Assembly: GCA_031835245.2 (NCBI GenBank) | Contig: JAVKOQ020000038.1 | Span: forward strand, 124,001 to 188,000 | Length of the DNA stretch: 64,000 nucleotides | Direction: 5' to 3' | Source of the DNA: Balamuthia mandrillaris | Lineage: Eukaryota | Part shown: positions 1 through 64,000 of the stretch, one piece after another | How the letters are laid out: every line of letters starts with the position of its first letter | Numbering within the stretch: the first letter of the stretch is position 1 | Notes under the pieces: model-generated | The model's input: only the letters and a program-made list of their open reading frames with translations | Told to the model about the DNA's origin: nothing | The model's database searches: none | Position numbers and translations under genes: made by a program

Positions 1-160
1 CACGTTTCCCAAGGGAACGCCAAGGTTTGGCTCCTTAAACTACAAAAGTTGAAAAAATTCGAAGGTGAGCAGGAATTCGTTTCCAACAAAAGTTTGTGTC
101 CGAAACAGGTCAGGCCAAAGGAAAAACGTAAACGACAAGCAGAACGACCCGCTGTTGTTA

Positions 161-904
161 TTAGACAGGGTTGGTCAGCAAAGAAGCAGTTTCATCCTTG
201 TTCATCTCGAGGGCCTCCTTCGTGTCCTCTTTCTTTTTTGAGGTCTTGCAGCACGGCGATGCGGAGATCAGGATGCCCACCAACGCCAAGAAGCCGATGG
301 TCAATGGCAGCAAGGCCACAATGGCTTGGAAGATCATCTGCCCGTAGAGGCGCCCCAACCGCTCCACAAACATCACGCAAAAGCTCGTGGCCACGCCACC
401 CGGCCGCGAGTCGCACGCCCCCTCCGCGTCCTGGTAAAAGGCCTTGCAGTCCTCTCCGCTGAGCTGAGCCAACACGGCAATTCCCCAAAAGGCCAAGGCG
501 GGCATCAGCACAAAGTACAGAAAGTTGCAGAGCAGGAAGGCCCAGTTAAGCAGAGAGGCAAGCAAAGGGTTGGTCGGGAAAAGAGAAGAGGAGGATGGAG
601 AAGAACAGGGAAGCAGGTTTTGGAGAAAGGCTTTGGGCGTGGTGTTGGAGGGGAAGGAGACGACGAAGAGGGGAATGAAGAACATGGCAAGGATGTTGGC
701 GATGAAGGTGGAGGCCACCACGGCGTAGAGGTGGTACTCCGACTCGCATTCCGAGTGGGCCTTGTCCCGTTGTCGAATGATGACAACCAGAGAGTACACC
801 ATCACTTCAAAAAGAAAAATACACAGAGAGAAGGTTAGTTCTTTCAACCAACACGACTGCTTGTGCGGGTGTCGTACGTGCAATCGTGACGATGAGCTGA
901 CCAA
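161..904 (-). CDS. Hypothetical multi-pass membrane protein (start uncertain)
   Basis: 247-aa ORF with about 4 hydrophobic segments and GC-rich codon usage; no family recognised. Confidence 0.5.
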   Translation of the reverse strand: MVSSSSRLHVRHPHKQSCWLKELTFSLCIFLFEVMVYSLVVIIRQRDKAHSECESEYHLYAVVASTFIANILAMFFIPLFVVSFPSNTTPKAFLQNLLPCSSPSSSSLFPTNPLLASLLNWAFLLCNFLYFVLMPALAFWGIAVLAQLSGEDCKAFYQDAEGACDSRPGGVATSFCVMFVERLGRLYGQMIFQAIVALLPLTIGFLALVGILISASPCCKTSKKKEDTKEALEMNKDETASLLTNPV

Positions 905-1297
905 GCGCTTTCAGCAAACCAGCCCCGCTATTGCTATTACTCATTGCGTGCTTGTTTTGTTCGTTTGTTTGTTTGGCTTGTTGCTTTCAAGAAAAAAACT
1001 TGGTCTTTGTTGGTCAGGTATCCTGTTCTTATGAGCAGCGTTCCTCCTTCCTGGCCTCCTTCGGAGTTCTCCCAACGAACATTCTTGTTTTTTTTTTTTA
1101 ATTGCATTTCATCATGGGCAGCATTACAGCTCCTGATTTCCTAGTGGGCCGGAGGAATCCTTTTTGTCGACCCATATTCCTCGCGAACGAAGCAAACCAT
1201 GGTATGCCTTTTTTTTTTCCCCTCAAAAAAAAAGCTGTTTTTTGCTTTTTGCTGTGTCTGCACTTTCTTTCACAGACATGATGGCACGGAGGGGAGC

Positions 1298-1341
1298 GGC
1301 CATACCACCCCAGCCATGATGCCGGCTGGGGTGGTATGGCC
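1298..1341. repeat. Perfect 18-bp inverted repeat with 8-nt loop
   Basis: GGCCATACCACCCCAGCC-atgatgcc-GGCTGGGGTGGTATGGCC. Confidence 0.9.
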
Positions 1342-2292
1342 AACGGCAACAAAGCCAGTGCATCCATCTGAATGCCCAGGTGCCATTGGATGTTGTTTAT
1401 CAGCAAAGAACCTATCCTATTCGATGCCGGTGCTGTGGTATATGTAGGCAGAGAGGAAGGCTCGCTGCTTCGCCTCAGCCCATTGTATCGTGTGGATGCG
1501 GGCTGCTCATGGCTTCAGAGAATTCACAAGTTCTAAAGAGAGCACAACTTGCGAGCATGAACACGTAGGAGCGAAGGGTTGAGCGTAGCGCTTCCAACGA
1601 GTGACGTCCAACTCATCGTCAGTTACTTTAGCGTAAACTTCTCGCACAACTTGGCGTCCCCAAACCTCGGCCCGAAAGGCCTGCTTCGCCAATTCTCGCC
1701 CGTGATAAGGGTCGTTGGCCTTGTTCCGGGCTTCAGCCAGCTCTTTTGCCAGCTGTGAAGCTATTTGCTGAGCCTCGGCTACAGCGTATGCCTTTTTGCT
1801 CAGCTTCGAAACCCCTCAGCACTTTGCATTAAAACAGACAAGGATGGAGTGGGTGCTCGTTCTAGCACTTGTGCTTTGTGGCCGCCGGTTGGTGAGGGCA
1901 TGCCTGCGTCGTCATTGGGCTTGGGCATTTTTCTTCATTCCAACGGTGCACGCGCCCATTCCCATACATTTTGCTCAGATTTCCTCGAAAAAATATCACA
2001 ACGTGACGACGTGACGATCAGAAACGTTGCCACGTCAGGCGTGACGTCAGGCATGATCCAAATAATATCGGGCCGATAAACGAGTCATGCCCTCCACCAA
2101 AGCGAAACGAGCGGCTTGTCTAGACGAATCGCTGGATGGAACATACCTCCTCCGTGGCACCTCCTGCCGAGTGTTTATATTGCAGCCAACAAAACAAAAA
2201 GAAAGAAAGAAATTTATTATTTTTGTAACGCCAAAACTTGTTAAGCAGAAGCAGAATCGAATCCTTCCTTTGTCCAAAGGTTAACGAAACAT

Positions 2293-2721
2293 ATGGCAGG
2301 CCGATTCGAAGACAGCTACGAGGAAAGGGTGAGACAGCGTCAACAGTTCCTCGAGCAACAGCAGCGCGAGCTCGAGGCGGAGGAACGCCGCAGGGCGGAG
2401 GCCAACCGCCGCCTCCTGGAGGAGCAGGAGCGCCGCCGGGAGGAGGCCGCCATCCAACAGGCCAGCCGCCTCGCCCAAGAGGGCCACCAACAGGAGAAGC
2501 AGCACCTGGTCAACCTCACCACCGAGGAGCAGTTCGAGAGCCAGGTGGACAGACACCAGAGGGAGATGAGGCAAAAGATGGAGCAGCAGCAGCGGGAATT
2601 GGAGGAGGAGGAGAGAAGGAGGGAGGAGCAGCGCCAGCGCTACCTTCAGCAGCAACGCGAGAAGAAGGAGGCCGAAGCGAGAAGAATCAGAGAAACTGTT
2701 GTGAATAAAGCCGAACAGTAA
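2293..2721 (+). CDS. Small E/Q/R-rich coiled-coil protein
   Basis: 142-aa ATG ORF with host-like GC3 codon bias and charged heptad composition. Confidence 0.65.
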   Translation: MAGRFEDSYEERVRQRQQFLEQQQRELEAEERRRAEANRRLLEEQERRREEAAIQQASRLAQEGHQQEKQHLVNLTTEEQFESQVDRHQREMRQKMEQQQRELEEEERRREEQRQRYLQQQREKKEAEARRIRETVVNKAEQ

Positions 2722-2783
2722 ATACTGTAAAGTTGTCAACTATCTTTAAAAAAAACAAAAAAAAAAGCAAACAAACAATCAAA

Positions 2784-4532
2784 TCACTCCTCCAGTTTTT
2801 CTTTGTCTTTAGACTTGGAGGCGGAGACGTGCGGGACGACCCCGTTGGACTGTTCGATAAAGTCGTGAACGGTCTGAGGGGGCCACATCACGATGTACGC
2901 CGTCCACACGGTGGAGCTGAAGGTGAAGACGGGAAGGGTGGCGTACAGCGCCCCGTGAAACACCACTCCCAATATCCAACTCACCTGTTGTTTTTTTTGT
3001 TTTAATGAAAAGAAGAAAGAACAAGAACAAGAACAAGAACAAGAAGAAAGAACAAGCAGAAAGAACAAGCAGAACAAGAAGAAAACCTTTTTCATTTGCC
3101 ATGAAAGAAGAGGCCAAAAAGCAAGCGCTAGTTCCAGGCCAACAGAGAAGAAGGCCCCGATGACGGCCGTCTCGTGGAAGAAAGGAATGGAGGAGGGCCA
3201 GTTGGCGTCCCAGTGGTGGTACATGAATATTGCCTCCAAACGATCTCCGTTCAAATAGCCTGCGTTACATTTGCTCCATGCTCCCCTTTCGTTTGCAAAA
3301 GGAAGAACGGGGAAAGAGGCAGGAAGAATAAATAGGGGTTAGAGCACATATCAGCTTGTGGTAAGATTTGAGCTGGTTGAAGATTTACCAGAAATAGGTG
3401 GTCATCACTTGCAGCACTACCAAAGGAACTGCCCAGAGTTTACCTCTCTCTGTTACTCCACTTCGATCCACCTTTTTTCACATGGTCAAAGTTAACAGTG
3501 AGAACCGAGGAAGATAGCAAACACAGAACCAAAAGAGCCAAGAAGTAACGTACAGGAGGAAGGAATCCCTTCACCCGAAGCCAGTTATCAAGGGAATAAG
3601 AGTTTCCACATGGCAGCAACGGAAGCAACGCCACCAGATTCGTCAAAAATGTGGTGTGATGGTGTGTATATGGCTCATGAGCTTTTGTTGTTTAAACGAA
3701 TGTAGTTATATAAACAGAAACGAGGAAAAACAAAGAACAAATGGAGACCAACCTGCGCCAACGCCATAACGAATGAGGAGCATGGTAATAGCGGTCCATG
3801 TGGAAGCGAATGGTGTGAACAAGCCGACAAGCAACATTGCTGTCGCTGGGTAAAAGGAAAATCCAAATGCAGCTTTCCATCCCTTTTATTGAAGAAAAAT
3901 AAAAAAGAAAGTGAGACTAGCGAGAGAGAGAGAGAGAGAGAATTATTCATGTTTGTATAACAGAGAAGAAAGTTACCAAGCGAAGCAACGATTGACCCGT
4001 TCTGGCCGACAGCAAGTCTAAAGCAAACCGGGACCATAGATTTAACACCAATCCTATCCGCAGAAGAGCTACTCCCCTTTTCCACAAAGAAGCAACCATA
4101 ATGAGCAATCAGGAATAATAAGGACAAAAGAGGAGAATGAATACCTAGTAGAGCCTTCATAGTGGTCAATCCAATAAGTAAAACAGCTCCAAGCCCAACG
4201 CATCAGTAAGAAGGGATACAACAACCAATCGATCGCGGAGGCGGAAGATGATGAACAAGGTAAAGGAGGACGAGCGAAGGTCTTCCAAAGAGAGAAACGA
4301 CTGATCATGTAACCCACAAGTCCCAACAGCACGTAGAACATTATGTACATCAATGGAGTTACGTCATCGCGTTTGCCGATGTCAGGATAAACACCGCTTT
4401 TGGTGTTCAACGACTTGCCTTGTATCTTATGAGTAAAGTCGGTGCTACATACCTTTGTTTTGTTTTTGTTGTTTTTGAATGTTAGAACGCAAAGTGAGCA
4501 AGAAAACAAACAGTAACATAAAACATATATTC

Positions 4533-4565
<33 letters not shown>

Positions 4566-4915
4566 ATTACGTTGTCTTCTCCGTTTTCAGTGAGAGGAGC
4601 CCATCCATAGGGCAACACTTGCCCGCAACGAATCACTCCTCTTACATCAAGTTCCTCCGCTGTCGGGTCATGCCCATGATTCTACATAAAACACAATTGG
4701 TTAATGCAAGCAGAGATACGTCGCGTATAACCACAAACCGTAATGAACTCTAGCCGGAGCTCTCTGCATTTTTTCTGTACAAGCTTCCAGGCACTGAAGA
4801 GCTGTTCTGGATGCTCTTTTTGTCTTTTAAAAGTCGTGAGTGGAGTGGCAAGCGATTGGTGTGTTTGCGTTGTGTGCAGCAACAAAGGAACAGAGTCAAC
4901 AGGACAGCGAAGCAG

Positions 4916-4959
<44 letters not shown>

Positions 4960-5422
4960 AGGAAACAAGAGAGAGAGAGAGAGAGAAACTTGAAAAACCC
5001 CAAAGTAGTGCAAAGTGTTAAAACACGTACGTGAAGTCAAAGGGCACGGGTTCGATCTGCCCATCGGTCTTGTACCAGTCCAACTCCACGTGGCAGGTCT
5101 TGTAGCCCGAGCCAGAGAACATGCTCCACCGCATCATCCAGGAAGGGCCGGTCCTCCAGCCCAGGAACTGGGTGTAGAAAGGGGTCACGCAGAACCACAG
5201 CAGGACGGTCAAGAAGAGAAGCGCCTTGAGGTGAGTCCAGAAAGACGTGGCGACGTAGTGGTGGTGAGGAGGAGGAGGAAGGGCTCCCCTTGTGGCACGT
5301 GGTGGTTTAGAGGAGGTGCCTAGTGCTTCGTAGTCGTATACGTCCTCTTGCTGCTGCTGTTGAGAAGAAGAGGAAGGAGACATGATCCAGCGTTGAAATA
5401 AACGAACCCCTCCTTCCTTCAT
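2784..5422 (-). CDS. Multi-exon HTTM-domain / vitamin K-dependent gamma-carboxylase-like membrane protein
   Basis: Exon fragments LLPLLPCGNSYSLDNWL, GLELALAFWPLL..WILGVVFHGALYATLPVFTFS and WSMFSG resemble HTTM-family motifs; (TC)n-rich introns lie between them. Confidence 0.45.
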
Positions 5423-5793
5423 TTTTTTTTTTTTTGTTTTCCGAATCGGATGGTAACGCTCCGGCGGGGAACCCCAAACAACAAACTAAAGAAAATATTC
5501 CCCCTCTTCCGTGTTTTGTTCGACCAAAGAAAAAAAAAAGCAAAGGTGCAACTCTAAACCGTTGGTCAACGCTCTCAGAGCAAGAAAGGCACGATAGGGT
5601 GGGTTAAACCTGGCCCAAAGGCTCAATAAAAAAACACCAACAAGAAAAGCAACTCTTTTTCTGTCTCTTTTCCTTCGGCTTAACGTTAAATTCAAAGCGA
5701 GCACGCCATTGGTCTGGTCGCCGTTTTCTCCCCACGTTGATTGGTCCTTTGATTTTTTTTTTCAAGAAGAAAAGGATTGACGTGTGGAAAGAA

Positions 5794-5828
<35 letters not shown>

Positions 5829-5849
5829 GAGAGAGAAAGTGTGTTTCAT

Positions 5850-8800
5850 TTATTCGTTCGTTCGTTTTTTTTGTCGTTTCTTCAAAGCTTTGCTTTGGTG
5901 GTGGTTGGCGGCAGAGGCGGAGGCGGACCTGGCGAAAGAAAGCAGAAGAGAAGGAGAGGAGCCCAGCTGGTGGTGGCGCTGCGAGTTGGTGGTCGACAGG
6001 AACGAATCCGCATCGCCGCGGGACGTTTGTTGTGGGGGAGTTGAAGGAAGGGGTTGACGATAAGATGATACGTTATCTTCTTCTTCGGTGTTGTTACTGT
6101 TGCTATTGGCATCGTCATCAGCATCCTCTTCTGGATCGTCGCTCACGCGCAACATTTGTTCTCGCTCCAAATCCATCTCGGCGAGCAATGCCATCATCGT
6201 TCTTCTTCGTTGGTCCTTCTCCTTGCTTGTTGGCATCAAGAGACTCAATAAATCCGAACAAGACGAAGAATATGACAATGAAGAAGTTGATGATGAAGAA
6301 GAAGGAAGCAAAGGTGCTTCAACGCGAATGGTAGTCAGTTGGTTTTCGTTGCCATTGTGGTGAGGAGTTGCTGTTGAGATGATGGCAGGTGCAGAACAAG
6401 AGAGGGGAGAAGAGAGTGACGAAGAAGTTTTTTTGTTTGTTTTGTTAGTTTCGCTGAGAGAAGAAACGGAGAAAGAGGAAGAGGAAGGAGAAAGTGAGGT
6501 GTGAACAGTTGTTGCAGTAGGCGAAGAAGGGGATGACGACGAAGGAGACGACGATAGCGAAGAGGACACGCGCTGTCGCTTCAACATCTCCAACGATTCT
6601 AGCGCAGCAAAGGGAATGTCCTCTTCTTCCACAAACTCGTTACCGTGTCGACGATGATGAGAATTGTTCGAGCTTCCATTCATCAAGCTATGCCGACGAT
6701 TATGCTTACGTTGTCGTCTATGCTTCACGTCTTCTTCTTCTTCCTCTTCCTCTTCTTCAAGTTCTTCTTCCTCTTCTTCATCTTCTTCATTGGCATCACT
6801 CGTTTGATGGTCCAAACATTCAGTACGATGCTTCATTGGCGCTGGCAGACGATCCAAAGAGGTAATGCGGATGCGAACGGGGCGTAAACAGTCCTCCCGC
6901 TCTTTGCGAAGACGGCTCAACTTCTCCTTGTCCTCATCGAGGACGAGTCCATCTGCACTATGCAACTTCAACATCCCAATTATCTTATCTATCTTTCTCA
7001 ACTATTTAACGTAGGCACAAAATGTTAGTAAAAAGAACGAAAAAGGTTGCCAGAAAAAAAAATGAATGACGTACATATCGATAAGGCCATTTGCGACGAG
7101 TGCATTCCTTGAAGCGTTTGCAGAGCATGGACTCGGAGATGCCAAGCCTACGTGCCGCCTCTTTTTGAGGCAACGTCAACAGGTCAGTTATGTCAATGTA
7201 GTTTATCTCCGCGCTCATTCGCTCCGGTTGCTTTCGCTTTGTCCCGGAGAGACAATTATTGTTACTGTTGTTGGTCGAGTCTTGTGTTGGGGCCTTTGAG
7301 AAAGAAGAAGAATTGGTGTTGTTTTGTTGTAGCGGTTGTTGATAAGGCGTTTCGCTGGTCCAAGAGGAAGAGGAAGTGAAGGAAGAGGACGAAGAGGAGG
7401 AGGAAGAGGGAGATGGAGGAGAGACTTCAGTGAAGCGAAGAATGAGTTCGCGAGAAGAACTCAATGAAGAAAGCGAGCTCACATCTGGGACAGGCTCAGC
7501 CATCGACGTCGATGTCCCCACATCTTCATCTTTTTGTTCTTCCTCGGCAGAATCTTTGCCTACACAACAAAAAAAGAGTTTGGCTAGATGAGAGATAGAG
7601 CGAGAAGCAAACACGAGCATAACAATAAGTACCTGAGTTTTTACGCTTCTGAGAGGTAGGTCTGGAAGCAACATGAAAGGGTGTCGTCTTGGCAGTAGCA
7701 AGCGTGCGCACAAATCCATGTGCAGAGTACTCCTCCACGGAGAACACCACGCAGAAGGACTGATGTTTGTGCTTGGAGCTCACGTCCATCACTTTGAGCT
7801 TGGTGAAGACCGCTCTGCCCTTAGTGTTGACCGTGATCTGCTTGATGCCCTGAAGAATGTCCTGGTTGCCTTGAGCGGTGGTGATAACTTCCTCCCCTGT
7901 CAAATGGTAAAAGAGACGAGCACGAGCGATCAAGAACATGCCTGCCGAGGCGGCAAAGGGAACGGCCAGCGCGGGAGGAGGAGAGAGATAACGATTGGCA
8001 GTGGCCACTTCGGCAGGTTGTTGCACTATGCGAATAGCTAGCTGGTCGGGAGAGAGAGGTATTTGCTTTCCTTCTGTTGCCAGGACCGCGTCCATCTCTT
8101 CTGTATGTTCTTCTGCCACTTTAGATCTTAAGGCGCTTTCCTTCTGTTCTGTTGCCATTCCTTCGCTCTCCTGTTCGTTTGTACGCTTTGTGTCTGATTT
8201 ACCGCTGTTTATCGAAAGCATATAAGCTTAGGGACATGCGAGAAAAGGAATGTGAGAGAGAAAAAAACCTGGAAGCAGCAGATAGAGAGAGCAACAGGTC
8301 ATCCAAAGAGGCTTCCTTGCTGCGATGAATAAGCTGCAACTCGCATCCAAGTTGCTTCAGCTTGAGCACACGCTGCATGGAAGCGTATTCATCCGTTGCC
8401 AAGGCGGTCGCGTTTGCAGTCACAGGCAGTTTGTAGAGAGCTTTAAGCTGGTCCAACAATTGAACTTCCCTCTGCAGATAACATTCTAGTTCTTGAAGCT
8501 GTTTGGGAAAGCTGGCAAGCTTTATTCCTTTTCCTGATGTTTCTTTGTTGTTGAAGTTGTTAAGGAGTTGGTTATTATTGTTATTGTTGTTGTTATTGTT
8601 GAGAAGGAGGAAGCTCTTTTTTCGTTGTTGCTGCAAATTCTCTGCGTCAGCGAGGTTCGTTGGCTCCGCTCCAACCGAGGCATGTTTTTCCTTAACCACA
8701 ACACTCACTTTTCCTGCCACTTAAGAGGGCAAACAAAACCAGTGATGTTAGAGAAAAGGTGTTTTGAAAAAAAAAAACACAAAAAAGAAACAAACGAACC

Positions 8801-9409
8801 AAGTTGGGGCAGAGACTTCGTTGTGGAGAAGGAAGAAGCAGAGGCAGAGGAATAGGAAGAAGAGGCTTGTGCTAGTGGCAACGGTACTTGAGAGACAACC
8901 GGAGGACTCTTCCTTGTCAGTTGTGTGGCTGTCGTTACGGTCACCATGGTAGAAGCGGAAGGAGAGGGCTGGAGGGAAGAGAGGGAGGCGGACGAGGTTG
9001 AGGCAGAAGCCGCCGAAGAGGAAGCAGCAGCAGAGGAAGAACGTAGAGCAGGTGGCTTTGGTTGCAACGGAGGGTGGGTAGTAGTGGAGGCTGATGGAGG
9101 AGGAGGAAATGAGAAAGAGGGTGAAAGAGCAGGAGTAGCAGTAGAAGCAAGTGTCGAAGAAGTAGTAGCAGCAGCAGAAGAAACGGTAGAAGAAGAAGAG
9201 GCCATACCGTTGTTACCTGAACTTTGGAGTTTAGAAGAAGAGGAAGCAGTAGTGGATGAAGAGGTAGCGGGAACGGAAGATTTTCGTCGGTTTTGTTGGT
9301 TCTGTTGGTTCTCATGAGCCGCCGCGTAGAAAGGCGAAAGAAGGAGGGAGTAGCCTCTCGCGATGGGATGGTTATGCATAGAGGCAGGAGCTTGGATGCT
9401 GGTCATCAT
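5850..9409 (-). CDS. RWP-RK domain transcription factor, multi-exon, with an upstream beta-rich domain
   Basis: ITDLLTLPQKEAARRLGISESMLCKRFKECTRRKWPYR / RKIDKII matches the RWP-RK pattern; flanked by Ser/Glu low-complexity regions. Confidence 0.8.
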
Positions 9410-10104
9410 TCTTTGCCTCTTGCTCGAACCGCTTGAATTTTTGAACGTCTACGCGAACGACAAAAAAAAGCCAAAATAAAAACCAGTTCAAAAGAAATAA
9501 ATCCAAACCGATCAATCAATCTCAATCCAATCACTACCAATCGAGCAGAGAGAGAAAGATGGAGAGATGAACTGAGCGAAGAGACGCGTTGGTCGAATAA
9601 ATAAATAAAAAGAGTAAATTTGAAAAGAAAGAAAAGAAAAGAAAAAGCAAAAATTAAAAAAAAGGCGGGAAAGAAAGCAGGAGAAGAAGCGAGAGAGAAG
9701 AAGCGGGAAAAAAAAAATAGAAAATAGGAGAGAGGAGTAACGGTCGAGACGAGAATGAAAACACACACAAAAAAATTCAAAGGACAAAATAAAAACTTCG
9801 GAAAAATGCCTTCCTGAATTTCCCACGGAGTTGATTTGAAGGAAATTTAGTTGAGAGATCTATCTACCAATACCATGGAAGATGGCAAAAACTCCGGGCC
9901 AATGGGCATCGGGGGCTAGGGTTCCGAGGAGGTGTCGACAAAAACGATAACCCTAACCTAGAAATTTGAGCGCCCTTTCGCGCCATTGTTTCTCGCCCGA
10001 CCACCACAAGAGGAGGGAGAGATGAGCGAGGTTTTTATTTTTTCTTATATAAAACGAAAAAAAAAGAGCAAGAGAAATTACACAGCTTTAAAGGGAGAGG
10101 GAGA

Positions 10105-10146
<42 letters not shown>

Positions 10147-10343
10147 ATGGGAGTAGATGATAAATGCAAACAAACAAAAAAAGGAGTCGTACATGAAGCC
10201 ATTGGGCTTGCCACCACTTTCTTTCTCGATTTTTCCTGCGCTAATGCAATAGTTGCACGCAGAAAGAAACAAGAGGAAGCGGAAGGAGAAAGGAATATCC
10301 TCTATCAGCAAACTTACGTAAGCAAAAAAAAAAGTTCTCCGCT

Positions 10344-12555
10344 TCAGATCAGCGAGTTATTCACCAGCGGGCGGCCTTGAGAAGGATAAGGCGGCTGTTG
10401 TGGTTGTTGCTGTTGTGGCGGCAAAGCAAATGGGTCGAATGATGTGAAGTTGTTTTGGCTCGCGGGGGAGAGCTGTTGGTGTTGAGGCTGAACTTGTGGT
10501 TGTGGTTGCTGTGGATAGAAAGAGGGCAATGGAGGCCCTCCTGTAGCGCCATAGGCAGAGGAAGAGGGAGCATACGTGCGCGAACGCTGTCTGAGGTTGT
10601 TGGTAGGAGGACCGGCGAGACGGGGCATGGACTCTGCATCCCTCGTGCCCATCGCCGCCAATACAGCCTTGTCAGTTTGGACGGGAGCAAACGAAGGAGT
10701 TCCTTGTGGTTGAGGTTGAGGTTGGGACGGCACGGCTCCGTTTCGTGGTGATGCATCTCGGGTGGCTCTCGCGGGTTGTTGAAGTTGCGGAGCAGCGGCG
10801 GCGATAGCAGCAGCGGCAGCAGAACGAGTGCCAGTAGCACTGCGTGGAGCAAAGTCCTGATCCTCAAAGTCGATGAGAAGGTTGGGTTGGACCACAGGTG
10901 GGGAGGACTCGCTACGGTTGCCGCGACGCAGCGCCATCATGCGGTTCCTCTCCGCCTTCTGTCGCTCTTCCTCGTAGATCTCGCGGCGGATCTTTTCTCT
11001 CTCTTCTGCCTCGATCTGTTTTCGGATCCTTTCTCGCTCCTTTTCTGCATCTGCAGGAGTGCGGCTAGCAGCGTCCTCGTCGTCGGAGCGTTCATTCTCG
11101 TCGTCGTCCTCGTCGTCGCGTTGGCTAATGGGGACTTGCTTGTCGTGAGAGTCATAGCGATCAAAGGCGGGAATGTCGCTCTCCAGTTGCTTGTGCTTCT
11201 CTGTGATGGCACGCCTGAATAGTTTATCACCTTTGTTAACTTCGGACAAGAAGCAGAGAGGAAAAGAAGAAAGAAAAGCAGAGAAGGAATAAGAGAGAAT
11301 AAGAAGGGAAGTGAGAAATGAAAGAGTACTTGATGGCTTCCACCCAGTCTTGGGCGTGGAACTGGTCTTTGGCCTCCAACGTATGAACCTTGATCCTGCC
11401 CATCTTCTCGCTTATTCCAATATCAAAGCAAGCCGGCTTTTTGTGGGGCTGCACTTGCACTATGCTAGTCAACGGCCACTCCTTATGAATCACATCGGTT
11501 TTGTGATCCTTTGTGTTGTTTTTTTTTTAAAAAAAATAAAATATAAACAAATATTACGAATAATCAGCATCACGAGAATCTTCAAGAACAGAAGACAGAA
11601 GAAGAAAGAAGATAGATGCGAAGGTTGAAAGATATATACAAAGAAATACAAAGTCAAACATGTTTAAAAAATAAACAATACAGAAACTTACCAGCATCAA
11701 CAAGGAGTCCTTGGTGAGCACAAGCTTGCGCATGGCAGGCCAAGCGATGCCGGTCATGCCGATCAAGATGAGGCTCTCCTTGAGGGTTTCGCCCGAGGCG
11801 GCGCCGGTTCGTATGTACTGCACCTTATCATTCCTTTGCTTGAATAAGTTCAATGCAAAACTCATCCTGGATTCTTCTTCTTATTCTTCTACTTCCCCCC
11901 CCCTCCCCTTCCTCTTCTTCTTGACAAAGCAAAACACAAGACTGGACTAAGATCTTCAACGAAAAGAAAAAAAAAAATAAATAATTGCTGTATTAGTGGT
12001 GGTGAAGCGGCCCTAAAAAAATATAGGGGTGGACTCCAACAAGGTAGAAACCTGTCTGCCGGTGGCGCTGCATAGATATTGGACATAGATCAGCGCTGCC
12101 GCTTGTACCCCCAAAAAACACAAACCTGGTTGTTGGGGGTCATAAAAAAGCCCCTAAAAAACAGAGTTGAAGAAGAAACTCTTCTTAGAGTTGAGAACGC
12201 ATCACAGTTCTGCCCATCACTCGATCGTGGTGCACCATATGAGGAGGAGTTTCAGTTTCACGGCGTTGGAACTATAAAGTGTTCCTCAAAAAGAAGCTGG
12301 AGGAGGAGGATGCTGACAAACTTTTCTTCCTCGCCGTTTGATGAGGGTGGTGGAGAAGCTGGAGTGTCGACACGTTGAATGAGAAGCGGCGTGGCGTTGG
12401 AGGTCTTGGCTTTGAACTTGTCCATGAACAACGGCCGCTTCCGTCGGTCTCCCGCTCCTCCTCCTCCTTTGCCATTGTTGTTGTTGTTGGCCAGGCTCAT
12501 CGCTCCGCTCTTTCTTGCTTTCTTTTTTTGTTGTTGCGGAGAGGAGAGAGGACAT
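10344..12555 (-). CDS. PH-domain protein with coiled-coil and Pro/Gln-rich tail, multi-exon (ends approximate)
   Basis: RKLVLTKDSLL...WPLTSIVQVQPHKKPACFDIGI...HTLEAKDQFHAQDWVEAIK (PH C-terminal Trp helix); DPF motif in the tail. Confidence 0.6.
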
Positions 12556-12756
12556 GAGATCGCAGCAAAAGCAAGGGAGTAGGACACGAGAGAGGACAAA
12601 AACTTAGACATTCTCTCTCTCTCTGCAGGGTGCTCCCAGGGAACCCAAGTTGGAGAGGAAAGAACCAAGTTCACCCACTTGGATGTTAGGCAACGTTTCT
12701 GCTCCCTCCTTTCAATGATAGTTGGAGCGGTGTAAAAAAAGGAGGAAAGATTGAGT

Positions 12757-13938
12757 TTATTCCACAGGACATCCGTTCTCTATGGCCCATTGCAACAGCT
12801 CCAAGTTATCATTTTCTGCTGCTTCAATGCAGGTGTCTTTATCCCAAGGGCAGCCGTTCTCTCTGGCCCACTTCAGCACCTCCAAATTACCTCCTATCGC
12901 TGCTCCAACACACGTTTCGGCATCCCAAGGGCATCCGTTCTCTCTGGCCCATTGTAGTACCTCCAAATGGCCTCTCGCTGCCGCAAAGGCGCATGTTTTT
13001 GCATCCCAAGGGCATCCGTTCTCTCTGGCCCACTTCAGCACCTCCAAATGACCTCCGCTTGCTGCTTCAATACACGTTCTTGCTCCCCAAGGGCAGCCGT
13101 TCCCTCTGGCCCACTTCAGCACATCCAAATGCCCTCCTATTGCTGCTCCAACACACGTTCCGCCATCCCAAGGGCACCCGTTCTCTCTGGCCCACTTCAG
13201 CACATCCAATTGACCTCCTATTGCTGCATCTCCACACGTTCCGACATCCCAAGGGCAGCCGTTCTCTCTAGCCCATTTTAGTACTTCCAAACGTCCACGC
13301 ATGGAAGCCATGGCACAGGTGTCCTCATTCCAAGGGCATCCGTTCTCTCTGGCCCATTGTAGTACCTTCAAATGGCCTCCCGCTGCCGCCAAGGCGCATA
13401 TGTTTGCTCCCCAAGGGCTGCCGTTCTCTCTGGCCCATTTTAGTACCTCCAAATGGCCTCCCGCTGCCGCCAAGGCGCATATGTTTGCTCCCCAAGGGCT
13501 GCCGTTCGCCCAATGCCCTCCTCTTGCTGCTCCAACACACGTTCCGCCATCCCAAGGGCAGCCGTTCTCTATGGCCCATTTTAGTACTTCCAAACGTCCA
13601 CTCATGGAAGCCATGGCACAGGTGTCCTCATTCCAAGGGCAGCCTTGCTCTCTGGCCCATTTTAGAACTTCCAAGTGGCCTCCTTTGGCTGCGTTGGTGC
13701 AGACTTGCTCACCCCAAGGGCAGCCTTGCTCTCGCACCCATTTCAACACCTCTAAAGACCCGTTGCTTGCTGCCGCTTCATAAACGGCATCGGCGGCCTC
13801 GGGCAAAGAGAGCCCGTTGCACAAGGACCAGCGAAGCAACGGCACGGTGCGGCTGGCGGTTTGAACGGAAAGGCGGTGGCGGAGGGGAGGAGGACAGCAG
13901 GCGAACCATCGCTTGCACGTCCGCGCAGCCACCGCCAC
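12757..13938 (-). CDS. Ankyrin-like repeat protein of the GHLEVLKWARENGCPW type (start uncertain)
   Basis: About 13 tandem 25-aa (75-bp) repeats; F-box-like TCKRW near the N-terminus; one repeat internally shortened. Confidence 0.85.
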   Translation of the reverse strand: MAVAARTCKRWFACCPPPLRHRLSVQTASRTVPLLRWSLCNGLSLPEAADAVYEAAASNGSLEVLKWVREQGCPWGEQVCTNAAKGGHLEVLKWAREQGCPWNEDTCAMASMSGRLEVLKWAIENGCPWDGGTCVGAARGGHWANGSPWGANICALAAAGGHLEVLKWARENGSPWGANICALAAAGGHLKVLQWARENGCPWNEDTCAMASMRGRLEVLKWARENGCPWDVGTCGDAAIGGQLDVLKWARENGCPWDGGTCVGAAIGGHLDVLKWARGNGCPWGARTCIEAASGGHLEVLKWARENGCPWDAKTCAFAAARGHLEVLQWARENGCPWDAETCVGAAIGGNLEVLKWARENGCPWDKDTCIEAAENDNLELLQWAIENGCPVE

Positions 13939-14607
13939 TACGTCCTCAGGTCCATCCGCGCGTGTAGAGCCACGACGTCACGACAATAGGGTGTCGTTAA
14001 GCCAACAAGAAAGAGAAGAGATGCGTTGTTCTGTCCATCCGCGGAGCGCGAAGCCAAAGGAGAGGATGCACAAAGCGACCATGATCCACGGAGAAGAAAA
14101 TAACACCGGCCAGCATCGCAGCAGCAACAGCGCCTCGCCGGTTCACCTTCAAGGCGTTTCCCTGCTGGACAGGAGAGAGCTTCTCTCGAGTGGCACCAGT
14201 GTGTGAGCAACACGCTCCACTGGGACCGCATGCACAGGGAGCTGGCCTACCAGGTGGACGGGCGAAGGAGGAAGATCCTCTCCCGCTTCTCCTACCTCCG
14301 CTTGGCCGGCTGCCAGCAGATGCAGGACCTGATGAAGCTCATCATCACCGCTCCTCCCGAGGACTCTCTCCTCTCCATCTTCCAACGGGTTGCTTTCGGG
14401 TTTGAACATGTTGTGAAGGAGGAGAAGGAGAAGGAGAAGGAGAAGGAGAAGGAGAAGGAGAAGGAGAAGGAGAAAGAGAAGGAGAAGAGAAAGAAGCAGA
14501 AGCAGAAGAACAACAACAAGAAATACAACAATTATTTTTCATAGAAAGTTATCACAACAGGGCGAAGCAGACCTTTTTTTTCCAGTCTCGCGCATTCTGC
14601 GGTTTGT

Positions 14608-15831
14608 TTAACCAAAGATCTTGGACCACCATGAAGTACCTTCCTTTTGGGCAGGTTGCTGCTCGGGGAACTTAACGCCAAGCTCTTCCAGCTTCTGGAA
14701 GGCAGCCGCAAAGTCCTTGAAGAACAGCTCCTCGTCCTCAGCGTACATCTGGACGTACTTCTTGAACTCCGGGTCCTTGATGAGGGCCAAGTCGGCCGGG
14801 AGCATCATGAGCTCACCGGTGGGGTCTTCGTACTGCTCGGGTCCGTTCCACTTCTTCTTGGTCCACTTGTTGTCCAACAGCTCCCTAAAGTACTCGTTGG
14901 AGAACATGGTGGGGGCCTTGGTCCAGGGTCCCTTGTAGCCGCTGCGGTCGGTGTGGCATCTACCCAAGGCGTGAGCTCCAATGAGGGCAACAATCTCCCT
15001 GTCGTTGAAGCCCATCCTGTAAAAGATGTCGCGGACGTGCTGCTGTCCTTGGCTGGCATCCGGCAGGCGTCCATCAGGGGTGCAGTTCTTGCCGTCTGAC
15101 TCGTCCGTGCGGCCGGGCCTCCAGTTGATCTTGGGGCCACCCATGTGCTCAATGGCTACCGCGCCAGCCAAAGTCCACAGGTCTGCGTAGGAGATCTCAG
15201 GGTGCCTCTGCTTGATGGCCTCCAGGCGTTGCCTGGCAATGTGAAGGCCAGCATTGGCGCCATGGGCAGACTCTGGGGGAAACCTCATCTTGGCGCCGTT
15301 GGAGCCGCCGGTGCCGTCGTGCCTGCTGTAGGTGCCGGACGCGTGCCAGGCCAACCTCACCAGCACAGGGCCATAGGAGCCGTCGTCGTAGTTGGGGTCG
15401 TCCAGGATGGCGATGATTTCCTTGCGGATGGCGGCCCAGTCGGCCGAGGCGGAGCGCTTGGCCGAGGAGGAGGCCTCAGCCGCGTTCACTTGGGTGGTGG
15501 TGGAGTAGCCGAGGCCAAGCAGGACGGCACCGCCGACGGCGCCGGCGACGGCAAAGTTGCGGCGGTTGAAGGTGTTGGTGGAGGCCCTGGCGCCGGCGGT
15601 GGCAAAGGCCCTTCGGCTGGAGGAGGAAACGGTTGTGCTTCCCAGGTAGCCATTGCCTACATAGACATTGTAGAGGGTCGTCGTGAAAGAACCAAGTGAG
15701 TCATACGTTCATGTGCAACGAAAAAAAATAGAGTTACCGTAACGAGAAGCAAGAGAAGTGCGGCTAAACGAAGGAGCCGCAACGCGAGAAACGGCACAGC
15801 TGCGACGTGTGGTGGTAGAGCGAAGAGACAT
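14608..15831 (-). CDS. CCP1: Mitochondrial cytochrome c peroxidase (class I heme peroxidase), 2 exons
   Basis: [48 protein letters not shown]. Exon 1 ([11 protein letters not shown]..., 15831-15738) joins in phase across a GT-AG intron and gives an Arg/Ser-rich targeting peptide. Confidence 0.93.
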
Positions 15832-16141
15832 GGCTGTCGGTTATTCTGGTTTTGGTGTCTTCTTTTTTGAACGACAAAAAAAAGCTGTTTGTTTCCTCTC
15901 TGGCTTTGCGGGTATTTTTTAGGTGGAAGTATATGAAAGTATGTGTTTGGCCGATCATTTTTCGGGAATTTATCACCAATCAACAATCAAAGGGGGAATT
16001 CCACAATCCTCCGAGAACCTAATAAAGGTACACTTTCCAAAAAAAACACATCCGATTAATTTAAAATGATCGCTGGTTACTTCTCCGAAAAGGCGTCACC
16101 GCTCCATCACAAAACAGAAAGCAGAGCAGAAGCATACAAGC

Positions 16142-17115
16142 ATGGAACTGGACCAAGAGACCTTTGCTGCGTTGGTGGAAGAAGCAGAGGAGCGGCTGAT
16201 CTTCTTCCAAAGCCAGCTCTCACTAGTTTGGTACGAGGAGGTAGGGAAGAATAGCAACGAGACAGCCGTGGGACAGTACACACCACGGAGGAGGGCATGG
16301 TGCAAGCTTACTGATGGTCTCTTGTTGCTTTTTGACTCTGTCAAGGCAAGTCTTGTTCGTTTCAGTGTGTTCATCTGGTTTGCGTGAACCATCGCCATAA
16401 TAGCTCACCTTCCCATTGACGCAAAAAGGCACCGAGGAGAGATCTTCCTCTTTGAGTGCCACAACGAAGGCACCAAGGTAGACTGGCAGAAGGAATTGAC
16501 GAGTGTAATAGCAGCCTTCATAATGCCTGTCCTTAGGACAAAACGTATATTTTCATTCTTCGTTCTTCCTGTTCTTCTTGTTCTTCTTGTTCTTCTTGTT
16601 CTTCTTCTTCTTGTTCTTCTTGTTCTTCTTCTTCTTCTTCTTCTTCTTCTTCTTCTTCTTCTTCTCTTCGTTATTCTGTTTTTCTTCTTCATGTTCTTCT
16701 TCTCCTCCTATCTCTTTCTCCTCTCCGTGTTCTTCTAAATAGTCCAGTTTGATTTGCAGGAATAGAGGAATGGGGACCGGAAGATGTTGCTCTCTGGTTG
16801 GAAACTGTAACTGTTATTTTTTTACCTCTTATGATTCCATTGCCTTGCTCCAACTCCGTTAACTATGCCTTGATGTCACAGGTGGAGCTAGGCCAGTATA
16901 GCCCACATTTTTGCGAGCAGTCTGTCTCAGGCGAGATATTACCAGAGATTCAGCGAGATGACCTCAAAGAACTGGGAATGAAGAAACTAGGCCACCGTCT
17001 ACGATTTTTAAGAGCATTGGAAAAACTGTTGGCACAGCACGAAACTCTATCAGATCTGACGGAAGAAACAGATCTGTCTAGCATAGACTCGTCTCTCTCC
17101 AGTATGTTAATTAAC

Positions 17116-17152
<37 letters not shown>

Positions 17153-17508
17153 CTTCTTTTTTCTTTCTTATTCTTCTTATTCCATTTCCCTATCGAATAT
17201 AATCAGTTGGATGCCTGGAACCAGAACTGTTGATAGACTGTAAACTTCCAGAAAGATACTCGCGTCTCATCCGAGTGCCACGGAATGCGTCGCTGCAAGA
17301 GCTCATTCATAGAGTGGAGCTCAAGTTGGGCGATCTCTTCTATCCCGTCATTCTCAAGTATAAGGACTCGGAGGGAGACCTCGTTTCGTTGCTTTCAGAA
17401 GCAGATTATTTTGCAGCTCGTACTTTGTCTTCAGAACCGGGCGCACTTCGTCTTTACGCGTTTCCCTCTTCAACCCAACAACAGAATAATTCTTCAACAA
17501 AATCATCT
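16142..17508 (+). CDS. PH-SAM-PB1 domain signalling protein, 5' part, cut by the viral insertion
   Basis: PH (RRAWCKLTDGLLLLF...DWQKEL), SAM (WGPEDVALWLE...DDLKELGMKKLGHRLRFLRAL), PB1 (ILKYKDSEGDLVSLLSEAD); the frame runs into the element terminus. Confidence 0.75.
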
Positions 17509-17509
17509 C

Positions 17510-17541
17510 AATTTAGCAGGCAGAGTGCCGGTAGTGGACGG
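17510..17541 (+). repeat. Left terminal copy of 32-bp inverted repeat
   Basis: AATTTAGCAGGCAGAGTGCCGGTAGTGGACGG is the exact reverse complement of 37934-37965. Confidence 0.95.
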
Positions 17542-17791
17542 TCTTAGCTGCAGGCCACCCTCGCGCTCAACCTGTGCCTCCGCCCCGCGGGGCAACAGGC
17601 AAACCAACGGCAGCAGGTCCTCGCCGCCACCGCCGAAGTGGACGGTCTTAGAAACAAGTAGGTCAGAGGAAAAAGAATTTAATAAATAGAAAAAAGAAAA
17701 AGAGAAAACACTTCGGTTGTGGAGAGCGAAGAATGGTGTGATGACAGTTGCTACAAAGTGAAGTGGCTATTTTTAAGCTACTACTGGTAGC

Positions 17792-18280
17792 TTATTGATA
17801 AGCGTTTTCCACGTCCTTTTCATTAGGAAGTGGTTTGTTGTCTTCTTCTGGCTTGGGAAAACTTCTATGGTCCTTCAAGAGTATGTATCTTTGCTTCAGT
17901 CCTTCGAGATCACTTCTTGTGTGTTCAAGGTCCATCTTCAAGGAGCTTGACTCCTCTCGTAATCGATAAACAAGCCCTACAAGCACTCCAACTGCACCTA
18001 TTAATGTAGCCGTGCCTTGGAAGTATCTTGCTCTCGCACCGATTTTAGCGCTGCGCAATAAGGCTTCACGGTTCAGCTCCGCAACCTTTAGTGAAGTGGT
18101 TGTGTGAACCTCTGCTATCTTTGTGTTGTAAGCCCCTGCTATGTGAGCCGCCTTTTCATGAGCTGTTTGCCCACTTGCTAGAGCACAGGTTTCCTCTGCC
18201 ATTTGACCGTCGTCCTCACAAAAAAGCCACGTGATAATTTTTGGCGACATGGGAAACCTCCATTTTTTAGGACTCCTCAT
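17792..18280 (-). CDS. Hypothetical protein with one TM segment and a coiled coil (element-borne; start may be internal)
   Basis: 162-aa intron-less ORF; LIGAVGVLVGLVY hydrophobic stretch followed by heptads. Confidence 0.5.
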   Translation of the reverse strand: MRSPKKWRFPMSPKIITWLFCEDDGQMAEETCALASGQTAHEKAAHIAGAYNTKIAEVHTTTSLKVAELNREALLRSAKIGARARYFQGTATLIGAVGVLVGLVYRLREESSSLKMDLEHTRSDLEGLKQRYILLKDHRSFPKPEEDNKPLPNEKDVENAYQ

Positions 18281-18408
18281 AGTTATATATAACTATGGTA
18301 AATTGGTTTCCTGACAAGAATAGACATTTATTCCTGGCAAACGTTGACAGGAGAATTTCCTCTCTCTTTTTTTTTCGCAGTCCAAACCAACAACACACAA
18401 CACACAAT

Positions 18409-19413
18409 ATGGAAGGACGACAGGTCGGCCGAAAGAAGGCAAACGCCGCTGAGATCTTCAAGATGCTCCGCAAGTTAAACGACGCAGAATTTAGCGTGCT
18501 TTGCGAACTCCTCGGCACCGACGGTATTGACAATATACTGAACCTATTGACGCCCGAGCTCATCGAACAAGCCTGTGAGAAAGACAAAGCGAAGGATTCT
18601 TTGAAACGCCCTCACGCCGCTATGTCCGACGATGACCATGACTTCATGCGTTGGTACAACGAGCAGTACAAGTATGCCGAGCGAATAATGGCAGCCGGTG
18701 ATATCACGTATTTGGACGTTGTACCGCCGGCCCTCGAGGATGATCCGGGTAGCGACGAGGCGATTATGGCGGATCTCAGGAAGTTAGCTATGGTGAGGAA
18801 TGATTCGCAGACTCTGGCCAACATCTATGCCTCGAAAGTTGGGTATTACGTGGCGCTAGTGGCCGGGCTTAGGACGACTGATCCAGCCCGCGCTAGAAGA
18901 CTAGCCATCTTCCTCAGCGGTGGCCCTACGCCGATAGTTTCACAGTCGATGGTCCGCCGATATGTCAGCTACTACAATGATCTTAGGCGCTACCCCGCGA
19001 TCATCTATATGCCGTGCAGTTGGTGTACTTACACGACAAAGTATGCCAGCAAGTTCCGAGACTATGTTAGCAGAGACCCGGAGCATGCAAGCTTTTGGAA
19101 GCGCATTGGCAAAGAAAAGAAGAGGATCCGCTTAGCCAACGTTAGCCTGCAACCGACTGTAGCGATGGTACACCAAGAGATGAACCACGAGCAATGGAAG
19201 GAGTTTGATAAGAACCTGAAGAGCGGCGCTCACCCGACGTTAATCTCCTGCAACAAGATGAAGAGGACCGCACGCGCCGTCAGCGATACGCACCTGAATA
19301 AACTGATAGAGGAAGTCTTCTCGGCTAATATTTGTTATCAATTTGTTGTAAAGATGCGCCTTCCAATACATTCGGTGCCCTATATGGAATTCTTGTTCCG
19401 GCGGCATTGTTAA
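18409..19413 (+). CDS. Hypothetical protein (element-borne)
   Basis: Long intron-less ORF with ATG at 18409 after a CA-rich leader; 3' end overlaps the helicase gene antisense. Confidence 0.6.
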   Translation: MEGRQVGRKKANAAEIFKMLRKLNDAEFSVLCELLGTDGIDNILNLLTPELIEQACEKDKAKDSLKRPHAAMSDDDHDFMRWYNEQYKYAERIMAAGDITYLDVVPPALEDDPGSDEAIMADLRKLAMVRNDSQTLANIYASKVGYYVALVAGLRTTDPARARRLAIFLSGGPTPIVSQSMVRRYVSYYNDLRRYPAIIYMPCSWCTYTTKYASKFRDYVSRDPEHASFWKRIGKEKKRIRLANVSLQPTVAMVHQEMNHEQWKEFDKNLKSGAHPTLISCNKMKRTARAVSDTHLNKLIEEVFSANICYQFVVKMRLPIHSVPYMEFLFRRHC

Positions 19414-21807
19414 CAATGTTGTGAAGAACTGACTGTTGTCCGTCGGCTCAACAAACCTATTAATGCGGCCGTGTGTCCTCGCAACACTGTCGTATGTTGT
19501 TGGCCGCCGGCAAGCACCCATATACTTGATGAAGATGTGTTGTCCGCCGGGTATGTCCCTTACACGGGCCAACATCTGATCGCACATCAGGAAGTCATCT
19601 TTGTCAGTGAGAAAGTAAGCAAACAACCGCCGGAATCTTGGCAACTCATAGCTAACCCCGCAGCTTACAGTGGAAGTATAGATGAGGATATCAACATCAC
19701 TCCAGAACTCAGCAACATTCTGCAGTTCCCGGCGCTTCTCCGAATCTGTATCCGAATTGTAGAGAGCGATGCGGGCGGCTGGATTCAGTTGCCGGAACTC
19801 TGCCGCAATAGCATTCGTCTGTGTGCGGCTAGTCATCACAACAACGATCGGAGAGTTATGCGCATTGAGAACTGCGGCTGTCAACTGTTCGCGCCAATGC
19901 TGTTCATTAGTGTACAAGTAGTCATTCTTCCGTTGTTCACGCCACGTATTGAGGTGCAAGCAGATGTTCTGTGCTCCTTCAGCCGGAGGAGGCCGGGCTT
20001 CAGCTAACAGGTGAAAAGTGCGGATAGTTGCATTGGCATCCAGCGCCAGTACTTGCTCTGCTGCGGTCAACAAATACCGGAAGTTTGACCAACAAGCGCC
20101 TAATGTGTATCGTCGCACTGTCTCTGGATTGTCGATCTGAGCAAACACAGCTTCAGATTCGTCCATTATCAAGATATACGGTTGGCCTGCATCAATCCGC
20201 AGCCTGTGTAAAGACTCAAACTGGATAATAACTCTTGGCGCTGTAATCTTCTTATCTACGCTGCGATAGTCAACGAATTCCGGCAGTTTAGCGGCAAGTG
20301 CTGATGTGAATGATTGCCTAAAGGAAACAATTACAACGTTAGTGCTTGCGGGCTGTTCGGCAATATAGCGCAACAATTGCTTCGTTTTGCCAGTGCCCTT
20401 AGGAGAGCGAATAATCAAAGTATCATATTTACCTTGCTCGAAATCATACGGCTGCACTTCCGGCGATTCATATTCAACCCTAGCAAACTGCGGCGGGATT
20501 TCGTATATGTTTTGGATGCCGGGTTTGGCTCCTTGGCGCCCATTGATAGCTCTATTAACAAACTCTTGCAGACTGAAGTCGCCGGCAGTGCGATTAGTTG
20601 AGTTCTCAATCAACCAACGCAATGTCATCTTTGCCAATGTGTTCAGCGCCGCATCAGCTTCCAACTCATCCAACTCATCTTCTTCAATATCCTCGAGCCC
20701 GGCGGCTTTGTCAAGACTGATTCTCTCCCATATCTGATTATTTCTCACAGGATCATAGTCCGGAGAGTCAACACTCCAGCGGTGCAGTAAGAAGACAGGA
20801 GAGAAGTCCGGTAGTAAACAAGTGGCCGCCTTAATCTTATACACAAGCCGGCGCCAATTCTTCCCATGCTTGTGATAGTCCGGCAAGAAAGCAATCAATG
20901 TATCGATGAAGTCCGGCGTAATGTTGTATGTTTTGCCGTCGAATGTTAGCTCTTTAGTCTCTGTGTTGTATGTTGTGTCATCACAACGGTTGAGATATTC
21001 TTCATGTTGTTTTCGCTTCACATGGAAGCCCCGCCGGATCTTCTCATTAACTTTATCTAGCTCCGATTGTCTAAGCCGCCCAGTAATCGGCGCATAAATC
21101 GAGTATCTAGCCAAATGTTGTTGGATTTCACCGGCAGTAGTTGCCCGCGGCTCATTCCAAGGAACGTACATATCTGGCCGGCCATCTATCAACCGCACTT
21201 CGCCGTTGACTACTTTCGCGGAGTAAGCAGAGCGCAAGCCCGCCGCATTAATATCAAAAGCATCATTCCATACTTTCTGGTCAACATCTGGGTCCAAACA
21301 CATCTCATATAGCGTATCCCTTATGTATTCCAGTACATACTTTCGGTATTGTTTGGCCGGCACACGGACAACCCTGCGTTCTCCAGTATTGTCAATGAAG
21401 TAGAATGTATGCTCGTGGATTCCGGTATTCAAAATGATGTGGAGCTTGCCGCTGATGTCGTTTTGCAACACCAGCACGTTATCCGGCCGAGAACGGTCTT
21501 CAAACATCCATTCAAGCATGTCTTGAAGCATTGAGATGTGGTCCTCACCGGTAAGCCGCATGTCGATATCAATATACAAGCGCGTGGACAAGCGGGTACG
21601 ATAAGGGAATTCATTCAACATAAACAGTCCGGGGTACTTCTCAAACAGTTCTTGAATGCCATAGGAGCGGGCGAATTGGTCAAAGTAATCATAATCAAAC
21701 CTGTCGAAGATACCGGTTGGATAAAATGCCATGTGAGAGTAGTTGTTCTTGCTGGCAGACATACGATCGTTGCGCAAAAGATAGGGAGTGCGAATTAATT
21801 TTGACAT
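19240..21807 (-). CDS. AEP primase fused to UL9/origin-binding-protein-like SF2 helicase
   Basis: AEP-like motifs RLYIDID, GKLHII, FD..AGLRSAYSAK; helicase motifs IRSPKGTGKT, VSFRQSF, IQFESLHRL, LIMDESE, ALDAN, LIYTSTVSCGVSY, QMLARVR. Confidence 0.85.
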   Translation of the reverse strand: MSKLIRTPYLLRNDRMSASKNNYSHMAFYPTGIFDRFDYDYFDQFARSYGIQELFEKYPGLFMLNEFPYRTRLSTRLYIDIDMRLTGEDHISMLQDMLEWMFEDRSRPDNVLVLQNDISGKLHIILNTGIHEHTFYFIDNTGERRVVRVPAKQYRKYVLEYIRDTLYEMCLDPDVDQKVWNDAFDINAAGLRSAYSAKVVNGEVRLIDGRPDMYVPWNEPRATTAGEIQQHLARYSIYAPITGRLRQSELDKVNEKIRRGFHVKRKQHEEYLNRCDDTTYNTETKELTFDGKTYNITPDFIDTLIAFLPDYHKHGKNWRRLVYKIKAATCLLPDFSPVFLLHRWSVDSPDYDPVRNNQIWERISLDKAAGLEDIEEDELDELEADAALNTLAKMTLRWLIENSTNRTAGDFSLQEFVNRAINGRQGAKPGIQNIYEIPPQFARVEYESPEVQPYDFEQGKYDTLIIRSPKGTGKTKQLLRYIAEQPASTNVVIVSFRQSFTSALAAKLPEFVDYRSVDKKITAPRVIIQFESLHRLRIDAGQPYILIMDESEAVFAQIDNPETVRRYTLGACWSNFRYLLTAAEQVLALDANATIRTFHLLAEARPPPAEGAQNICLHLNTWREQRKNDYLYTNEQHWREQLTAAVLNAHNSPIVVVMTSRTQTNAIAAEFRQLNPAARIALYNSDTDSEKRRELQNVAEFWSDVDILIYTSTVSCGVSYELPRFRRLFAYFLTDKDDFLMCDQMLARVRDIPGGQHIFIKYMGACRRPTTYDSVARTHGRINRFVEPTDNSQFFTTLLTMPPEQEFHIGHRMYWKAHLYNKLITNISREDFLYQFIQVRIADGACGPLHLVAGD

Positions 21808-21915
21808 TTGAAATTTTATATCCTGTATAGAAAAACGGAGTGAGGAGCCGTATTTTTTTGGAGGTGGTATATACTGGTGGTAATAGAATTTTTAATCCGA
21901 AATATTAATTAAGAA

Positions 21916-22173
21916 ATGGCAACAACACAACCGAGCTACATCATTAAAGAATGCTGGACAACTGAAAAAAGAAAGTGACGCAATGGAGAAGAATTTGTGA
22001 TGCAACGCCGGCGCAAGTATAAGGTGTTGGCGCCTGAGAGTAAGCATAAGTTGAGCCCGGATGTCGTTGCAGAGGTGCGGCAAGCATTGGCGAATGGCGC
22101 CACAAAGCGGGAGATCGTTGAAGACTATGGCATTAGCTTCTATAAGCTACAGAAGTATATTGTTGCCAAATAA
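21916..22173 (+). pseudogene. Small HTH DNA-binding protein with premature TGA at 21976
   Basis: ...EKRK*RNG...LSPDVVAEVRQALANGATKREIVEDYGISFYKLQKY. Confidence 0.6.
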
Positions 22174-22220
22174 TGTTGGCTGGCAGATGACAACATAGTA
22201 AAAGCAACAATATTTTTTTG

Positions 22221-22381
22221 GCTGGAGAGTAGCCTTCATCCGGCAAAGCCCAGAAGAATGAGAGATAATAACTGTTTATGACTTCTACCGGCCTTCTTCA
22301 GTTAGATGTAGCCTTCATCAATCTATGGTTATATAATCTGTTCTGACGAAGGCTACATTTATTGAAAACCTATATCCACTC
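22221..22381 (+). repeat. Intergenic palindromic repeat, copy 1
   Basis: Arms ATGTAGCCTTCATCA (22306-22320) and TGACGAAGGCTACAT (22344-22358), 23-nt spacer containing TTATATAA, third GTAGCCTTC box at about 22229. Confidence 0.95.
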
Positions 22382-22563
22382 ATATGTTCTTGCGGGCTTT
22401 CAACAGTTTTGTCAACCATTTCGGTATCCTTGGCCGCCGATATTCCCGCTGTGTAGCCAACATATCCTCGTAAATCAGGTCGTGTTTTGAAAACCCACTC
22501 AGCAACCCACCGCCAAAGTATTGTCTATCACAATGCCGATTGTTTTCCATTTGCAGTATAATA

Positions 22564-22914
22564 ATGCGTGGACAATTATTTTCGTATTTAATGATTTATG
22601 CCAACTGTAATATACCTCAATTTCAACAAATGATTCCAGAACACGCCGCATTACTTAACCAATTCATCGAGACACACTTCGGCTCTCAGCAACTACAACC
22701 TAAGCCGGAGCCATCGCTGGTCAAATGACAAGCAGCGGCACAAGCCGGCATTGACTTGGATGCACTGCTGCCAGAAGTCATTGAAGAATGGGCGATTGTT
22801 CTCATGGAAGAACTAATGGACGAGCCAAAGTTGACTAAAGTGGAGCGCGGTGTGTTCCAACATATTGTCCGGAGCTACACGCCTTATCTGCTTATTCTGC
22901 CAGCGAACAATTGA
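22564..22914 (+). pseudogene. Hypothetical viral ORF with premature TGA at 22726
   Basis: Frame continues plausibly past AAA-TGA-CAA; AGTATA motif upstream. Confidence 0.5.
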
Positions 22915-22969
22915 ACAATGGCAATATTTTTTTGTTATAAAATTTTTGTCCACATTAATATAGCTGATA

Positions 22970-23173
22970 ATGGAATCCGACAAGCAAACAAGAATCAACG
23001 ACTGTTTGAAATCATCTGCGTTTTGCTTACAGCATCTGGCAAACAAGCAAGCACAGTTGCTGAAGTCTTTGCAGGAATTATACGATGTAGCAGAACAGTT
23101 GCAGTTAAATATAAAAGTGTTAACAGATAATTTTGAGGAAATGCAGAGTGAGTTCAAGCAATCACGAGAGTAA
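22970..23173 (+). CDS. Small coiled-coil protein
   Basis: 67-aa ATG ORF preceded by a leader duplicated in front of the next gene. Confidence 0.55.
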   Translation: MESDKQTRINDCLKSSAFCLQHLANKQAQLLKSLQELYDVAEQLQLNIKVLTDNFEEMQSEFKQSRE

Positions 23174-23217
23174 TTATTTTTTTGTTATAAAATTTATATC
23201 CACTAATATATTCAACA

Positions 23218-23541
23218 ATGGATCCAGTCATAGACGAACGTGTTGACTTGTTTGACTTGCCAGATGAAATCAAAGTGATGATTACAGACTATCTTTGGGC
23301 AGACTTCCGCCGGCATAAGTGATTGATGAAGCCAACACTAATGCAAGTGCAGATATGGGAAGAAGTAAGGAAAAGGCTTGAGATAGCAATGAAGAGAAAT
23401 GAGCGAAGCCAGCCAGTGCACTTTGAACATGAGGCAGACTATTATGAAGAATATCACCAGCGGGTAAAAAAGATAGATTACTGGTGGACAGAGCAACAGA
23501 AGTACTTGCGGGATCAGTATGGTGAAAATATTCCACCGTGA
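23218..23541 (+). pseudogene. F-box-like small protein with premature TGA at 23320
   Basis: MDPVIDERVDLFDLPDEIKVMITDYLWADFRRHK*LMKPTL. Confidence 0.55.
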
Positions 23542-23732
23542 TTTATGAAATGTACACTACAGCAAGGAATTATACAAGGATTTCTGCGGCTAGTGCAGAA
23601 AAATTAATTTTTGCTATCATTGCAGCACCCTTCACCGGCATGTTCTGAAAGCCAATCATCATAATATTATGACACTAGGTATGTAGATTTGGATGGCTGA
23701 TGATAGCAAAAAGTATTATTTTTTTGTGTGGT

Positions 23733-23895
23733 GAGTGGCCATAAGAATTTCAATGTAGCCTTCGTCAGAACAGATTATATAACCATAGATTGATGAAGGC
23801 TACATTTAGTAGAAGTCCACCAATGTCATTGTCAAACAATCGAAATCATTCTTATTTACTAATGCCGCCAGATGAAGGCTACTCTCTCCGGCCAA
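23733..23895 (-). repeat. Intergenic palindromic repeat, copy 2 (inverted)
   Basis: Arms 23753-23767 and 23791-23805, third box at about 23874-23883. Confidence 0.95.
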
Positions 23896-23896
23896 C

Positions 23897-25231
23897 TTAT
23901 ACATAGCTGCATGATGTGTTGTAAGTTATGCTGGTCATTGCAATGTCCACAGCATCACTTCAATCAGTTGTGGCATTATAAGTGCAGGCAAAGTCTATCA
24001 ATCCGTTAGCCTGTATATGAATGCAGCAATACATGTCAAAACCGGCATGACTGCATTGAGCCATGAAATATTGGTTAACACTCGGCTGATATTCCAACGG
24101 CAAAGCAGATTGAGAAACTAACCTCGCAAACGGAGTAGGAAGGCCGTTGAAGAGGATTGACTCAGTCCAAGTTATCATAACCTGATCACCAATCCTTGTT
24201 AACTTATGGTCAACATTCAAAGCCTTTGTAACGCTGGCACCATCGTGGTAAGATACAACCATATCATCTGCTATCATAATTCCAACTGTTCCAGCATCAT
24301 TCACATCCGGGATTGTATAAGTTCTGTCGACTGATGGCGCGGTTCCGCTAAAAGTGTAGTGTGTCCCAGCAGGATCATCTGAAATAGCCAACCCACTCAT
24401 AACCGCTGGCAGATAATTGATTGGCTGCGATTCTGTGAATGAACCACCGGTGCTCATGCTTGCTTGTGTGAAGGCCCATTCATCATTCATTTCATCCCAC
24501 ATCATGGTGGCATTCGTGGGGATCAACAGATAACTATCACCGGTTGTTGTTAACGTGAAGTCCGGATATGTGTTGGCAATTGTGGCAATCTTCTCTATCC
24601 CATCATAATCAGTGATCAACGCCACTTTGCCGGATTCTGCGCCAGAAGTCATCTTCAAATACCAGCCGATGTAATAATCATCTACGCTGCTACTAGCTGC
24701 ATCATTAAGATGTTGCCAGTTGCCACCAGCCGAAGAAGGCTCAGAGAGAGTTGAGGCAATGCCTGGGCTAACACTGTCAACATCTCTGTGGGCAACCACG
24801 CCGCTGTTGATATCTGGCGTTTTGTCTGTGTTGAGCTCTAAGAAATTGCCTGAGAATCCATCGGCAGTAGTGGACTCATCGGCCCATTCAAGCCCGCTGC
24901 TATCCGATGCAACTTTGAGCACTTGTCCGGCTGCACCTTTTGCTAATATCACATCACTAGTGCCATCGTGAGTTAGCAAATCACCAGCGGCTGTTAGCTT
25001 CTCATCTTCAACCCACATCACAGCATTGCCGGCGGGATTGACAGCAAGAACTTGGCCACTGGTGCCCAACGGTAAGCGCAGGTGTTGTGAGCCGTCATGC
25101 ATGAGGAGATCACCGGCAGCAGAGAGTGGCAAGATGTAAGATGCAGAGCCAGAGCCTGAGGTTCCATAAACTGAAGTAGAGCCATTAAGAACTCGTGGCC
25201 CAAGAGGTGTATTATAAGAATCAGTTGACAT
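23897..25231 (-). CDS. Putative fibre/spike (receptor-binding) protein; probable premature TGA at 23962
   Basis: Two AAGDLLxHDG...GQVL...W repeats and DDYYIGWYLKMTSG...ITDYDG, resembling phage/giant-virus fibre modules; frame stays open 20 codons past the TGA to a TAA. Confidence 0.6.
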
Positions 25232-25291
25232 TGTTGTTGTGTTGGTGAGAATACACACAGTATACTTAAGCAGGCAAAAAAATAAATGAGC

Positions 25292-25918
25292 TTAATAATC
25301 TGCTTCTACATCTTCTAACTCTTCTTCATCTTCCTTTGGGTCATCGCTTTGATGAATCACACAGCGCTCTTGCATGGCCAACCACTGTCGCAGTGAATAG
25401 TCACCACTGTCAAGATCGTCTGGGCATGTGCAATATAACAGGACTTTCTCACCCGGTTGTAAACCAAGAGTGCGGAACTTACTGATATAACTTCACGGTG
25501 TATACTGGTGCCAATTTGGGAACACAATATTGAACCATACTTTGAACTTCTCTTTGGGTACTGACCGCCTTGCATGATGAGGTAAGTCAATTGTTCGTTG
25601 TAAGAAAGTCCGCGCATGTTGTACATCAGGATTGTTTTGATATTCCCCCCTAATATTCAGGTCAATGAGGTCATTTACTAAACCAACGGTAAACCAGATA
25701 TCATGATAATCCCCCCTTGCCATTCCCACACGGGCGTTATAGAATGTGGAGAACTGCTTGTGTTTTTTGATACCAGCCAACACCGGCAAGTATTTGATGT
25801 GATGTAATGTGTGTGAGAACAACTGCCAATGTTTTGCTTGCTCCAGCTGGCGCAAATGTTCGCCAACAATGTACTGAATCTCAGGCAGCAATGGTAAGTC
25901 TGCAACTCTGGAGTCCAT
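25292..25918 (-). pseudogene. F-box-like paralog family protein with premature TGA at 25495
   Basis: MDSRVADLPLLPEIQYIV...HQYTP*SYISKFR...EDVEADY in a single frame. Confidence 0.55.
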
Positions 25919-25952
25919 TTATTATAGCTGAGATAAAAAATAATGCGATGAT

Positions 25953-26327
25953 TTAATGATACAAACACTGCCCATACTTGATGCACTTCTGCCGGATAAT
26001 TGCCTGCCAGAGAAGGCGCTTCTCATGTTGGCGGTAGTCCCTCAGATTGTGAGACAAATGTCTAACGAAGTTGAACCATATATCAAAATTTTCTTCAAAG
26101 TTTATGAAGCCTGTTTGCTCTCTGAGATACTTAGCTAATTCCTTTTCTTCCTTATCCATTTGTGAGCCATTGGCCATGCGGCATCAGGCTGCGTGGTGAA
26201 CATTGGAGATGCCCTTAACAGGAAACCTGGCTCGCTTGTTCATGTACCAAGAGTATAACAGGTAGTCTTTGATCTCGTTCAGCGCAGGGGTAAACTTGCG
26301 GCGATGTTCGTCATGCAAATCCAACAT
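25953..26327 (-). pseudogene. Paralog family protein with premature TGA at 26186
   Basis: MLDLHDEHRRKFTPALNEIK...HAA*CRMANG...FDIWFNFV; shares H...FTPxL..I and WFN.V with neighbouring ORFs. Confidence 0.5.
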
Positions 26328-26376
26328 TGTTTTTTTGGCTCTACTTATACTTATGCAAACACAAAAAATAATTTCA

Positions 26377-26685
26377 TTAATTCATCATTTGAAGTTTAAA
26401 GCAAAACATGAATGCTTGTATTTTTGTAAAGTTCAGGTAATGTTGTGACAAGGTGAAACAACTTCGCCTGCCTGCGATGTTAGGAGGCGATATTAAACAA
26501 ATACTCCCATTGTTCATTTGCAGTTTGTAATCTTGAAAGTCTTGCATCTTCCTGATTTGAGAAAGTACAGGTGTGAACTGCAACTGGTGTCTATTCTTGT
26601 CATTTTCAGCAAGAATATTGCTGACCACAGCTTGAAGTTCAATTGGGAGTGGTAAGTCAGCTGCTCTCTTATCAACATAGACCAT
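26377..26685 (-). CDS. F-box-like paralog family protein
   Basis: MVYVDKRAADLPLPIELQAVV...RHQLQFTPVLSQIRK, similar to the N-terminus of 25918. Confidence 0.55.
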   Translation of the reverse strand: MVYVDKRAADLPLPIELQAVVSNILAENDKNRHQLQFTPVLSQIRKMQDFQDYKLQMNNGSICLISPPNIAGRRSCFTLSQHYLNFTKIQAFMFCFKLQMMN

Positions 26686-26739
26686 TTATTATAGCAAACA
26701 CAAAAAATAATTTCATAAAGGAATAATGTTGCCCACCCC

Positions 26740-27519
26740 TTAAACGTAATTGTTCTTCAACCACCGCAAATGCAGTATGATACTTGTTGGCTCACCATTG
26801 AAGTTAATCCGCCGCCTGAGATTGTCCGTGATTTGTATGCGGACATGGTTAATAACTTTCTTCAAAAGTGGGAGATAGATCCGCGCACTAGGAGTCTCGT
26901 TAATGAAATAGCTTGGGAGAACAACCGGCAAGAATGTATGGATAGCGCTGGTGGGAGAACCATCCGCAAGCGAGTTTTGTACAATATCTACATTGATGAG
27001 AATATCTGTGATGCCGTTGTTGATTAACACGTTGTTCTGCACAGTTGTATCAGCACTATAAACAGCTGGGTCAAATCCAAGCCACTGTGCAAGTGCATTC
27101 TGTGTGAGATCAACACTGTAGCCGCCACTAATAACCAACTGTGCGCGGTTCAGTTGATAGTTGGCAATAATTGTGACATAATACTCATCAGCACCATTCG
27201 GGCCAGTACTGGTGGAATAGTCGCCTGCGGCTCTCATCTGTGCCTGAATGAACGTATTAAGATCCTCAATACCATAAAAGCCCGCCGGAATATTGATAGT
27301 TTGGTCCACACTCCCGTTATTGTAGTAAAACACAATGTTATCATACTGGGCTTCAATATTCCGCCAAGTATACCAGCCACGGAAAGAACATAGGGCGATC
27401 TCATAGTTCTCAGCGCTATCAATAGTAAGCGGTGGATTGAAGTATGTTGTGAAATCATCTGAGGTGCCATTTGTGTGGTTAGCTGAGTTGAATGTTAGGT
27501 AAAAACTGTGATCCAGCAT
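26740..27519 (-). CDS. Minor capsid protein (penton, single jelly-roll)
   Basis: YEIAL, IPAGFYGIEDLN, INVDIV.NS..DG..AIHTF, IQITDNLRRRINFNGEPTSIILHL: Polinton penton pattern. Confidence 0.88.
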   Translation of the reverse strand: MLDHSFYLTFNSANHTNGTSDDFTTYFNPPLTIDSAENYEIALCSFRGWYTWRNIEAQYDNIVFYYNNGSVDQTINIPAGFYGIEDLNTFIQAQMRAAGDYSTSTGPNGADEYYVTIIANYQLNRAQLVISGGYSVDLTQNALAQWLGFDPAVYSADTTVQNNVLINNGITDILINVDIVQNSLADGSPTSAIHTFLPVVLPSYFINETPSARIYLPLLKKVINHVRIQITDNLRRRINFNGEPTSIILHLRWLKNNYV

Positions 27520-27581
27520 TGTTGTGATTGTACAATCCTACTATATTATTGGTGGGAAAAAAAGAAATCACGGCGGATTAT

Positions 27582-28513
27582 TCACTCTTGTTGATTTACC
27601 CGATCCCATCCCTGCCAGTACCTATATGGATTATGTGATCCTTTGCTATTGCAATCTATAACTAAGAAGCCCGGCGGTGAAGAGGTTGCCATTGCATAAG
27701 CCCGGCGGAAGTCCTCAAGCAACATATCCTCTAGTACAATATCCTGCCAGAAGTTCTCTAAGTCCCGCCCGTTGAGAGGTGAAAACAGAAGATAGTAATT
27801 CATCTGATCATGAATGAGTTTGGGCGTCTTCATGTAGCTCTGAGAGATGTAAATCTGTTGATGGGGGATAAACCCTGCGGATCAAGAAAGGGACGGCACG
27901 TAAGCGACTCTGGGTTTATTCACAAGGAAAGAGGTGTGGACCAAAGTGTGTGCTTTGAGTGTGTCGCAAGGAAAAAGGGAAAATAAAAAGGGGTGAGAGA
28001 ATTCGGGGTATCCAGGGAAAGTGTCGACAGGAAGTCATAATGACGTGAATTGTTGGTTTTCCAACAAATCATATCACAGCTTCGTCTTTGCCCCATGAGA
28101 AAGTAATCGCTGATCATTTGCTGGTCTTTAACCGCCACAAAGTCATCAAATATGATGAGATTGTGGTAGTTGTTGTCAACCTCCAGCAGCGGGACTAGCT
28201 TGGAGAGTTTGTTAGTATAGTACAATATTTTCTCACCAGTTTGCTTCTCATAGTCTTCAAAGCGCTTAATAATGAATTGATACTTTGGCTCACACAAATC
28301 CGCGGCATATAAGAATAGCCGGTCAAAGCTCAGATAGTTGAACAACAGGTCAACAACATGGTTTGTCTTACTGCATCCTGTTGGGCCAACCACAAGCATT
28401 CGGAAGGGTGATTTCGGCGCTAGGAAGTGTTTCGGCAGGCGCCAAGCTGTGCCTTCTTCAGTCCACATGATATCATTGAGGTTAGTATATACAAAGGGTT
28501 TGTCTTTGCTCAT
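27582..28513 (-). pseudogene. A32/FtsK-type genome packaging ATPase, split by a solo LTR and with a mutated Walker A
   Basis: FRMLVVGPTGCSKT, LIIFDD, MGQRRSCDMI|YISQSYMKTPKLIHDQMNY; removing 27856-28070 restores the frame. Confidence 0.9.
27856..28066 (-). mobile_element. 211-bp solo-LTR-like insertion
   Basis: TGTTG...CAACA termini, AATC duplicated at 27852-27855 and 28067-28070, AATAAA on the minus strand. Confidence 0.85.
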
Positions 28514-28597
28514 TGTTGTTCTCAGCACACTGGCTATATTTTAGGTGAGATATTTTTTTGTAGTCTTTATTATAGTGGTTAGCAGACAACAGCAACA

Positions 28598-30065
28598 ATG
28601 AAATTTGTACAAGTGAGAAACCTACAGGATCACATTGCATTAACAGAAGAGGTAGCGCAACTGCAAGAGGGTTTGCGAAAGCGGTCGCGTTCTCATGCAT
28701 TGGGCAATCTATCTGAGTTTGATGACATCAATAAACTTGCATTGCCGATCACATGTGAACTACAAGGATTGCGGGCTGATAACTTACAATCCCGCAGCTA
28801 TACAGACCGCTGAGGACTGCAGGATGAAGCACCAAAGAAGAAGATGGATGATGAAGATCCGCTGCCAGGTAGAACAACTGAGGGTGATAAAGTTGCCAAT
28901 GAGTGGGAGTCGTATACTCTTGGAGAGCTTTTAGGAGAGCCAGATGATGAAGACTTTGAATCAATACCAGGCGCATCTTCTGCCGGCTCTTTGGCCACAG
29001 CAATGGTCCCATCCGGGATGATCCCACAGGGATACATGCTGGTTAAGCCGCCAAAAGACAAAGGCAAGGGTAAACAAGTAGTTAGTGAGCCACCTTCACC
29101 AGCATTTGCCCCACAGCCATCTGGAACGCCAGCATCACTTAGCATGAGTATTCTGATGATGCCTAGTGGTGGAATGAATATCAAAGATTACTACATGCTA
29201 CAACTGAAGAACAAAGCAAATAAAGATAGAGCTGACGTGAGGAAAACTGAAATGATGTTTGATCCCGATGAAGCCACAACCGGACTGTTCAGGGATAACA
29301 TTATAACGCCGGAACCAGGCCAGACATTTTGGACAACAGACACTATCTCTGTGAGACAAATACAGGAAACAAAAGGCAACATACAAACTGACTCCGGATT
29401 TGTTGAAGTTATTGACTATTGGCGCCGATGCCTTTCAGGATATGAAGGATGACATTAGTGTTTCAGTGATGCAGGATTACAAAAGAATTGCTACACACGG
29501 AGGTAAAGAGCATGGTTTTGGGAGGGCAGGGAAGTGGAGCTATATTGAGGACCACCTTCGTAGCCATACCGGCAAAGGATTGAAGAAGAGAAAGCAACGG
29601 GGCGGCCGGCCTGGCAATCTTATCAGCCTTCTTGGCGGTTGCAATAAGAAAGCACCTAGTCAGCCGGGTAGGAAGCAAACAGGAGGCAAACTGGCTGGTA
29701 AGAAGCAGAGCTCGCTGAGCAGAGTGCCAAGAGGCACGTTCCCTTCAGGAAACTGTTCCAAACGGAACCAAGTTGGCGGTTATGAAGCCAGCACTTCTTC
29801 TTTCACTGGCAAGACTCCAGGTCTACAGTATGATTTCTCAATCGACAATGCATTCAACCAGCTGAAGACGTTGATTGCCACGCGTGAGAATGGTAATAAG
29901 AGTAAGAAGTTGTGGGCGGAGATCAGTGACGGGCTTGACTTCTTGCAGCAGAAGAAGGCGTTAACACAAGAGGAACATAGTGTGGCGCTTAACCGGCTGT
30001 TGGGAGTGAAAGATACTTCGGCTGGTGGTATTGTGGCACCAGATGATAGCGAATATCTGGATTGA
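28598..30065 (+). pseudogene. Polinton-type conserved uncharacterised protein; TGA at 28811 and a frameshift near 29353
   Basis: TYKLTPDLLKLLT...DYKRI and QLKTLIATRENGNKS..L..EI...LD.L resemble conserved Maverick accessory motifs; GKGL/GG cleavage-like sites. Confidence 0.6.
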
Positions 30066-30094
30066 AAGTATCACAGTGGGTGGTTATCTTTTTT

Positions 30095-30355
30095 TCAATA
30101 AATGTAGCCTTCATCAATCTAGGTTATATAACATTGTCGAATGAAGGCTACATTGGTGGACATAACTTTTTCAATAAATGTAGCCTTTGTCATATAGCGA
30201 GTGGCCATAAGAATTTCAATGTAGCCTTCATCAGAACAGATTATATAACCATAGATTGATGAAGGCTACATGTAACTGAAGAAGGCTGGTAGAAGTCATA
30301 AACTTACAATATCTCTCATTCTCCTTGCTTTGCTGGATAAAGGCTACTTTCAGCT
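30095..30355. repeat. Intergenic palindromic repeat, copies 3a (+, core only), a half-site and 3b (inverted, full)
   Basis: Palindromes at 30102-30153 and 30219-30271; third box at about 30340-30348. Confidence 0.93.
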
Positions 30356-30378
30356 GACACAAAAAAATAACATACCTC

Positions 30379-30774
30379 TTACTCTTCGGCCTCCTCACCG
30401 CTCTCATCCTTGGCTACATTGTCATCATCACTATCAAACTCCTCCGCATAATGTTGGAAGACATACTTGGACAACTCGCCGGCTTGCGGTTTACTTACTG
30501 GCTTCTCTTTTTTCGCGGCAGCACCACTCTTCTTCACCAGAGCTTGCTTACTTGCGGCTTTCCTAACCAGCGCCTTCTTTGCTGGAGTCTTCTTTACTGG
30601 CGCCTTCTTGCTGGCTGTTGTCTTCCTAACTGCTTTCTTTACCACCAGCAATGGTTCCACAATAGGTTCTGGTTCAGCAACAACTTCTTCACTTACCTCT
30701 TTCACTGACTTGTTGCCTAGAGCATCCAACATATGCTGCAAGAACTTATGTGCTAGTTCATCTGAGAACTCCAT
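30379..30774 (-). CDS. Histone H1-like Lys/Ala-rich protein with acidic ends
   Basis: KKAVRKTTASKKAPVKKTPAKKALVRKAASKQALVKK. Confidence 0.65.
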   Translation of the reverse strand: MEFSDELAHKFLQHMLDALGNKSVKEVSEEVVAEPEPIVEPLLVVKKAVRKTTASKKAPVKKTPAKKALVRKAASKQALVKKSGAAAKKEKPVSKPQAGELSKYVFQHYAEEFDSDDDNVAKDESGEEAEE

Positions 30775-30827
30775 TCACTCCAACTATACTTAAGCCGCCA
30801 AATAAATCTTGGCAAAAAAATTTTTGA

Positions 30828-31295
30828 TTATTCTCCTTCTTCTTTCTTCTTTCTCTCAACACCCATGTACTCCTTGAGAATATAGTTGATTTGGTTCTGC
30901 TGCATTTGCTCTAATGTTTGCCTGCTCAGTAGTACTCGCCCCTGGAAACAAACAGGCATCCCAAGTGCCGCAATAATTGACTCCTTCAGTAGGCCATACA
31001 CAAGATGTATCTTTGAATCCTTGGAATGCGTGATAAAGACCAACACATGCGCATGCAACCTCTTTTGCCGGGCTGATTTCCACTCAATTGATGATGCTAA
31101 CTGGAATGAATAAATAGGATCCCGGGTCTTACCCCACTCAAATATCTGAAGCATATCTTCTGCATTCTCTTCAGAGAACACATCCTGTATAACCCGCGTA
31201 AACTTTCGCACAAGCCGGCAGCTCTCTGGCGTGTTCTTGACCTTCTTGTTTGTATTGATGAATATGTGCCACTGACTAATTGCATAATCAGTCAT
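30828..31295 (-). CDS. HUH-superfamily (Rep-like) endonuclease
   Basis: Ordered motifs WHIFINTN (I), E...RLHAHVLV (II, HUH), NYILK (III, YxxK) in 155 aa. Confidence 0.7.
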   Translation of the reverse strand: MTDYAISQWHIFINTNKKVKNTPESCRLVRKFTRVIQDVFSEENAEDMLQIFEWGKTRDPIYSFQLASSIEWKSARQKRLHAHVLVFITHSKDSKIHLVYGLLKESIIAALGMPVCFQGRVLLSRQTLEQMQQNQINYILKEYMGVERKKKEEGE

Positions 31296-31359
31296 TTATT
31301 TTTCGTTCGTTGGTTTTCTCACTCCTATAGTATACCAGACAAAGAAAAAGTGAACAACA

Positions 31360-31554
31360 ATGACTATGTACTGTCCCTGTTGTAAATGAAAGACGGCTGA
31401 CTCCGGCAAACCAATTGTGAAAGTAGCAGCAAACAGCCGGTGATATCAGTTAATGAAGTGCGGAAGCTGTGGTGCAAGGAAGTCGAAGTTCCTATCTGTG
31501 CGTGGTGGCAGGTCAAAAAAAAAGAGAGTAATTCCGGGCAATCACTACTACTAA
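31360..31554 (+). pseudogene. Small zinc-ribbon protein (DUF5679-like) with TGA at 31387 and 31441
   Basis: MTMYCPCCK*KT...ANSR*YQLMKCGSCGARKSKF. Confidence 0.65.
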
Positions 31555-32249
31555 ATCATCCAACTAACCTACAGGAAGGTGAAGGGTTGGCCGACATTTA
31601 CAATGCAGTGAAGACAACGCTGCAGCAGATGTTTGGCGGTCTCAGGTTGAATGCTCCACCGGCAACCCGCCGGCTTGTGGAAGCCAAAGGAAACGTGGTG
31701 ATTACTTCAATGTATGTTGTGCAAAGCCCAATCCAACAAGCAATAACTACTCTCGGCAATATCCTAACACTAGGAGACTTATCCCGAATGCAGCACAAGT
31801 TGAATTACAACAATCTATATCATTTGTATCTTATTCTTCGGCTCCAAACCAGTGAAGTTATCCAGCTTGAGAAGAATCAAGTGGTAAGCGCCCGGCTGGC
31901 CAGTGAAGCCGACCTACACCTGCATAATGGCAGCGCAATGCAGGTTAATGTAAGAGGCCGGCCAACACTTGCCACAATGCTTACCCGCACTTTGAAGGCC
32001 GTGGGAGAACGCCAGATGTGGCTGTATAGTGCCACTAGATACAATTGCCAACTGTTCATACATGACATACTTGCGGCCAACGGAATGCTAACAGCAGAGT
32101 TAAAGAACTTCATTATTCAGGACGCAGCACAACTATTGAAGGGCCACCCACGTATCCGAGGCCTTGCTAAACTTGCAACGGACTTAGCCGCAAAGTGGTA
32201 TATGGCTCAGGTTTCTGAGGTTCCACTGGAACGCGTGGGCTTTCAATAA
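31515..32249 (+). CDS. Permuted papain-like (PPPDE/LRAT-type) hydrolase; probably joined to the upstream Zn-ribbon by a -1 shift
   Basis: His (LYHLYL) precedes Cys (YSATRYNCQLF); EGEGL site lies before the first ATG. Confidence 0.55.
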   Translation, partial: KKKESNSGQSLLLNHPTNLQEGEGLADIYNAVKTTLQQMFGGLRLNAPPATRRLVEAKGNVVITSMYVVQSPIQQAITTLGNILTLGDLSRMQHKLNYNNLYHLYLILRLQTSEVIQLEKNQVVSARLASEADLHLHNGSAMQVNVRGRPTLATMLTRTLKAVGERQMWLYSATRYNCQLFIHDILAANGMLTAELKNFIIQDAAQLLKGHPRIRGLAKLATDLAAKWYMAQVSEVPLERVGFQ

Positions 32250-32309
32250 TTATTTATTTATTGATTTTTTTATGTCTGATATAGTATAGTGTATTAGTTC
32301 AGCGCGAAG

Positions 32310-32678
32310 ATGACGGAAATTATTGATCAAGTCCGGGAATTATGCCAGCAGAACCTTAGCAATAATGAAATATGTGAGAAATTAAACCTTACTGTGTGGC
32401 AACTGAAAAAGATTATGTTCTCCAACCATATCCAGAAGCCGCATAAAAAGAAGCATGTGTTTGATGAAACCAGCAGCAAGCAAGCGTATATTTTAAATGC
32501 CCTCAGTGTGAAGCCAAGCGTGATTTGTGAAATACTTAACATTGGCTATCAAGTCTACCTGCGGATGGTTGAAGCCGGCAAGACAAGCTCCGCGGATATA
32601 ACAGAAGAAGATATTAACACTGCTACCCGCAGCATTGTTGCCCGCTTGGGTGAGTTGGGCAAGCCTGCCCGTAAATAA
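32310..32678 (+). CDS. HTH-containing protein
   Basis: LSNNEICEKLNLTVWQLKK and KPSVICEILNIGYQVY: two HTH-like units. Confidence 0.6.
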   Translation: MTEIIDQVRELCQQNLSNNEICEKLNLTVWQLKKIMFSNHIQKPHKKKHVFDETSSKQAYILNALSVKPSVICEILNIGYQVYLRMVEAGKTSSADITEEDINTATRSIVARLGELGKPARK

Positions 32679-32738
32679 TTACGATTTTTTTCTTTTTTGG
32701 CTGCTTTAGTATAGTACCTGCATTCAGTAAACTAAACA

Positions 32739-34356
32739 ATGTCCGTGAAACAACTCGACCCGAGAATGACCCAAGAGTGGGATCTCTTCAGCAGCGATGT
32801 CGTTGATGAGACTACCACCTCTTTCGAATATGTGAGGTTCCCTTACTTAGCAAGCGGCGCCTCTAACCAAATCCCGGCGACTGGTGATATCCAGATTCAG
32901 ATTCATGATATGGCTTCCTGGTTGTTGATTAATAAAGCGTTTTTGGAAGTGAAGTATAAGATTACCAAGTCTGATGACACTGCTCTCTCAGTACTTCCCA
33001 CTGACAAGGCTACTACCACTCAGTTAGTTGGTTTGACTAATGGCGGCTGGAATATCTTCAGAGAAATACAGTGGAAGATCAATAACAAAACTGTTGGCGA
33101 GGTTGATAACGTAGGTTGACTGCCCAGGGAAAGCAGCCACTGCCCCTTGCGAGGCAGCACGGCGGGACGACGGTGTTGCCACCGCCGCCCAGACCTAGCT
33201 GCAACCCAACCCCTTCTGTATACGTATTGTCACTAATGTGATGAATCTCGTATGCTGGAGTGAAGACAATGTGCAGTCTCTCGGCTCACGTGAGGGCTTC
33301 TTCCTGGAGACCTATGGGGGTGATGGTGTTAGTCCTCATGAGTTTTTGAGAGATCAAACCGCAAGAGTGCAAGCCTATGATGCAGCCACTGCTGGCTCTG
33401 TGGTGGCTGGCACTTTCACCACTTTGTGGGATAAGATTGGTAATTGCTCTGATTCCTTTGCCAAACGTGTGGCGCGTTCTGCTTCCACTGCTGGCCCAAC
33501 TAGTAAACATACCACGTTGTTCCTTCCTATTGCTGATGTCTGCTGATTCTGGTATCATCAACGTGCGGCATGGCGCGGAACTACTCACACTCTAGTGTTG
33601 AGGCAGAATGATGCCGCATTGGCTCTTCAAGGAACTACTTTTACATACGGTGGTGTTAGTTATGCTAGCTCAACTGACTTCAAACTGGTGATTGATGAGC
33701 TCAACCTGTGGATTCCTAAGATCCAGCCCAGTTTGCAAGTGCAGGCAATGCTTGACAAACAGCTCGCCGCTGGTACCTCAAAGACCGTTGTGTATAATGA
33801 TTTGTACATCTATCGCGGCTCTCCAACCACCAGCACTGGCAAACAAACACTGCCAATCACTAGCTCTATTCGTAAGCCTAAGCGTATGTATGTTGTGTTC
33901 CAAGATGCCACAAGGCTCGCCAGAGCTACTACAATGAGCAGGAATAAGGCTGTATTTGATCATCTGAATATGCAATCTATTCACGCAGTTGTTAACGGCC
34001 GGAGTGTACCTGAGAGTGAATACCAACCTTACTTCGGTGCCTCTAACAAAAGCTATGTGCGATTGTACAATGCATATTTGGAAGCCGGAATGCATTGCAA
34101 TGATAGTGAGTCTGGCAGTGTCGTGACATTTGAAGACTTCAAGAACTTGTATCCTATCTTTGTCTTCGATTGCGGCTACAACAAGGGTGATCGTGCTGCG
34201 TTCAGTTATCAGACAGCGGCTGATAACCATCTTGAATATACTCCTGGCAGTGGTGCAAAGGCATCATTTGTGCCGATTGTTATCATCGAGGCGGAGGCTG
34301 AGATTGAGTACAAGGGTGATGGTGAGTGCTTACAAATCGTTGACAACCGCCACTAA
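32739..34356 (+). pseudogene. Double jelly-roll major capsid protein (~500 aa), interrupted by a 109-bp insert and a TGA at 33544
   Basis: KAFLEVK, IFREIQWKINN, DELNLWIPKI, KPKRMYVVFQ, AVFDHLN...VNGRSVP, FEDFKNLYPIFVFD: Polinton MCP pattern. Confidence 0.9.
33115..33223 (-). mobile_element. 109-bp GC-rich structured insertion in the MCP gene
   Basis: Removal restores DNV-G-IVTNVMNL; minus strand forms two GCAA-loop hairpins; GT microhomology at the ends. Confidence 0.75.
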
Positions 34357-34415
34357 ACAACTAATAACCTACCAATATTTTTTTGTCTGCTATAGTATAA
34401 GAAGAAACCAGCAAG

Positions 34416-34922
34416 ATGCCGTATGATAATGTACCTGTTCATTTAACAGAGCAACAGCAAAAGTCCATTGGTAAGGCTATCAAAGCGGGCTGAGGTGTTA
34501 ATATTTGGCTTACAAGAAAGCAACTGAGGGCCGAACCGAATGCCGCACTGCTGCTTACCAAAACACAAGCAAAGCGGCTTAAACGATCGGCAAAGGCCGG
34601 CAAAGGCTTAGTGTTGAAGCTTAGTAAGACACAATTGGTGAGAATGAAGCCACAAGTTGGGGGATTCTTACCAGTTCTAGCAGCCTTCGTTGCGCTGATT
34701 CTCGCGGGTGTTGCTGATAAACTTATTGATAAAGGCATTGATACAGCAACCGGCGCATTGGGCAAACTATTTGGGGGAAATGTGAGAAGAAAGATAAAGC
34801 CAAGGAAAGGCAGAGGATTACATCTAGGATACACAATGGGCTCGCAAAACAGACATTCCATACGGAACCCGGCCCAATCTGGTGGTTGTGGTAAGTGTAA
34901 AAAAAAAGGTTCCACGCTCTGA
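34416..34922 (+). pseudogene. Virion core/membrane-active precursor with GGFL site; TGA at 34491
   Basis: LTEQQQK..KAIKAG*G...LLLTKTQ..RL...LKLSKTQL...GGFLPVLAA: Maverick-type small structural protein. Confidence 0.7.
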
Positions 34923-35365
34923 GCAACTTTGAGTTGGTAGAGATGTTAGCAGATTCGCCCTCATTTGCTGGCGTGTTTGCCCGCGATGAAGCCAAGAATG
35001 TGAAGACGAAAGACATTAACTTACCGGCGAGTTTTATCTTCAACTATGACAAACACTCACAACCGGGTTCACATTGGGTCGCTGTATATTGCGAGAAGAA
35101 CAGCCCATTTGTTGAGTACTATGATTCGTATGGTGTTGTTCCACAGCTGGAGCTTGAACGATTTCTGCGGAGGATTGCGCCCAAGCGCACAATATTGTAT
35201 CCTTCCATGCAGACACAAACGGACAAAACAGTTCTCTGCGGCTATTACTGTGTCCTCTACATTCAGCAAAGAGACGCCGGTAGAACACCGGCAGATATCA
35301 TCACTGTGTTCGATCAGGAACCAACAGCGGCCAATGAAGCTATCGTGCGGGATTATTTTACATGA
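34901..35365 (+). CDS. Adenain-like maturation cysteine protease; frame opens at an A9 run with no ATG before LSNF
   Basis: LSNFEL, FAGVFARD, FNYD...GSHWVA, YYDSYG, Q.Q....LCGYYC (H-D-Q-C set). Confidence 0.9.
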   Translation, partial: KKRFHALSNFELVEMLADSPSFAGVFARDEAKNVKTKDINLPASFIFNYDKHSQPGSHWVAVYCEKNSPFVEYYDSYGVVPQLELERFLRRIAPKRTILYPSMQTQTDKTVLCGYYCVLYIQQRDAGRTPADIITVFDQEPTAANEAIVRDYFT

Positions 35366-35416
35366 ACTGTTTTTATGTCGCCTGTAGTATAATACTTAGT
35401 GAAACCGGCAAGAACA

Positions 35417-35833
35417 ATGTTGATAGACCGTAGAAACATACACAGGTATGGTCCGGCGCACTTGCAGCGCGGGGGCTTCCTGAAGAACTTGATAAGAAAA
35501 GGAAAGAACACGCTGAATCCCAAAGGATTAGTTGGCACTTTGGGAAAGGAATTGTTAGGCGTTATCAAACCTATTGCAACCGGCAAGATTGAACAACTGG
35601 CTGACAGTGCGAAGTCTACTGCCAAAGGCAAAGTGCGCGAATTGCTCGGCGTGAAGTCTGGCAGTGGTATGCGAATGATCGGGTCCGGTTCTGGCAAGAA
35701 GAAGCCGGCAAAGAGTAAGCCAAGTGCCAAAGCAACGAAGAAGCCAACGCCAAAGAGTCGCGCACAGTTTGATAGCTTTCTAGGCGCCTCAATGAAGAAG
35801 AAACAGTCTGGTAAGGGACTGCGAATGATGTAA
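35417..35833 (+). CDS. Basic core protein precursor
   Basis: Lys-rich; RGGFL, GSGM and GKGL protease-site-like motifs. Confidence 0.7.
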   Translation: MLIDRRNIHRYGPAHLQRGGFLKNLIRKGKNTLNPKGLVGTLGKELLGVIKPIATGKIEQLADSAKSTAKGKVRELLGVKSGSGMRMIGSGSGKKKPAKSKPSAKATKKPTPKSRAQFDSFLGASMKKKQSGKGLRMM

Positions 35834-35877
35834 ATGTGGCGGCGGTAGTAAGCATACATCGATGTAAATATTTTTTT

Positions 35878-36036
35878 GGCCGGAGAGTAGCCTTCTTGCG
35901 GCAAAGCAAAGAAGAAGAGAGGAATTTAACAATTTACTAAGTTTATCTACCTTCCCCGAAATATGTAGCCTTCGTCAATCTATGGTTATATAACATTGTC
36001 TGACGAAGGCTACATTGAAATTCTTATATCCACTCG
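35878..36036 (+). repeat. Intergenic palindromic repeat, copy 4
   Basis: Perfect arms 35963-35977 and 36001-36015; third box at about 35887. Confidence 0.95.
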
Positions 36037-36104
36037 CCGGTATTATCTGTCGACCGATAACACGTAATCGTTTTATGTCGGCCTTAGTATAGTATACTGT
36101 GAGA

Positions 36105-37358
36105 ATGAAAGACTACTCTCAGTACAAATTCACAGATGAAGCATATGATGCCGGGTTGGAATACTTACAAACAAATACTTTGCCGGATCTCTTGCCGAAA
36201 GAACAGCGGCGTTTTGCTGATAAGTGGCGGCACTTCCGGCTTCAAGAAGGAACAGAAGACACCATTGTGGTGAAGTATGATGGCCGGATTGTAGTACCCG
36301 CTGGCGCTATTGATCGTGTGCTCGGCGAACTGATGGCAAGCCTGGCGACAATGGCATACGGCCGGGATAAGTTATATAAGCGCGCTGTGGAGTCATTTAT
36401 CGGCATATCTCGGCGGGATGTTGCGGCATACTTGCAGCGGAATCATACTAACCAATTACATCAACCGATTCGTAAGATTGCAGTGAAACAACCTATTCGG
36501 GCAAAGGCGCCGCATGAACGCCTGCAAGCGGATCTCGTGGATGTCAGTGCACTGCGCGGGTTTAACGACCGATACAATTTCATACTTACGGCTATCGATG
36601 TGTTCAGCAAATATGCGTGGGCGTTCCCAATCACCAAGAAGACTGCGGCGAATGTGGCCCGTTGGTTGCGGCCATTATTGGCGGAACAGCAGCCTAAAAT
36701 CCTGCAAACAGATAACGGCGCAGAGTTCGTCAATCATCTGCTGCGTGGCGCCCTGGAAGAGAATGGAATCGCACACATTACATCAAAGCCATACAAACCA
36801 AACTCACAAGCCGTTGTTGAGCGCTTTAACGGCACACTCAAGCGCATGCTCTGGCGGCATATGACCGCGAGTGGCACGAAGAATTGGAAGCGAGTGTTGC
36901 CTGCGGTGATAGACAACTACAACAATAGCTATCACTCAACAATTGGCGCAACACCGGCGGAAGTCCACTTGGCGCCAACACGGCGGAGATTACGAGCGGC
37001 CCGGCGTGGTATCAATAAGCAAGCGGCGGAGATGGTTGCGGCGGGAGAAGAAGAGAGAGAAGACTTGCCCGCAGTGCAGAGGCGGAGTGTACTGTTGGAG
37101 AAGTTTGCCCGAAAGACAGAGAAGTGGCGTAAGAGTTATGTGAGGAATTTCTCGCATGATTTGTATGAAGTAGTGCGGGTACATCCGGCAACCAAATACA
37201 TTGCAGAGCGCTATTCATTACGGCAGAAGTATGAGTGGCAGCAACGGGAACGTAATTACTTGCCGGTATTCGCCGAAACAGAGCAACGGCCCTTCTACCG
37301 AGATGAAATCCTGCCGGTGCAAATAAGCGACTACAGCGAATTATTTACGGAGACGTGA
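36105..37358 (+). CDS. Retroviral-type (rve, DDE) integrase
   Basis: QADLVDV, ILTAIDVFSKYAWA, LQTDNGAEF, VVERFNGTLK, YNNSYHSTIG.TP; ORF intact. Confidence 0.95.
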   Translation: MKDYSQYKFTDEAYDAGLEYLQTNTLPDLLPKEQRRFADKWRHFRLQEGTEDTIVVKYDGRIVVPAGAIDRVLGELMASLATMAYGRDKLYKRAVESFIGISRRDVAAYLQRNHTNQLHQPIRKIAVKQPIRAKAPHERLQADLVDVSALRGFNDRYNFILTAIDVFSKYAWAFPITKKTAANVARWLRPLLAEQQPKILQTDNGAEFVNHLLRGALEENGIAHITSKPYKPNSQAVVERFNGTLKRMLWRHMTASGTKNWKRVLPAVIDNYNNSYHSTIGATPAEVHLAPTRRRLRAARRGINKQAAEMVAAGEEEREDLPAVQRRSVLLEKFARKTEKWRKSYVRNFSHDLYEVVRVHPATKYIAERYSLRQKYEWQQRERNYLPVFAETEQRPFYRDEILPVQISDYSELFTET

Positions 37359-37393
37359 AGAATTTGTGAGCATAAGTATAGTAAACAAGCAAG

Positions 37394-37678
37394 ATGGCAG
37401 ACGTGCGCATGTGTTGTGATTTGGCGTCGAGTGATGAAGAAGGCGGCCAACAAGCCGGCAAGACTGCCGTAAAGAGGTGGATATGTTGTAAGCTGCGGCT
37501 AAAGTATTTGTGGGCGCTAATACAGTTAGCGGTGAGTCTGCTAGTGTTGTTGTTCTGCTTTGTACGTATTTGGTTTGCGATCAACGACACAGAGAAATAC
37601 GTTTGGATATCATTGATTAGTGGGATTGTTGGCTATTATCTGCCTTCGCCGCTGTCGGGCAACCTGTTGGAGAAGTAG
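37394..37678 (+). CDS. Small two-TM membrane protein
   Basis: Two hydrophobic helices ending VWISLISGIVGYYLPSP. Confidence 0.7.
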   Translation: MADVRMCCDLASSDEEGGQQAGKTAVKRWICCKLRLKYLWALIQLAVSLLVLLFCFVRIWFAINDTEKYVWISLISGIVGYYLPSPLSGNLLEK

Positions 37679-37730
37679 ATTAAATTCTCCGGGCACTGTT
37701 TGCCAGGATCATTTGTCTTTTTTTGTCGGC

Positions 37731-37905
37731 CAGTGGTTATAAGAATTTCAATGGTCGTGGAACGACGTGCGAAGCACTAGCCTTCGTCAGAACAGATTAT
37801 ATAACCATAGATTGACGAAGGCTACATCTAACTGAAGAAGGCCGGTAGAAGTCATAAACAGTTATTATCTCTCATTCTTCTGGGCTTTGCCGAACAAAGG
37901 CTACT
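37731..37905 (-). repeat. Intergenic palindromic repeat, copy 5 (inverted), with a 24-bp double-hairpin insert
   Basis: 37778-37892 is the reverse complement of 22241-22355 with one mismatch; insert at 37754-37777. Confidence 0.95.
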
Positions 37906-37933
37906 TTTTGTCCACAACCAACGCACACTCTCG

Positions 37934-37965
37934 CCGTCCACTACCGGCACTCTGCCTGCTAAATT
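37934..37965 (-). repeat. Subterminal copy of 32-bp inverted repeat
   Basis: Exact reverse complement of 17510-17541, about 90 bp inside the right end. Confidence 0.95.
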
Positions 37966-38060
37966 AGGTACGAGAGTGGACAAATTAGCAGGACAAAAAA
38001 CACGCTAAGTCGTTGTGAAACCGTATTGTGTACTGTACGGCGTAGTGGACGGTCTTATCT

Positions 38061-38491
38061 GCGCTTCTTCTGCCTCGAAACAGCGACACGAAAGAATAGC
38101 GGCAGATGGCGATGATGACGAGATGAGCTTCAGACAACGCGTGGCATCGAACGACGAAGAAACCGGAGGAATACGAGCAACTTTCATTGCTACGAAAGTG
38201 GTGATGGATGACAAAACGAAGACTGAAGGAGGAAGCAGCTTAAAGGGTAAAGAATGTACCCAAAAGGAGAAGAAAAAGGCAAAGAAGAAGACTAAGATCA
38301 AGGCGAAGAAAAAGCTAAGACAGCGTTCTAGAAGCTTGAGTCCAAGCAACTGTACGCTACAACTAGAAAAAGAAGAACCCAAAACATCAGCAGAGATGAA
38401 CAGCAACGACGGTTTCAAGCTTCACGAGATAGGAGCAGCAGTGATGGTGGCACCCCTTTTGAAAGGAGCACGTGCACTTTTGTTCCCATAA
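38061..38491 (+). CDS. Probable displaced 3' part of the host PH-SAM-PB1 gene (low complexity, Lys-rich)
   Basis: Host-like open frame with no own start, beginning at the element boundary; junction frame ambiguous. Confidence 0.45.
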
Positions 38492-38880
38492 CAATGCATT
38501 GAAGAAGCTTTCTTCCATGTCTTCTTTTACAACAAGATGAAGCTCCGCGCTATGAAGATCACCTCGCGCTGGAAGGAGAGGAACACCCAACCGTAATCAG
38601 GTGAATCTTCTTCACGAGCCAGCATTCCACAAAAATCACCGCTGGCCGAAGCCAAAAGCGGAGCAGTAGTGACGTCGCTACCCATGAACATGCCGGTCGT
38701 TGTTTTCAGCTTTCTTTGGCCCCTAAAGAGTCGAACATCAATGCAGACATGAGCAAGGACATGGGAGAGATGCCCAAGCCAGGAGGGGAGCAGGGATGGG
38801 AGGAAACTCAGATCGGATGACGTGTAGATTAAATTAATTACCGGAAGTGATCGTAACGAGAGGAGCAGACAGCAGAAGAA

Positions 38881-40009
38881 ATGCGGCTCGGTCGAACGGC
38901 GGCATGGAGCTGCATGACGGTGTTCCTGGCGTTGTGGACCCTGTTGGTGCTGTGGATATCCGGCGCAGATAAAAACTCCAGCGCCGCCTATCAAGCAACC
39001 ATCGTGGAGCAGGCATTCCCTGCAACGAAAGAAGAGGAGGAAAACAAAGGGTCTCTCATCAGCTTCGAAGGCAACCGGCATGGCAAAGGCTTTCTCTACT
39101 TCATCGTCGGCCCAGTGGAGAAGCTCTACCAAGACGCCTGCTTCTCCGTTCGCACCTTCAGCAAACACACGCGTCACCGGAACTTCACCCTGGTGACGGA
39201 CGAGTTTGGCGTGTCCCTCTTCCGGTCTCGAAAATGGTGCGAAGGCGCGTTTAACCAGGTCATCAACATCCATGAGACCATCTTTAGGGATGCTAAACGG
39301 CGCATCAAGCCCCTCAAAGTGAGGAGCTACCAGCTGTCGCCCTATCGGGATACGGTCTTCTTGGATGCCGACACGATGGCTTGCAGGAACGTGGATGACT
39401 TGTTTGTCGTTTTGGAGTATGTCGACTTGGCTGCTGCTTATGCCACCGGTACGTTTCTCTTGCTTTATGGCTTCGTTTGCCAGACTGGTTTTGTTTGTCC
39501 TTTTTGCTTATTTTCTGATTCTGCATTCTTGTTTTTTCTGGTTGGTTTTGTGCTTCTTCCTCTTACAGGTCGGCATCATGGTGGCGGTGGCCCAGCCAAA
39601 GAAGCTTTTCCTGAAATCAACACTGGTTTCCTTCTCTCACTCTTCCTCGCTCTCCATGTTCTTTGTGTAACACCTTCTCTCCTCTCTTATAGGAGTGGTG
39701 GCTTATCGAGACACAGAAGCAACGCGGCGATTGCTGCAAACGTGGGACCATCGCATCTCCAGAAGCGCAGGCAAGGCCACGCTGGACCAACCTTCCTTCC
39801 GCGTGGCATTGCTGGAAGACAGGAACGTCCGTTTTCACGTTCTCCCTCCAGAGTTCATGTGTCGCTCCACTCCAAACGGATGCGGGACCACCGTCATGAT
39901 GCAAGGCCTCGACCCTATCTATAACTTCGAGGCCGTTCCCTGTAGAATCATACATTCGAAGCGGATACAAAGAGAGGACGAACCCTTCCCTCCCGACCTC
40001 CATGGGTAA
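38881..40009 (+). CDS. Type II membrane GT-A glycosyltransferase, paralog 1 (3 exons)
   Basis: N-terminal TM; LSPYRDTVFLDADT (DxD), EINT-GVVAY, DQPSFR, LPPEF. Confidence 0.8.
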
Positions 40010-40141
40010 CATTCCTTGCAACAAAAAAGATAAAAGAAAACAAAGAATTGTTAAATAAATTTTTAGGTTAGGGTTTCGAGTATGTCGACAGTGTCGCTTC
40101 GCTAAAGAACACAACAAAAGAAGAAACGACAGAAAGAAAAG

Positions 40142-41056
40142 ATGCGGTCATGGCAGAGCCACCTGCAGTTCACACCTGTGCAATGGGCGTTGTTGATGGT
40201 GTGTTTTGTTGGGTGGACGACGGTGGTGCTCAGGCTGGCAAAACCCACCTCGTATTTCTCCTACGATGGGACGGAAATAGTAACGGGGTGCACACACGAG
40301 AATCCTGCAACAAGCAACACCGATAGCCAGGCTCGAATAACAAAAACAAGCGACGAGGAGGCTCTTCAGAAAGAGCTCAAACGTAAAGGGGATGAGGAGG
40401 CGGTGGTGGGCGACCAAGGGGAAGACGAAGGAAATGACGATGAAGAGGCCACAGGCGATGAGGAACCAGAAACGGAGGAGCTTGTTTTCGACGACGACGG
40501 GAAAGATCTGATAAGTTTCGATGGCAAAAGGCACGGGAGAGGATTTCTTTACTTTGTTGTCGGCAAGGTGGCCAAGCTCTACCAAGACTCGTGTTTCTCT
40601 GCCCGTTCAATGAGGCAGTACACCAGCTTTGCCAACACCACAATGATCACCGATGAGTATGGTGTTTCCCTCTTTCGTTCCGGCTGGTGCAAAGGAGCCT
40701 TCGATAAGATCATCAACATTCATGAGACGGTGTTCAGGGACAAGGCACGCCGCATTAAACCGCTGAAAGTGAGGAGCTATCAACTGTCGCCCTACCGAGA
40801 CACTGTATTCTTGGATGCCGATACGATGGCTTGTATGAATGTCGATGACCTCTTTGCCATCTTGGAGTATGTCGACTTGGCTGCTGCCTATGCCACTGGT
40901 ACTTATCGCTATCATTTCGACAACGTTCTTTCAGTTGCTTTATGACTATAATCTTGTCAAAAGGACGGCATCATGGAGGCGGAGGCCCTGCACGTGCCAT
41001 CTTTCCAGAACTCAACACTGGTGCTCACTCACTCTCTCGCTATCCGTCTTTCGTGT

Positions 41057-41088
<32 letters not shown>

Positions 41089-41427
41089 CTGCGCTTACTA
41101 ATCTTAGAGTGAGCAGGAGTGGTGGCTTACCGTGACACAGAAGGGACTCGCGAGCTGCTACGGGGATGGGACAAGAAGATTTCAACAGGAGCCTCTTCAC
41201 TGGATCAACCGAGCTTCCGTGTTTCATTGCTGGAAGACAGGAACATTCGTTTTCACGTTCTCCCACCAGAGTTCATGTGTCGCTCCACCGCCAGTGGATG
41301 TGAAACCAAAGTCATGATGCAAGGACAAACGCCGCCGTTCAAGTTCGAGTCGGTCCCTTGTAGGATCGTACATTCGAAGCGAATCCAACGAGCGGACGAA
41401 CCGTTTCCACAAAGGTTGTCAGACTGA
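40142..41427 (+). CDS. Type II membrane GT-A glycosyltransferase, paralog 2 (3 exons)
   Basis: Same motifs and intron positions as paralog 1; tandem duplicate. Confidence 0.8.
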
Positions 41428-41520
41428 CATAGCCAAACTGGTTTTCAATAAAAGAAGAAGGCAAGAAGAATGGAGAAAGAAACAAGAAGTAGCATAGTCG
41501 AATCCAATTCGTTTGTTGCC

Positions 41521-42732
41521 TTACCAATCTAACTCTTTCGGCGGTGCAGCGGAACAAGCAGCTCCAGTTTCAGCGGTGAGCGGTTTGGTCCACTCGTAGA
41601 TACCTCCTCGTTTCACAAACATGGGCTCATCAAAACCAGCTTGCTTCAGGGCAGCTTCCACTCCAACTTCGAAGATGGACTGAGATGGCACTTTAGCTCC
41701 ATCACTGCAATTCAAAAATCTCATCTGCTCATCTAACAAGAGATAGGAGTTTTGCATCTTCTCGTTGCTCTCATCCACTAGACTGGGTTGATGGGAGTGT
41801 CTCTCCAAAAACGCTTTGAACTGCTCGTCGCTGACACAGAGGGAGCGCGCGTCTCGCAGCTCGTTCTCTCCTCCGCTGTTCTCTCCTTTCAGGATCAACA
41901 CCTGAAAGACCTTCCATCGATAGGGCTTCAGGCGAGAGACGTGCTCGTTCATGTCCTCCTGCCAGTTATGAGCGTTTACAACGGTGTTGAGCTTGAACAG
42001 GACGTTATAGGTTCTGCACCATTCCGCCACTTGAAAGACCTTGTTGGTGTGCTTGCCGGTACCTCTGCCAATCCTCCTGTTTGTTTCCTCATCGAAGCTA
42101 TCGCAGGAGACACCTAATATGTCCAGATAGGGAGAGTATCGCTGCATCCATTTCTCGGTTACTTTGGAGCCGTTGCAAATGATGGTCACGCTCTCTAGTT
42201 TCAGTTCCTCTTTGCAGTACTTGCATAGCTCGCCCAGCAGCTTTGGTTGCAGGAATGGTTCGCCACCAGAGAAGTTAATCTTTATCATCCCACGTTCATG
42301 CAACAGTTTGAGGCCCTGTTTGAAAGTGTTAAAGAGGAAAGCAGAAACAGAAAAAGAAGTAGAAAGGAGGAGGAAGAAGAACAAAATAAGAAAAATAAGG
42401 GAAGAAACGAAGAAGAAGCACAAAAGAGTAACCTGTTTCGCTTTCTCCAGCGGAAGGACATCGCTAGTTTTGGCAGTGTGGAAGCAGAAACCGCAAGAGT
42501 AATTACATACTCGCGATGGGAAGTAGTTGACGCTCAACGGCACAAAGCCAAGTTCCTCTTTCGCATTCTTCTCCTTCTTCTTGTCCAATTGTTGGTATTC
42601 CAGTGTCTCGCTGTCTTTCTCGGTTTGTTCAGAAGGAGTGACCGCCAAAGCAGACGAAGATGAGAGTGTTGCCCTCTTTTCTTCCCTTAGTTCATGACAA
42701 GCGCACTCTTTCAACCTCCGACAGCTTCTCAT
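41521..42732 (-). CDS. RSAD2: Viperin (radical SAM antiviral nucleotide dehydratase), one intron at about 42320-42432
   Basis: [76 protein letters not shown]. Confidence 0.92.
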
Positions 42733-42750
42733 AATCTCATCGTCTACTGA

Positions 42751-44043
42751 CTATATTAACCAGGTTAATGTACAAAGGTACGAGGAGTGGAGAGAAAAAA
42801 AAAACGAGGATAAAAGAGAATAGAGAAGGCAGAGCAGAGGAACCTTTTTCGACTGGCTGCGTTTTTGCTGCCACCACCGACGCAGAAAGGAGGCAGTACA
42901 AACCGTTCCCAAGGCCATCCACTTGTTGCCACGAAAGGCCATGCTCACGTCCATCACATTCATGGCGCAGCCGATGGAGGCATCCTTGGCCGTTCCCAGG
43001 TTGGTAACGCCATGCCACACAAACGCAGGAATGTAAAGCAGGTCACCAGGTTCCAACACCACTCTCCAACCTTGCGCCATTCCAAACGCTTTGAAGGATG
43101 GCTTCTTGTTGTTTCGGCTCTCTTCCTTATCCTGCTTCTGCCCTTCGAGGAGAGTGCGAGGGTCGTGAATGATGGACATGTAGGCGATGTTGTTCCGTCC
43201 GCGAGGCAACGGGTAGAGGTAAGGAGCCTGGTCCGAAGGGAAGAGCAGCCATTCCTTCCTGCCCTCAACCTGCAAGTAGAGGTTGGAGGCAGCATCCGCG
43301 TGGATGCGAGTGTGGCTGACGGCGCCACCCCCGCCGATGAACAGCAATGCAGAGAGCTCACCCCAGTGCCAACCTTCCGTGCCTCTCATCCGGTCGATCA
43401 GTTCCATGTTAAGGTCTTTACGGAAGCGGTGAGGGTCGGTTTGGTGTTCTTCTCCGTCCTCTTGTTGAAAGAGCTCGTGCACACTTTTGGCATTGGAGGG
43501 GATGCCTCGTTGAATGCGATCATGAAGCTCTCTCAGAGTTATGTTCTCCGTAAGAGGAGGAAGGGAGGAAGAGCCCTTTTTGCCAGCATCTGCAGAAGCT
43601 GAGGAAGAAGTAGTGTTGTAGGTGTGAACCAAGAGTTGAGTTTCGGCGGAGCGTGGGTCATGCGCAAAGGCCTCGAGCGACCATTTGCCTATGGCAGGCC
43701 AGGAGTGGCCGCTTCTGTGGATGCCACGAATGACCACCGGTCGTTGTGGCAGGAAGTAGTCCCGTTTGAAACGCTCTGGGCCGAGTCGCTGAAACTGTTC
43801 GGCGGAGAGCTCAGGAAGAGCCTTCAAATGGGAGATGATCTTTTTCTCGTTGTTGGCTGCAGAGCGGTGGCCCAAAGAATCAGCCACAGCAAAGAGCCAG
43901 TGGGTGAGGAACGTAAACCCTTTCACCTCGTGCAAGTGTAGGATGTGCAAAATGAACAAGAACCACCAGAGGCCTCGTAACAACCAAGACAAACCGCCGC
44001 CGCCACCACAGTGGCAGTGCTCTTTGTCACTCTTGTCTTTCAT
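42751..44043 (-). CDS. JmjC / cupin-like 2-oxoglutarate oxygenase (3' end probably spliced)
   Basis: RPVVIRG, WPAIGKWS, LFIG...TRIHAD, QVEGRKEWLLFP, LEPGDLLYIPAFVWHGV (HxD...H). Confidence 0.85.
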   Translation of the reverse strand: MKDKSDKEHCHCGGGGGLSWLLRGLWWFLFILHILHLHEVKGFTFLTHWLFAVADSLGHRSAANNEKKIISHLKALPELSAEQFQRLGPERFKRDYFLPQRPVVIRGIHRSGHSWPAIGKWSLEAFAHDPRSAETQLLVHTYNTTSSSASADAGKKGSSSLPPLTENITLRELHDRIQRGIPSNAKSVHELFQQEDGEEHQTDPHRFRKDLNMELIDRMRGTEGWHWGELSALLFIGGGGAVSHTRIHADAASNLYLQVEGRKEWLLFPSDQAPYLYPLPRGRNNIAYMSIIHDPRTLLEGQKQDKEESRNNKKPSFKAFGMAQGWRVVLEPGDLLYIPAFVWHGVTNLGTAKDASIGCAMNVMDVSMAFRGNKWMALGTVCTASFLRRWWQQKRSQSKKVPLLCLLYSLLSSFFFSLHSSYLCTLTWLI

Positions 44044-44094
44044 TTTTGTTATCGGCTTTGCTCTTCTTTGTACTTCTTACAGCTCTGACTGCGA

Positions 44095-44698
44095 AGAGGA
44101 GAGAGGAGAGAGGAGAGAGGAGAGGGGAGAGAGGAGAGAGGAGAGAGGAGAGAGGAGAGAGGAGAGAGGAGAGAGGAGAGGAGAGAGCAGAGGAGAGAGG
44201 AGAGAGGAGAGAAGAGAGGAGAGAGCAGAGGAGAGAGGAGAGAGCAGAGAGAGAGAGAGCAGAGAGGAGAGAGGAGAGAGCAGAGGAGAGAGGAGAGCAG
44301 AGAGGAGAGAGAGGAAGAGAGAGAGGAGAGAGGAGAGAGCAGAGAGCAGAGAGGAGAGAGGAGAGAGGAGAGAGGGAGAGAGGGAGAGAGGAGAGAGGGG
44401 AGAGAGGAGAGGGAGAGAGGAGAGAGGAGAGAGGAGAGAGGAGAGAGAGAGCAGAGAGCAGAGAGCAGAGAGCAGAGAGCAGAGAGCAGAGAGCAGAGAG
44501 GAGAGAGCAGAGAGCAGAGAGCAGAGAGCAGAGAGCAGAGAGCAGAGAGCAGAGAGCAGAGAGCAGAGAGCAGAGAGGAGAGAGGAGAGAGGAGAGGAGA
44601 GAGAGGAGAGAGGAGAGAGGAGAGAGGAGAGAGCAGAGAGCAGAGAGCAGAGAGCAGAGAGCAGAGAGCAGAGAGCAGAGAGCAGAGAGCAGAGAGCA
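44095..44698. repeat. ~600-bp purine-rich compound satellite (GAGAG/GAGAGGA and GAGAGCA units)
   Basis: Visible directly; generates spurious ORFs in all frames. Confidence 0.95.
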
Positions 44699-44739
44699 AA
44701 GCGGACAGAAGAGGAAAAAAAAATAGTATACAACAGTTG

Positions 44740-47700
44740 TTATGTGAGTACAACGCTCAATGAAGGTAATTCCTTGGCCACAAGTTCCACGAATGCTGCA
44801 TCCTCCTTCTCGTTCCCTGTCCCTGCTCCATCCGCATGCAGCCCTCTCAGCTTCTTGGTATGCTTCTTCAACAATGCCACCAGCTGTCTCTCTCCCTCCA
44901 AGTTGCCGCACGCACAAATGCCACTGCATCCGCAAATAGAGAGCGCCTCCAGAGAATGCTTTCCGCAAGCACTCAACAGGGCAGTTAAACCCTGTTTGCT
45001 TAGATTGTCGCAGCCATCCAACCTCAACTTTTTTACCCCTTTCAACAATCCCATCAGCCCCTCTTTCTCCATGTCCAAGAAAAGCTTATCTGTGAGCTTA
45101 TGGCACCCTGCAAGGTGCAACTCTGTCAGAGAGCGCACCAAACCGCCATTGCCAAGAGCTTGCAACAGTGAGAGAACGGAATGGTCTGAGAGAAGATTGC
45201 AGGTTGACAAGTCGATCCGTTGGATGGAGATACCAGTGCTGTGGCGCGCTCCTTCTGGATGTATGAACAGGGAAGGCACTTGGGAGAGAGCTGCTTCCGT
45301 CAGGATGTCATATGCTCCGTTTAAATCCAACTTAGTCCAAACAGCTGCATCTTCTTGCTGTTCGTCTTTCTTGATTTTGTTCTTCTTTTGTTTGCGGTTC
45401 TTATTGTCGTTGAGGAAGCAAGTGGGCGAAGTAGACTCAAGAATGATGCTGCGCAGCAAACCAGCCATGAAAGGGCTGATGGCAGCCATTCGCAGAAGAT
45501 AAGCCATTTCTACTCCTTGCATCATCAGGCTCTCTTTTAGCACGATCATGATGTACTGTTTGGGAGAGGAGTTCGCAGAGTTGAAGATGTCTTCGTAGAA
45601 GAGGGCGGCTTTACCAAAGCCCTCGTTTCTGTGTGGCCGTAGTGATGCGAGTTGGCATGAGACACGAGGAAACCTTACAATAATCTCTTTGTCCACTTCG
45701 TCCAGGACATGCTTGCTTTGCCCTTTCTTCGGCTTTGTCGTTTTCTTCGTTTGTTTCGTTTTTGAGGAGTCGCTAGAATGTTCTTTGTCTTCTTCCGTTT
45801 CCTTTTCTTTTTCTTTCTCGTGTTGCTTGACCTTACGCTTCTGCTGTTCTGCATCTTCAACCCGAAAGAACGAGTGAGTTCTGTGTTGCTTCATCGTAAA
45901 GGCTTTCTGCAAAGCGTTCGCCGCAAACGAAAGGTAGAGAGCGATTTCTTCTCTGTCTGCATCTTTGATTTTCACATGATCGCCATGTTTGCCCACGCCT
46001 CGATTGAGATGAAGTACATCCTTGGGGGCAAGACCAGCCGAAGCGCTTTTGTTGTTCCATGCACTCGAACGAAGAGCAGAGGCAGCGGCAGCGTTCTTGT
46101 TGGTCGTTGTTATTTCATTTTTGTGTGTGGCGGAGGAAGCAGATGAAGATGCGAACGAAGAAGGAAAGACATTTCGTGCATGTCTAGATAGCAAAGCTTG
46201 GGCTAACTCGTGATTACAGACTGCAAAGTGGAACACGGAATTAAAGTCGTCTGAGTTGGAATTCCACGTTTCGAACATCTTGTCTTGTGCTTGTCGCAGT
46301 ATACGCAAGCGTTCTCTGGCCCCTTTATTTGTTTTGGCGTTGTTGTCAGTGGACAGGAAGAAAATGAATGGGAAGTTAGCAGGGGCAGAGGAGGGAGCCA
46401 ACAAGAAGGCAAGGCAATACCTGTATCAGAGGACAAGGCTTTTAACATTAGCGACTTGCCTTGATAAAACGATATAACTGATGTATGCTTCACACGAGCG
46501 TCCAGACCTTCCACATCCGAGTCTACCCAGACGAAGTTATATCGGTCATCACTAAAAATCATGGTTAGCATCCTGAAGGGATGAAAATGGAAGACAAAGG
46601 AGAATACCTTTCGATGAATTCTTGCCAAGTTCCAGGATGAATGCGAATGGAAAGGCTGGAAATCAGGCGAACAAACAACCACTTGAAGAAGATGTGTTCG
46701 TGAATTACACACCGCTCATGTTGTTCTCCGGGACTCAAAGCTTCTTTTCCAAACTTTGCTAACAATCTATGTTTCAGCGATGGTTGTCCATGCAAATATG
46801 GTCCTAATGATGGATACTTTGCAAGAACAGAAGATGTTGACGATTGTGCGTCGGTTGTCTCCACCAGTTGAGTGGCATCAAAGGAAGAAGATAGACAGCT
46901 CCACCACTCAACAGAGAATTTCGTGTCTAACACGAAGTTGAGCAGCTCCACAAGAATGCTGCGCGAGAGAACGTGGGAAGTGCCACTAGATGCTTTGCCC
47001 AGATCTCGTTGTTTGGCCTCAGTCTCGATTTGTTGGCGGAAGCAGGAACGCACCATCACTTTGAGCACTCTGGCTACCATCTCTGACAACAAGATCTTGC
47101 GAGGATAGGAGTTGGTACAGCAAGAACGAAGCACACCCGCGTGACGTATGTTTATTCCATGTCTGATTTGGAGGTGAAGAAAAGTCAGCAGAGGAAGAGG
47201 ATAGGAGAGCAAAGAGCGCACGAAAAGAGGAGTTAATAAAGCGAAGTAGATAAAGAAGAGCAGATAAAGAAAGGAGGCCAATACCTGTGCATTTCGCTCA
47301 CATAGAACTCATCCCGAACATCCACCCTGTCATCTAGTTTACGAGCAAAAGCAGGAATAACGGTCTGGTGGAGAAACGTTGTAGCTTCTCGTAATTCCCT
47401 ATTGTGAATTGAGCGCGCAGAATCGCAAGCCTGCCACCCAGAAAATGCATCAGGCGATAGTGGTTTAGAGTAAGCGTGCACAAACTCTGGTCTGTGCCCA
47501 ACAAAAGTAAGCAACAAAACGACAAATTTAAAAACTAAAACGTTAATAAAAGTAAGGACAACCGGAAATGTTTGTAAAAGATTGCTCTTGTATCTTTATC
47601 CCTAAAGTTGTCAAAAGAAAAGGAAAAGCGTTTGTTAAAACTAACAAACAAACTATCAAGTAAACATTTAGGACACACCCTTGTTTTGGCGCTTCTGGCG

Positions 47701-47881
47701 GATAACACCTAAGTGGAGAATCGTGGTTAGGGCAAGAACCTTTTGCGTCTAGATAGAGGGATAGCACCTTCCAAAGTCAAGCACATAATGGAGGTTGTCC
47801 TGTCCTAAATGACCTTCTAAATCTCCTGTATTTTTGGAAGTTGCTCGCATTAGTAAGGTAGAATAAACATGCAGAGCATAA

Positions 47882-47927
<46 letters not shown>

Positions 47928-49512
47928 ATGTCATAACTTAAAAGAGAGAAGTGTACCTGGACCGTATAATGTTGCGTAGTTGACTATATGAGGTTTGAGG
48001 TTGAGACGTTTGGCTACCTTTTTCACCTTGTTGTAAAGTGCTGCGTCATTGTTATGAACAGTACGACCTCCATCGTCAGAACCAAGCCGCAATGTCTCCC
48101 CGTTGATTGGCAACATTGTTATAGCCATCAACCGGTATCCTTAAATGGATTGATAAAGAAAAATAAGTACAAGAAGAAGAAGACGCAAGAAAGAAAGAAA
48201 CGGCAAGAAAGAGAGAAAGAAACGACAAGAAAGAAGGAAAGCAAGCAAAAATAGTTAAACGGCAAGATAGAAGTAATATCATGGAGAGGTTTGGAGAAAG
48301 GACTACCAAGATAATCAATGAGAGCAAGGAGCGGGAAATGCAAGTCAACATCTTGTGAGGCAGACATAAACCGAGAAATGCCTCGAAGCTCGTTGCCAGC
48401 AGCCTTCATGGCAGCCTCGTCATTTGCGCCGTCCGCACCACCATACATCCACATTGGCCGTGTTATTGGCAACATCGTGTCTGTCGCGTACTTGAATAAT
48501 ATTCTTTGTGCTTGAGTGGTTAGTGTTGTTTCAAAAAAAATGATGGTGTACAAACCCTCTGTAAATGAACTTCTCGCCACCGGCCTGACCACCAAGACTC
48601 TGAGGTTTTATAATTTTCTCAGCCACTGGTAAATGTCTTTCCAGGATGATGATCTTTCCTTTGGTTTTGTTGTTAAACATGTAAGAAGAGGAAGCAAGGC
48701 TTCCCAAGAAGCACAAGGAAGAAGAAGAAGAAGAAGAAAGAAGAAGAAGAACAAGAACTAGAGCAAGAACAAGAACAAGAACAAGAACAAGAAGGATAAG
48801 AAGAAAGAAGAAAGCGAAGCCAGCAGAAACACAAACCAAAAGTCTCTGCCAGATGAACAAAGTCTCTGGCGAATTGAGCCAAGGCTTCATACTTGAGCAC
48901 ATTGTCAGACAACGCCATCAACTTTTGGAACCTGCGGTTGTCAGCCAGGGCCGTCGTGCGCTGAGCCAGTTTCCATTTAGTGCCCATTACGTCCAGCGAC
49001 GCCTCCAGGTGCTGAAGAAGAAAGTGAGCAGAGGAGGAGGAGCCGGCAGTTGATGAGCCTTCTCCCTTTCCTCCAGAGGACAAAAAATGTAGCAGCGCTG
49101 CTTTCAACGTCTCTGCCTCTGTCTTTTCCAGGTTGTCAAGGCGTGGTATCTTCTGGGGTGTACTCGCTGAGTTTGATTGGTGTTCTTGTTCTTGTTCTTG
49201 TTGTTGTGTTTTCGGTGGTTCGGGTTCCTCTAATACTTCCACGTAGCAAAAGTCACTGGCTTCACTCTCCTCGCTTTCTGTGGGCGAGTGCGGTGGCGCT
49301 TCGCTTTCGGCGAGGTAGTAGCAGTATTGGCTCGGCCTTTTGGGGCTGGAAGCCCCTGCGGACGGAACAGACAGGCACCGCTTCAGCTCTTCATCCCCCA
49401 TGTACATGATACCCGCATTTTCCTCTGTTTGTTCTTCCTCCTCCTCTTCCACCGCCTCTTCGACGAGATAGTAGGGTGCCTCACCGCCACCGCCACGGCC
49501 TGCCGCTTGCAT
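44740..49512 (-). CDS. CLU-domain protein with C-terminal leucine-rich repeats, multi-exon
   Basis: DFVHLAETF-GKIIILE, GGQAGGEK, AAMKAAGNELRG, PLLALIDY, DLEGH...YVLDFGR..PPE, RPEFV, HGINIRH; LRRs IDLSTCNLLSD, LHLAGCHKLTD. Confidence 0.8.
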
Positions 49513-49787
49513 AGTGCATTACCTTCAACAATATTGTCGACAAATGGATGTCATCACAATGCAAAGATTCAAAAATTGTTTGCATTCTTTTGTATTTTCC
49601 TCTTCGTGCTCATCAACTGTTGGCCTGCTGCACCAAGTGAGCAATAATATTGTAGACCAACAAAGAATTCTAAAAATGCGCAAGTTTCAAATTGTTCGCA
49701 TTCTTTGCATGCTTCGAACCCCGAAATTTCAACCACAAACAAAAGGAAGAACGAAAGGAAGAGAAAGAGAAGGACGGAGGAGGAATG

Positions 49788-50726
49788 CAGCTGGCCTCTC
49801 GTCCGCTCCTGCAGAACGCCCGTTTTGTGCATGGCGTGCCTCTGCAAGAGGACTCTGATGCTCGAGCGCCTGTTTTGCCACGAATTGCGGAGGGCTTGCC
49901 TCTGGAACCCACAACAACGCTCATCCCCTTACCGGAGTATGTTTTTTTTTCCCCTTTTTTTTGTGGACCTGAATGTATTCATTCATCCTCCCTCTGACCC
50001 TCTCTTTTTTTTGTGAACCCCTTACATTCGCTCAACAGACCTAGCACAGCCTCTTTGGTCTTTCAAGGGGTGCGCCAAGATCCTGAGGTATTGATCTCCA
50101 TCCACCAAGCCTTGCAACGGCAAAGCCAAACCTCCAACCTGCCTGCCGCCGCTCAACGCCTGCGCTGCCGTAGCACGGCCACCCGTATCGTTTCCTCGTC
50201 TTACAATCCACGTGTTGCTGCGAGCGCTTCAGAGGAAAGCAAACGAGAGCAGCAACGACTACCACTTCACCGCTACTCGATCCCTCTGAGCAGCAGGTGC
50301 TCACCTCCAAATGAAGATGATGACGAGGAGGAAGAAGAGGACAACGACGACAAGACGGCTTCTTCTTCTCTTCGTTCCGAAATGATAGCACCTTCTTTCA
50401 AACGACGACAACAACCATTGCACCACATAATCCAAGACCAGCAGGACGATGGAAACCAAGTCACTGAACATAGCACAACGCCAAACCAGCTCGCTATTGG
50501 CAATCCGCCATCACAATCGTTGGCATCGTTCTCCTCCTCCTCCTCCTCCTCCTCCTCCTCCTCCAGGGCTGCAGCCGTGATTTCCACTTTGCAGCGAGTG
50601 AAACCCTATTTGAAACGGCTCTTTGTGCATGATTGGCCCAGGGTGATAGTGCTGGCCCTCTTCCAACCCCACCCCCCCTGGACTGAGAACAGCATCGAGG
50701 ACATTTTCTTCTGTGGAAGTTACTAG
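49788..50726 (+). CDS. Hypothetical low-complexity protein (2 exons)
   Basis: Two host-like ORF segments separated by a GT-AG pyrimidine-rich intron. Confidence 0.4.
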
Positions 50727-50757
50727 GCGAGAACATGTAATGTTGTACATACTTTTA

Positions 50758-51420
50758 TTATGTCTTTTCCTTTTGTTGTTTCTGGTTCTCATGCCGCCTG
50801 GGGAACGGTTCCTCGTGCTCTCGCTGTATTCGTCTGGAATGCATGATCCTGCAAGGCACCATTGATGAGAAGGCCCACGCAGGGCTCTGCCCTTGCAGCG
50901 TGACGTTGGTTTTTGGCATCTGCTCTCCGTTTGCCGACAGTTGAACTCGGGTGGAAGAACGTGGAAGTGAACGTCCCTCGCCTCCAACAAGGATTGGCGG
51001 AAGCTCGGTTGGTCCATCAGCCGTTTGGTGGGCCGACCTGAAGCATCGGCAGATGTTGATCACATGGTTGAAAGCCTCGTGGCACCAGCCAGTGCCAAAG
51101 AGTGCAGCACCGTAGTCCTCAGTGACCATTGTAAAGTTTTGTTGGTTGCTGTTGGCTCTCATAGACAACACAAAGGGGAAAAAAAAAAGGTGGGCACAAT
51201 GAAGCGAGACTGAGCTGCATACAAACGTGAGTGGCGAGCAAAAAAGAAAAGAGAAAGAGAGGAGAAGGAACAGCAGCGACTGAAAAAAAAGGCGAGAACA
51301 AAAGAATGCTTCAGACCGTCGTTGCCTATCCAAAGCACCTTCCACCCAAGACCAACGACAGGAGGCTGAAAATGAAACCAGGCCTTGCTCTTTAACCTCA
51401 CCCTCTTCACCCTCAGTTTC
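50758..51420 (-). pseudogene. Degenerate third glycosyltransferase paralog with internal deletion
   Basis: NFTMVTEDYGAALF..GWC.EAFNHVINI jumps to DQPSFR..LPPEF and VPCRIMHSRRIQRE with frameshifts; DxD core missing. Confidence 0.75.
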
Positions 51421-51422
51421 AC

Positions 51423-51425
<3 letters not shown>

Positions 51426-51453
<28 letters not shown>

Positions 51454-51641
51454 CTCGCCCTCGCCCTCGCCCTCGCCCTCGCCCTCGCCCTCGCCCTCGC
51501 CCTCGCCCTCGCCCTCGCCCTCGCCCTCGCCCTCGCCCTGCCCTCGCCCTCGCCCTCGCCCTCGCCCTCGCCCTCGCCCTCGCCCTCGCCCTCGCCCTCG
51601 CCCTCGCCCTCGCCCTCGCCCTCGCCCTCGCCCTCGCCCTC
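51426..51641. repeat. (GCCCTC)n hexamer tandem repeat, about 35 units with one phase break
   Basis: Visible directly. Confidence 0.95.
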
Positions 51642-52351
51642 AAAGGAACAGTGCCAGCTCCAGAAAGAAAAACGACGAAAGCAGAAGGCTAAGAGCCAAA
51701 GGCGTCAACGAGCTCAGCAACAACAAGAAAAGGAGGAACAAGAAGCCAAGACACGGCGAAAAAGGCAGCTCCAGAAAGAAAGAAAGCAACGCCACCGAAA
51801 CAAGTGCCTAAAAGAAGAGGAGGAAAAGAATGCTCAGCAAAAGAAAGCTGCTGAGTCACTGAGCTCTTTGCTTACCTCCTCCTCTTCTTTAACCATACCT
51901 TCGTTTGCACTCCCTGCCTTGCTTCGTCACTCACCAGCAGGCTTCTTCAGCATCCCAGCATGTATGGTACCCTCCTTCTTGAGCCACTCGCCAACAACTT
52001 TTTTTTGTCAACCTCTTCACTGACCTCTTCGCCGACCTCCTCTTTGCTGACCTCTTCGCCAACCTCCTCTTCACCAAGCTCCTCATCAAGGCCTACACCA
52101 AAATCAAGTTGAATGGAAACAGATTTATAGTAGATGTAAACTGTTGGATAGAGGCGGTACAAAAGCGATGTGAGGAAGAAGAAGGGCCGTGTAGTGGAAC
52201 CCAGGAAGCCATAGAAATAAAGCAAGTGGGAGAATGCATAATTACAATGACGGAATGTACTATATGTTCAAGCAGAACAACTTACTCGAATGTGGTCTGT
52301 GGCCCCATGCAATCACGCAGTGAATATCGTGTCGTCCTTACGTTTTGCTTT

Positions 52352-52408
<57 letters not shown>

Positions 52409-52478
52409 CAGCGCCGCCAAGAACCTTGTAGAGACGCGATTTGTAGTAAAGTTTAAGATGTTTGCTTTTCACGTTTTC
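52409..52478 (-). pseudogene. Inverted casein kinase 1 exon
   Basis: ag|ENVKSKHLKLYYKSRLYKVLGGA+G|gt; phase matches the plus-strand exon at 52747. Confidence 0.75.
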
Positions 52479-52635
52479 CTAGTGAACAAAAAAATGTGAG
52501 CAGCGGGTGATGTGCATTTTTTTCTTGCTTCAAGACTGTCTCTCTGTCTCTCTGTCTCTTCTCTCTCTCTCCCTCTCTTTCCTCTCCCCCTTCTCCCTAT
52601 CGTCTGTCTTTCTCTCTGTCTCTCTATCTCTCTGA

Positions 52636-52673
<38 letters not shown>

Positions 52674-52746
52674 TGGCGCTTTCTCATGTGTTCTTTCTTT
52701 TCTTTTCTTTCTTATTCTTTTCTCTTCGTTTTTACTCGATTTTAGT

Positions 52747-52914
52747 GGGTTTTCCGTATGTGCAATGGTATGGAGTGGAAGGAGAGTACAATGTGATGGT
52801 GATGGACCTGTTGGGACCCAGTCTGGAGGACCTCTTTAACTACTGTGATCAAAAGTTCTCTCTGAAAACTGTGCTTATGCTTGCTGATCAATTGGTTTCT
52901 ATCTTCTTGTTCTC

Positions 52915-52951
<37 letters not shown>

Positions 52952-54398
52952 GCTCTCTCTCGTTTATTCTCCATGCGTATACTTACTCTTTTACAACAAC
53001 TCAACGAATCGGACTGCAACCAAAGCTGTTAAGGATAGAATACTTTCATAGCAAAGGCTTTATTCATAGAGATATCAAACCTGACAACTTTTTGGTACTT
53101 TTCTTTCCTTTTCTTAAGCAGAAGAATAAGAAGGAAAGAAGAAGAACAACAACAAGAACAAGAAAAAGCAACAAAAAGGTCACTTACTTTGGTTTTTGTT
53201 AACCCTTTATTCACTCTTTAAAAAAAAAAGTTGGGTCGAGGCAATAATGTGGTTTTCATTATTGACTTTGGATTGGCAAAGAAGTTCAGAGACTTGCAGA
53301 CACTTGTACACATTCCCTATCGTGAACGTAAAGGGCTCACCGGCACTGCCCATTATGCAAGTATCAATACCCATCTGGGCATTTGTTAGTTTTTTATCCT
53401 TTTAAATGCTTCTTTGCTTCTTTCTTTGTTCTTTTAGTGAACTAGTATAATTCTTCATTGTTTTTTTTAAATGAACTAACTTCTTCATTTTAACTTTTCT
53501 TTTCATTATTATGCTACTATGCATTTAAAAGAACAAAGCAAGAGAAATGATTTAGAGGCAATAGGATATGTATTGCTTTATTTTTTGAGGGGCAATTTGC
53601 CGTGGCAAGGCTTTAAAGGGGCCAACAAAAAGGAGAAATATGAACGAATCAGCAAATGGAAGATACTTACTTCTGTGGAAGCTCTTTGCCAGGGGTGTCC
53701 TGGTTAGTTTCTGTTCTCTTCTCTCAAGCTTCTGTATTTCACTATTGTGAGGTTTATGGCTTGTAAAACTAACTGTGATATAGCTGAATTTGCAACATAT
53801 TTGAACTATACTCACTTGTTGCATTTTGCTGGCGAACCCAACTATGCCTATCTGCAGAAGATCTTCAGAGAACTTTTTATACAACAAGGATATGAGTATG
53901 ACAGCAACTATGATTGGGTGCATGAGGAACGCAATTTACCCACCACCAAGCTGACGCCAGAAGTATGTTCTTTTCATCTTCCACTTCCTATCTCCCTTAT
54001 TCTTATTTCTTGTTTCAGACCTATATCTTCCTTTTCATTCTTCTTTCTATTCTTTTAAAAAACCAAAAACTCACTAACGAGTAAAGTTAGGAAATAAGTA
54101 ATCAGGCAACAAGAGGATCTCCAGAACCACGTGCACCAGCAAACTTTAAGTCCCAAGAGGGGGAGGAGGTGCTAAGGCTAGAGCAAGAGGAGGAGCAGTC
54201 GGAACTCAAAACAACGTGTCCACCACAAAAGTTATCAAATATGGAAGCAGAGGAGATGAAGAGAACATCACCAGTACATCCCCAGCAACAACAACTTTAG
54301 CGACAGGAGAAGGAAGCAGAAGAACGACAGCTTCTGTTGGTTCTGGAGCAAAAAGCACTTGGAGCTTTAGGAGGGATGATAATTTTGTTCCATGCTAA
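52747..54398 (+). pseudogene. CK1: Casein kinase 1 family gene lacking N-terminal exons
   Basis: [60 protein letters not shown]; no Gly-rich loop or VAIK exon seen upstream. Confidence 0.75.
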
Positions 54399-54768
54399 TC
54401 CAAATCATGAACAGGTGTAGCTCCATTTTCTCGTTTCTCTTTGCTTATCTCCCTTCTTTTCTCTTTCCCATCCCTTCGTTTTTGATAACCAACAGGACAA
54501 GGATTAAGTTTAAACAAAACTGTGTTATCTTCCTGAACTTTTATTTGTTGACACATTCACTTTGCTGAGTCCTTTCATTGTTCTTTTGTCCTCTCTCTTT
54601 CTCTCTTCGTTCTCTTTTCTCTGTTCTTCTCCTGATATGTCAATTTCTCTCAAAAGGCAAATATGTGCTGTCAACTTCTCTTCCACTATAGAAGTTCTTG
54701 TGCTTGCTATTCTGAACAAACTATGATGCTAATGCTTTTCTGAAAAATCGACACACAACGCAATGGCA

Positions 54769-54799
<31 letters not shown>

Positions 54800-54844
54800 A
54801 AAAAGAGAAGAGAGAAACAGGGAAGAGCAAAGGGCAAACAGTGA

Positions 54845-54885
<41 letters not shown>

Positions 54886-55524
54886 AAAGAAGAGAAAAGA
54901 AAAAGGTGGAATATCAGCCAGTTCCACAACGCCGCCTTTATAAACTTTTTTTTAATATATACAGGGCAATGCATAGTTTCTTTGATTGATTTCTTGCAGA
55001 AAGCCACTCTTCGAAAGGACGTGCACCGCGTTTAGTAAGTGGAGAGATTGTTCAATTATTCGATGTAACGCTTTGTGCTGAAAAGAACAGACTCACCACC
55101 CCAAGGAAAAAAAAAATAAGAAAAAAAAAACAGAAACAACACCAACATCAGCACCAACCATGAAGAGCAATAGGCAGGTGTACATCCTCCTGGTCTTGCT
55201 TGCTTCACGTTTCTTTTTTACAAATTTGTCTCTTCATCCTCTTCACCTGCTCCCAAGCCATCCAGTTACTTGGAGCTGCAAGAAAACTATCCTGGGAGTT
55301 GTCACCTTGACGCTTTATGAAGGTGGACAACGTGCACCCAGGCTATACCGCCAGCGGCTATGTTTATGCCAAGAAAGCTGTTTACACTTTTGGTAAGGAG
55401 TTGATCAGAGAGACCACACAAAAAAGGAAATAATGAACTAAATTGCGCCAATCAAAAATCAAACAAATCTTCATGTCGACTTGAAACAATATTCAAGTCG
55501 ACATGAAACAAAAAAACCACAAAG

Positions 55525-56393
55525 ATGAACGCAAGAGAGGAGAGCAACAGCAAGGACAAAGCAAAGGTGTTGGTCACAGGGGCCACCGGCTTCGTGGGCA
55601 AACAGCTCCTTCATCGGCTGCTCCAAGAGGATCGCTTTCAGCCGATCGCCTTTGTGCGTCCCTCCAGCAACACTCGATCTCTACCCAAAGGTTTGCTCTC
55701 TTTCTTTCCTTCCTCATCTGCAGCTGATCACAAGAACAAAAAAAAGGAGTGGAGATTCGTGAAGGGAGCCTCTTTGAGCATGGTTCGTTGCGCGAGGCGG
55801 TTCGTGATGTGGCGGCGGTGGTGCACTTGGCCGCCATGATGGACTTTTTTCCAAAGCAGGTGGAGCAGGTCTACCGCACCAACGTGGAAGGCACTCGCAA
55901 CCTGTTTCTCGCCTGCGTGGAGGAGAGGAACAGCCGACGAGGCCACCGCTTGGGCTCTTGTAAGAAAGCCAAAGAAAACGAGATGACCCATGCCGCCAGT
56001 GCCGACTCTGAGGAGACAGAGGAGGGAGACCTCCGCTTCATTTATATTTCCTCCACCGAAGGTTTTCTTTCCTTCTTTCTTTGTACTTTTCTTCACGTTG
56101 CTTCTATTGTCATTTCTTGCTCGAAGTTTTTCTCTCTTCTCTCTCTCTCTCTCTCTCTCGCTTTCGTGGTCTGTCTCATATATGACGTTTATTAACTTGT
56201 GGACGCACAGCAATGGGTGCCGTTGAAAGTCCACCGGCTGATGAGACGACTGAACTGAGACCAACTTCGGACTATGGGCGCAGTAAGGTCCTCGCTGAGC
56301 AGATAGTGAAGGAACTCTCCGACAAACACAAGTTACCCCACATCATTTTGCGTCCCACTGGTAAATCTCTTCTCTTCTTCTTTGCTTCACCTA

Positions 56394-56439
<46 letters not shown>

Positions 56440-56911
56440 CTGTATCTGCTCTCTCCTTTCTCTAAAGAAGAGTTGTTTACAGGTATACTTGGGCCGCACG
56501 ACGAGTTTGCTTTTTATGAACTGGTGAACATGGTTAACAGCGGTCTCTTGTGCTTTATTCCTGGCGATGGCACTGCTTTGCTTGCTTTTACTCATGTGGA
56601 GGGTTGTCTATTCTCTTCTGTTTTTTTTTTTCTGTTTACTTAATCCTCTGGTTTAATAGATGTGGTGGAGGGAATTGTGCGTGCTCTGCTGGTAGAAGAG
56701 AAGGAAGAGGCTTTTAATCAGACCTATATACTTTCAGTGGATGAAGCTATGACGTACGCTCAGTGGGTTCGGTTCCTAAGCCATGCTTGCGGTCGGTTCT
56801 CTCCATTCCTGCACGTGCCCTTACCTTTGGTCAAAGTGGTGACTGCACTCCTTGCTCCTGTTATGAACCTGGGAAAGGCGTACGTTTCTTCCTCTTCTTA
56901 TGCTCTACCTT

Positions 56912-56948
<37 letters not shown>

Positions 56949-57225
56949 CCCTGACATGTATGCTCAAAACAGGAGAGTATTTATGTATAATACGGAGACA
57001 GTGGATAGAATGAAGGAACATCGCGCTTTTTCAAACAAGAAAGCAAAGCAGTTTCTTGGTTGGCACCCCAAATATAGTCTAACGGAAGCCATGCAGCATA
57101 CCATTGACCATTATTTTGCAACAGGACGCATCAAACGATATCGTTTGTCGCCATTCTTGGTGTTGCTCCTTTCGTTCTTCTGTTTGCTCTCTGTTGGATA
57201 TTTATTTATTTGTTGCTTCAAATGA
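55525..57225 (+). CDS. NAD-dependent epimerase/dehydratase (extended SDR), multi-exon, C-terminal TM
   Basis: VLVTGATGFVG, VVHLAA, NVEGT, YISST, YGRSK..AE, ILRP. Confidence 0.88.
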
Positions 57226-57242
57226 AATGGCAAACTACGATG

Positions 57243-57285
<43 letters not shown>

Positions 57286-57430
57286 TCTCAGAACACTTAC
57301 GAAAAAAATTAGAGCAGAAGAGCAACGAATGGAGTATCACCACTCTCTATTTTGTAAGTTGCTGCTGAAGTATCATTCTTTTTTTGTTTTTTTTTGTTAA
57401 ACAAAAAACTTTAAACACATGTTGCATATG

Positions 57431-60400
57431 CTACAGGAAGCCACTCAGCTTGAGAGCGGTGCCCAAAAATACTAAATGGAACATTCTCGCAATATCTTCC
57501 TTCTTCACTGCCTTTTGTAAAAATGGGTGCTGTATTCAAGAGAAAGACAGAAAGAATAAGGAGAAAGCAAAAACGAATACAAAAAATAACAAATAACAAA
57601 CCTTAAGCAGCTGATCTGCAGTAGAACGAGCAGCAGGATCCACTTGAAGGCACCGCTCCAAAAAGTCCAGAAATACAGCAGACCAACGCCACGGTTCCGA
57701 CAGAGGTGGCGCCCCCACCGTGCCAATGTTCCAAAGAACTCTCAAGCCGCACTCCTTGTTATAAGGGGCTCCTTGGTTGGCCATCTCGTAGACGAGGCAG
57801 CCAAAGCCCCATATGTCCAGCTTTTGGTTGTAGCCCCTCCGCTTGATCATCTCAGGAGCCATGAAGTTCTTGCTCCCTGCCATGCTGTGTTCCACTTTCG
57901 TTCTGGCTTCTCCGCATAGCCCCAAGTCCGCTATTGTATTGTTTATTGAAAAAGAAGAAGCACAAGTGAATACACAGGTCATACAAAACATTACAAATAC
58001 AAACCTAGTTTTACTTCTCCGGTGAGGTGAAGCAGTACGTTATCACACTGATGAACAAAAGAGAGGATTACACTTGTTTGTAGAGAAATCATAAAAGTGA
58101 AACTAAGTGTGATGCATTACCTTGAGGTCTCGATGGATCTGGCCACGAGCGTGCAGGTAAGCAAGCGCTTGCAAGATCTCATGGCAAATGTAGGCAATCT
58201 CGCCTTCTCCCAACTCTACTTCTTCGTATAGCGCCTTCAATGTTCCTCCGTCACAATATTCCATTACCACCTGGCAAATAAACAACAATGAGTTGTTGCT
58301 TGTCTGCACTGTAGCATGAGAATAACAAGGTGAAAAACAATTACCCATGTTGTGTCTTTCCAGTAATATGCTGACACGAAGCGAACAATATTTGGATGGA
58401 TGCACGCGTTCAACAACCTAATTTCTCTTTTGCTGGTCTTCAAGTCCTCATCTCTTTCGCTTTTGATCATCTTTATTGCCACCTGGATGATCAGTACCAA
58501 CATTACAAAAGTAATGTGCATCATCAGTCAACAAAGCGTCCAAATAAATAATAATATTACAAAAAGCAACAAACCCGTTTTTTGTCATGAATCCGATAAG
58601 CAGTGTAGACTTCACCAAAGCCCCTGCGTTATACATCAATGAGAATGCACAATCAAACAAACAAACAGTGCGAGAGACAAACGGTACCCTTCACCGATAG
58701 AGGACCAATCAATATAGTCCTGATGGGGGTCTTTTCGGATCAAAAGCGACTCTTCCTTGGGCAGTGAGTATTTACAATGCAAAAGAAAAAAGAAAAGAGG
58801 AACTTACCAAATTCTTTTGTTTTGGAATCTTTGTCGCTGATGGCAGGTTTTTGTTGTCTGGCGGCGGCATTTTTCTCCCCAACTCCATTTTCATGGCTTG
58901 CTTCTTTTTCTTTTCCTTTCCCGTTTCCCTCTCCATTTCTTCCTTCACCAACATCACTTCCACCACTGCTACTTTTTTTTCTATCGTCGTTGCTGTTGCT
59001 GCAGTTCGTTCCGTTTGTCATTGTACTCCTTTTGTGTAGTCTACGCCTGCGTTGTTCGGTCTTTCTTCGTAACCGCTGCAAGAGGTGATGTTTGTCCGGT
59101 TTGGCTGGCACAAAGGGATGTTGGACATGCTCTCCCGTCTCATACCACAAACAGTTTCTGAAGAGATCGAAATGGGCGACTATATCATCCACGGTTAGGC
59201 CTGCTTCCTTAATGACCGCGTTGGCCTCAGGAGGCAAAGCGTTCAACTCCTGAGCGACGCACATGCGAAAGTGTTCAGCTTCCGCCTGTTGAATAGCCTC
59301 CACCAGTTCCACTTTTTGGGAGGCTTCCTGACGAAGAGGATGAGCCGCGTGGCGAGAGAGATGGCGGAGCACATTGAGGGCTTCCTTTTGGACCATCGCG
59401 TTGCGGGAGAGAGCTAATCCCATTATTGGAGCCACGGACACGTTCTCTGAATTAGTGAGAAGATATAACAAAATAGAATAGAAAAGAGACGTAAGCTTTA
59501 TGCTCGCAGGAATTACGTTTTGAGGTTTGAGGAATGAGGACGAACCAAAGAGCAAGGCATAGGTTGTGTAAAGCGCATAGAATAGGTCGAGCTCTGCCGT
59601 TAGTTGTTGTTGTGGTAAATAAGCGGCGTCTACGGCGTTGTAACACTGTTTTAAATTTACCATAGCATCAATTGCTTCTCCCCAACTATTGAAACATTAT
59701 AACAGAATGCTTAGAGACTAGAAAGTTAGGAGATAAGAGAAAGTAATGAACCTCAGTAATGCAGCTGCAACGTCTTTACCAAGCCTCCGTTCCTGCATTA
59801 CAGCACTTCTTGGACTTAGCGCCACTTTCTGCTCTTCCTTCTTTGTTTTTAATATTTCCTTTCCAGCATCATCCGTTTCCTTCCTTGTGTTCTCCTTCTT
59901 GTTGTTTCTTTCTTTCTCTTCTCGTTGTTTCTTTGGATTGTACTGCAGCAGCTGAAAGAATTGGAAGAACATTTTGACCGCTTTGCAGTAGAGAGCATAA
60001 CTATCTCTGCACTCGGCCTCAGCCGCTTTCACCTTCTCCTCCATCCGTGAGTTCAGCTGTTCCACGAACAGATATTCATGCTCCCATTTCGCTTTCATAA
60101 GAAGGGCTTGTCCCCATTCAAAGTACAGTTTGCGAGCGTGTGGATCGAGGTACATGCTCCTCTTGAACTTTGACTCTGCCGCCATGAACAGCGCTTCTGT
60201 TGATAGTTTTGTTTCTTCAACGTTCGGTTCTGTTTGTTCGGTAGCTTCGTTTGCATTTTGGTGAGTCTCCTCATCCGTTTTCTTTCGTTGTTTATCCTCG
60301 TTTGATGAGGTATCATCCTTCAGAGAGGACGAGGGATCATCCTTCACAGAGCACGATGTCGCCTCCATCTTTTCCTCACCGCTGTTCTCTTTTTCTTTTA

Positions 60401-61438
60401 CTACTTCTCGTTTGTCTTCCTTCTGTTGTTGCAACATTTTTGCAACGATGACCTCTTCCTCTTCTCTTGTCCGCTTTCCTTGCCACATGGCCCAGAAAGC
60501 CAAAGTAGAGCCCCAAACTTTGTACACCTTTGCCAACGCCCTAGCTCCTTCTGGCCACCGCTCATCTTCATCTTCTCCTTCCTCCTTCTGTTGTTCCTGC
60601 TTCACTACGTTCTTGCTCTCTTTCTCCTTGACAAACCGGCGTAAAAAATCTTCAACTGCTTCTCCGTCAGCATCACCACTTTCCTTCAAGGAAGACAGAA
60701 TGATGCTTTTGGCTTTGCCGTATCTCTCCTCCGCCTCCCTCAACAGCGCTCTAACCTCCGTGATGGCTTCTTGTCGCTGCACATCTCCTCTGCTCTGTTG
60801 CTGCACGATCGCTTTGTCCAACGCTTTTGCCAACGTCACCACCGTCTCTCCCCATTTGCAAAATACTTTCCAACTTATTTTGTTTTCCTGCTCTTCTTCT
60901 TGTTCTGCTGTTTCATTTTTTGTGTTTTGATCTTCTCTTTCTCCTTCTCCTTTTTTCTGCTGTTGATTGTTGCTGGAAGAAAGCAGAAAATCGCGACTGT
61001 GAGCACAAAGAAGGACTGTCTCTGTGCTTTGATAAAGGGCCAAAGCCTCACGTATGATGACAATAGCTTCTGTTCCCTGTTTTCCAACAATCAATCACTG
61101 TAACAACAGCGGAGAGAAGAGAAAAGAGAAGAAAGGAAGAGTACCTTTTGTTGAGAAAGGAGTTTTTGGCCTTTTTTGTGGAGTTTGGAGGCTTGGGCAA
61201 AGAAAGGTGTCAAGGTAGCATCAGTGGCTGCATGGGCCTCCTCCTCCGAGTGGGGCCACACCACTGCCTTTGCCTCTTCCTCCTCCTCCTCCTGTGCAGC
61301 TGGCTGTCCTCGTTCTTGTTGAGTGTGTTCAGCGTGGACGAGTCCTCTTGCCTCTGCTTGTTCACTCATCTCCTCTGGAGGAGTTTGTGGGTTGTCAAAG
61401 GTGTCACTGCCACCACTGCTCTCGTTCACCCCCTCCAT
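57431..61438 (-). CDS. STE20/PAK-like Ser/Thr kinase with a long helical N-terminal region, multi-exon
   Basis: VAIK, HPNIV, VMEYCDGG, IHRDLK, ADLG, GSKNFMAPE, DIWGFG, HPFL. Confidence 0.85.
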
Positions 61439-61817
61439 GTGGACGAAGGTGCAAAGTAGCAGAAGAAGAAGAAGAAGAAGAAGAAGAAGGCGATGTTCCA
61501 AGCTTTATTCACCTTCCTTCTCTATCCTCCTCTTGCTACACGGTAGCCGCACTACGTTGTCTGTGCCACTACTCCGTGCCTCAGGGGGAAATAAAAAATA
61601 CACTCCTGAAGTTTCGCTTTCTTTCTTCTTTTTGTTTTTTTTCGTGTCGTCATGTGTACATTGTAAAATATTTTCAGAATGTGAAGAATGCTTAAAAAAT
61701 TTCAGAAAGGCAAGTTATTTTGTCGACACGTGGAATGTTTGGCTGTCTGAGATTCCATGAAGGTACAAAGCTTCGATCCTCCTCCGGCGCTTCGAACGAA
61801 AAAAAAACATTTAAAAA

Positions 61818-62429
61818 CTAGGGTGCTTCTGTTGTGTTGTGTTGCTGAACGGTGGAGGAGGGGGACAGGGTTCGTCTTGAAAAGATGTGCGCATGAAACA
61901 CGTTGAGCACGCTCTTCAGGTGGGTCGGGTTCACGCAGCATATCGTCTCGTAGAGGTGGGCCGGTCTCTCCTTGGCCACGATCTGTGCCACTTGCGCCTC
62001 GTCGAGATCGTGCAGGCTCCACAGAAGGTGATGCTCTATGTCCTTGTCGACGGCGTAGGGGAAGTCGTTGGGCACGAAGGTGTAGTCCTCCTCCATCACG
62101 GAGTTGGAGCTAGTTCTGCTTCTTCGCTCCTCGATTGCACTGGAAGGGACGAAGCGTTTGCCATCATCCTCATCGATCTGGGGCGTCAGGCCAAACTCTC
62201 TGCACAACACAAAGTCCCCAACGGTCTTGTAGTCCCGCTTGAGCTCGGCCACCCGTGCCAGGTAGACCTGCAGGTCCTCCGACAACCGCCCCAGTTGGTC
62301 CAGCTTCTTCTCCACCTCGATGAACCGCTTGAGCTCGTCCCACCGCAGCCGTGTGGGCCGAGTACCATCCCAAACGGACTCTTTCTTCTGCTCTCCGTTC
62401 TCCATAGCGGAGGTTGATGCCCAATTCAT
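61818..62429 (-). CDS. DUF3605 family protein
   Basis: L.W.EL...LGR, NDFPY...IEHHLLWS, VNP..LKSV..VFHAHIF. Confidence 0.75.
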   Translation of the reverse strand: MNWASTSAMENGEQKKESVWDGTRPTRLRWDELKRFIEVEKKLDQLGRLSEDLQVYLARVAELKRDYKTVGDFVLCREFGLTPQIDEDDGKRFVPSSAIEERRSRTSSNSVMEEDYTFVPNDFPYAVDKDIEHHLLWSLHDLDEAQVAQIVAKERPAHLYETICCVNPTHLKSVLNVFHAHIFSRRTLSPSSTVQQHNTTEAP

Positions 62430-62963
62430 ATTCGCTAGCAAGAAACCGTGCGTTAACTTTTTATTTTTTTCCGGGTAATGTTTCGCGTGATGGCTTTTGA
62501 TGACGTGTGACAGCACAGATCGACGTCGATCATCCAAAGAAGATTTTGTGCAAACCACCAATCAAAAATCAAAAGAAGAGATCTTCCACGTCGACAAAAA
62601 TCCAGAGATCGTCCGCAAAAAATCGAACGGGTTAGCAGAAAAACCGAAAGGCCAATCAACCGTCGCCTCCACTACCTGTGTTTTATTTTATTTTTTTGTT
62701 GGGTGGTTTTCTTTGTTTTATAAAGCGCTGTCAAATCTTTTTTTTTGTTGGTTTTTTTTTTTAAAAAAAGAGTGTGTAACGCTTCCTGCCTCGTGCCGCC
62801 GGCTGTTGCCTCTTTTTTTTTTTGTTTTTGTTTCTCTCCTCCTTCTTTACTGCTGTACATTTATTGGGGAGGAAGCAACAAAAAAAAAACACAAAGCAAG
62901 AAGAACATAAACGAGGAAAAGAAAGGCGGACTAGCGAACGAAAGTCAGAAACATACAAAGAAG

Positions 62964-63469
62964 ATGGAGGTGGACTTGAATACCGATCTTCTTGATGGGA
63001 TTGTGATCGATGAAGCACCGGAAGGACCTGCAGTTGCTGCAAGCAGCAGTGCTGCTTCTTCTTCGTCGGCAGATGCTTTGCCCGTTCTTCCCGTGGGAAC
63101 GATCACAGACCAACCTTTTGAGTTCGAGTTGAGAGAAATAAAAGAAGAGGAGGAGGAAGAAGCGGGGAAGAAACAAAAAGAAGAAGAGGAAGCTGCTGTT
63201 GAAGAGGAAATTCCAGAAGAAGAAGAAGCAGAAGAGGAAGAAAAGGAGAAGGAGAAAGAGACAGAAGGAACCGTGGAGGAGGAAGAAAATGATAAGGGAA
63301 AAGGCAAAGAACCTGCTGCCCCACAGGAAAGCTCGGAGGAGAAGGAACGGAGGTTGAAGAGAGAGAAGGAGGCTAAGGCTTTGCCTCCATTGCAGCCGTT
63401 ACCCGCTCCTGCTGTCAATAAGATCTTTGAAAGGCTCCCCGAAGAAATGCGGCTGTCTATCACCGATAC

Positions 63470-63509
<40 letters not shown>

Positions 63510-64000
63510 CTATCTTTCTCTCTTTCTCTCTTTCTCTCTTTCTCTCTTTCGTAAATATAATAACATGAACAAAATGGAGCAGATGAGACACCCGCTGACG
63601 AGCTTCCATTCCAACCGAGAGAGAAAAGCGTGAATCCACCCTCCAAGAACGAGAGACGAGTCGAACTGAGCTTCCCTCCACCACCCACTCCACCAAAGAC
63701 GGAGGAAGAGATGGAGAAGGAGAGGAAGCAACAAGAAAAGGAGGAGCTCGCCAGAAGGAAGAAAGAGCAAAAGGAGATCGAACAGCTCAACAAGATGGCT
63801 TTTATGGACGACAAGCAAAGGTTGAAAGCGGAGGAAAAAATGAGGAAGGAGAAGGAGAAGGACGAGAAGAAGGAGAAGGAGAAAGCTGCTAAAGCAGAGA
63901 CCTCACGAATGGCTGCCATATCCAACAGATCGGGTCAGCTGGATGCTAAGCTGAAGGAAGCTAAGCAAATAGCCGCACAAAAGGCAGAGGAGGAGTTGCG
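62964..64000 (+). CDS. Acidic / coiled-coil protein, runs off the window
   Basis: E/K-rich exons separated by a (TC)n intron. Confidence 0.55.

Follow-up and report, generated by a model that had tools for sequence, protein, structure and literature searches.

A Polinton-like virus in a host gene of Balamuthia mandrillaris, with one exact end likely cut by its own HUH nickase

Genes of the element

The window analyzed here, a stretch of 64,000 nucleotides from Balamuthia mandrillaris (contig JAVKOQ020000038.1, positions 124,001 to 188,000 of the forward strand), contains a 20.4-kb Polinton-like virus with genes for a capsid protein, a packaging ATPase, an rve integrase, a UL9-like helicase and a stand-alone HUH nickase (Table 1). 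The helicase is the sole open reading frame (ORF) longer than 430 residues. It matches structures of herpes origin-binding proteins (E about 1e-13), and its N terminus was judged, purely by eye, to carry primase-like motifs. The double jelly-roll (DJR) capsid, the A32 ATPase and the cysteine protease were recognized by weak but concordant matches; P0014, the single relative found here (52%), passes the PF21738 cut-off. The 30 matches of the capsid among the Atlas clusters fall into overlapping groups (PF21738, 10; no common family, 18; V20-type, 2; NCLDV-type, 5). With tblastx the capsid gave no match to the capsid genes of contigs L037 or L038, and the integrase is 30% identical to that of L037, which bears an HUH gene. 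IMG/VR scans seeded with a capsid fragment, the integrase, the capsid alignment and the alignment of close HUH proteins yielded no relative, and an exact-identity look-up of eight ORFs of the window gave no match. An ORF of 372 residues at 18295 has no family assignment. One RNA run, with 8 reads, was left out of the analysis.

Table 1. Features of the locus with their positions in the window
Feature	Position	Strand	Evidence
Host SAM-PB1 gene, part upstream of the insertion	16831..17509	+	Pfam SAM and PB1
36 nt identical to the distal tip of the right-end fold in its inverted ("flop") form	17510..17545	+	sequence match
Captured host fragment from another locus, 89 bp, 73% GC	17546..17634	+	contigs of runs X1, X3, X10
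Third end-motif copy, sharing 13 identical nt with the right end and continuing into viral sequence	17635..17649	+	motif comparison
Inferred unit-length viral genome, 20,407 bp	17650..38056	.	bounded by motif copies
UL9-like origin-binding SF2 helicase, 855 aa	19240..21807	-	PF02399, E 1.1e-24
Internal hairpin repeat, copy 1	22309..22355	-	repeat comparison; folding
Internal hairpin repeat, other copies	23756-23802, 30222-30268, 35966-36012, 37778-37824
Internal hairpin repeat, variant	30099-30155
A32-like packaging ATPase, split over two frames	27582..28513	-	PF04665, E 0.00097, below curated cut-off
Stand-alone Y1 HUH endonuclease, 155 aa, open frame	30828..31295	-	alignment, structure model
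DJR major capsid gene, with frameshift and stop codons	32739..34356	+	PF21738, E 5.3e-5, below cut-off
Probable capsid-maturation cysteine protease	34943..35365	+	weak match to S273R, E 0.0022
rve integrase, open frame, 417 aa	36105..37358	+	PF00665, E 1.5e-14
Right-end fold, candidate rolling-circle origin	37934..38056	+	folding and repeat comparison
Right-end fold, outer arms	37934-37944 / 38042-38052
Right-end fold, inner arms, then TCTT	37955-37965 / 37982-37992
Host SAM-PB1 gene, part downstream of the insertion	38057..38491	+	51/59 residues identical to P0012 205-263

The HUH-type gene postulated in a preliminary description of this DNA is present. Its product carries the motifs H81-x-H83 and Y138-x-x-K141. 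In an alignment of nine sequences (eight of ten matches plus the window ORF, which replaced P0001; the repetitive P0005 of 1312 residues was left out) the Tyr and Lys are invariant and the full HxH is found in seven, the relative P0002 lacking this stretch as annotated. A structure model reached a pLDDT of 81.5, compared to 36.8 for a single-sequence model. Foldseek placed SIRV1 ORF119 at rank 4 (probability 1.00, E 3e-4) with the highest TM score among the first rows; this match of folds is modest, its Z of 7.9 being shared by unrelated ferredoxin-like folds, and is not decisive by itself. Pfam REP matched below its cut-off (E 0.025), and no match was found among PDB sequences or phage proteins. 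Judged by sequence and model, the protein thus appears to possess the features of the Y1 Rep class, namely motif I, HxH and YxxK on a Rep fold.

The internal hairpin copies, a repeat family that the preliminary description does not mention, each sit in an intergenic repeat of approximately 170 bp, and one of them folds with a z of -5.24. Dispersed hairpin repeats also occur in both HUH-bearing IMG/VR contigs, and the HUH protein might act on these internal hairpins instead of the right end. An alignment of distant HUH proteins retrieved two viral and five metagenome loci from IMG/VR and metagenomes, without similar ends; the end motif described below is unconserved in all seven HUH-bearing metagenome loci (best 9-11 of 14 bases). 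Two contigs with an identical HUH protein were considered as two insertions and rejected: they are probably one locus seen twice, since on each of them the SAM gene lies at an accession offset of 9-10.

Host gene and ends of the insertion

The two flanks are parts of a single host SAM-PB1 gene from which bases have been lost, as shown by the empty allele, represented by the uninterrupted protein P0012, which continues into the frame of the right flank. P0012 holds 28-31 extra codons before that frame resumes, and the insertion therefore deleted at least 83-92 nt of the gene. The annotated protein P0011 reads into the element and then stops, ending in element-derived residues. Contigs of the empty allele, which the preliminary description had suggested looking for, were found in three of three contig runs, where they align through 17511 and then leave the window; the one from X3 is near-identical to the window up to that point and represents the uninserted haplotype. 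The bases 38057-38065 may be host or filler; host origin is demonstrated from 38066 on. The tetranucleotide ATCT, previously noted on both sides, is indeed present at 17505-17508 and 38057-38060. We reject it as a target duplication, as the empty allele shows loss of host bases instead, and a rejoining of the flanks at ATCT is not supported.

The exact 32-nt inverted repeat reported earlier stands: 17510-17541 is the reverse complement of 37934-37965. So do the split direct repeats, with 17531-17546 identical to 38042-38057, and one mismatch in the 12-mer at 37981 compared to 17509. As a chance control, 2916 random pairs of equal-sized stretches were drawn inside the element. A direct match of at least 16 nt occurred in none of them and an inverted match of at least 32 nt in one, probably owing to the internal repeat family.

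Folding, which had been suggested for the right end, holds there. Of 200 shuffles, none folds as well as the stretch 37934-38057 (z -3.14). For the wider 37915-38060 the result is weaker (z -2.10, 5 of 200 shuffles as good), and the minus strand of the latter folds weakly (z -1.51). Folding of the left end is not above chance (z -0.62 and -0.08). In run X1 a variant right end is still attached to the 32-mer; by hand comparison 3 of 30 bases differ, two of them in the loop and one making the inner arm pair perfectly. Scans of IMG/VR with the exact 16-mer gave 36 loci, none with protein similarity to the element, and with the inner-hairpin pattern two loci, neither of them related.

All three copies of the end motif close with GGTCTT followed by A, including a copy at 17637-17649 that is absent from the preliminary description. 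The positions of the genome join and of both outward junctions agree to within one base, at 4 nt past the stem. Five of the six bases after copy 1 match the first six at the right junction, so that these may be carried over and the junction may not be independent. The five shared bases after copies 1 and 3 could be carried over or could equally reflect a target preference.

The left 140 nt are a composite scar of three parts, with no native left terminus. The first 37 nt (17510-17545 and the following A) match the inverted isomer of the right-end fold in 37 of 37 positions with no further match on the 5' side, compared to a match of only 16 nt for the end of the non-inverted isomer; the joint with the host gene shares 2-3 bases (17509-17511). 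Host DNA starts at the base directly after motif copy 1. In X1, X3 and X10 there are contigs that match this 89-bp fragment and depart from the window on both sides, at 17546 and 17634. The third part runs from an end motif into viral sequence, from which we infer a circle or head-to-tail join, in agreement with the circular intermediate proposed earlier. Run X10 has no depth on 17635-17739, and X3 and X10 have zero depth on 17740-20400. The stretch 17650-17722 is called viral from adjacency and absence in X10 alone, and at 17723 a further X1 contig departs from the window.

The unit 17650-38055 has no terminal inverted repeat (TIR) longer than 3 bp, and a target duplication was found in none of six candidate end pairs; the earlier remark that the ends are unlike Polinton TIRs is borne out. 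An inner TIR element at 22228-37905 was also considered. It has a perfect end match of 9 bp and no duplication, and the repeat continues outward in other copies, so the candidate was rejected.

Possible routes of insertion

Because one end breaks off at the same short motif in three places, this exact end was likely cut by the virus's own HUH nickase at the predicted origin. That the right-end fold is a rolling-circle origin, that HUH nicking set the exact end and that template switching made the rest is a reading to which we assign about even probability; it is drawn from one locus, the single insertion site of the family examined. The free genome would be a 20.4-kb circle or head-to-tail multimer, whose join would be preserved at 17649/17650. 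The nick by the HUH protein would fall at GGTCTT, on either side of the A that follows, and the resulting free 3' end would be attached to host DNA or prime synthesis on it, initially at the source locus of the 89-bp fragment and later in the SAM-PB1 gene. The other side may have been closed by host repair with template switches, starting at 2-3 shared bases on the inner hairpin arm; a switch crossing the palindrome would leave the tip of the inverted isomer. One such switch suffices for this tip, and no natural flip/flop population need be assumed.

The main alternative, possible but rather unlikely, is half-site integration by rve, in which the right 3' end alone was joined to the host, host repair then gave rise to the deletion along with the captured fragment and inverted tip, and the HUH protein served replication only. 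The integrase frame is intact. This counts against the HUH reading, since rve, too, would link a viral 3' end to the host and do so with the same polarity. At both tips of 17650-38055 the terminal two bases match the dinucleotide ends of Polintons, and aberrant one-ended retroviral integration can be accompanied by deletions and foreign inserts. Elements bearing rve usually rely on it, according to the part of the source available (PMC8547959). Against half-site integration speak the lack of TIRs and duplications reported above, the extra T after the dinucleotide, which is kept at both outward junctions and is not host-derived at copy 1, and the left genome end, which is joined to an end motif and not to the host.

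Capture of a viral circle or multimer during general repair of a double-strand break in the host, with no viral enzyme acting on the host, seems to us improbable. The deletion, the 2-3 nt shared at the left junction and the insert templated by another locus are what repair typically produces, and junctions could cluster at the folded end because polymerases stall or switch there. Repair alone, however, does not predict that two outward junctions and the genome join agree within one base.

The motifs are very unlikely to represent a separate family of small host transposons with the virus nested inside. The variant right end in X1 carries a different inner sequence, as such a family might, but the related viral genes P0002 and P0014 offer a possible viral home for it. 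Arithmetic on binned depth (for X3 and X10, expected 7.16 and 64.2, observed 7.17 and 66.6) leaves no depth in X3 and almost none in X10 for 17512-17545. The motifs are thus unseen in two isolates in which the neighbouring 2.6 kb of viral interior is missing too, which argues against an abundant separate transposon.

Palindromic ends can mislead long-read assembly, the runs with the element may be the window's own sample, and no bridging reads were seen at the right junction or the 17545/17546 junction; a chimera or fold-back artefact at the hairpin nevertheless has a very low probability, given an X1 contig that spans 17301-17539 with zero differences at a depth of 36.8 (interior contigs 39.1-42.6, depth being a rough guide), flanks from one gene, and an annotated protein ending in element-derived residues.

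Comparison with known systems and implications

Zoravirus (VC102) and VC218 are described, in the part of the preprint available, as Polinton-like viruses of 20-30 kb with HUH, rve and direct or inverted terminal repeats (bioRxiv 10.64898/2026.06.19.733378). They share a capsid module, the HUH endonuclease and the rve integrase with the element, and this combination of HUH and rve is already known in such viruses. Their capsids are NCLDV-like; the nearest clusters here appear to be mostly PF21738-type, with NCLDV-type ones also among the matches, and a probable cysteine protease is present. That text describes no integration junctions or target sites (bioRxiv 10.64898/2026.06.19.733378), and our literature searches did not find the insertion signature seen at this locus.

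Mriyaviruses likewise combine a small stand-alone HUH protein with a helicase and no DNA polymerase, and rolling-circle replication has been proposed for them; they differ in having 35-45 kb and no integration genes. Their HUH proteins are also most like SIRV1 ORF119, and the accessible portion of that study identifies no replication origin (PMC11253617). With Maverick/Polinton elements and EMALE virophages the element shares rve, a DJR capsid, an A32 ATPase, a protease, a size of about 20 kb and insertion in a host gene. It differs by the loss of host bases, the absence of a terminal TIR pair and of a duplication, and a search for pPolB without a match (25 ORFs against Pfam, 29 against PHROGs). 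Where Maverick/Polinton group 1 is defined by TIRs and a target duplication of 5-6 bp, a deletion is found here.

For IS91 a single exact end, the lack of a duplication and one-ended events have been described (PMC13181058, in part), and Replitrons have short terminal direct repeats (PMC10288648, in part). The element resembles both in its one exact end, the missing duplication, the capture of host DNA, possibly carried-over end bases and a terminal direct repeat of 15-16 nt (15 nt and the following A). This is a likeness by features. Those elements have no capsid genes, and the IS91 transposase is larger.

For Helitron2, the source text at hand gives asymmetric inverted repeats of 8-15 bp, a 3' copy 20-30 bp from the end and a 5' hairpin (PMC3627910). 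An inverted repeat at the edge with a subterminal partner upstream of the fold, and no duplication, are common to Helitron2/Helentron and the element. The Helitron2 type suggested earlier was not confirmed: a Y1 HUH protein and a separate UL9-like helicase replace the fused RepHel, the 32-bp repeat lies 91 nt from the end, a 5' hairpin is lacking and the left repeat is scar. The internal complementary region of DIRS elements is a splint joining two ends into a circle. The likeness to it drawn in the preliminary description fails, as the order of the two halves does not allow them to splint a joined circle and neither a reverse transcriptase nor a tyrosine recombinase was matched in Pfam or PHROGs. 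Split repeats of the Ngaro type were rejected since their order, A1-ORFs-B1A2B2 in the section consulted (PMC8547959), differs. AAV junctions fall in the ITR hairpin of the flip/flop region, as far as the excerpt goes (PMC3918229). Rep-dependent AAV integration is similar in the HUH protein, a hairpin end with two isomers and a junction inside a hairpin arm; unlike the 4.7-kb linear single-stranded AAV with two ITRs, the element has a single fold and probably a circular 20-kb genome.

We suggest tentatively, and with considerable doubt, that a capsid-encoding 20-kb virus enters chromosomes by HUH strand transfer like IS91 and Replitrons, from a single flip-flopping hairpin origin and with a short target-motif preference, carrying host DNA between sites and leaving its rve unused. 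The mriyavirus/Zoravirus HUH family would then have its first mapped origin in this nick site. Rolling-circle replication of these viruses was inferred from the HUH gene alone, the portions available giving no origin or nick site (PMC11253617; bioRxiv 10.64898/2026.06.19.733378). The locus narrows the candidate nick to a single phosphodiester bond, which is testable with synthetic oligonucleotides.

Entry into host DNA by an HUH cut, if true, would be an undescribed route. In this isolate a SAM-PB1 signalling gene is truncated by the insertion on the major haplotype. Such viruses can reside in genomes without TIRs or duplications, so that their ends will be mis-called by screens based on these marks; they can also remove host DNA and carry it elsewhere.

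Terminal repeats and the right-end fold

The 32-bp inverted pair claimed in the preliminary description (17510-17541 and 37934-37965) is real and exact, and so are its 16-bp direct pair (17531-17546 and 38042-38057) and, with one mismatch, its 12-mer repeat. Among random equal-sized pairs within the element, inverted matches of at least 32 nt occurred in 1 of 2916 and direct matches of at least 16 nt in none of 2916. A further copy of the end motif at 17637-17649 matches the right end's final 13 nt exactly; all three copies close with GGTCTT followed by A.

The right end has the layout A, s1, b, loop, b', s2, A', TCTT. Its supposed foldability was borne out for 37934-38057, where none of 200 shuffles was equally good; with wider limits folding is less clear (5 of 200), and the left end did not fold above chance in the shuffle test. 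Two contigs of sequencing run X1 run outward from the 32-mer with an agreement of 0.95; compared with the window's right end, 3 of 30 bases in their consensus are different. This fits one window copy plus one variant with a perfectly paired inner arm; one further X1 contig has the inner 7 nt in common with the right end and diverges beyond. As the variant right end keeps the outer part, this part is element sequence, conserved in a second element.

The empty site and the left scar

Contigs of three runs, namely X1 (possibly the window's own sample) and, from two other studies, X3 and X10, track the left flank as far as 17511, beyond which they carry non-window sequence. In P0012, the uninterrupted host SAM-PB1 protein, 28-31 codons after the PB1 domain are absent from the window, and beyond them 51 of 59 residues match the right-flank frame. 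This continuity makes both flanks one gene, and the extra codons imply a host loss of at least 83-92 nt (more if an intron lies there). The flanking ATCT, earlier considered as the point of rejoining, is thus not a target duplication, since the empty allele (contigs of three runs and P0012) shows a deletion instead. Depth in X3 and X10 was zero on 17740-20400 and essentially zero on the end motif. In X1, where depth is a rough guide, one contig crosses the left junction without difference at 36.8, next to 39.1-42.6 for interior contigs and 10.7 for the uninserted haplotype.

Three parts make up the scar on the left side. When the stretch lying between the right end's outer arms is inverted, the resulting isomer ends b', s1', A', TCTT; the first part, 17510-17546, equals its last 37 nt, whereas the non-inverted form matches 16. 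Host sequence is joined to the isomer tip at the first inner-arm base with 2-3 shared bases. The second part, 17546-17634, is host DNA, matched by contigs of all three runs that depart from the window on both sides. This captured fragment of 89 bp falls within the host-deletion range of 83-92 nt, maybe by chance or through a fixed stagger. In the third part, the motif copy at 17637-17649 leads into sequence absent from X10. In our reading this is where the genome joins itself, as a circle or head to tail, defining a unit of 20,407 bp, but one other X1 contig departs from the window at 17723, which counts against this reading.

The six bases following the first left copy and the right-end copy agree at five positions (post hoc chance about 0.016, with five free positions). 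A target preference could account for this, as could bases carried over from a parent site; if the latter holds, neither host junction is independent of the other.

Gene content, predicted HUH protein and internal hairpins

A 20-kb viral element fills the span between the repeats. Among 25 ORFs (Pfam) or 29 (PHROGs) no match was found to pPolB, and none to a reverse transcriptase or tyrosine recombinase, so that the suggested DIRS membership fails; Helitron2 membership fails as well. The nearest protein matches carry the name Balamuthia mandrillaris; they comprise a spliced model that is identical, a relative at 62% and a capsid relative at 52%, so other members of the family exist in that species.

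Features of the element and of two HUH-bearing viral contigs (IMG/VR)
Feature	Location	Remark
UL9-like helicase	element	
A32-like ATPase	element	split over two frames
DJR capsid gene	element	disrupted by frameshift and stops
Cysteine protease, probable	element	
rve integrase	element	intact
155-aa ORF, putative Y1 HUH nickase	30828-31295	
372-aa ORF	18295-19413	overlaps helicase 3' end
~170-bp intergenic repeats	22200-22385, 23715-23890, 30099-30375, 35860-36050, 37712-37935	five, and a variant hairpin
Dispersed hairpin repeats	L037 9676-9789, 12793-12927; L038 855-1058, 6526-6646	AT-rich loops

The 372-aa ORF has no family, Atlas or PHROG match; a perfect 20-bp palindrome (18278-18297) parts it from a divergent upstream ORF. 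A fibre-like 423-aa protein at 23960-25231, with a weak tail-fibre PHROG match, is a probable virion spike, and a short T-rich motif that ends in a TAGTATA-like core, likely a promoter, precedes several viral genes (32264-36094). On the host side, a radical-SAM gene with a CxxxCxxC motif (41521-42732), by eye presumably viperin-like, lies 3.5 kb from the provirus. The ORF at 12757-13614 is built of 27-residue tandem repeats, which we take to be ankyrin-like, as in amoebae and their giant viruses. Tandem similar genes at 38881-39924 and 40142-40945 look glycosyltransferase-like by eye, with no Pfam match.

The 155-aa ORF found 10 matches among 1.84 billion representatives; all nine aligned sequences share Y138 and K141, and seven possess the full HxH. 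One relative, P0002, is annotated without the HxH stretch; the gene model may be at fault, or the copy may be dead. SIRV1 ORF119 ranked fourth among the matches of the predicted structure (pLDDT 81.5), with probability 1.00; the three ahead of it are ribosomal proteins of lower TM score. Its Z of 7.9 ties with unrelated folds, and rudivirus and CRESS Rep entries are among the viral matches. We predict a Y1 HUH nickase with good, if not complete, confidence.

The ~170-bp repeats lie mostly at gene 3' ends, with a strong stem enclosing an AT-rich loop; they may act as terminators, as HUH substrates or as origins for the UL9-like protein. Next to them stands a GTGG-core motif that also turns up in the terminal fold; one of its patterns occurs 7 times in the element and once in 43 kb of host flank. 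The repeats resemble the dispersed hairpins of both unrelated contigs, L037 and L038, and two hairpins terminate L037 directly after its rve gene.

Mode of insertion and related systems

We propose that the right-end fold may serve as origin of an HUH-driven rolling circle, and that an HUH nick would create the single exact end. This end would be joined to host DNA or primed there, and template-switching host repair could have produced the left scar along with the loss of host bases. The insertion structure is observed and the acting enzyme we infer; the model as a whole has, in our judgment, an even chance of being correct. HUH may instead target the internal hairpin repeats, five or six in number, and the terminal motif was not found in any of the seven HUH-bearing loci examined. 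One-ended integration by rve, the main though rather unlikely alternative, predicts the same polarity at this single locus; rve elements are described with TIR-bounded insertions and duplications (PMC8547959). General break repair fits more poorly than either of these and is improbable, and nesting in another transposon or an artefact, likewise poorer fits, are both highly improbable.

The following comparisons draw on the available parts of the sources. HUH and rve are already known together from Zoravirus and VC218, viruses of 20-30 kb (10.64898/2026.06.19.733378). For mriyavirus HUH proteins, too, SIRV1 is the best match, and the source names no replication origin (PMC11253617); the rudivirus Rep nicks close to a hairpin terminus (PMC5062984). 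As working analogies we use Helitron2 ends (PMC3627910, PMC5148889), Replitron direct repeats and fuzzy ends (PMC10288648), one-ended IS91 events (PMC13181058) and AAV hairpin junctions (PMC3918229). Membership in group 1 Polintons was considered and fails. Neither Balamuthia elements nor junctions made by HUH come up in the available text of PMC10120064 and PMC11296320. In mostly non-subscription literature, no title reported a Balamuthia Polinton or endogenous virus in the records available, and combining Polinton, HUH, rolling-circle, integration, termini and endogenous since 2023 returned nothing. The element is a real virus of known kind with an insertion signature, seen at one locus, that was not found in the literature searched, and its candidate nick site is directly testable.

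Follow-up and report, generated by a model that had tools for sequence, protein, structure and literature searches.

An integrated Polinton-like virus in Balamuthia mandrillaris with a UL9-like helicase, a predicted HUH endonuclease and no DNA polymerase gene

In a 64,000-nt stretch of the Balamuthia mandrillaris genome (GCA_031835245.2, contig JAVKOQ020000038.1, 124,001-188,000 of the forward strand; hereafter the window, whose numbering we use), we find an integrated Polinton-like virus (PLV) of 20.5 kb at 17510..~38060. It is a defective, strain-variable endogenous copy without a DNA polymerase gene. The element encodes a double-jelly-roll (DJR) major capsid protein (MCP), a penton-like protein, an A32 ATPase, a cysteine protease, an rve integrase, a UL9/F1055L-like helicase and a small HUH protein, and its only replication genes are those for the primase/UL9-like helicase and the HUH protein. 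The empty site, carrying no insertion, is present in other samples and is spanned by a contig of run X10. Run X13 may derive from a strain that lacks the insertion, and it scarcely covers the host flank; missing coverage of most of the element in runs X3 and X13 was not counted as evidence. Sibling HUH and MCP proteins are present on other Balamuthia contigs, the HUH sibling P0009 on one of 475 kb and the MCP sibling P0018 on one of 35 kb. The MCP, penton, ATPase, adenain, core protein and rve genes listed by the first-pass annotation are all in place, on evidence of uneven strength. That annotation had not recorded the damage to this copy, namely a cut helicase, broken MCP and ATPase genes, a deleted left end, a TIR match of 32 bp and an unreadable TSD.

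An insertion and an in-frame stop disrupt the MCP gene (32739..34356, forward strand). These lesions are real, since a contig of run X2 over 32791-34808 shows zero differences. The MCP scores 26 bits against PF21738 (E 6.5e-6; cut-off 27), and the Balamuthia sibling P0018, which it matches at 52%, scores 30 bits. In the Atlas, it lies at 0.96 to a PF21738 cluster (18% of members) and at 0.95-0.96 to NCLDV capsid clusters, with low recognition. The A32 packaging ATPase (27582..28513, reverse strand; PF04665, E 1e-3) is also interrupted. The 259-aa protein at 26740..27519 (reverse), which we take to be the penton (minor capsid) protein, has no Pfam or PDB match, and its only look-alikes are viral hypothetical/DUF5901 clusters of the Atlas at 0.97-0.98. 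The adenain/S273R-like protease (34943..35365, forward) scores weakly (PF00770, E 0.037; ASFV S273R, E 0.002) and carries the full catalytic set, His-Trp...Asp...Gln...Cys. Motifs suggest core-like proteins at 29442..30065 (basic, Gly-rich, xGG motifs), 34494..34922 (basic, QVGGFL) and 35417..35833 (basic, QRGGFL, K+R 24%), all on the forward strand and without a database match.

The remaining open reading frames are less distinctive. On the reverse strand lie a 423-aa fibre-like protein (23960..25231; phrog_9851 tail fibre, E 4e-8 over 43 aa), a 131-aa histone-H1-like Lys/Ala-rich protein (30379..30774; PF07382, E 1.2e-5, below the cut-off) and a 162-aa ORF of no family (17792..18280), the last covered by a contig of run X3, a run that shows spliced host joints. 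A 206-aa ORF (31629..32249, forward), presumably a PLV Tlr6F-like protein, has no Pfam match, and a 372-aa ORF (18295..19413, forward) belongs to no family. The 417-aa rve integrase (36105..37358, forward; PF00665, E 1.5e-14) retains an open frame and DDE motifs, and matches the integrase of the metagenomic contigs L007 and L001 at 30%. IMG/VR scans with the MCP, penton and integrase found no relative, and an Rfam scan gave two matches, both at chance level. One promoter-like motif is common to the structural, integrase and HUH genes, so that, transcriptionally, the HUH gene belongs to the element.

Protein-primed PolB (pPolB) was found neither by Pfam among the 29 ORFs nor by a six-frame motif scan of the element, bearing out the earlier statement that PolB motifs are absent. 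The unannotated gaps are all at most ~420 bp, too short to house a PolB gene, and both flanks of a junction at ~19,275 are free of PolB remnants.

This junction lies at the end of the helicase gene (19240..21807, reverse), whose 855-aa product is predicted to join an AEP primase to a UL9/F1055L-like SF2 helicase. The UL9-like SF2 part of this fusion, as first annotated, stands by PF02399 (E 1.1e-24) and by similarity to HSV UL9 chains (E ~1e-13). The AEP part is called from DxD, sxH and D motifs common to a giant-virus homologue; neither Pfam nor an hhalign comparison with a C962R-like AEP gave a match. Judged by its sequence, the helicase is of giant-virus type. It is 31% identical over aa 54-844 to that homologue, which is encoded on a 365-kb giant-virus contig next to a C962R-like gene, and a quick 9-row tree joins the two with an SH-aLRT of 99. 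In the same tree the L007 helicase is not its sister, and we therefore regard L007 as an analogue and not as a close relative. Homology ends at aa 844 (nt ~19275); the relative is 1146 aa long, so that ~300 C-terminal residues are missing. The missing part is the putative origin-binding domain, which counts against an origin-binding reading. The helicase gene and the 372-aa ORF are convergent, the last ~45 codons of the ORF running antisense to the helicase, and overlap by 174 nt at the junction, which is spanned by a contig of run X3 (18381-19375). Because the helicase is cut there, DNA was lost near 19,275, possibly with a pPolB gene in it.

The predicted HUH endonuclease (155 aa; 30828..31295, reverse) carries motif I (INTN13), HAH81-83 and YILK138-141. 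The search returned 10 matches, from which P0012 was dropped as a repeat protein and among which P0008 is the window's own protein; in the alignment HxH is kept in 8/9 rows and Y138/K141 in all nine. The AF2 model reaches a pLDDT of 81.5, against 37 from the single sequence. Its closest natural fold among 48,161 chains is SIRV1 ORF119 (2x3g; Z 7.9, rmsd 3.7, 103 aligned), a middling Z that unrelated ferredoxin-like folds tie, and a fold search in BFVD matched CRESS Reps. A profile search of PDB sequences gave no match, and a scan of JGI metagenomes with an alignment of close HUH proteins found no relative. The HxH and YxxK motifs, together with the modeled fold near SIRV1 ORF119, uphold the proposed 155-aa HUH protein.

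At the left end, a terminal repeat remnant (17510..17547, forward) has lost its outer part and retains 32 bp identical to the right end in inverted orientation, a perfect inverted repeat that is the only terminal match. According to the empty-site contig of run X10, the left deletion also took ~88 bp of host DNA, and the TSD is unreadable because the left end was deleted together with these 88 bases. We considered the missing TSD as a sign of integrase-independent capture and rejected it, as a single deletion across the left junction suffices. A GC-rich (~73%) 89-bp insertion at 17548..17636, between 15-bp copies (17533-17547 and 17637-17651), is probably host-derived; similar sequence occurs at single-copy depth in run X10, a run without the element. 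The right terminus (37934..38055) is a nested inverted repeat of ~120 nt that could fold back on itself (z -2.3; 4/200 shuffles equally good), and in empty alleles host sequence restarts at 38064. We also considered that the right end is a circle junction, made up of right TIR, spacer and left-end copy, but the central part of the outer copy does not match the left end; a fold-back terminus is thus preferred, not proven. Two further insertions interrupt genes. A 211-bp host repeat resembling a solo LTR (27856..28066), bounded by TG...CA and by a target duplication of 4 bp, sits inside the ATPase gene and is of high copy, with a depth of 4,000-6,000 and mixed flanks in runs X2 and X10. In the MCP gene, a GC-rich insertion of ~100 bp (33115..33216) matches a very abundant RNA: ~175,000 reads of run X13 map to the element, nearly all of them here, with overhangs that presumably resemble LSU rRNA.

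The element contains six intergenic palindromic modules, conserved in sequence by up to 97% over 128 nt. Their layout, as in R1, is a lone GTAGCCTT box followed by two inverted boxes around an AT-rich spacer. They are dispersed in both orientations: R1 (22209..22381), R2 (23730..23900), R3 and R4 (30080..30370), R5 (35867..36038) and R6 (37720..37907). All 18 GTAGCCTT matches in the window fall inside the element, 17 of them in the modules (1.5 expected). The core hairpins have z values of -4.2 to -8.4. This layout roughly follows that of HSV oriS, and by analogy the modules are likely candidate replication starts, in keeping with the internal origins suggested earlier. The modules also lie directly after gene ends in 5/6 cases here and 3/3 in L007, a terminator-like placement. 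Similar dispersed repeats with inverted arms and AT spacers occur in the HUH-bearing contigs L007 (3) and L002 (2-3); none was found in three giant-virus segments, in 43 kb of host flank or in 10 kb of the HUH-bearing L012. An ATPase-based scan for HUH-less PLV controls yielded, beyond known loci, only two giant-virus segments.

L007, an independent contig of 24.8 kb, encodes a UL9-like SF2 helicase, HUH, A32, MCP and rve, and pPolB is absent from the 20.4 kb examined. The UL9-like helicase, HUH and rve kit therefore exists as a working combination in an independent virus. L002 was rejected as a UL9-bearing case, since its N-terminal fragment has no significant match to the L007 helicase, and a scan of GTDB genomes with the L002-type MCP found no relative. 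The element's ORFs show no similarity to the MCP, penton, ATPase or DUF5767 protein of L001/L007. A DUF5767/Mriya48-like gene suggests that L007 and L002 probably belong to the Zora/VC218 PLVs.

How might such a virus have been copied? We lean slightly towards a polymerase-less ancestor that relied on a giant-virus-type primase-helicase, an HUH nickase and a borrowed polymerase. The UL9/F1055L-like protein would bind inverted GTAGCCTT boxes through the putative C-terminal domain missing here, the helicase would melt the AT-rich spacer as HSV UL9 opens oriS, and the AEP domain would prime. Elongation would be carried out by a host nuclear polymerase or by that of a co-infecting giant virus. Nicking of fold-back termini or internal hairpins by HUH would lead to rolling-hairpin or rolling-circle strand displacement, standing in for the end-priming that pPolB gives in Mavericks. 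The A32 ATPase would package the genome into a protease-matured DJR capsid, and the rve integrase would insert it. Subsequent decay cost the copy its left end and the C-terminus of the helicase, and broke the MCP and ATPase genes. Alternatively, the ancestor may have been a standard Maverick-like virus that possessed pPolB, with helicase and HUH as accessories, and that lost pPolB in the deletion at ~19,275. The junction is real, as homology to the 1146-aa relative stops at aa 844 and the convergent ORFs overlap, and the same copy carries other deletions and insertions. Yet we consider this unlikely: 20.5 kb is already a typical length, no PolB trace flanks the junction, and L007 has helicase, HUH and rve without pPolB in its examined 20.4 kb. 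In addition, pPolB and helicase-type modules are described as mutual substitutes in the available part of a recent preprint (bioRxiv 10.64898/2026.06.19.733378).

The placement of the modules bears on a rather improbable reading, that of a pPolB-less, virophage-like dependent copied by a giant-virus replisome, with the palindromes as terminator/polyadenylation hairpins and HUH resolving or packaging the genome. Under the mimivirus-type hairpin rule, hairpins mark transcription termination or polyadenylation, and the repeats lie mostly right behind stop codons in the element, L007, L002 and L009. The giant-virus type of the helicase and the dependence of many PLVs on giant viruses also agree with it. 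However, the conserved module sequence, the unpaired AT-rich loop of 23-33 nt and the third, unpaired box fit protein binding better, and R1 lies between divergent gene starts. Very improbable, in our view, is that HUH (with the palindromes as non-autonomous, REP/RAYT-like targets) or the helicase is a separate element nested in the virus. In its favour, R3 and R4 adjoin the HUH gene, the hairpin modules are scattered in either orientation, and one box of R6 carries a 24-nt insertion at its edge. Against this, the HUH gene shares the element's promoter-like motif and has no flanking duplication, 9 kb separate the helicase and HUH genes, the 43-kb host flank contains none of the boxes, and HUH homologues lie within capsid gene clusters of L002, L007 and L009. 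Beyond the borrowed-polymerase ancestor that we favour, a broader scenario is tentative and, to us, possible but not probable: an amoebozoan Maverick-type lineage may have swapped pPolB for an asfarvirus-like primase/UL9 helicase and HUH, with a linear hairpin-ended genome, multiple oriS-like internal origins and HUH resolving the ends. If so, UL9-like helicase, HUH and palindromes would have come together on two or more capsid lineages independently of one another.

How replication starts in polymerase-less PLVs and mriyaviruses is an open question to which this element speaks. It supplies concrete candidate substrates, a short box, an AT-rich spacer, a fold-back end and a predicted 155-aa nickase, so that nicking and binding are testable in vitro. 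It also puts on record an endogenous virus family of Balamuthia that varies between strains, on which a literature search found no paper.

The first-pass annotation had wondered whether the gene combination was undescribed; most of it is already in print, judging from the available parts of the sources. AEP-SF2 (UL9-like) together with HUH is described in mriyaviruses (Yaraviridae, SF2_hel subset) in the available sections of Yutin et al. 2024 (PMC11253617). As reported there, these share with the element the lack of a DNA polymerase, amoeba hosts, a small HUH that in structure matches SIRV1 ORF119 best, and an AEP-SF2 helicase related to ASFV pF1055L, mimivirus R8 and UL9; rolling circle is proposed from gene content, with no origin named in those sections. 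The element thus shows the Mriyaviricetes trait of HUH without DNA polymerase. Mriyaviruses, however, are 35-45 kb, with an NCLDV-type MCP, VLTF2/3, RuvC, Mriya48 and no integrase, whereas the element is 20.5 kb, integrated, and has rve, a protease and a PF21738-type MCP; Pfam, NCBIfam and PHROG scans found no NCLDV-type MCP, VLTF2/VLTF3, RuvC or Mriya48 in it. HUH with RVE is described in the Zora/VC102 and VC218 PLVs in the accessible portion of Bellas & Sommaruga 2026 (bioRxiv 10.64898/2026.06.19.733378). Like the element, these are 20-30 kb with a variable replication module, HUH occurring in ~50% and 28% of genomes and RVE in 57% and 62%, respectively; unlike it, they have an NCLDV-like capsid module with Mriya48, and that portion mentions neither protease nor SF2/UL9.

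PLVs that lack pPolB and carry primase-helicases are common, as far as the available text of two sources goes (PMC10120064; bioRxiv 10.64898/2026.06.19.733378). With the group-2 Maverick-Polintons/Gosseviruses (Polintoviricetes), where pPolB is often replaced by a helicase fusion, the element shares a DJR MCP, probably of the PF21738 family, a penton-like protein, A32, cysteine protease, basic core-like proteins and rve. Of the Maverick/Polinton traits, it shows the rve integrase and not pPolB, and the cysteine maturation protease typical of Polintoviricetes is present, with weak scores and full catalytic motifs. The substitutes reported in the accessible accounts of these viruses are SF1/SF3 helicase fusions, with SF2/UL9 and HUH unmentioned there; the element differs also in its amoebozoan host, its shared TIR of only 32 bp, its fold-back right end and its unreadable TSD. 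With HSV-1 UL9/oriS (PMC12543377) it has in common a homologous SF2 core, an AT-rich spacer flanked by a pair of inverted boxes and accompanied by a third, and several origins per genome, those of the element being candidates. The box sequence differs, Box 3 is inverted in HSV whereas the element's lone box is in direct orientation, the element's protein has an N-terminal AEP and in this copy misses the C-terminal domain, and HSV encodes its own polymerase. Of the distinct integrating lineage first proposed, a pPolB-less virus with primase/UL9-like helicase and HUH, paralleled by L007, stands, and large novelty does not. What is probably new is the UL9-like helicase and HUH kit on a protease-bearing Maverick-type capsid module, which extends this kit to a protease-bearing, integrating capsid lineage.

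The first-pass annotation had read the element (17510 to ~38060) as a Polinton-like virus whose pPolB is replaced by a primase-UL9-like helicase fusion and an HUH endonuclease, and the observation proved real. In a Pfam scan of 29 ORFs, the rve integrase (36105-37358, + strand; E 1.5e-14) and Herpes_ori_bp in the helicase (19240-21807, - strand; E 1.1e-24) matched clearly, and Pox_A32 (ATPase, 27582-28513, - strand; 1e-3), adenain (protease, 34943-35365, + strand; 0.037) and Rep family PF23343 (0.025) matched weakly. A further match of the protease is ASFV S273R (E 0.002), and its H, D, Q and C motifs are present. With its stop read through as X, the MCP (32739-34356, + strand) scores 26 bits against PF21738 (cut-off 27); its Balamuthia sibling, 52% identical, scores 30 bits. 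In the Atlas, PF21738 and NCLDV-capsid clusters score alike for the MCP, with low recognition. Judged by PF21738, the protease and characteristic sequence signatures, the capsid module leans tentatively towards the Maverick type. The penton and core-protein labels are presumptive, from Atlas look-alikes and composition. The six frames of the element contain no PolB motif, and no unannotated gap within it exceeds ~420 bp.

The promoter-like motif TTTTWTG-N4-8-TAGTATA occurs at 32268, 32693, 34379, 35371 and 36071, each time upstream of an element gene (5 matches, 0 expected); before the HUH and fibre genes there are looser forms of it. Several short ORFs at 25493-26685 and 23220-23541 start with a similar motif, D/E-x-R-V/A-A-D-L-P-L, which suggests a decayed paralogous family, perhaps F-box-like. 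Two divergent ORFs without an assigned family (17792-19413) have a common palindromic start region and are the sole element genes with contigs from sequencing run X3. Near the right end, 37677-37727 is 76-78% complementary to a stretch of 46-51 nt at 18313.

Of 1.84 billion representatives searched for the HUH protein (30828-31295, - strand), 10 matched, or 8 once its own protein and a spurious repeat protein were dropped. YxxK is present in 9/9 aligned rows and HxH in 8/9, absent only in a Balamuthia sibling whose gene model skips the segment. The alignment-based structure model (pLDDT 81.5) has SIRV1 ORF119 as its best natural match (Z 7.9, rmsd 3.7, 103 aligned), with which unrelated folds tie, and also matches CRESS Reps in BFVD. 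SIRV1 ORF119 reportedly nicks a linear genome at its hairpin ends.

The helicase matches HSV UL9 structures. Its putative AEP part has the motifs YIDID78, GKLH120 and AFDI183 in common with a giant-virus homologue, but gave no profile match. AEPs of this helicase family are described as intact in the accessible text of PMC11253617. Since the giant-virus gene adjoins a C962R-like AEP-D5 gene, an asfarvirus-like source is suggested. In a quick 9-row tree, the element helicase groups with this homologue (SH-aLRT 99, long branches), apart from the helicase of L007, a 24.8-kb metagenomic PLV.

Six intergenic palindromic modules lie at 22209-22381, 23730-23900, 30080-30370 (two modules), 35867-36038 and 37720-37907. 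Their common core consists of two inverted ATGTAGCCTTC arms with a 23-33-nt AT-rich spacer between them, and most have a third lone box ~70 nt away. All 18 matches to GTAGCCTT in the window fall within the element, 17 of them in modules against 1.5 expected. The six cores fold with z of -4.2 to -8.4, and 0/200 shuffles were as good. A uniform hairpin scan covered the element, the HUH-bearing metagenomic loci L007, L002, L009 and L012, three giant-virus segments and the host flanks. The element had 7 family hairpins against 0.2 in shuffles, L007 had 3, L002 had 2 of 3 and L009 a single one. There were none in L012 (10 kb, HUH-bearing) or the giant-virus segments, and no hairpin family in the host flanks. 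Two related viruses, L002 (886-942) and L009 (3378-3430), share the AT-rich spacer core, and their inverted arms, although not the same, remain complementary.

We lean towards a pPolB-free lineage, in which the UL9-like primase-helicase would act at internal palindromic origins, the HUH nickase would act at hairpin ends or origins and a borrowed polymerase would carry out DNA synthesis; every one of these mechanistic steps is one that we infer. It is possible, if unlikely, that pPolB was once present and was deleted at the helicase junction near 19,275, where a convergent ORF overlaps the helicase by 174 nt. The helicase is 31% identical over aa 54-844 to the giant-virus homologue, a 1146-aa protein of a 365-kb contig, and the alignment ends at 844; the remaining six relatives have 990-1128 aa. 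By this end point and these lengths, the helicase lacks ~300 aa at the junction. In L007, the examined 20.4 of 24.8 kb contain no pPolB.

A somewhat more doubtful account has a helper virus replicating the element, with the palindromes as terminator hairpins. Stop codons precede most repeats, which counts against an origin role. That we are looking at a nested element is improbable.

Distant HUH homologues occur in 2 IMG/VR and 13 JGI loci, 10 of the 13 shorter than 3 kb and two (L001 and L007) the same virus. Among these loci, a replication gene was seen in L007 alone, a UL9-like/PriCT-2 helicase of 1042 aa; the examined part of this virus also encodes HUH, A32, MCP, penton, a DUF5767 protein and rve. 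Its capsid genes have no similarity to those of the element. L007 looks intact and has three ~125-nt palindromic intergenic repeats (872-19080).

The copy in the window cannot be a working virus, and L007 is the better experimental model. A high-copy repeat of 211 bp, which has TG...CA ends and a 4-bp duplication, interrupts the ATPase. In the MCP there are an insertion of ~100 bp and an in-frame stop, and a short-read contig shows both without differences. This insertion (33115-33216) matches a hugely abundant RNA, lacks a target duplication and is in same-sample short-read contigs; its overhangs resemble what we take to be LSU rRNA, and it is possibly RNA-templated repair of a break. Because same-sample contigs differ from the window by one homopolymer base at 21853, 22927, 25645, 25711, 30089 and 34899, assembly error is the probable cause of some small ORF splits.

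NCBI files proteins identical to the helicase and HUH ORFs under Balamuthia mandrillaris, and the host is therefore this amoebozoan. The 20.5-kb element contains no GA/GAA microsatellites (10 and 16 in the flanks), and its GC of 0.453 is slightly below theirs (0.493 and 0.473). A 32-bp perfect inverted repeat joins 17510-17541 and 37934-37965. A nested inverted repeat forms the right end (37934-38055) and folds back on itself (z -2.3; 4/200 shuffles equally good); only its inner part has a counterpart at the left end. In X10, a run from another sample, letters 64-383 of a 700-nt contig (depth 10.2) align to 17192-17511, and letters 472-700 of a contig of equal length and depth align to 38064-38292. 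We take the two to be one contig that represents the empty site; by this reading, 88 host bases are absent from the window. In X17, from a third sample and compared on the right side only, host sequence restarts at 38064/38065 with similar letters upstream. Therefore, the insertion varies among samples. A single deletion over the left junction accounts for the absence of the host bases as well as of the outer arm, and leaves the TSD unreadable. A host gene of the SAM-domain type (16831-17547; probably PB1-domain) is interrupted in its 3' part by the element, and its frame now stops within the left terminal repeat; a spliced X3 contig enters this repeat from the gene. Elsewhere in the flanks, tandem arrays lie at 12680-13768, 44050-44700 and 51367-51677 (periods 81, 14 and 12 bp), and adjoining paralogous genes (38881-39924 and 40142-40945), which we take to be glycosyltransferase-like from a DxD-type motif, are 78% alike over 243 nt.

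A canonical Polinton has pPolB, and the element, lacking it, is not one. Replication-module switches are common according to the available text of bioRxiv 10.64898/2026.06.19.733378, in which group-2 Mavericks often have SF1/SF3 fusions in place of pPolB and Zora/VC102 and VC218 have HUH and RVE; that text does not mention SF2 or UL9, and its figures or supplements may list the combination. Many protist EVEs lack a polymerase (PMC10120064, whose main text does not mention Balamuthia). The exact pairing, or this element, was not found in the literature searched, which leaves out most subscription papers. HUH occurs in all mriyaviruses, which lack a DNA polymerase, and some of them encode an AEP-SF2 related to F1055L/R8/UL9; the accessible text does not mention an integrase for them (PMC11253617). 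By its core genes the element is not a mriyavirus. In HSV oriS, as far as the available part of PMC12543377 describes it, Boxes 1 and 2 are inverted around an AT-rich spacer with a third box, and the UL9 C-terminal domain reads the boxes. That domain is the part missing from the element helicase, and the element's third box is direct whereas that of oriS is inverted. The modules are like oriS in their two inverted boxes flanking an AT-rich spacer and in having a third box, and the element would work like a mriyavirus/Zora-type replicon.
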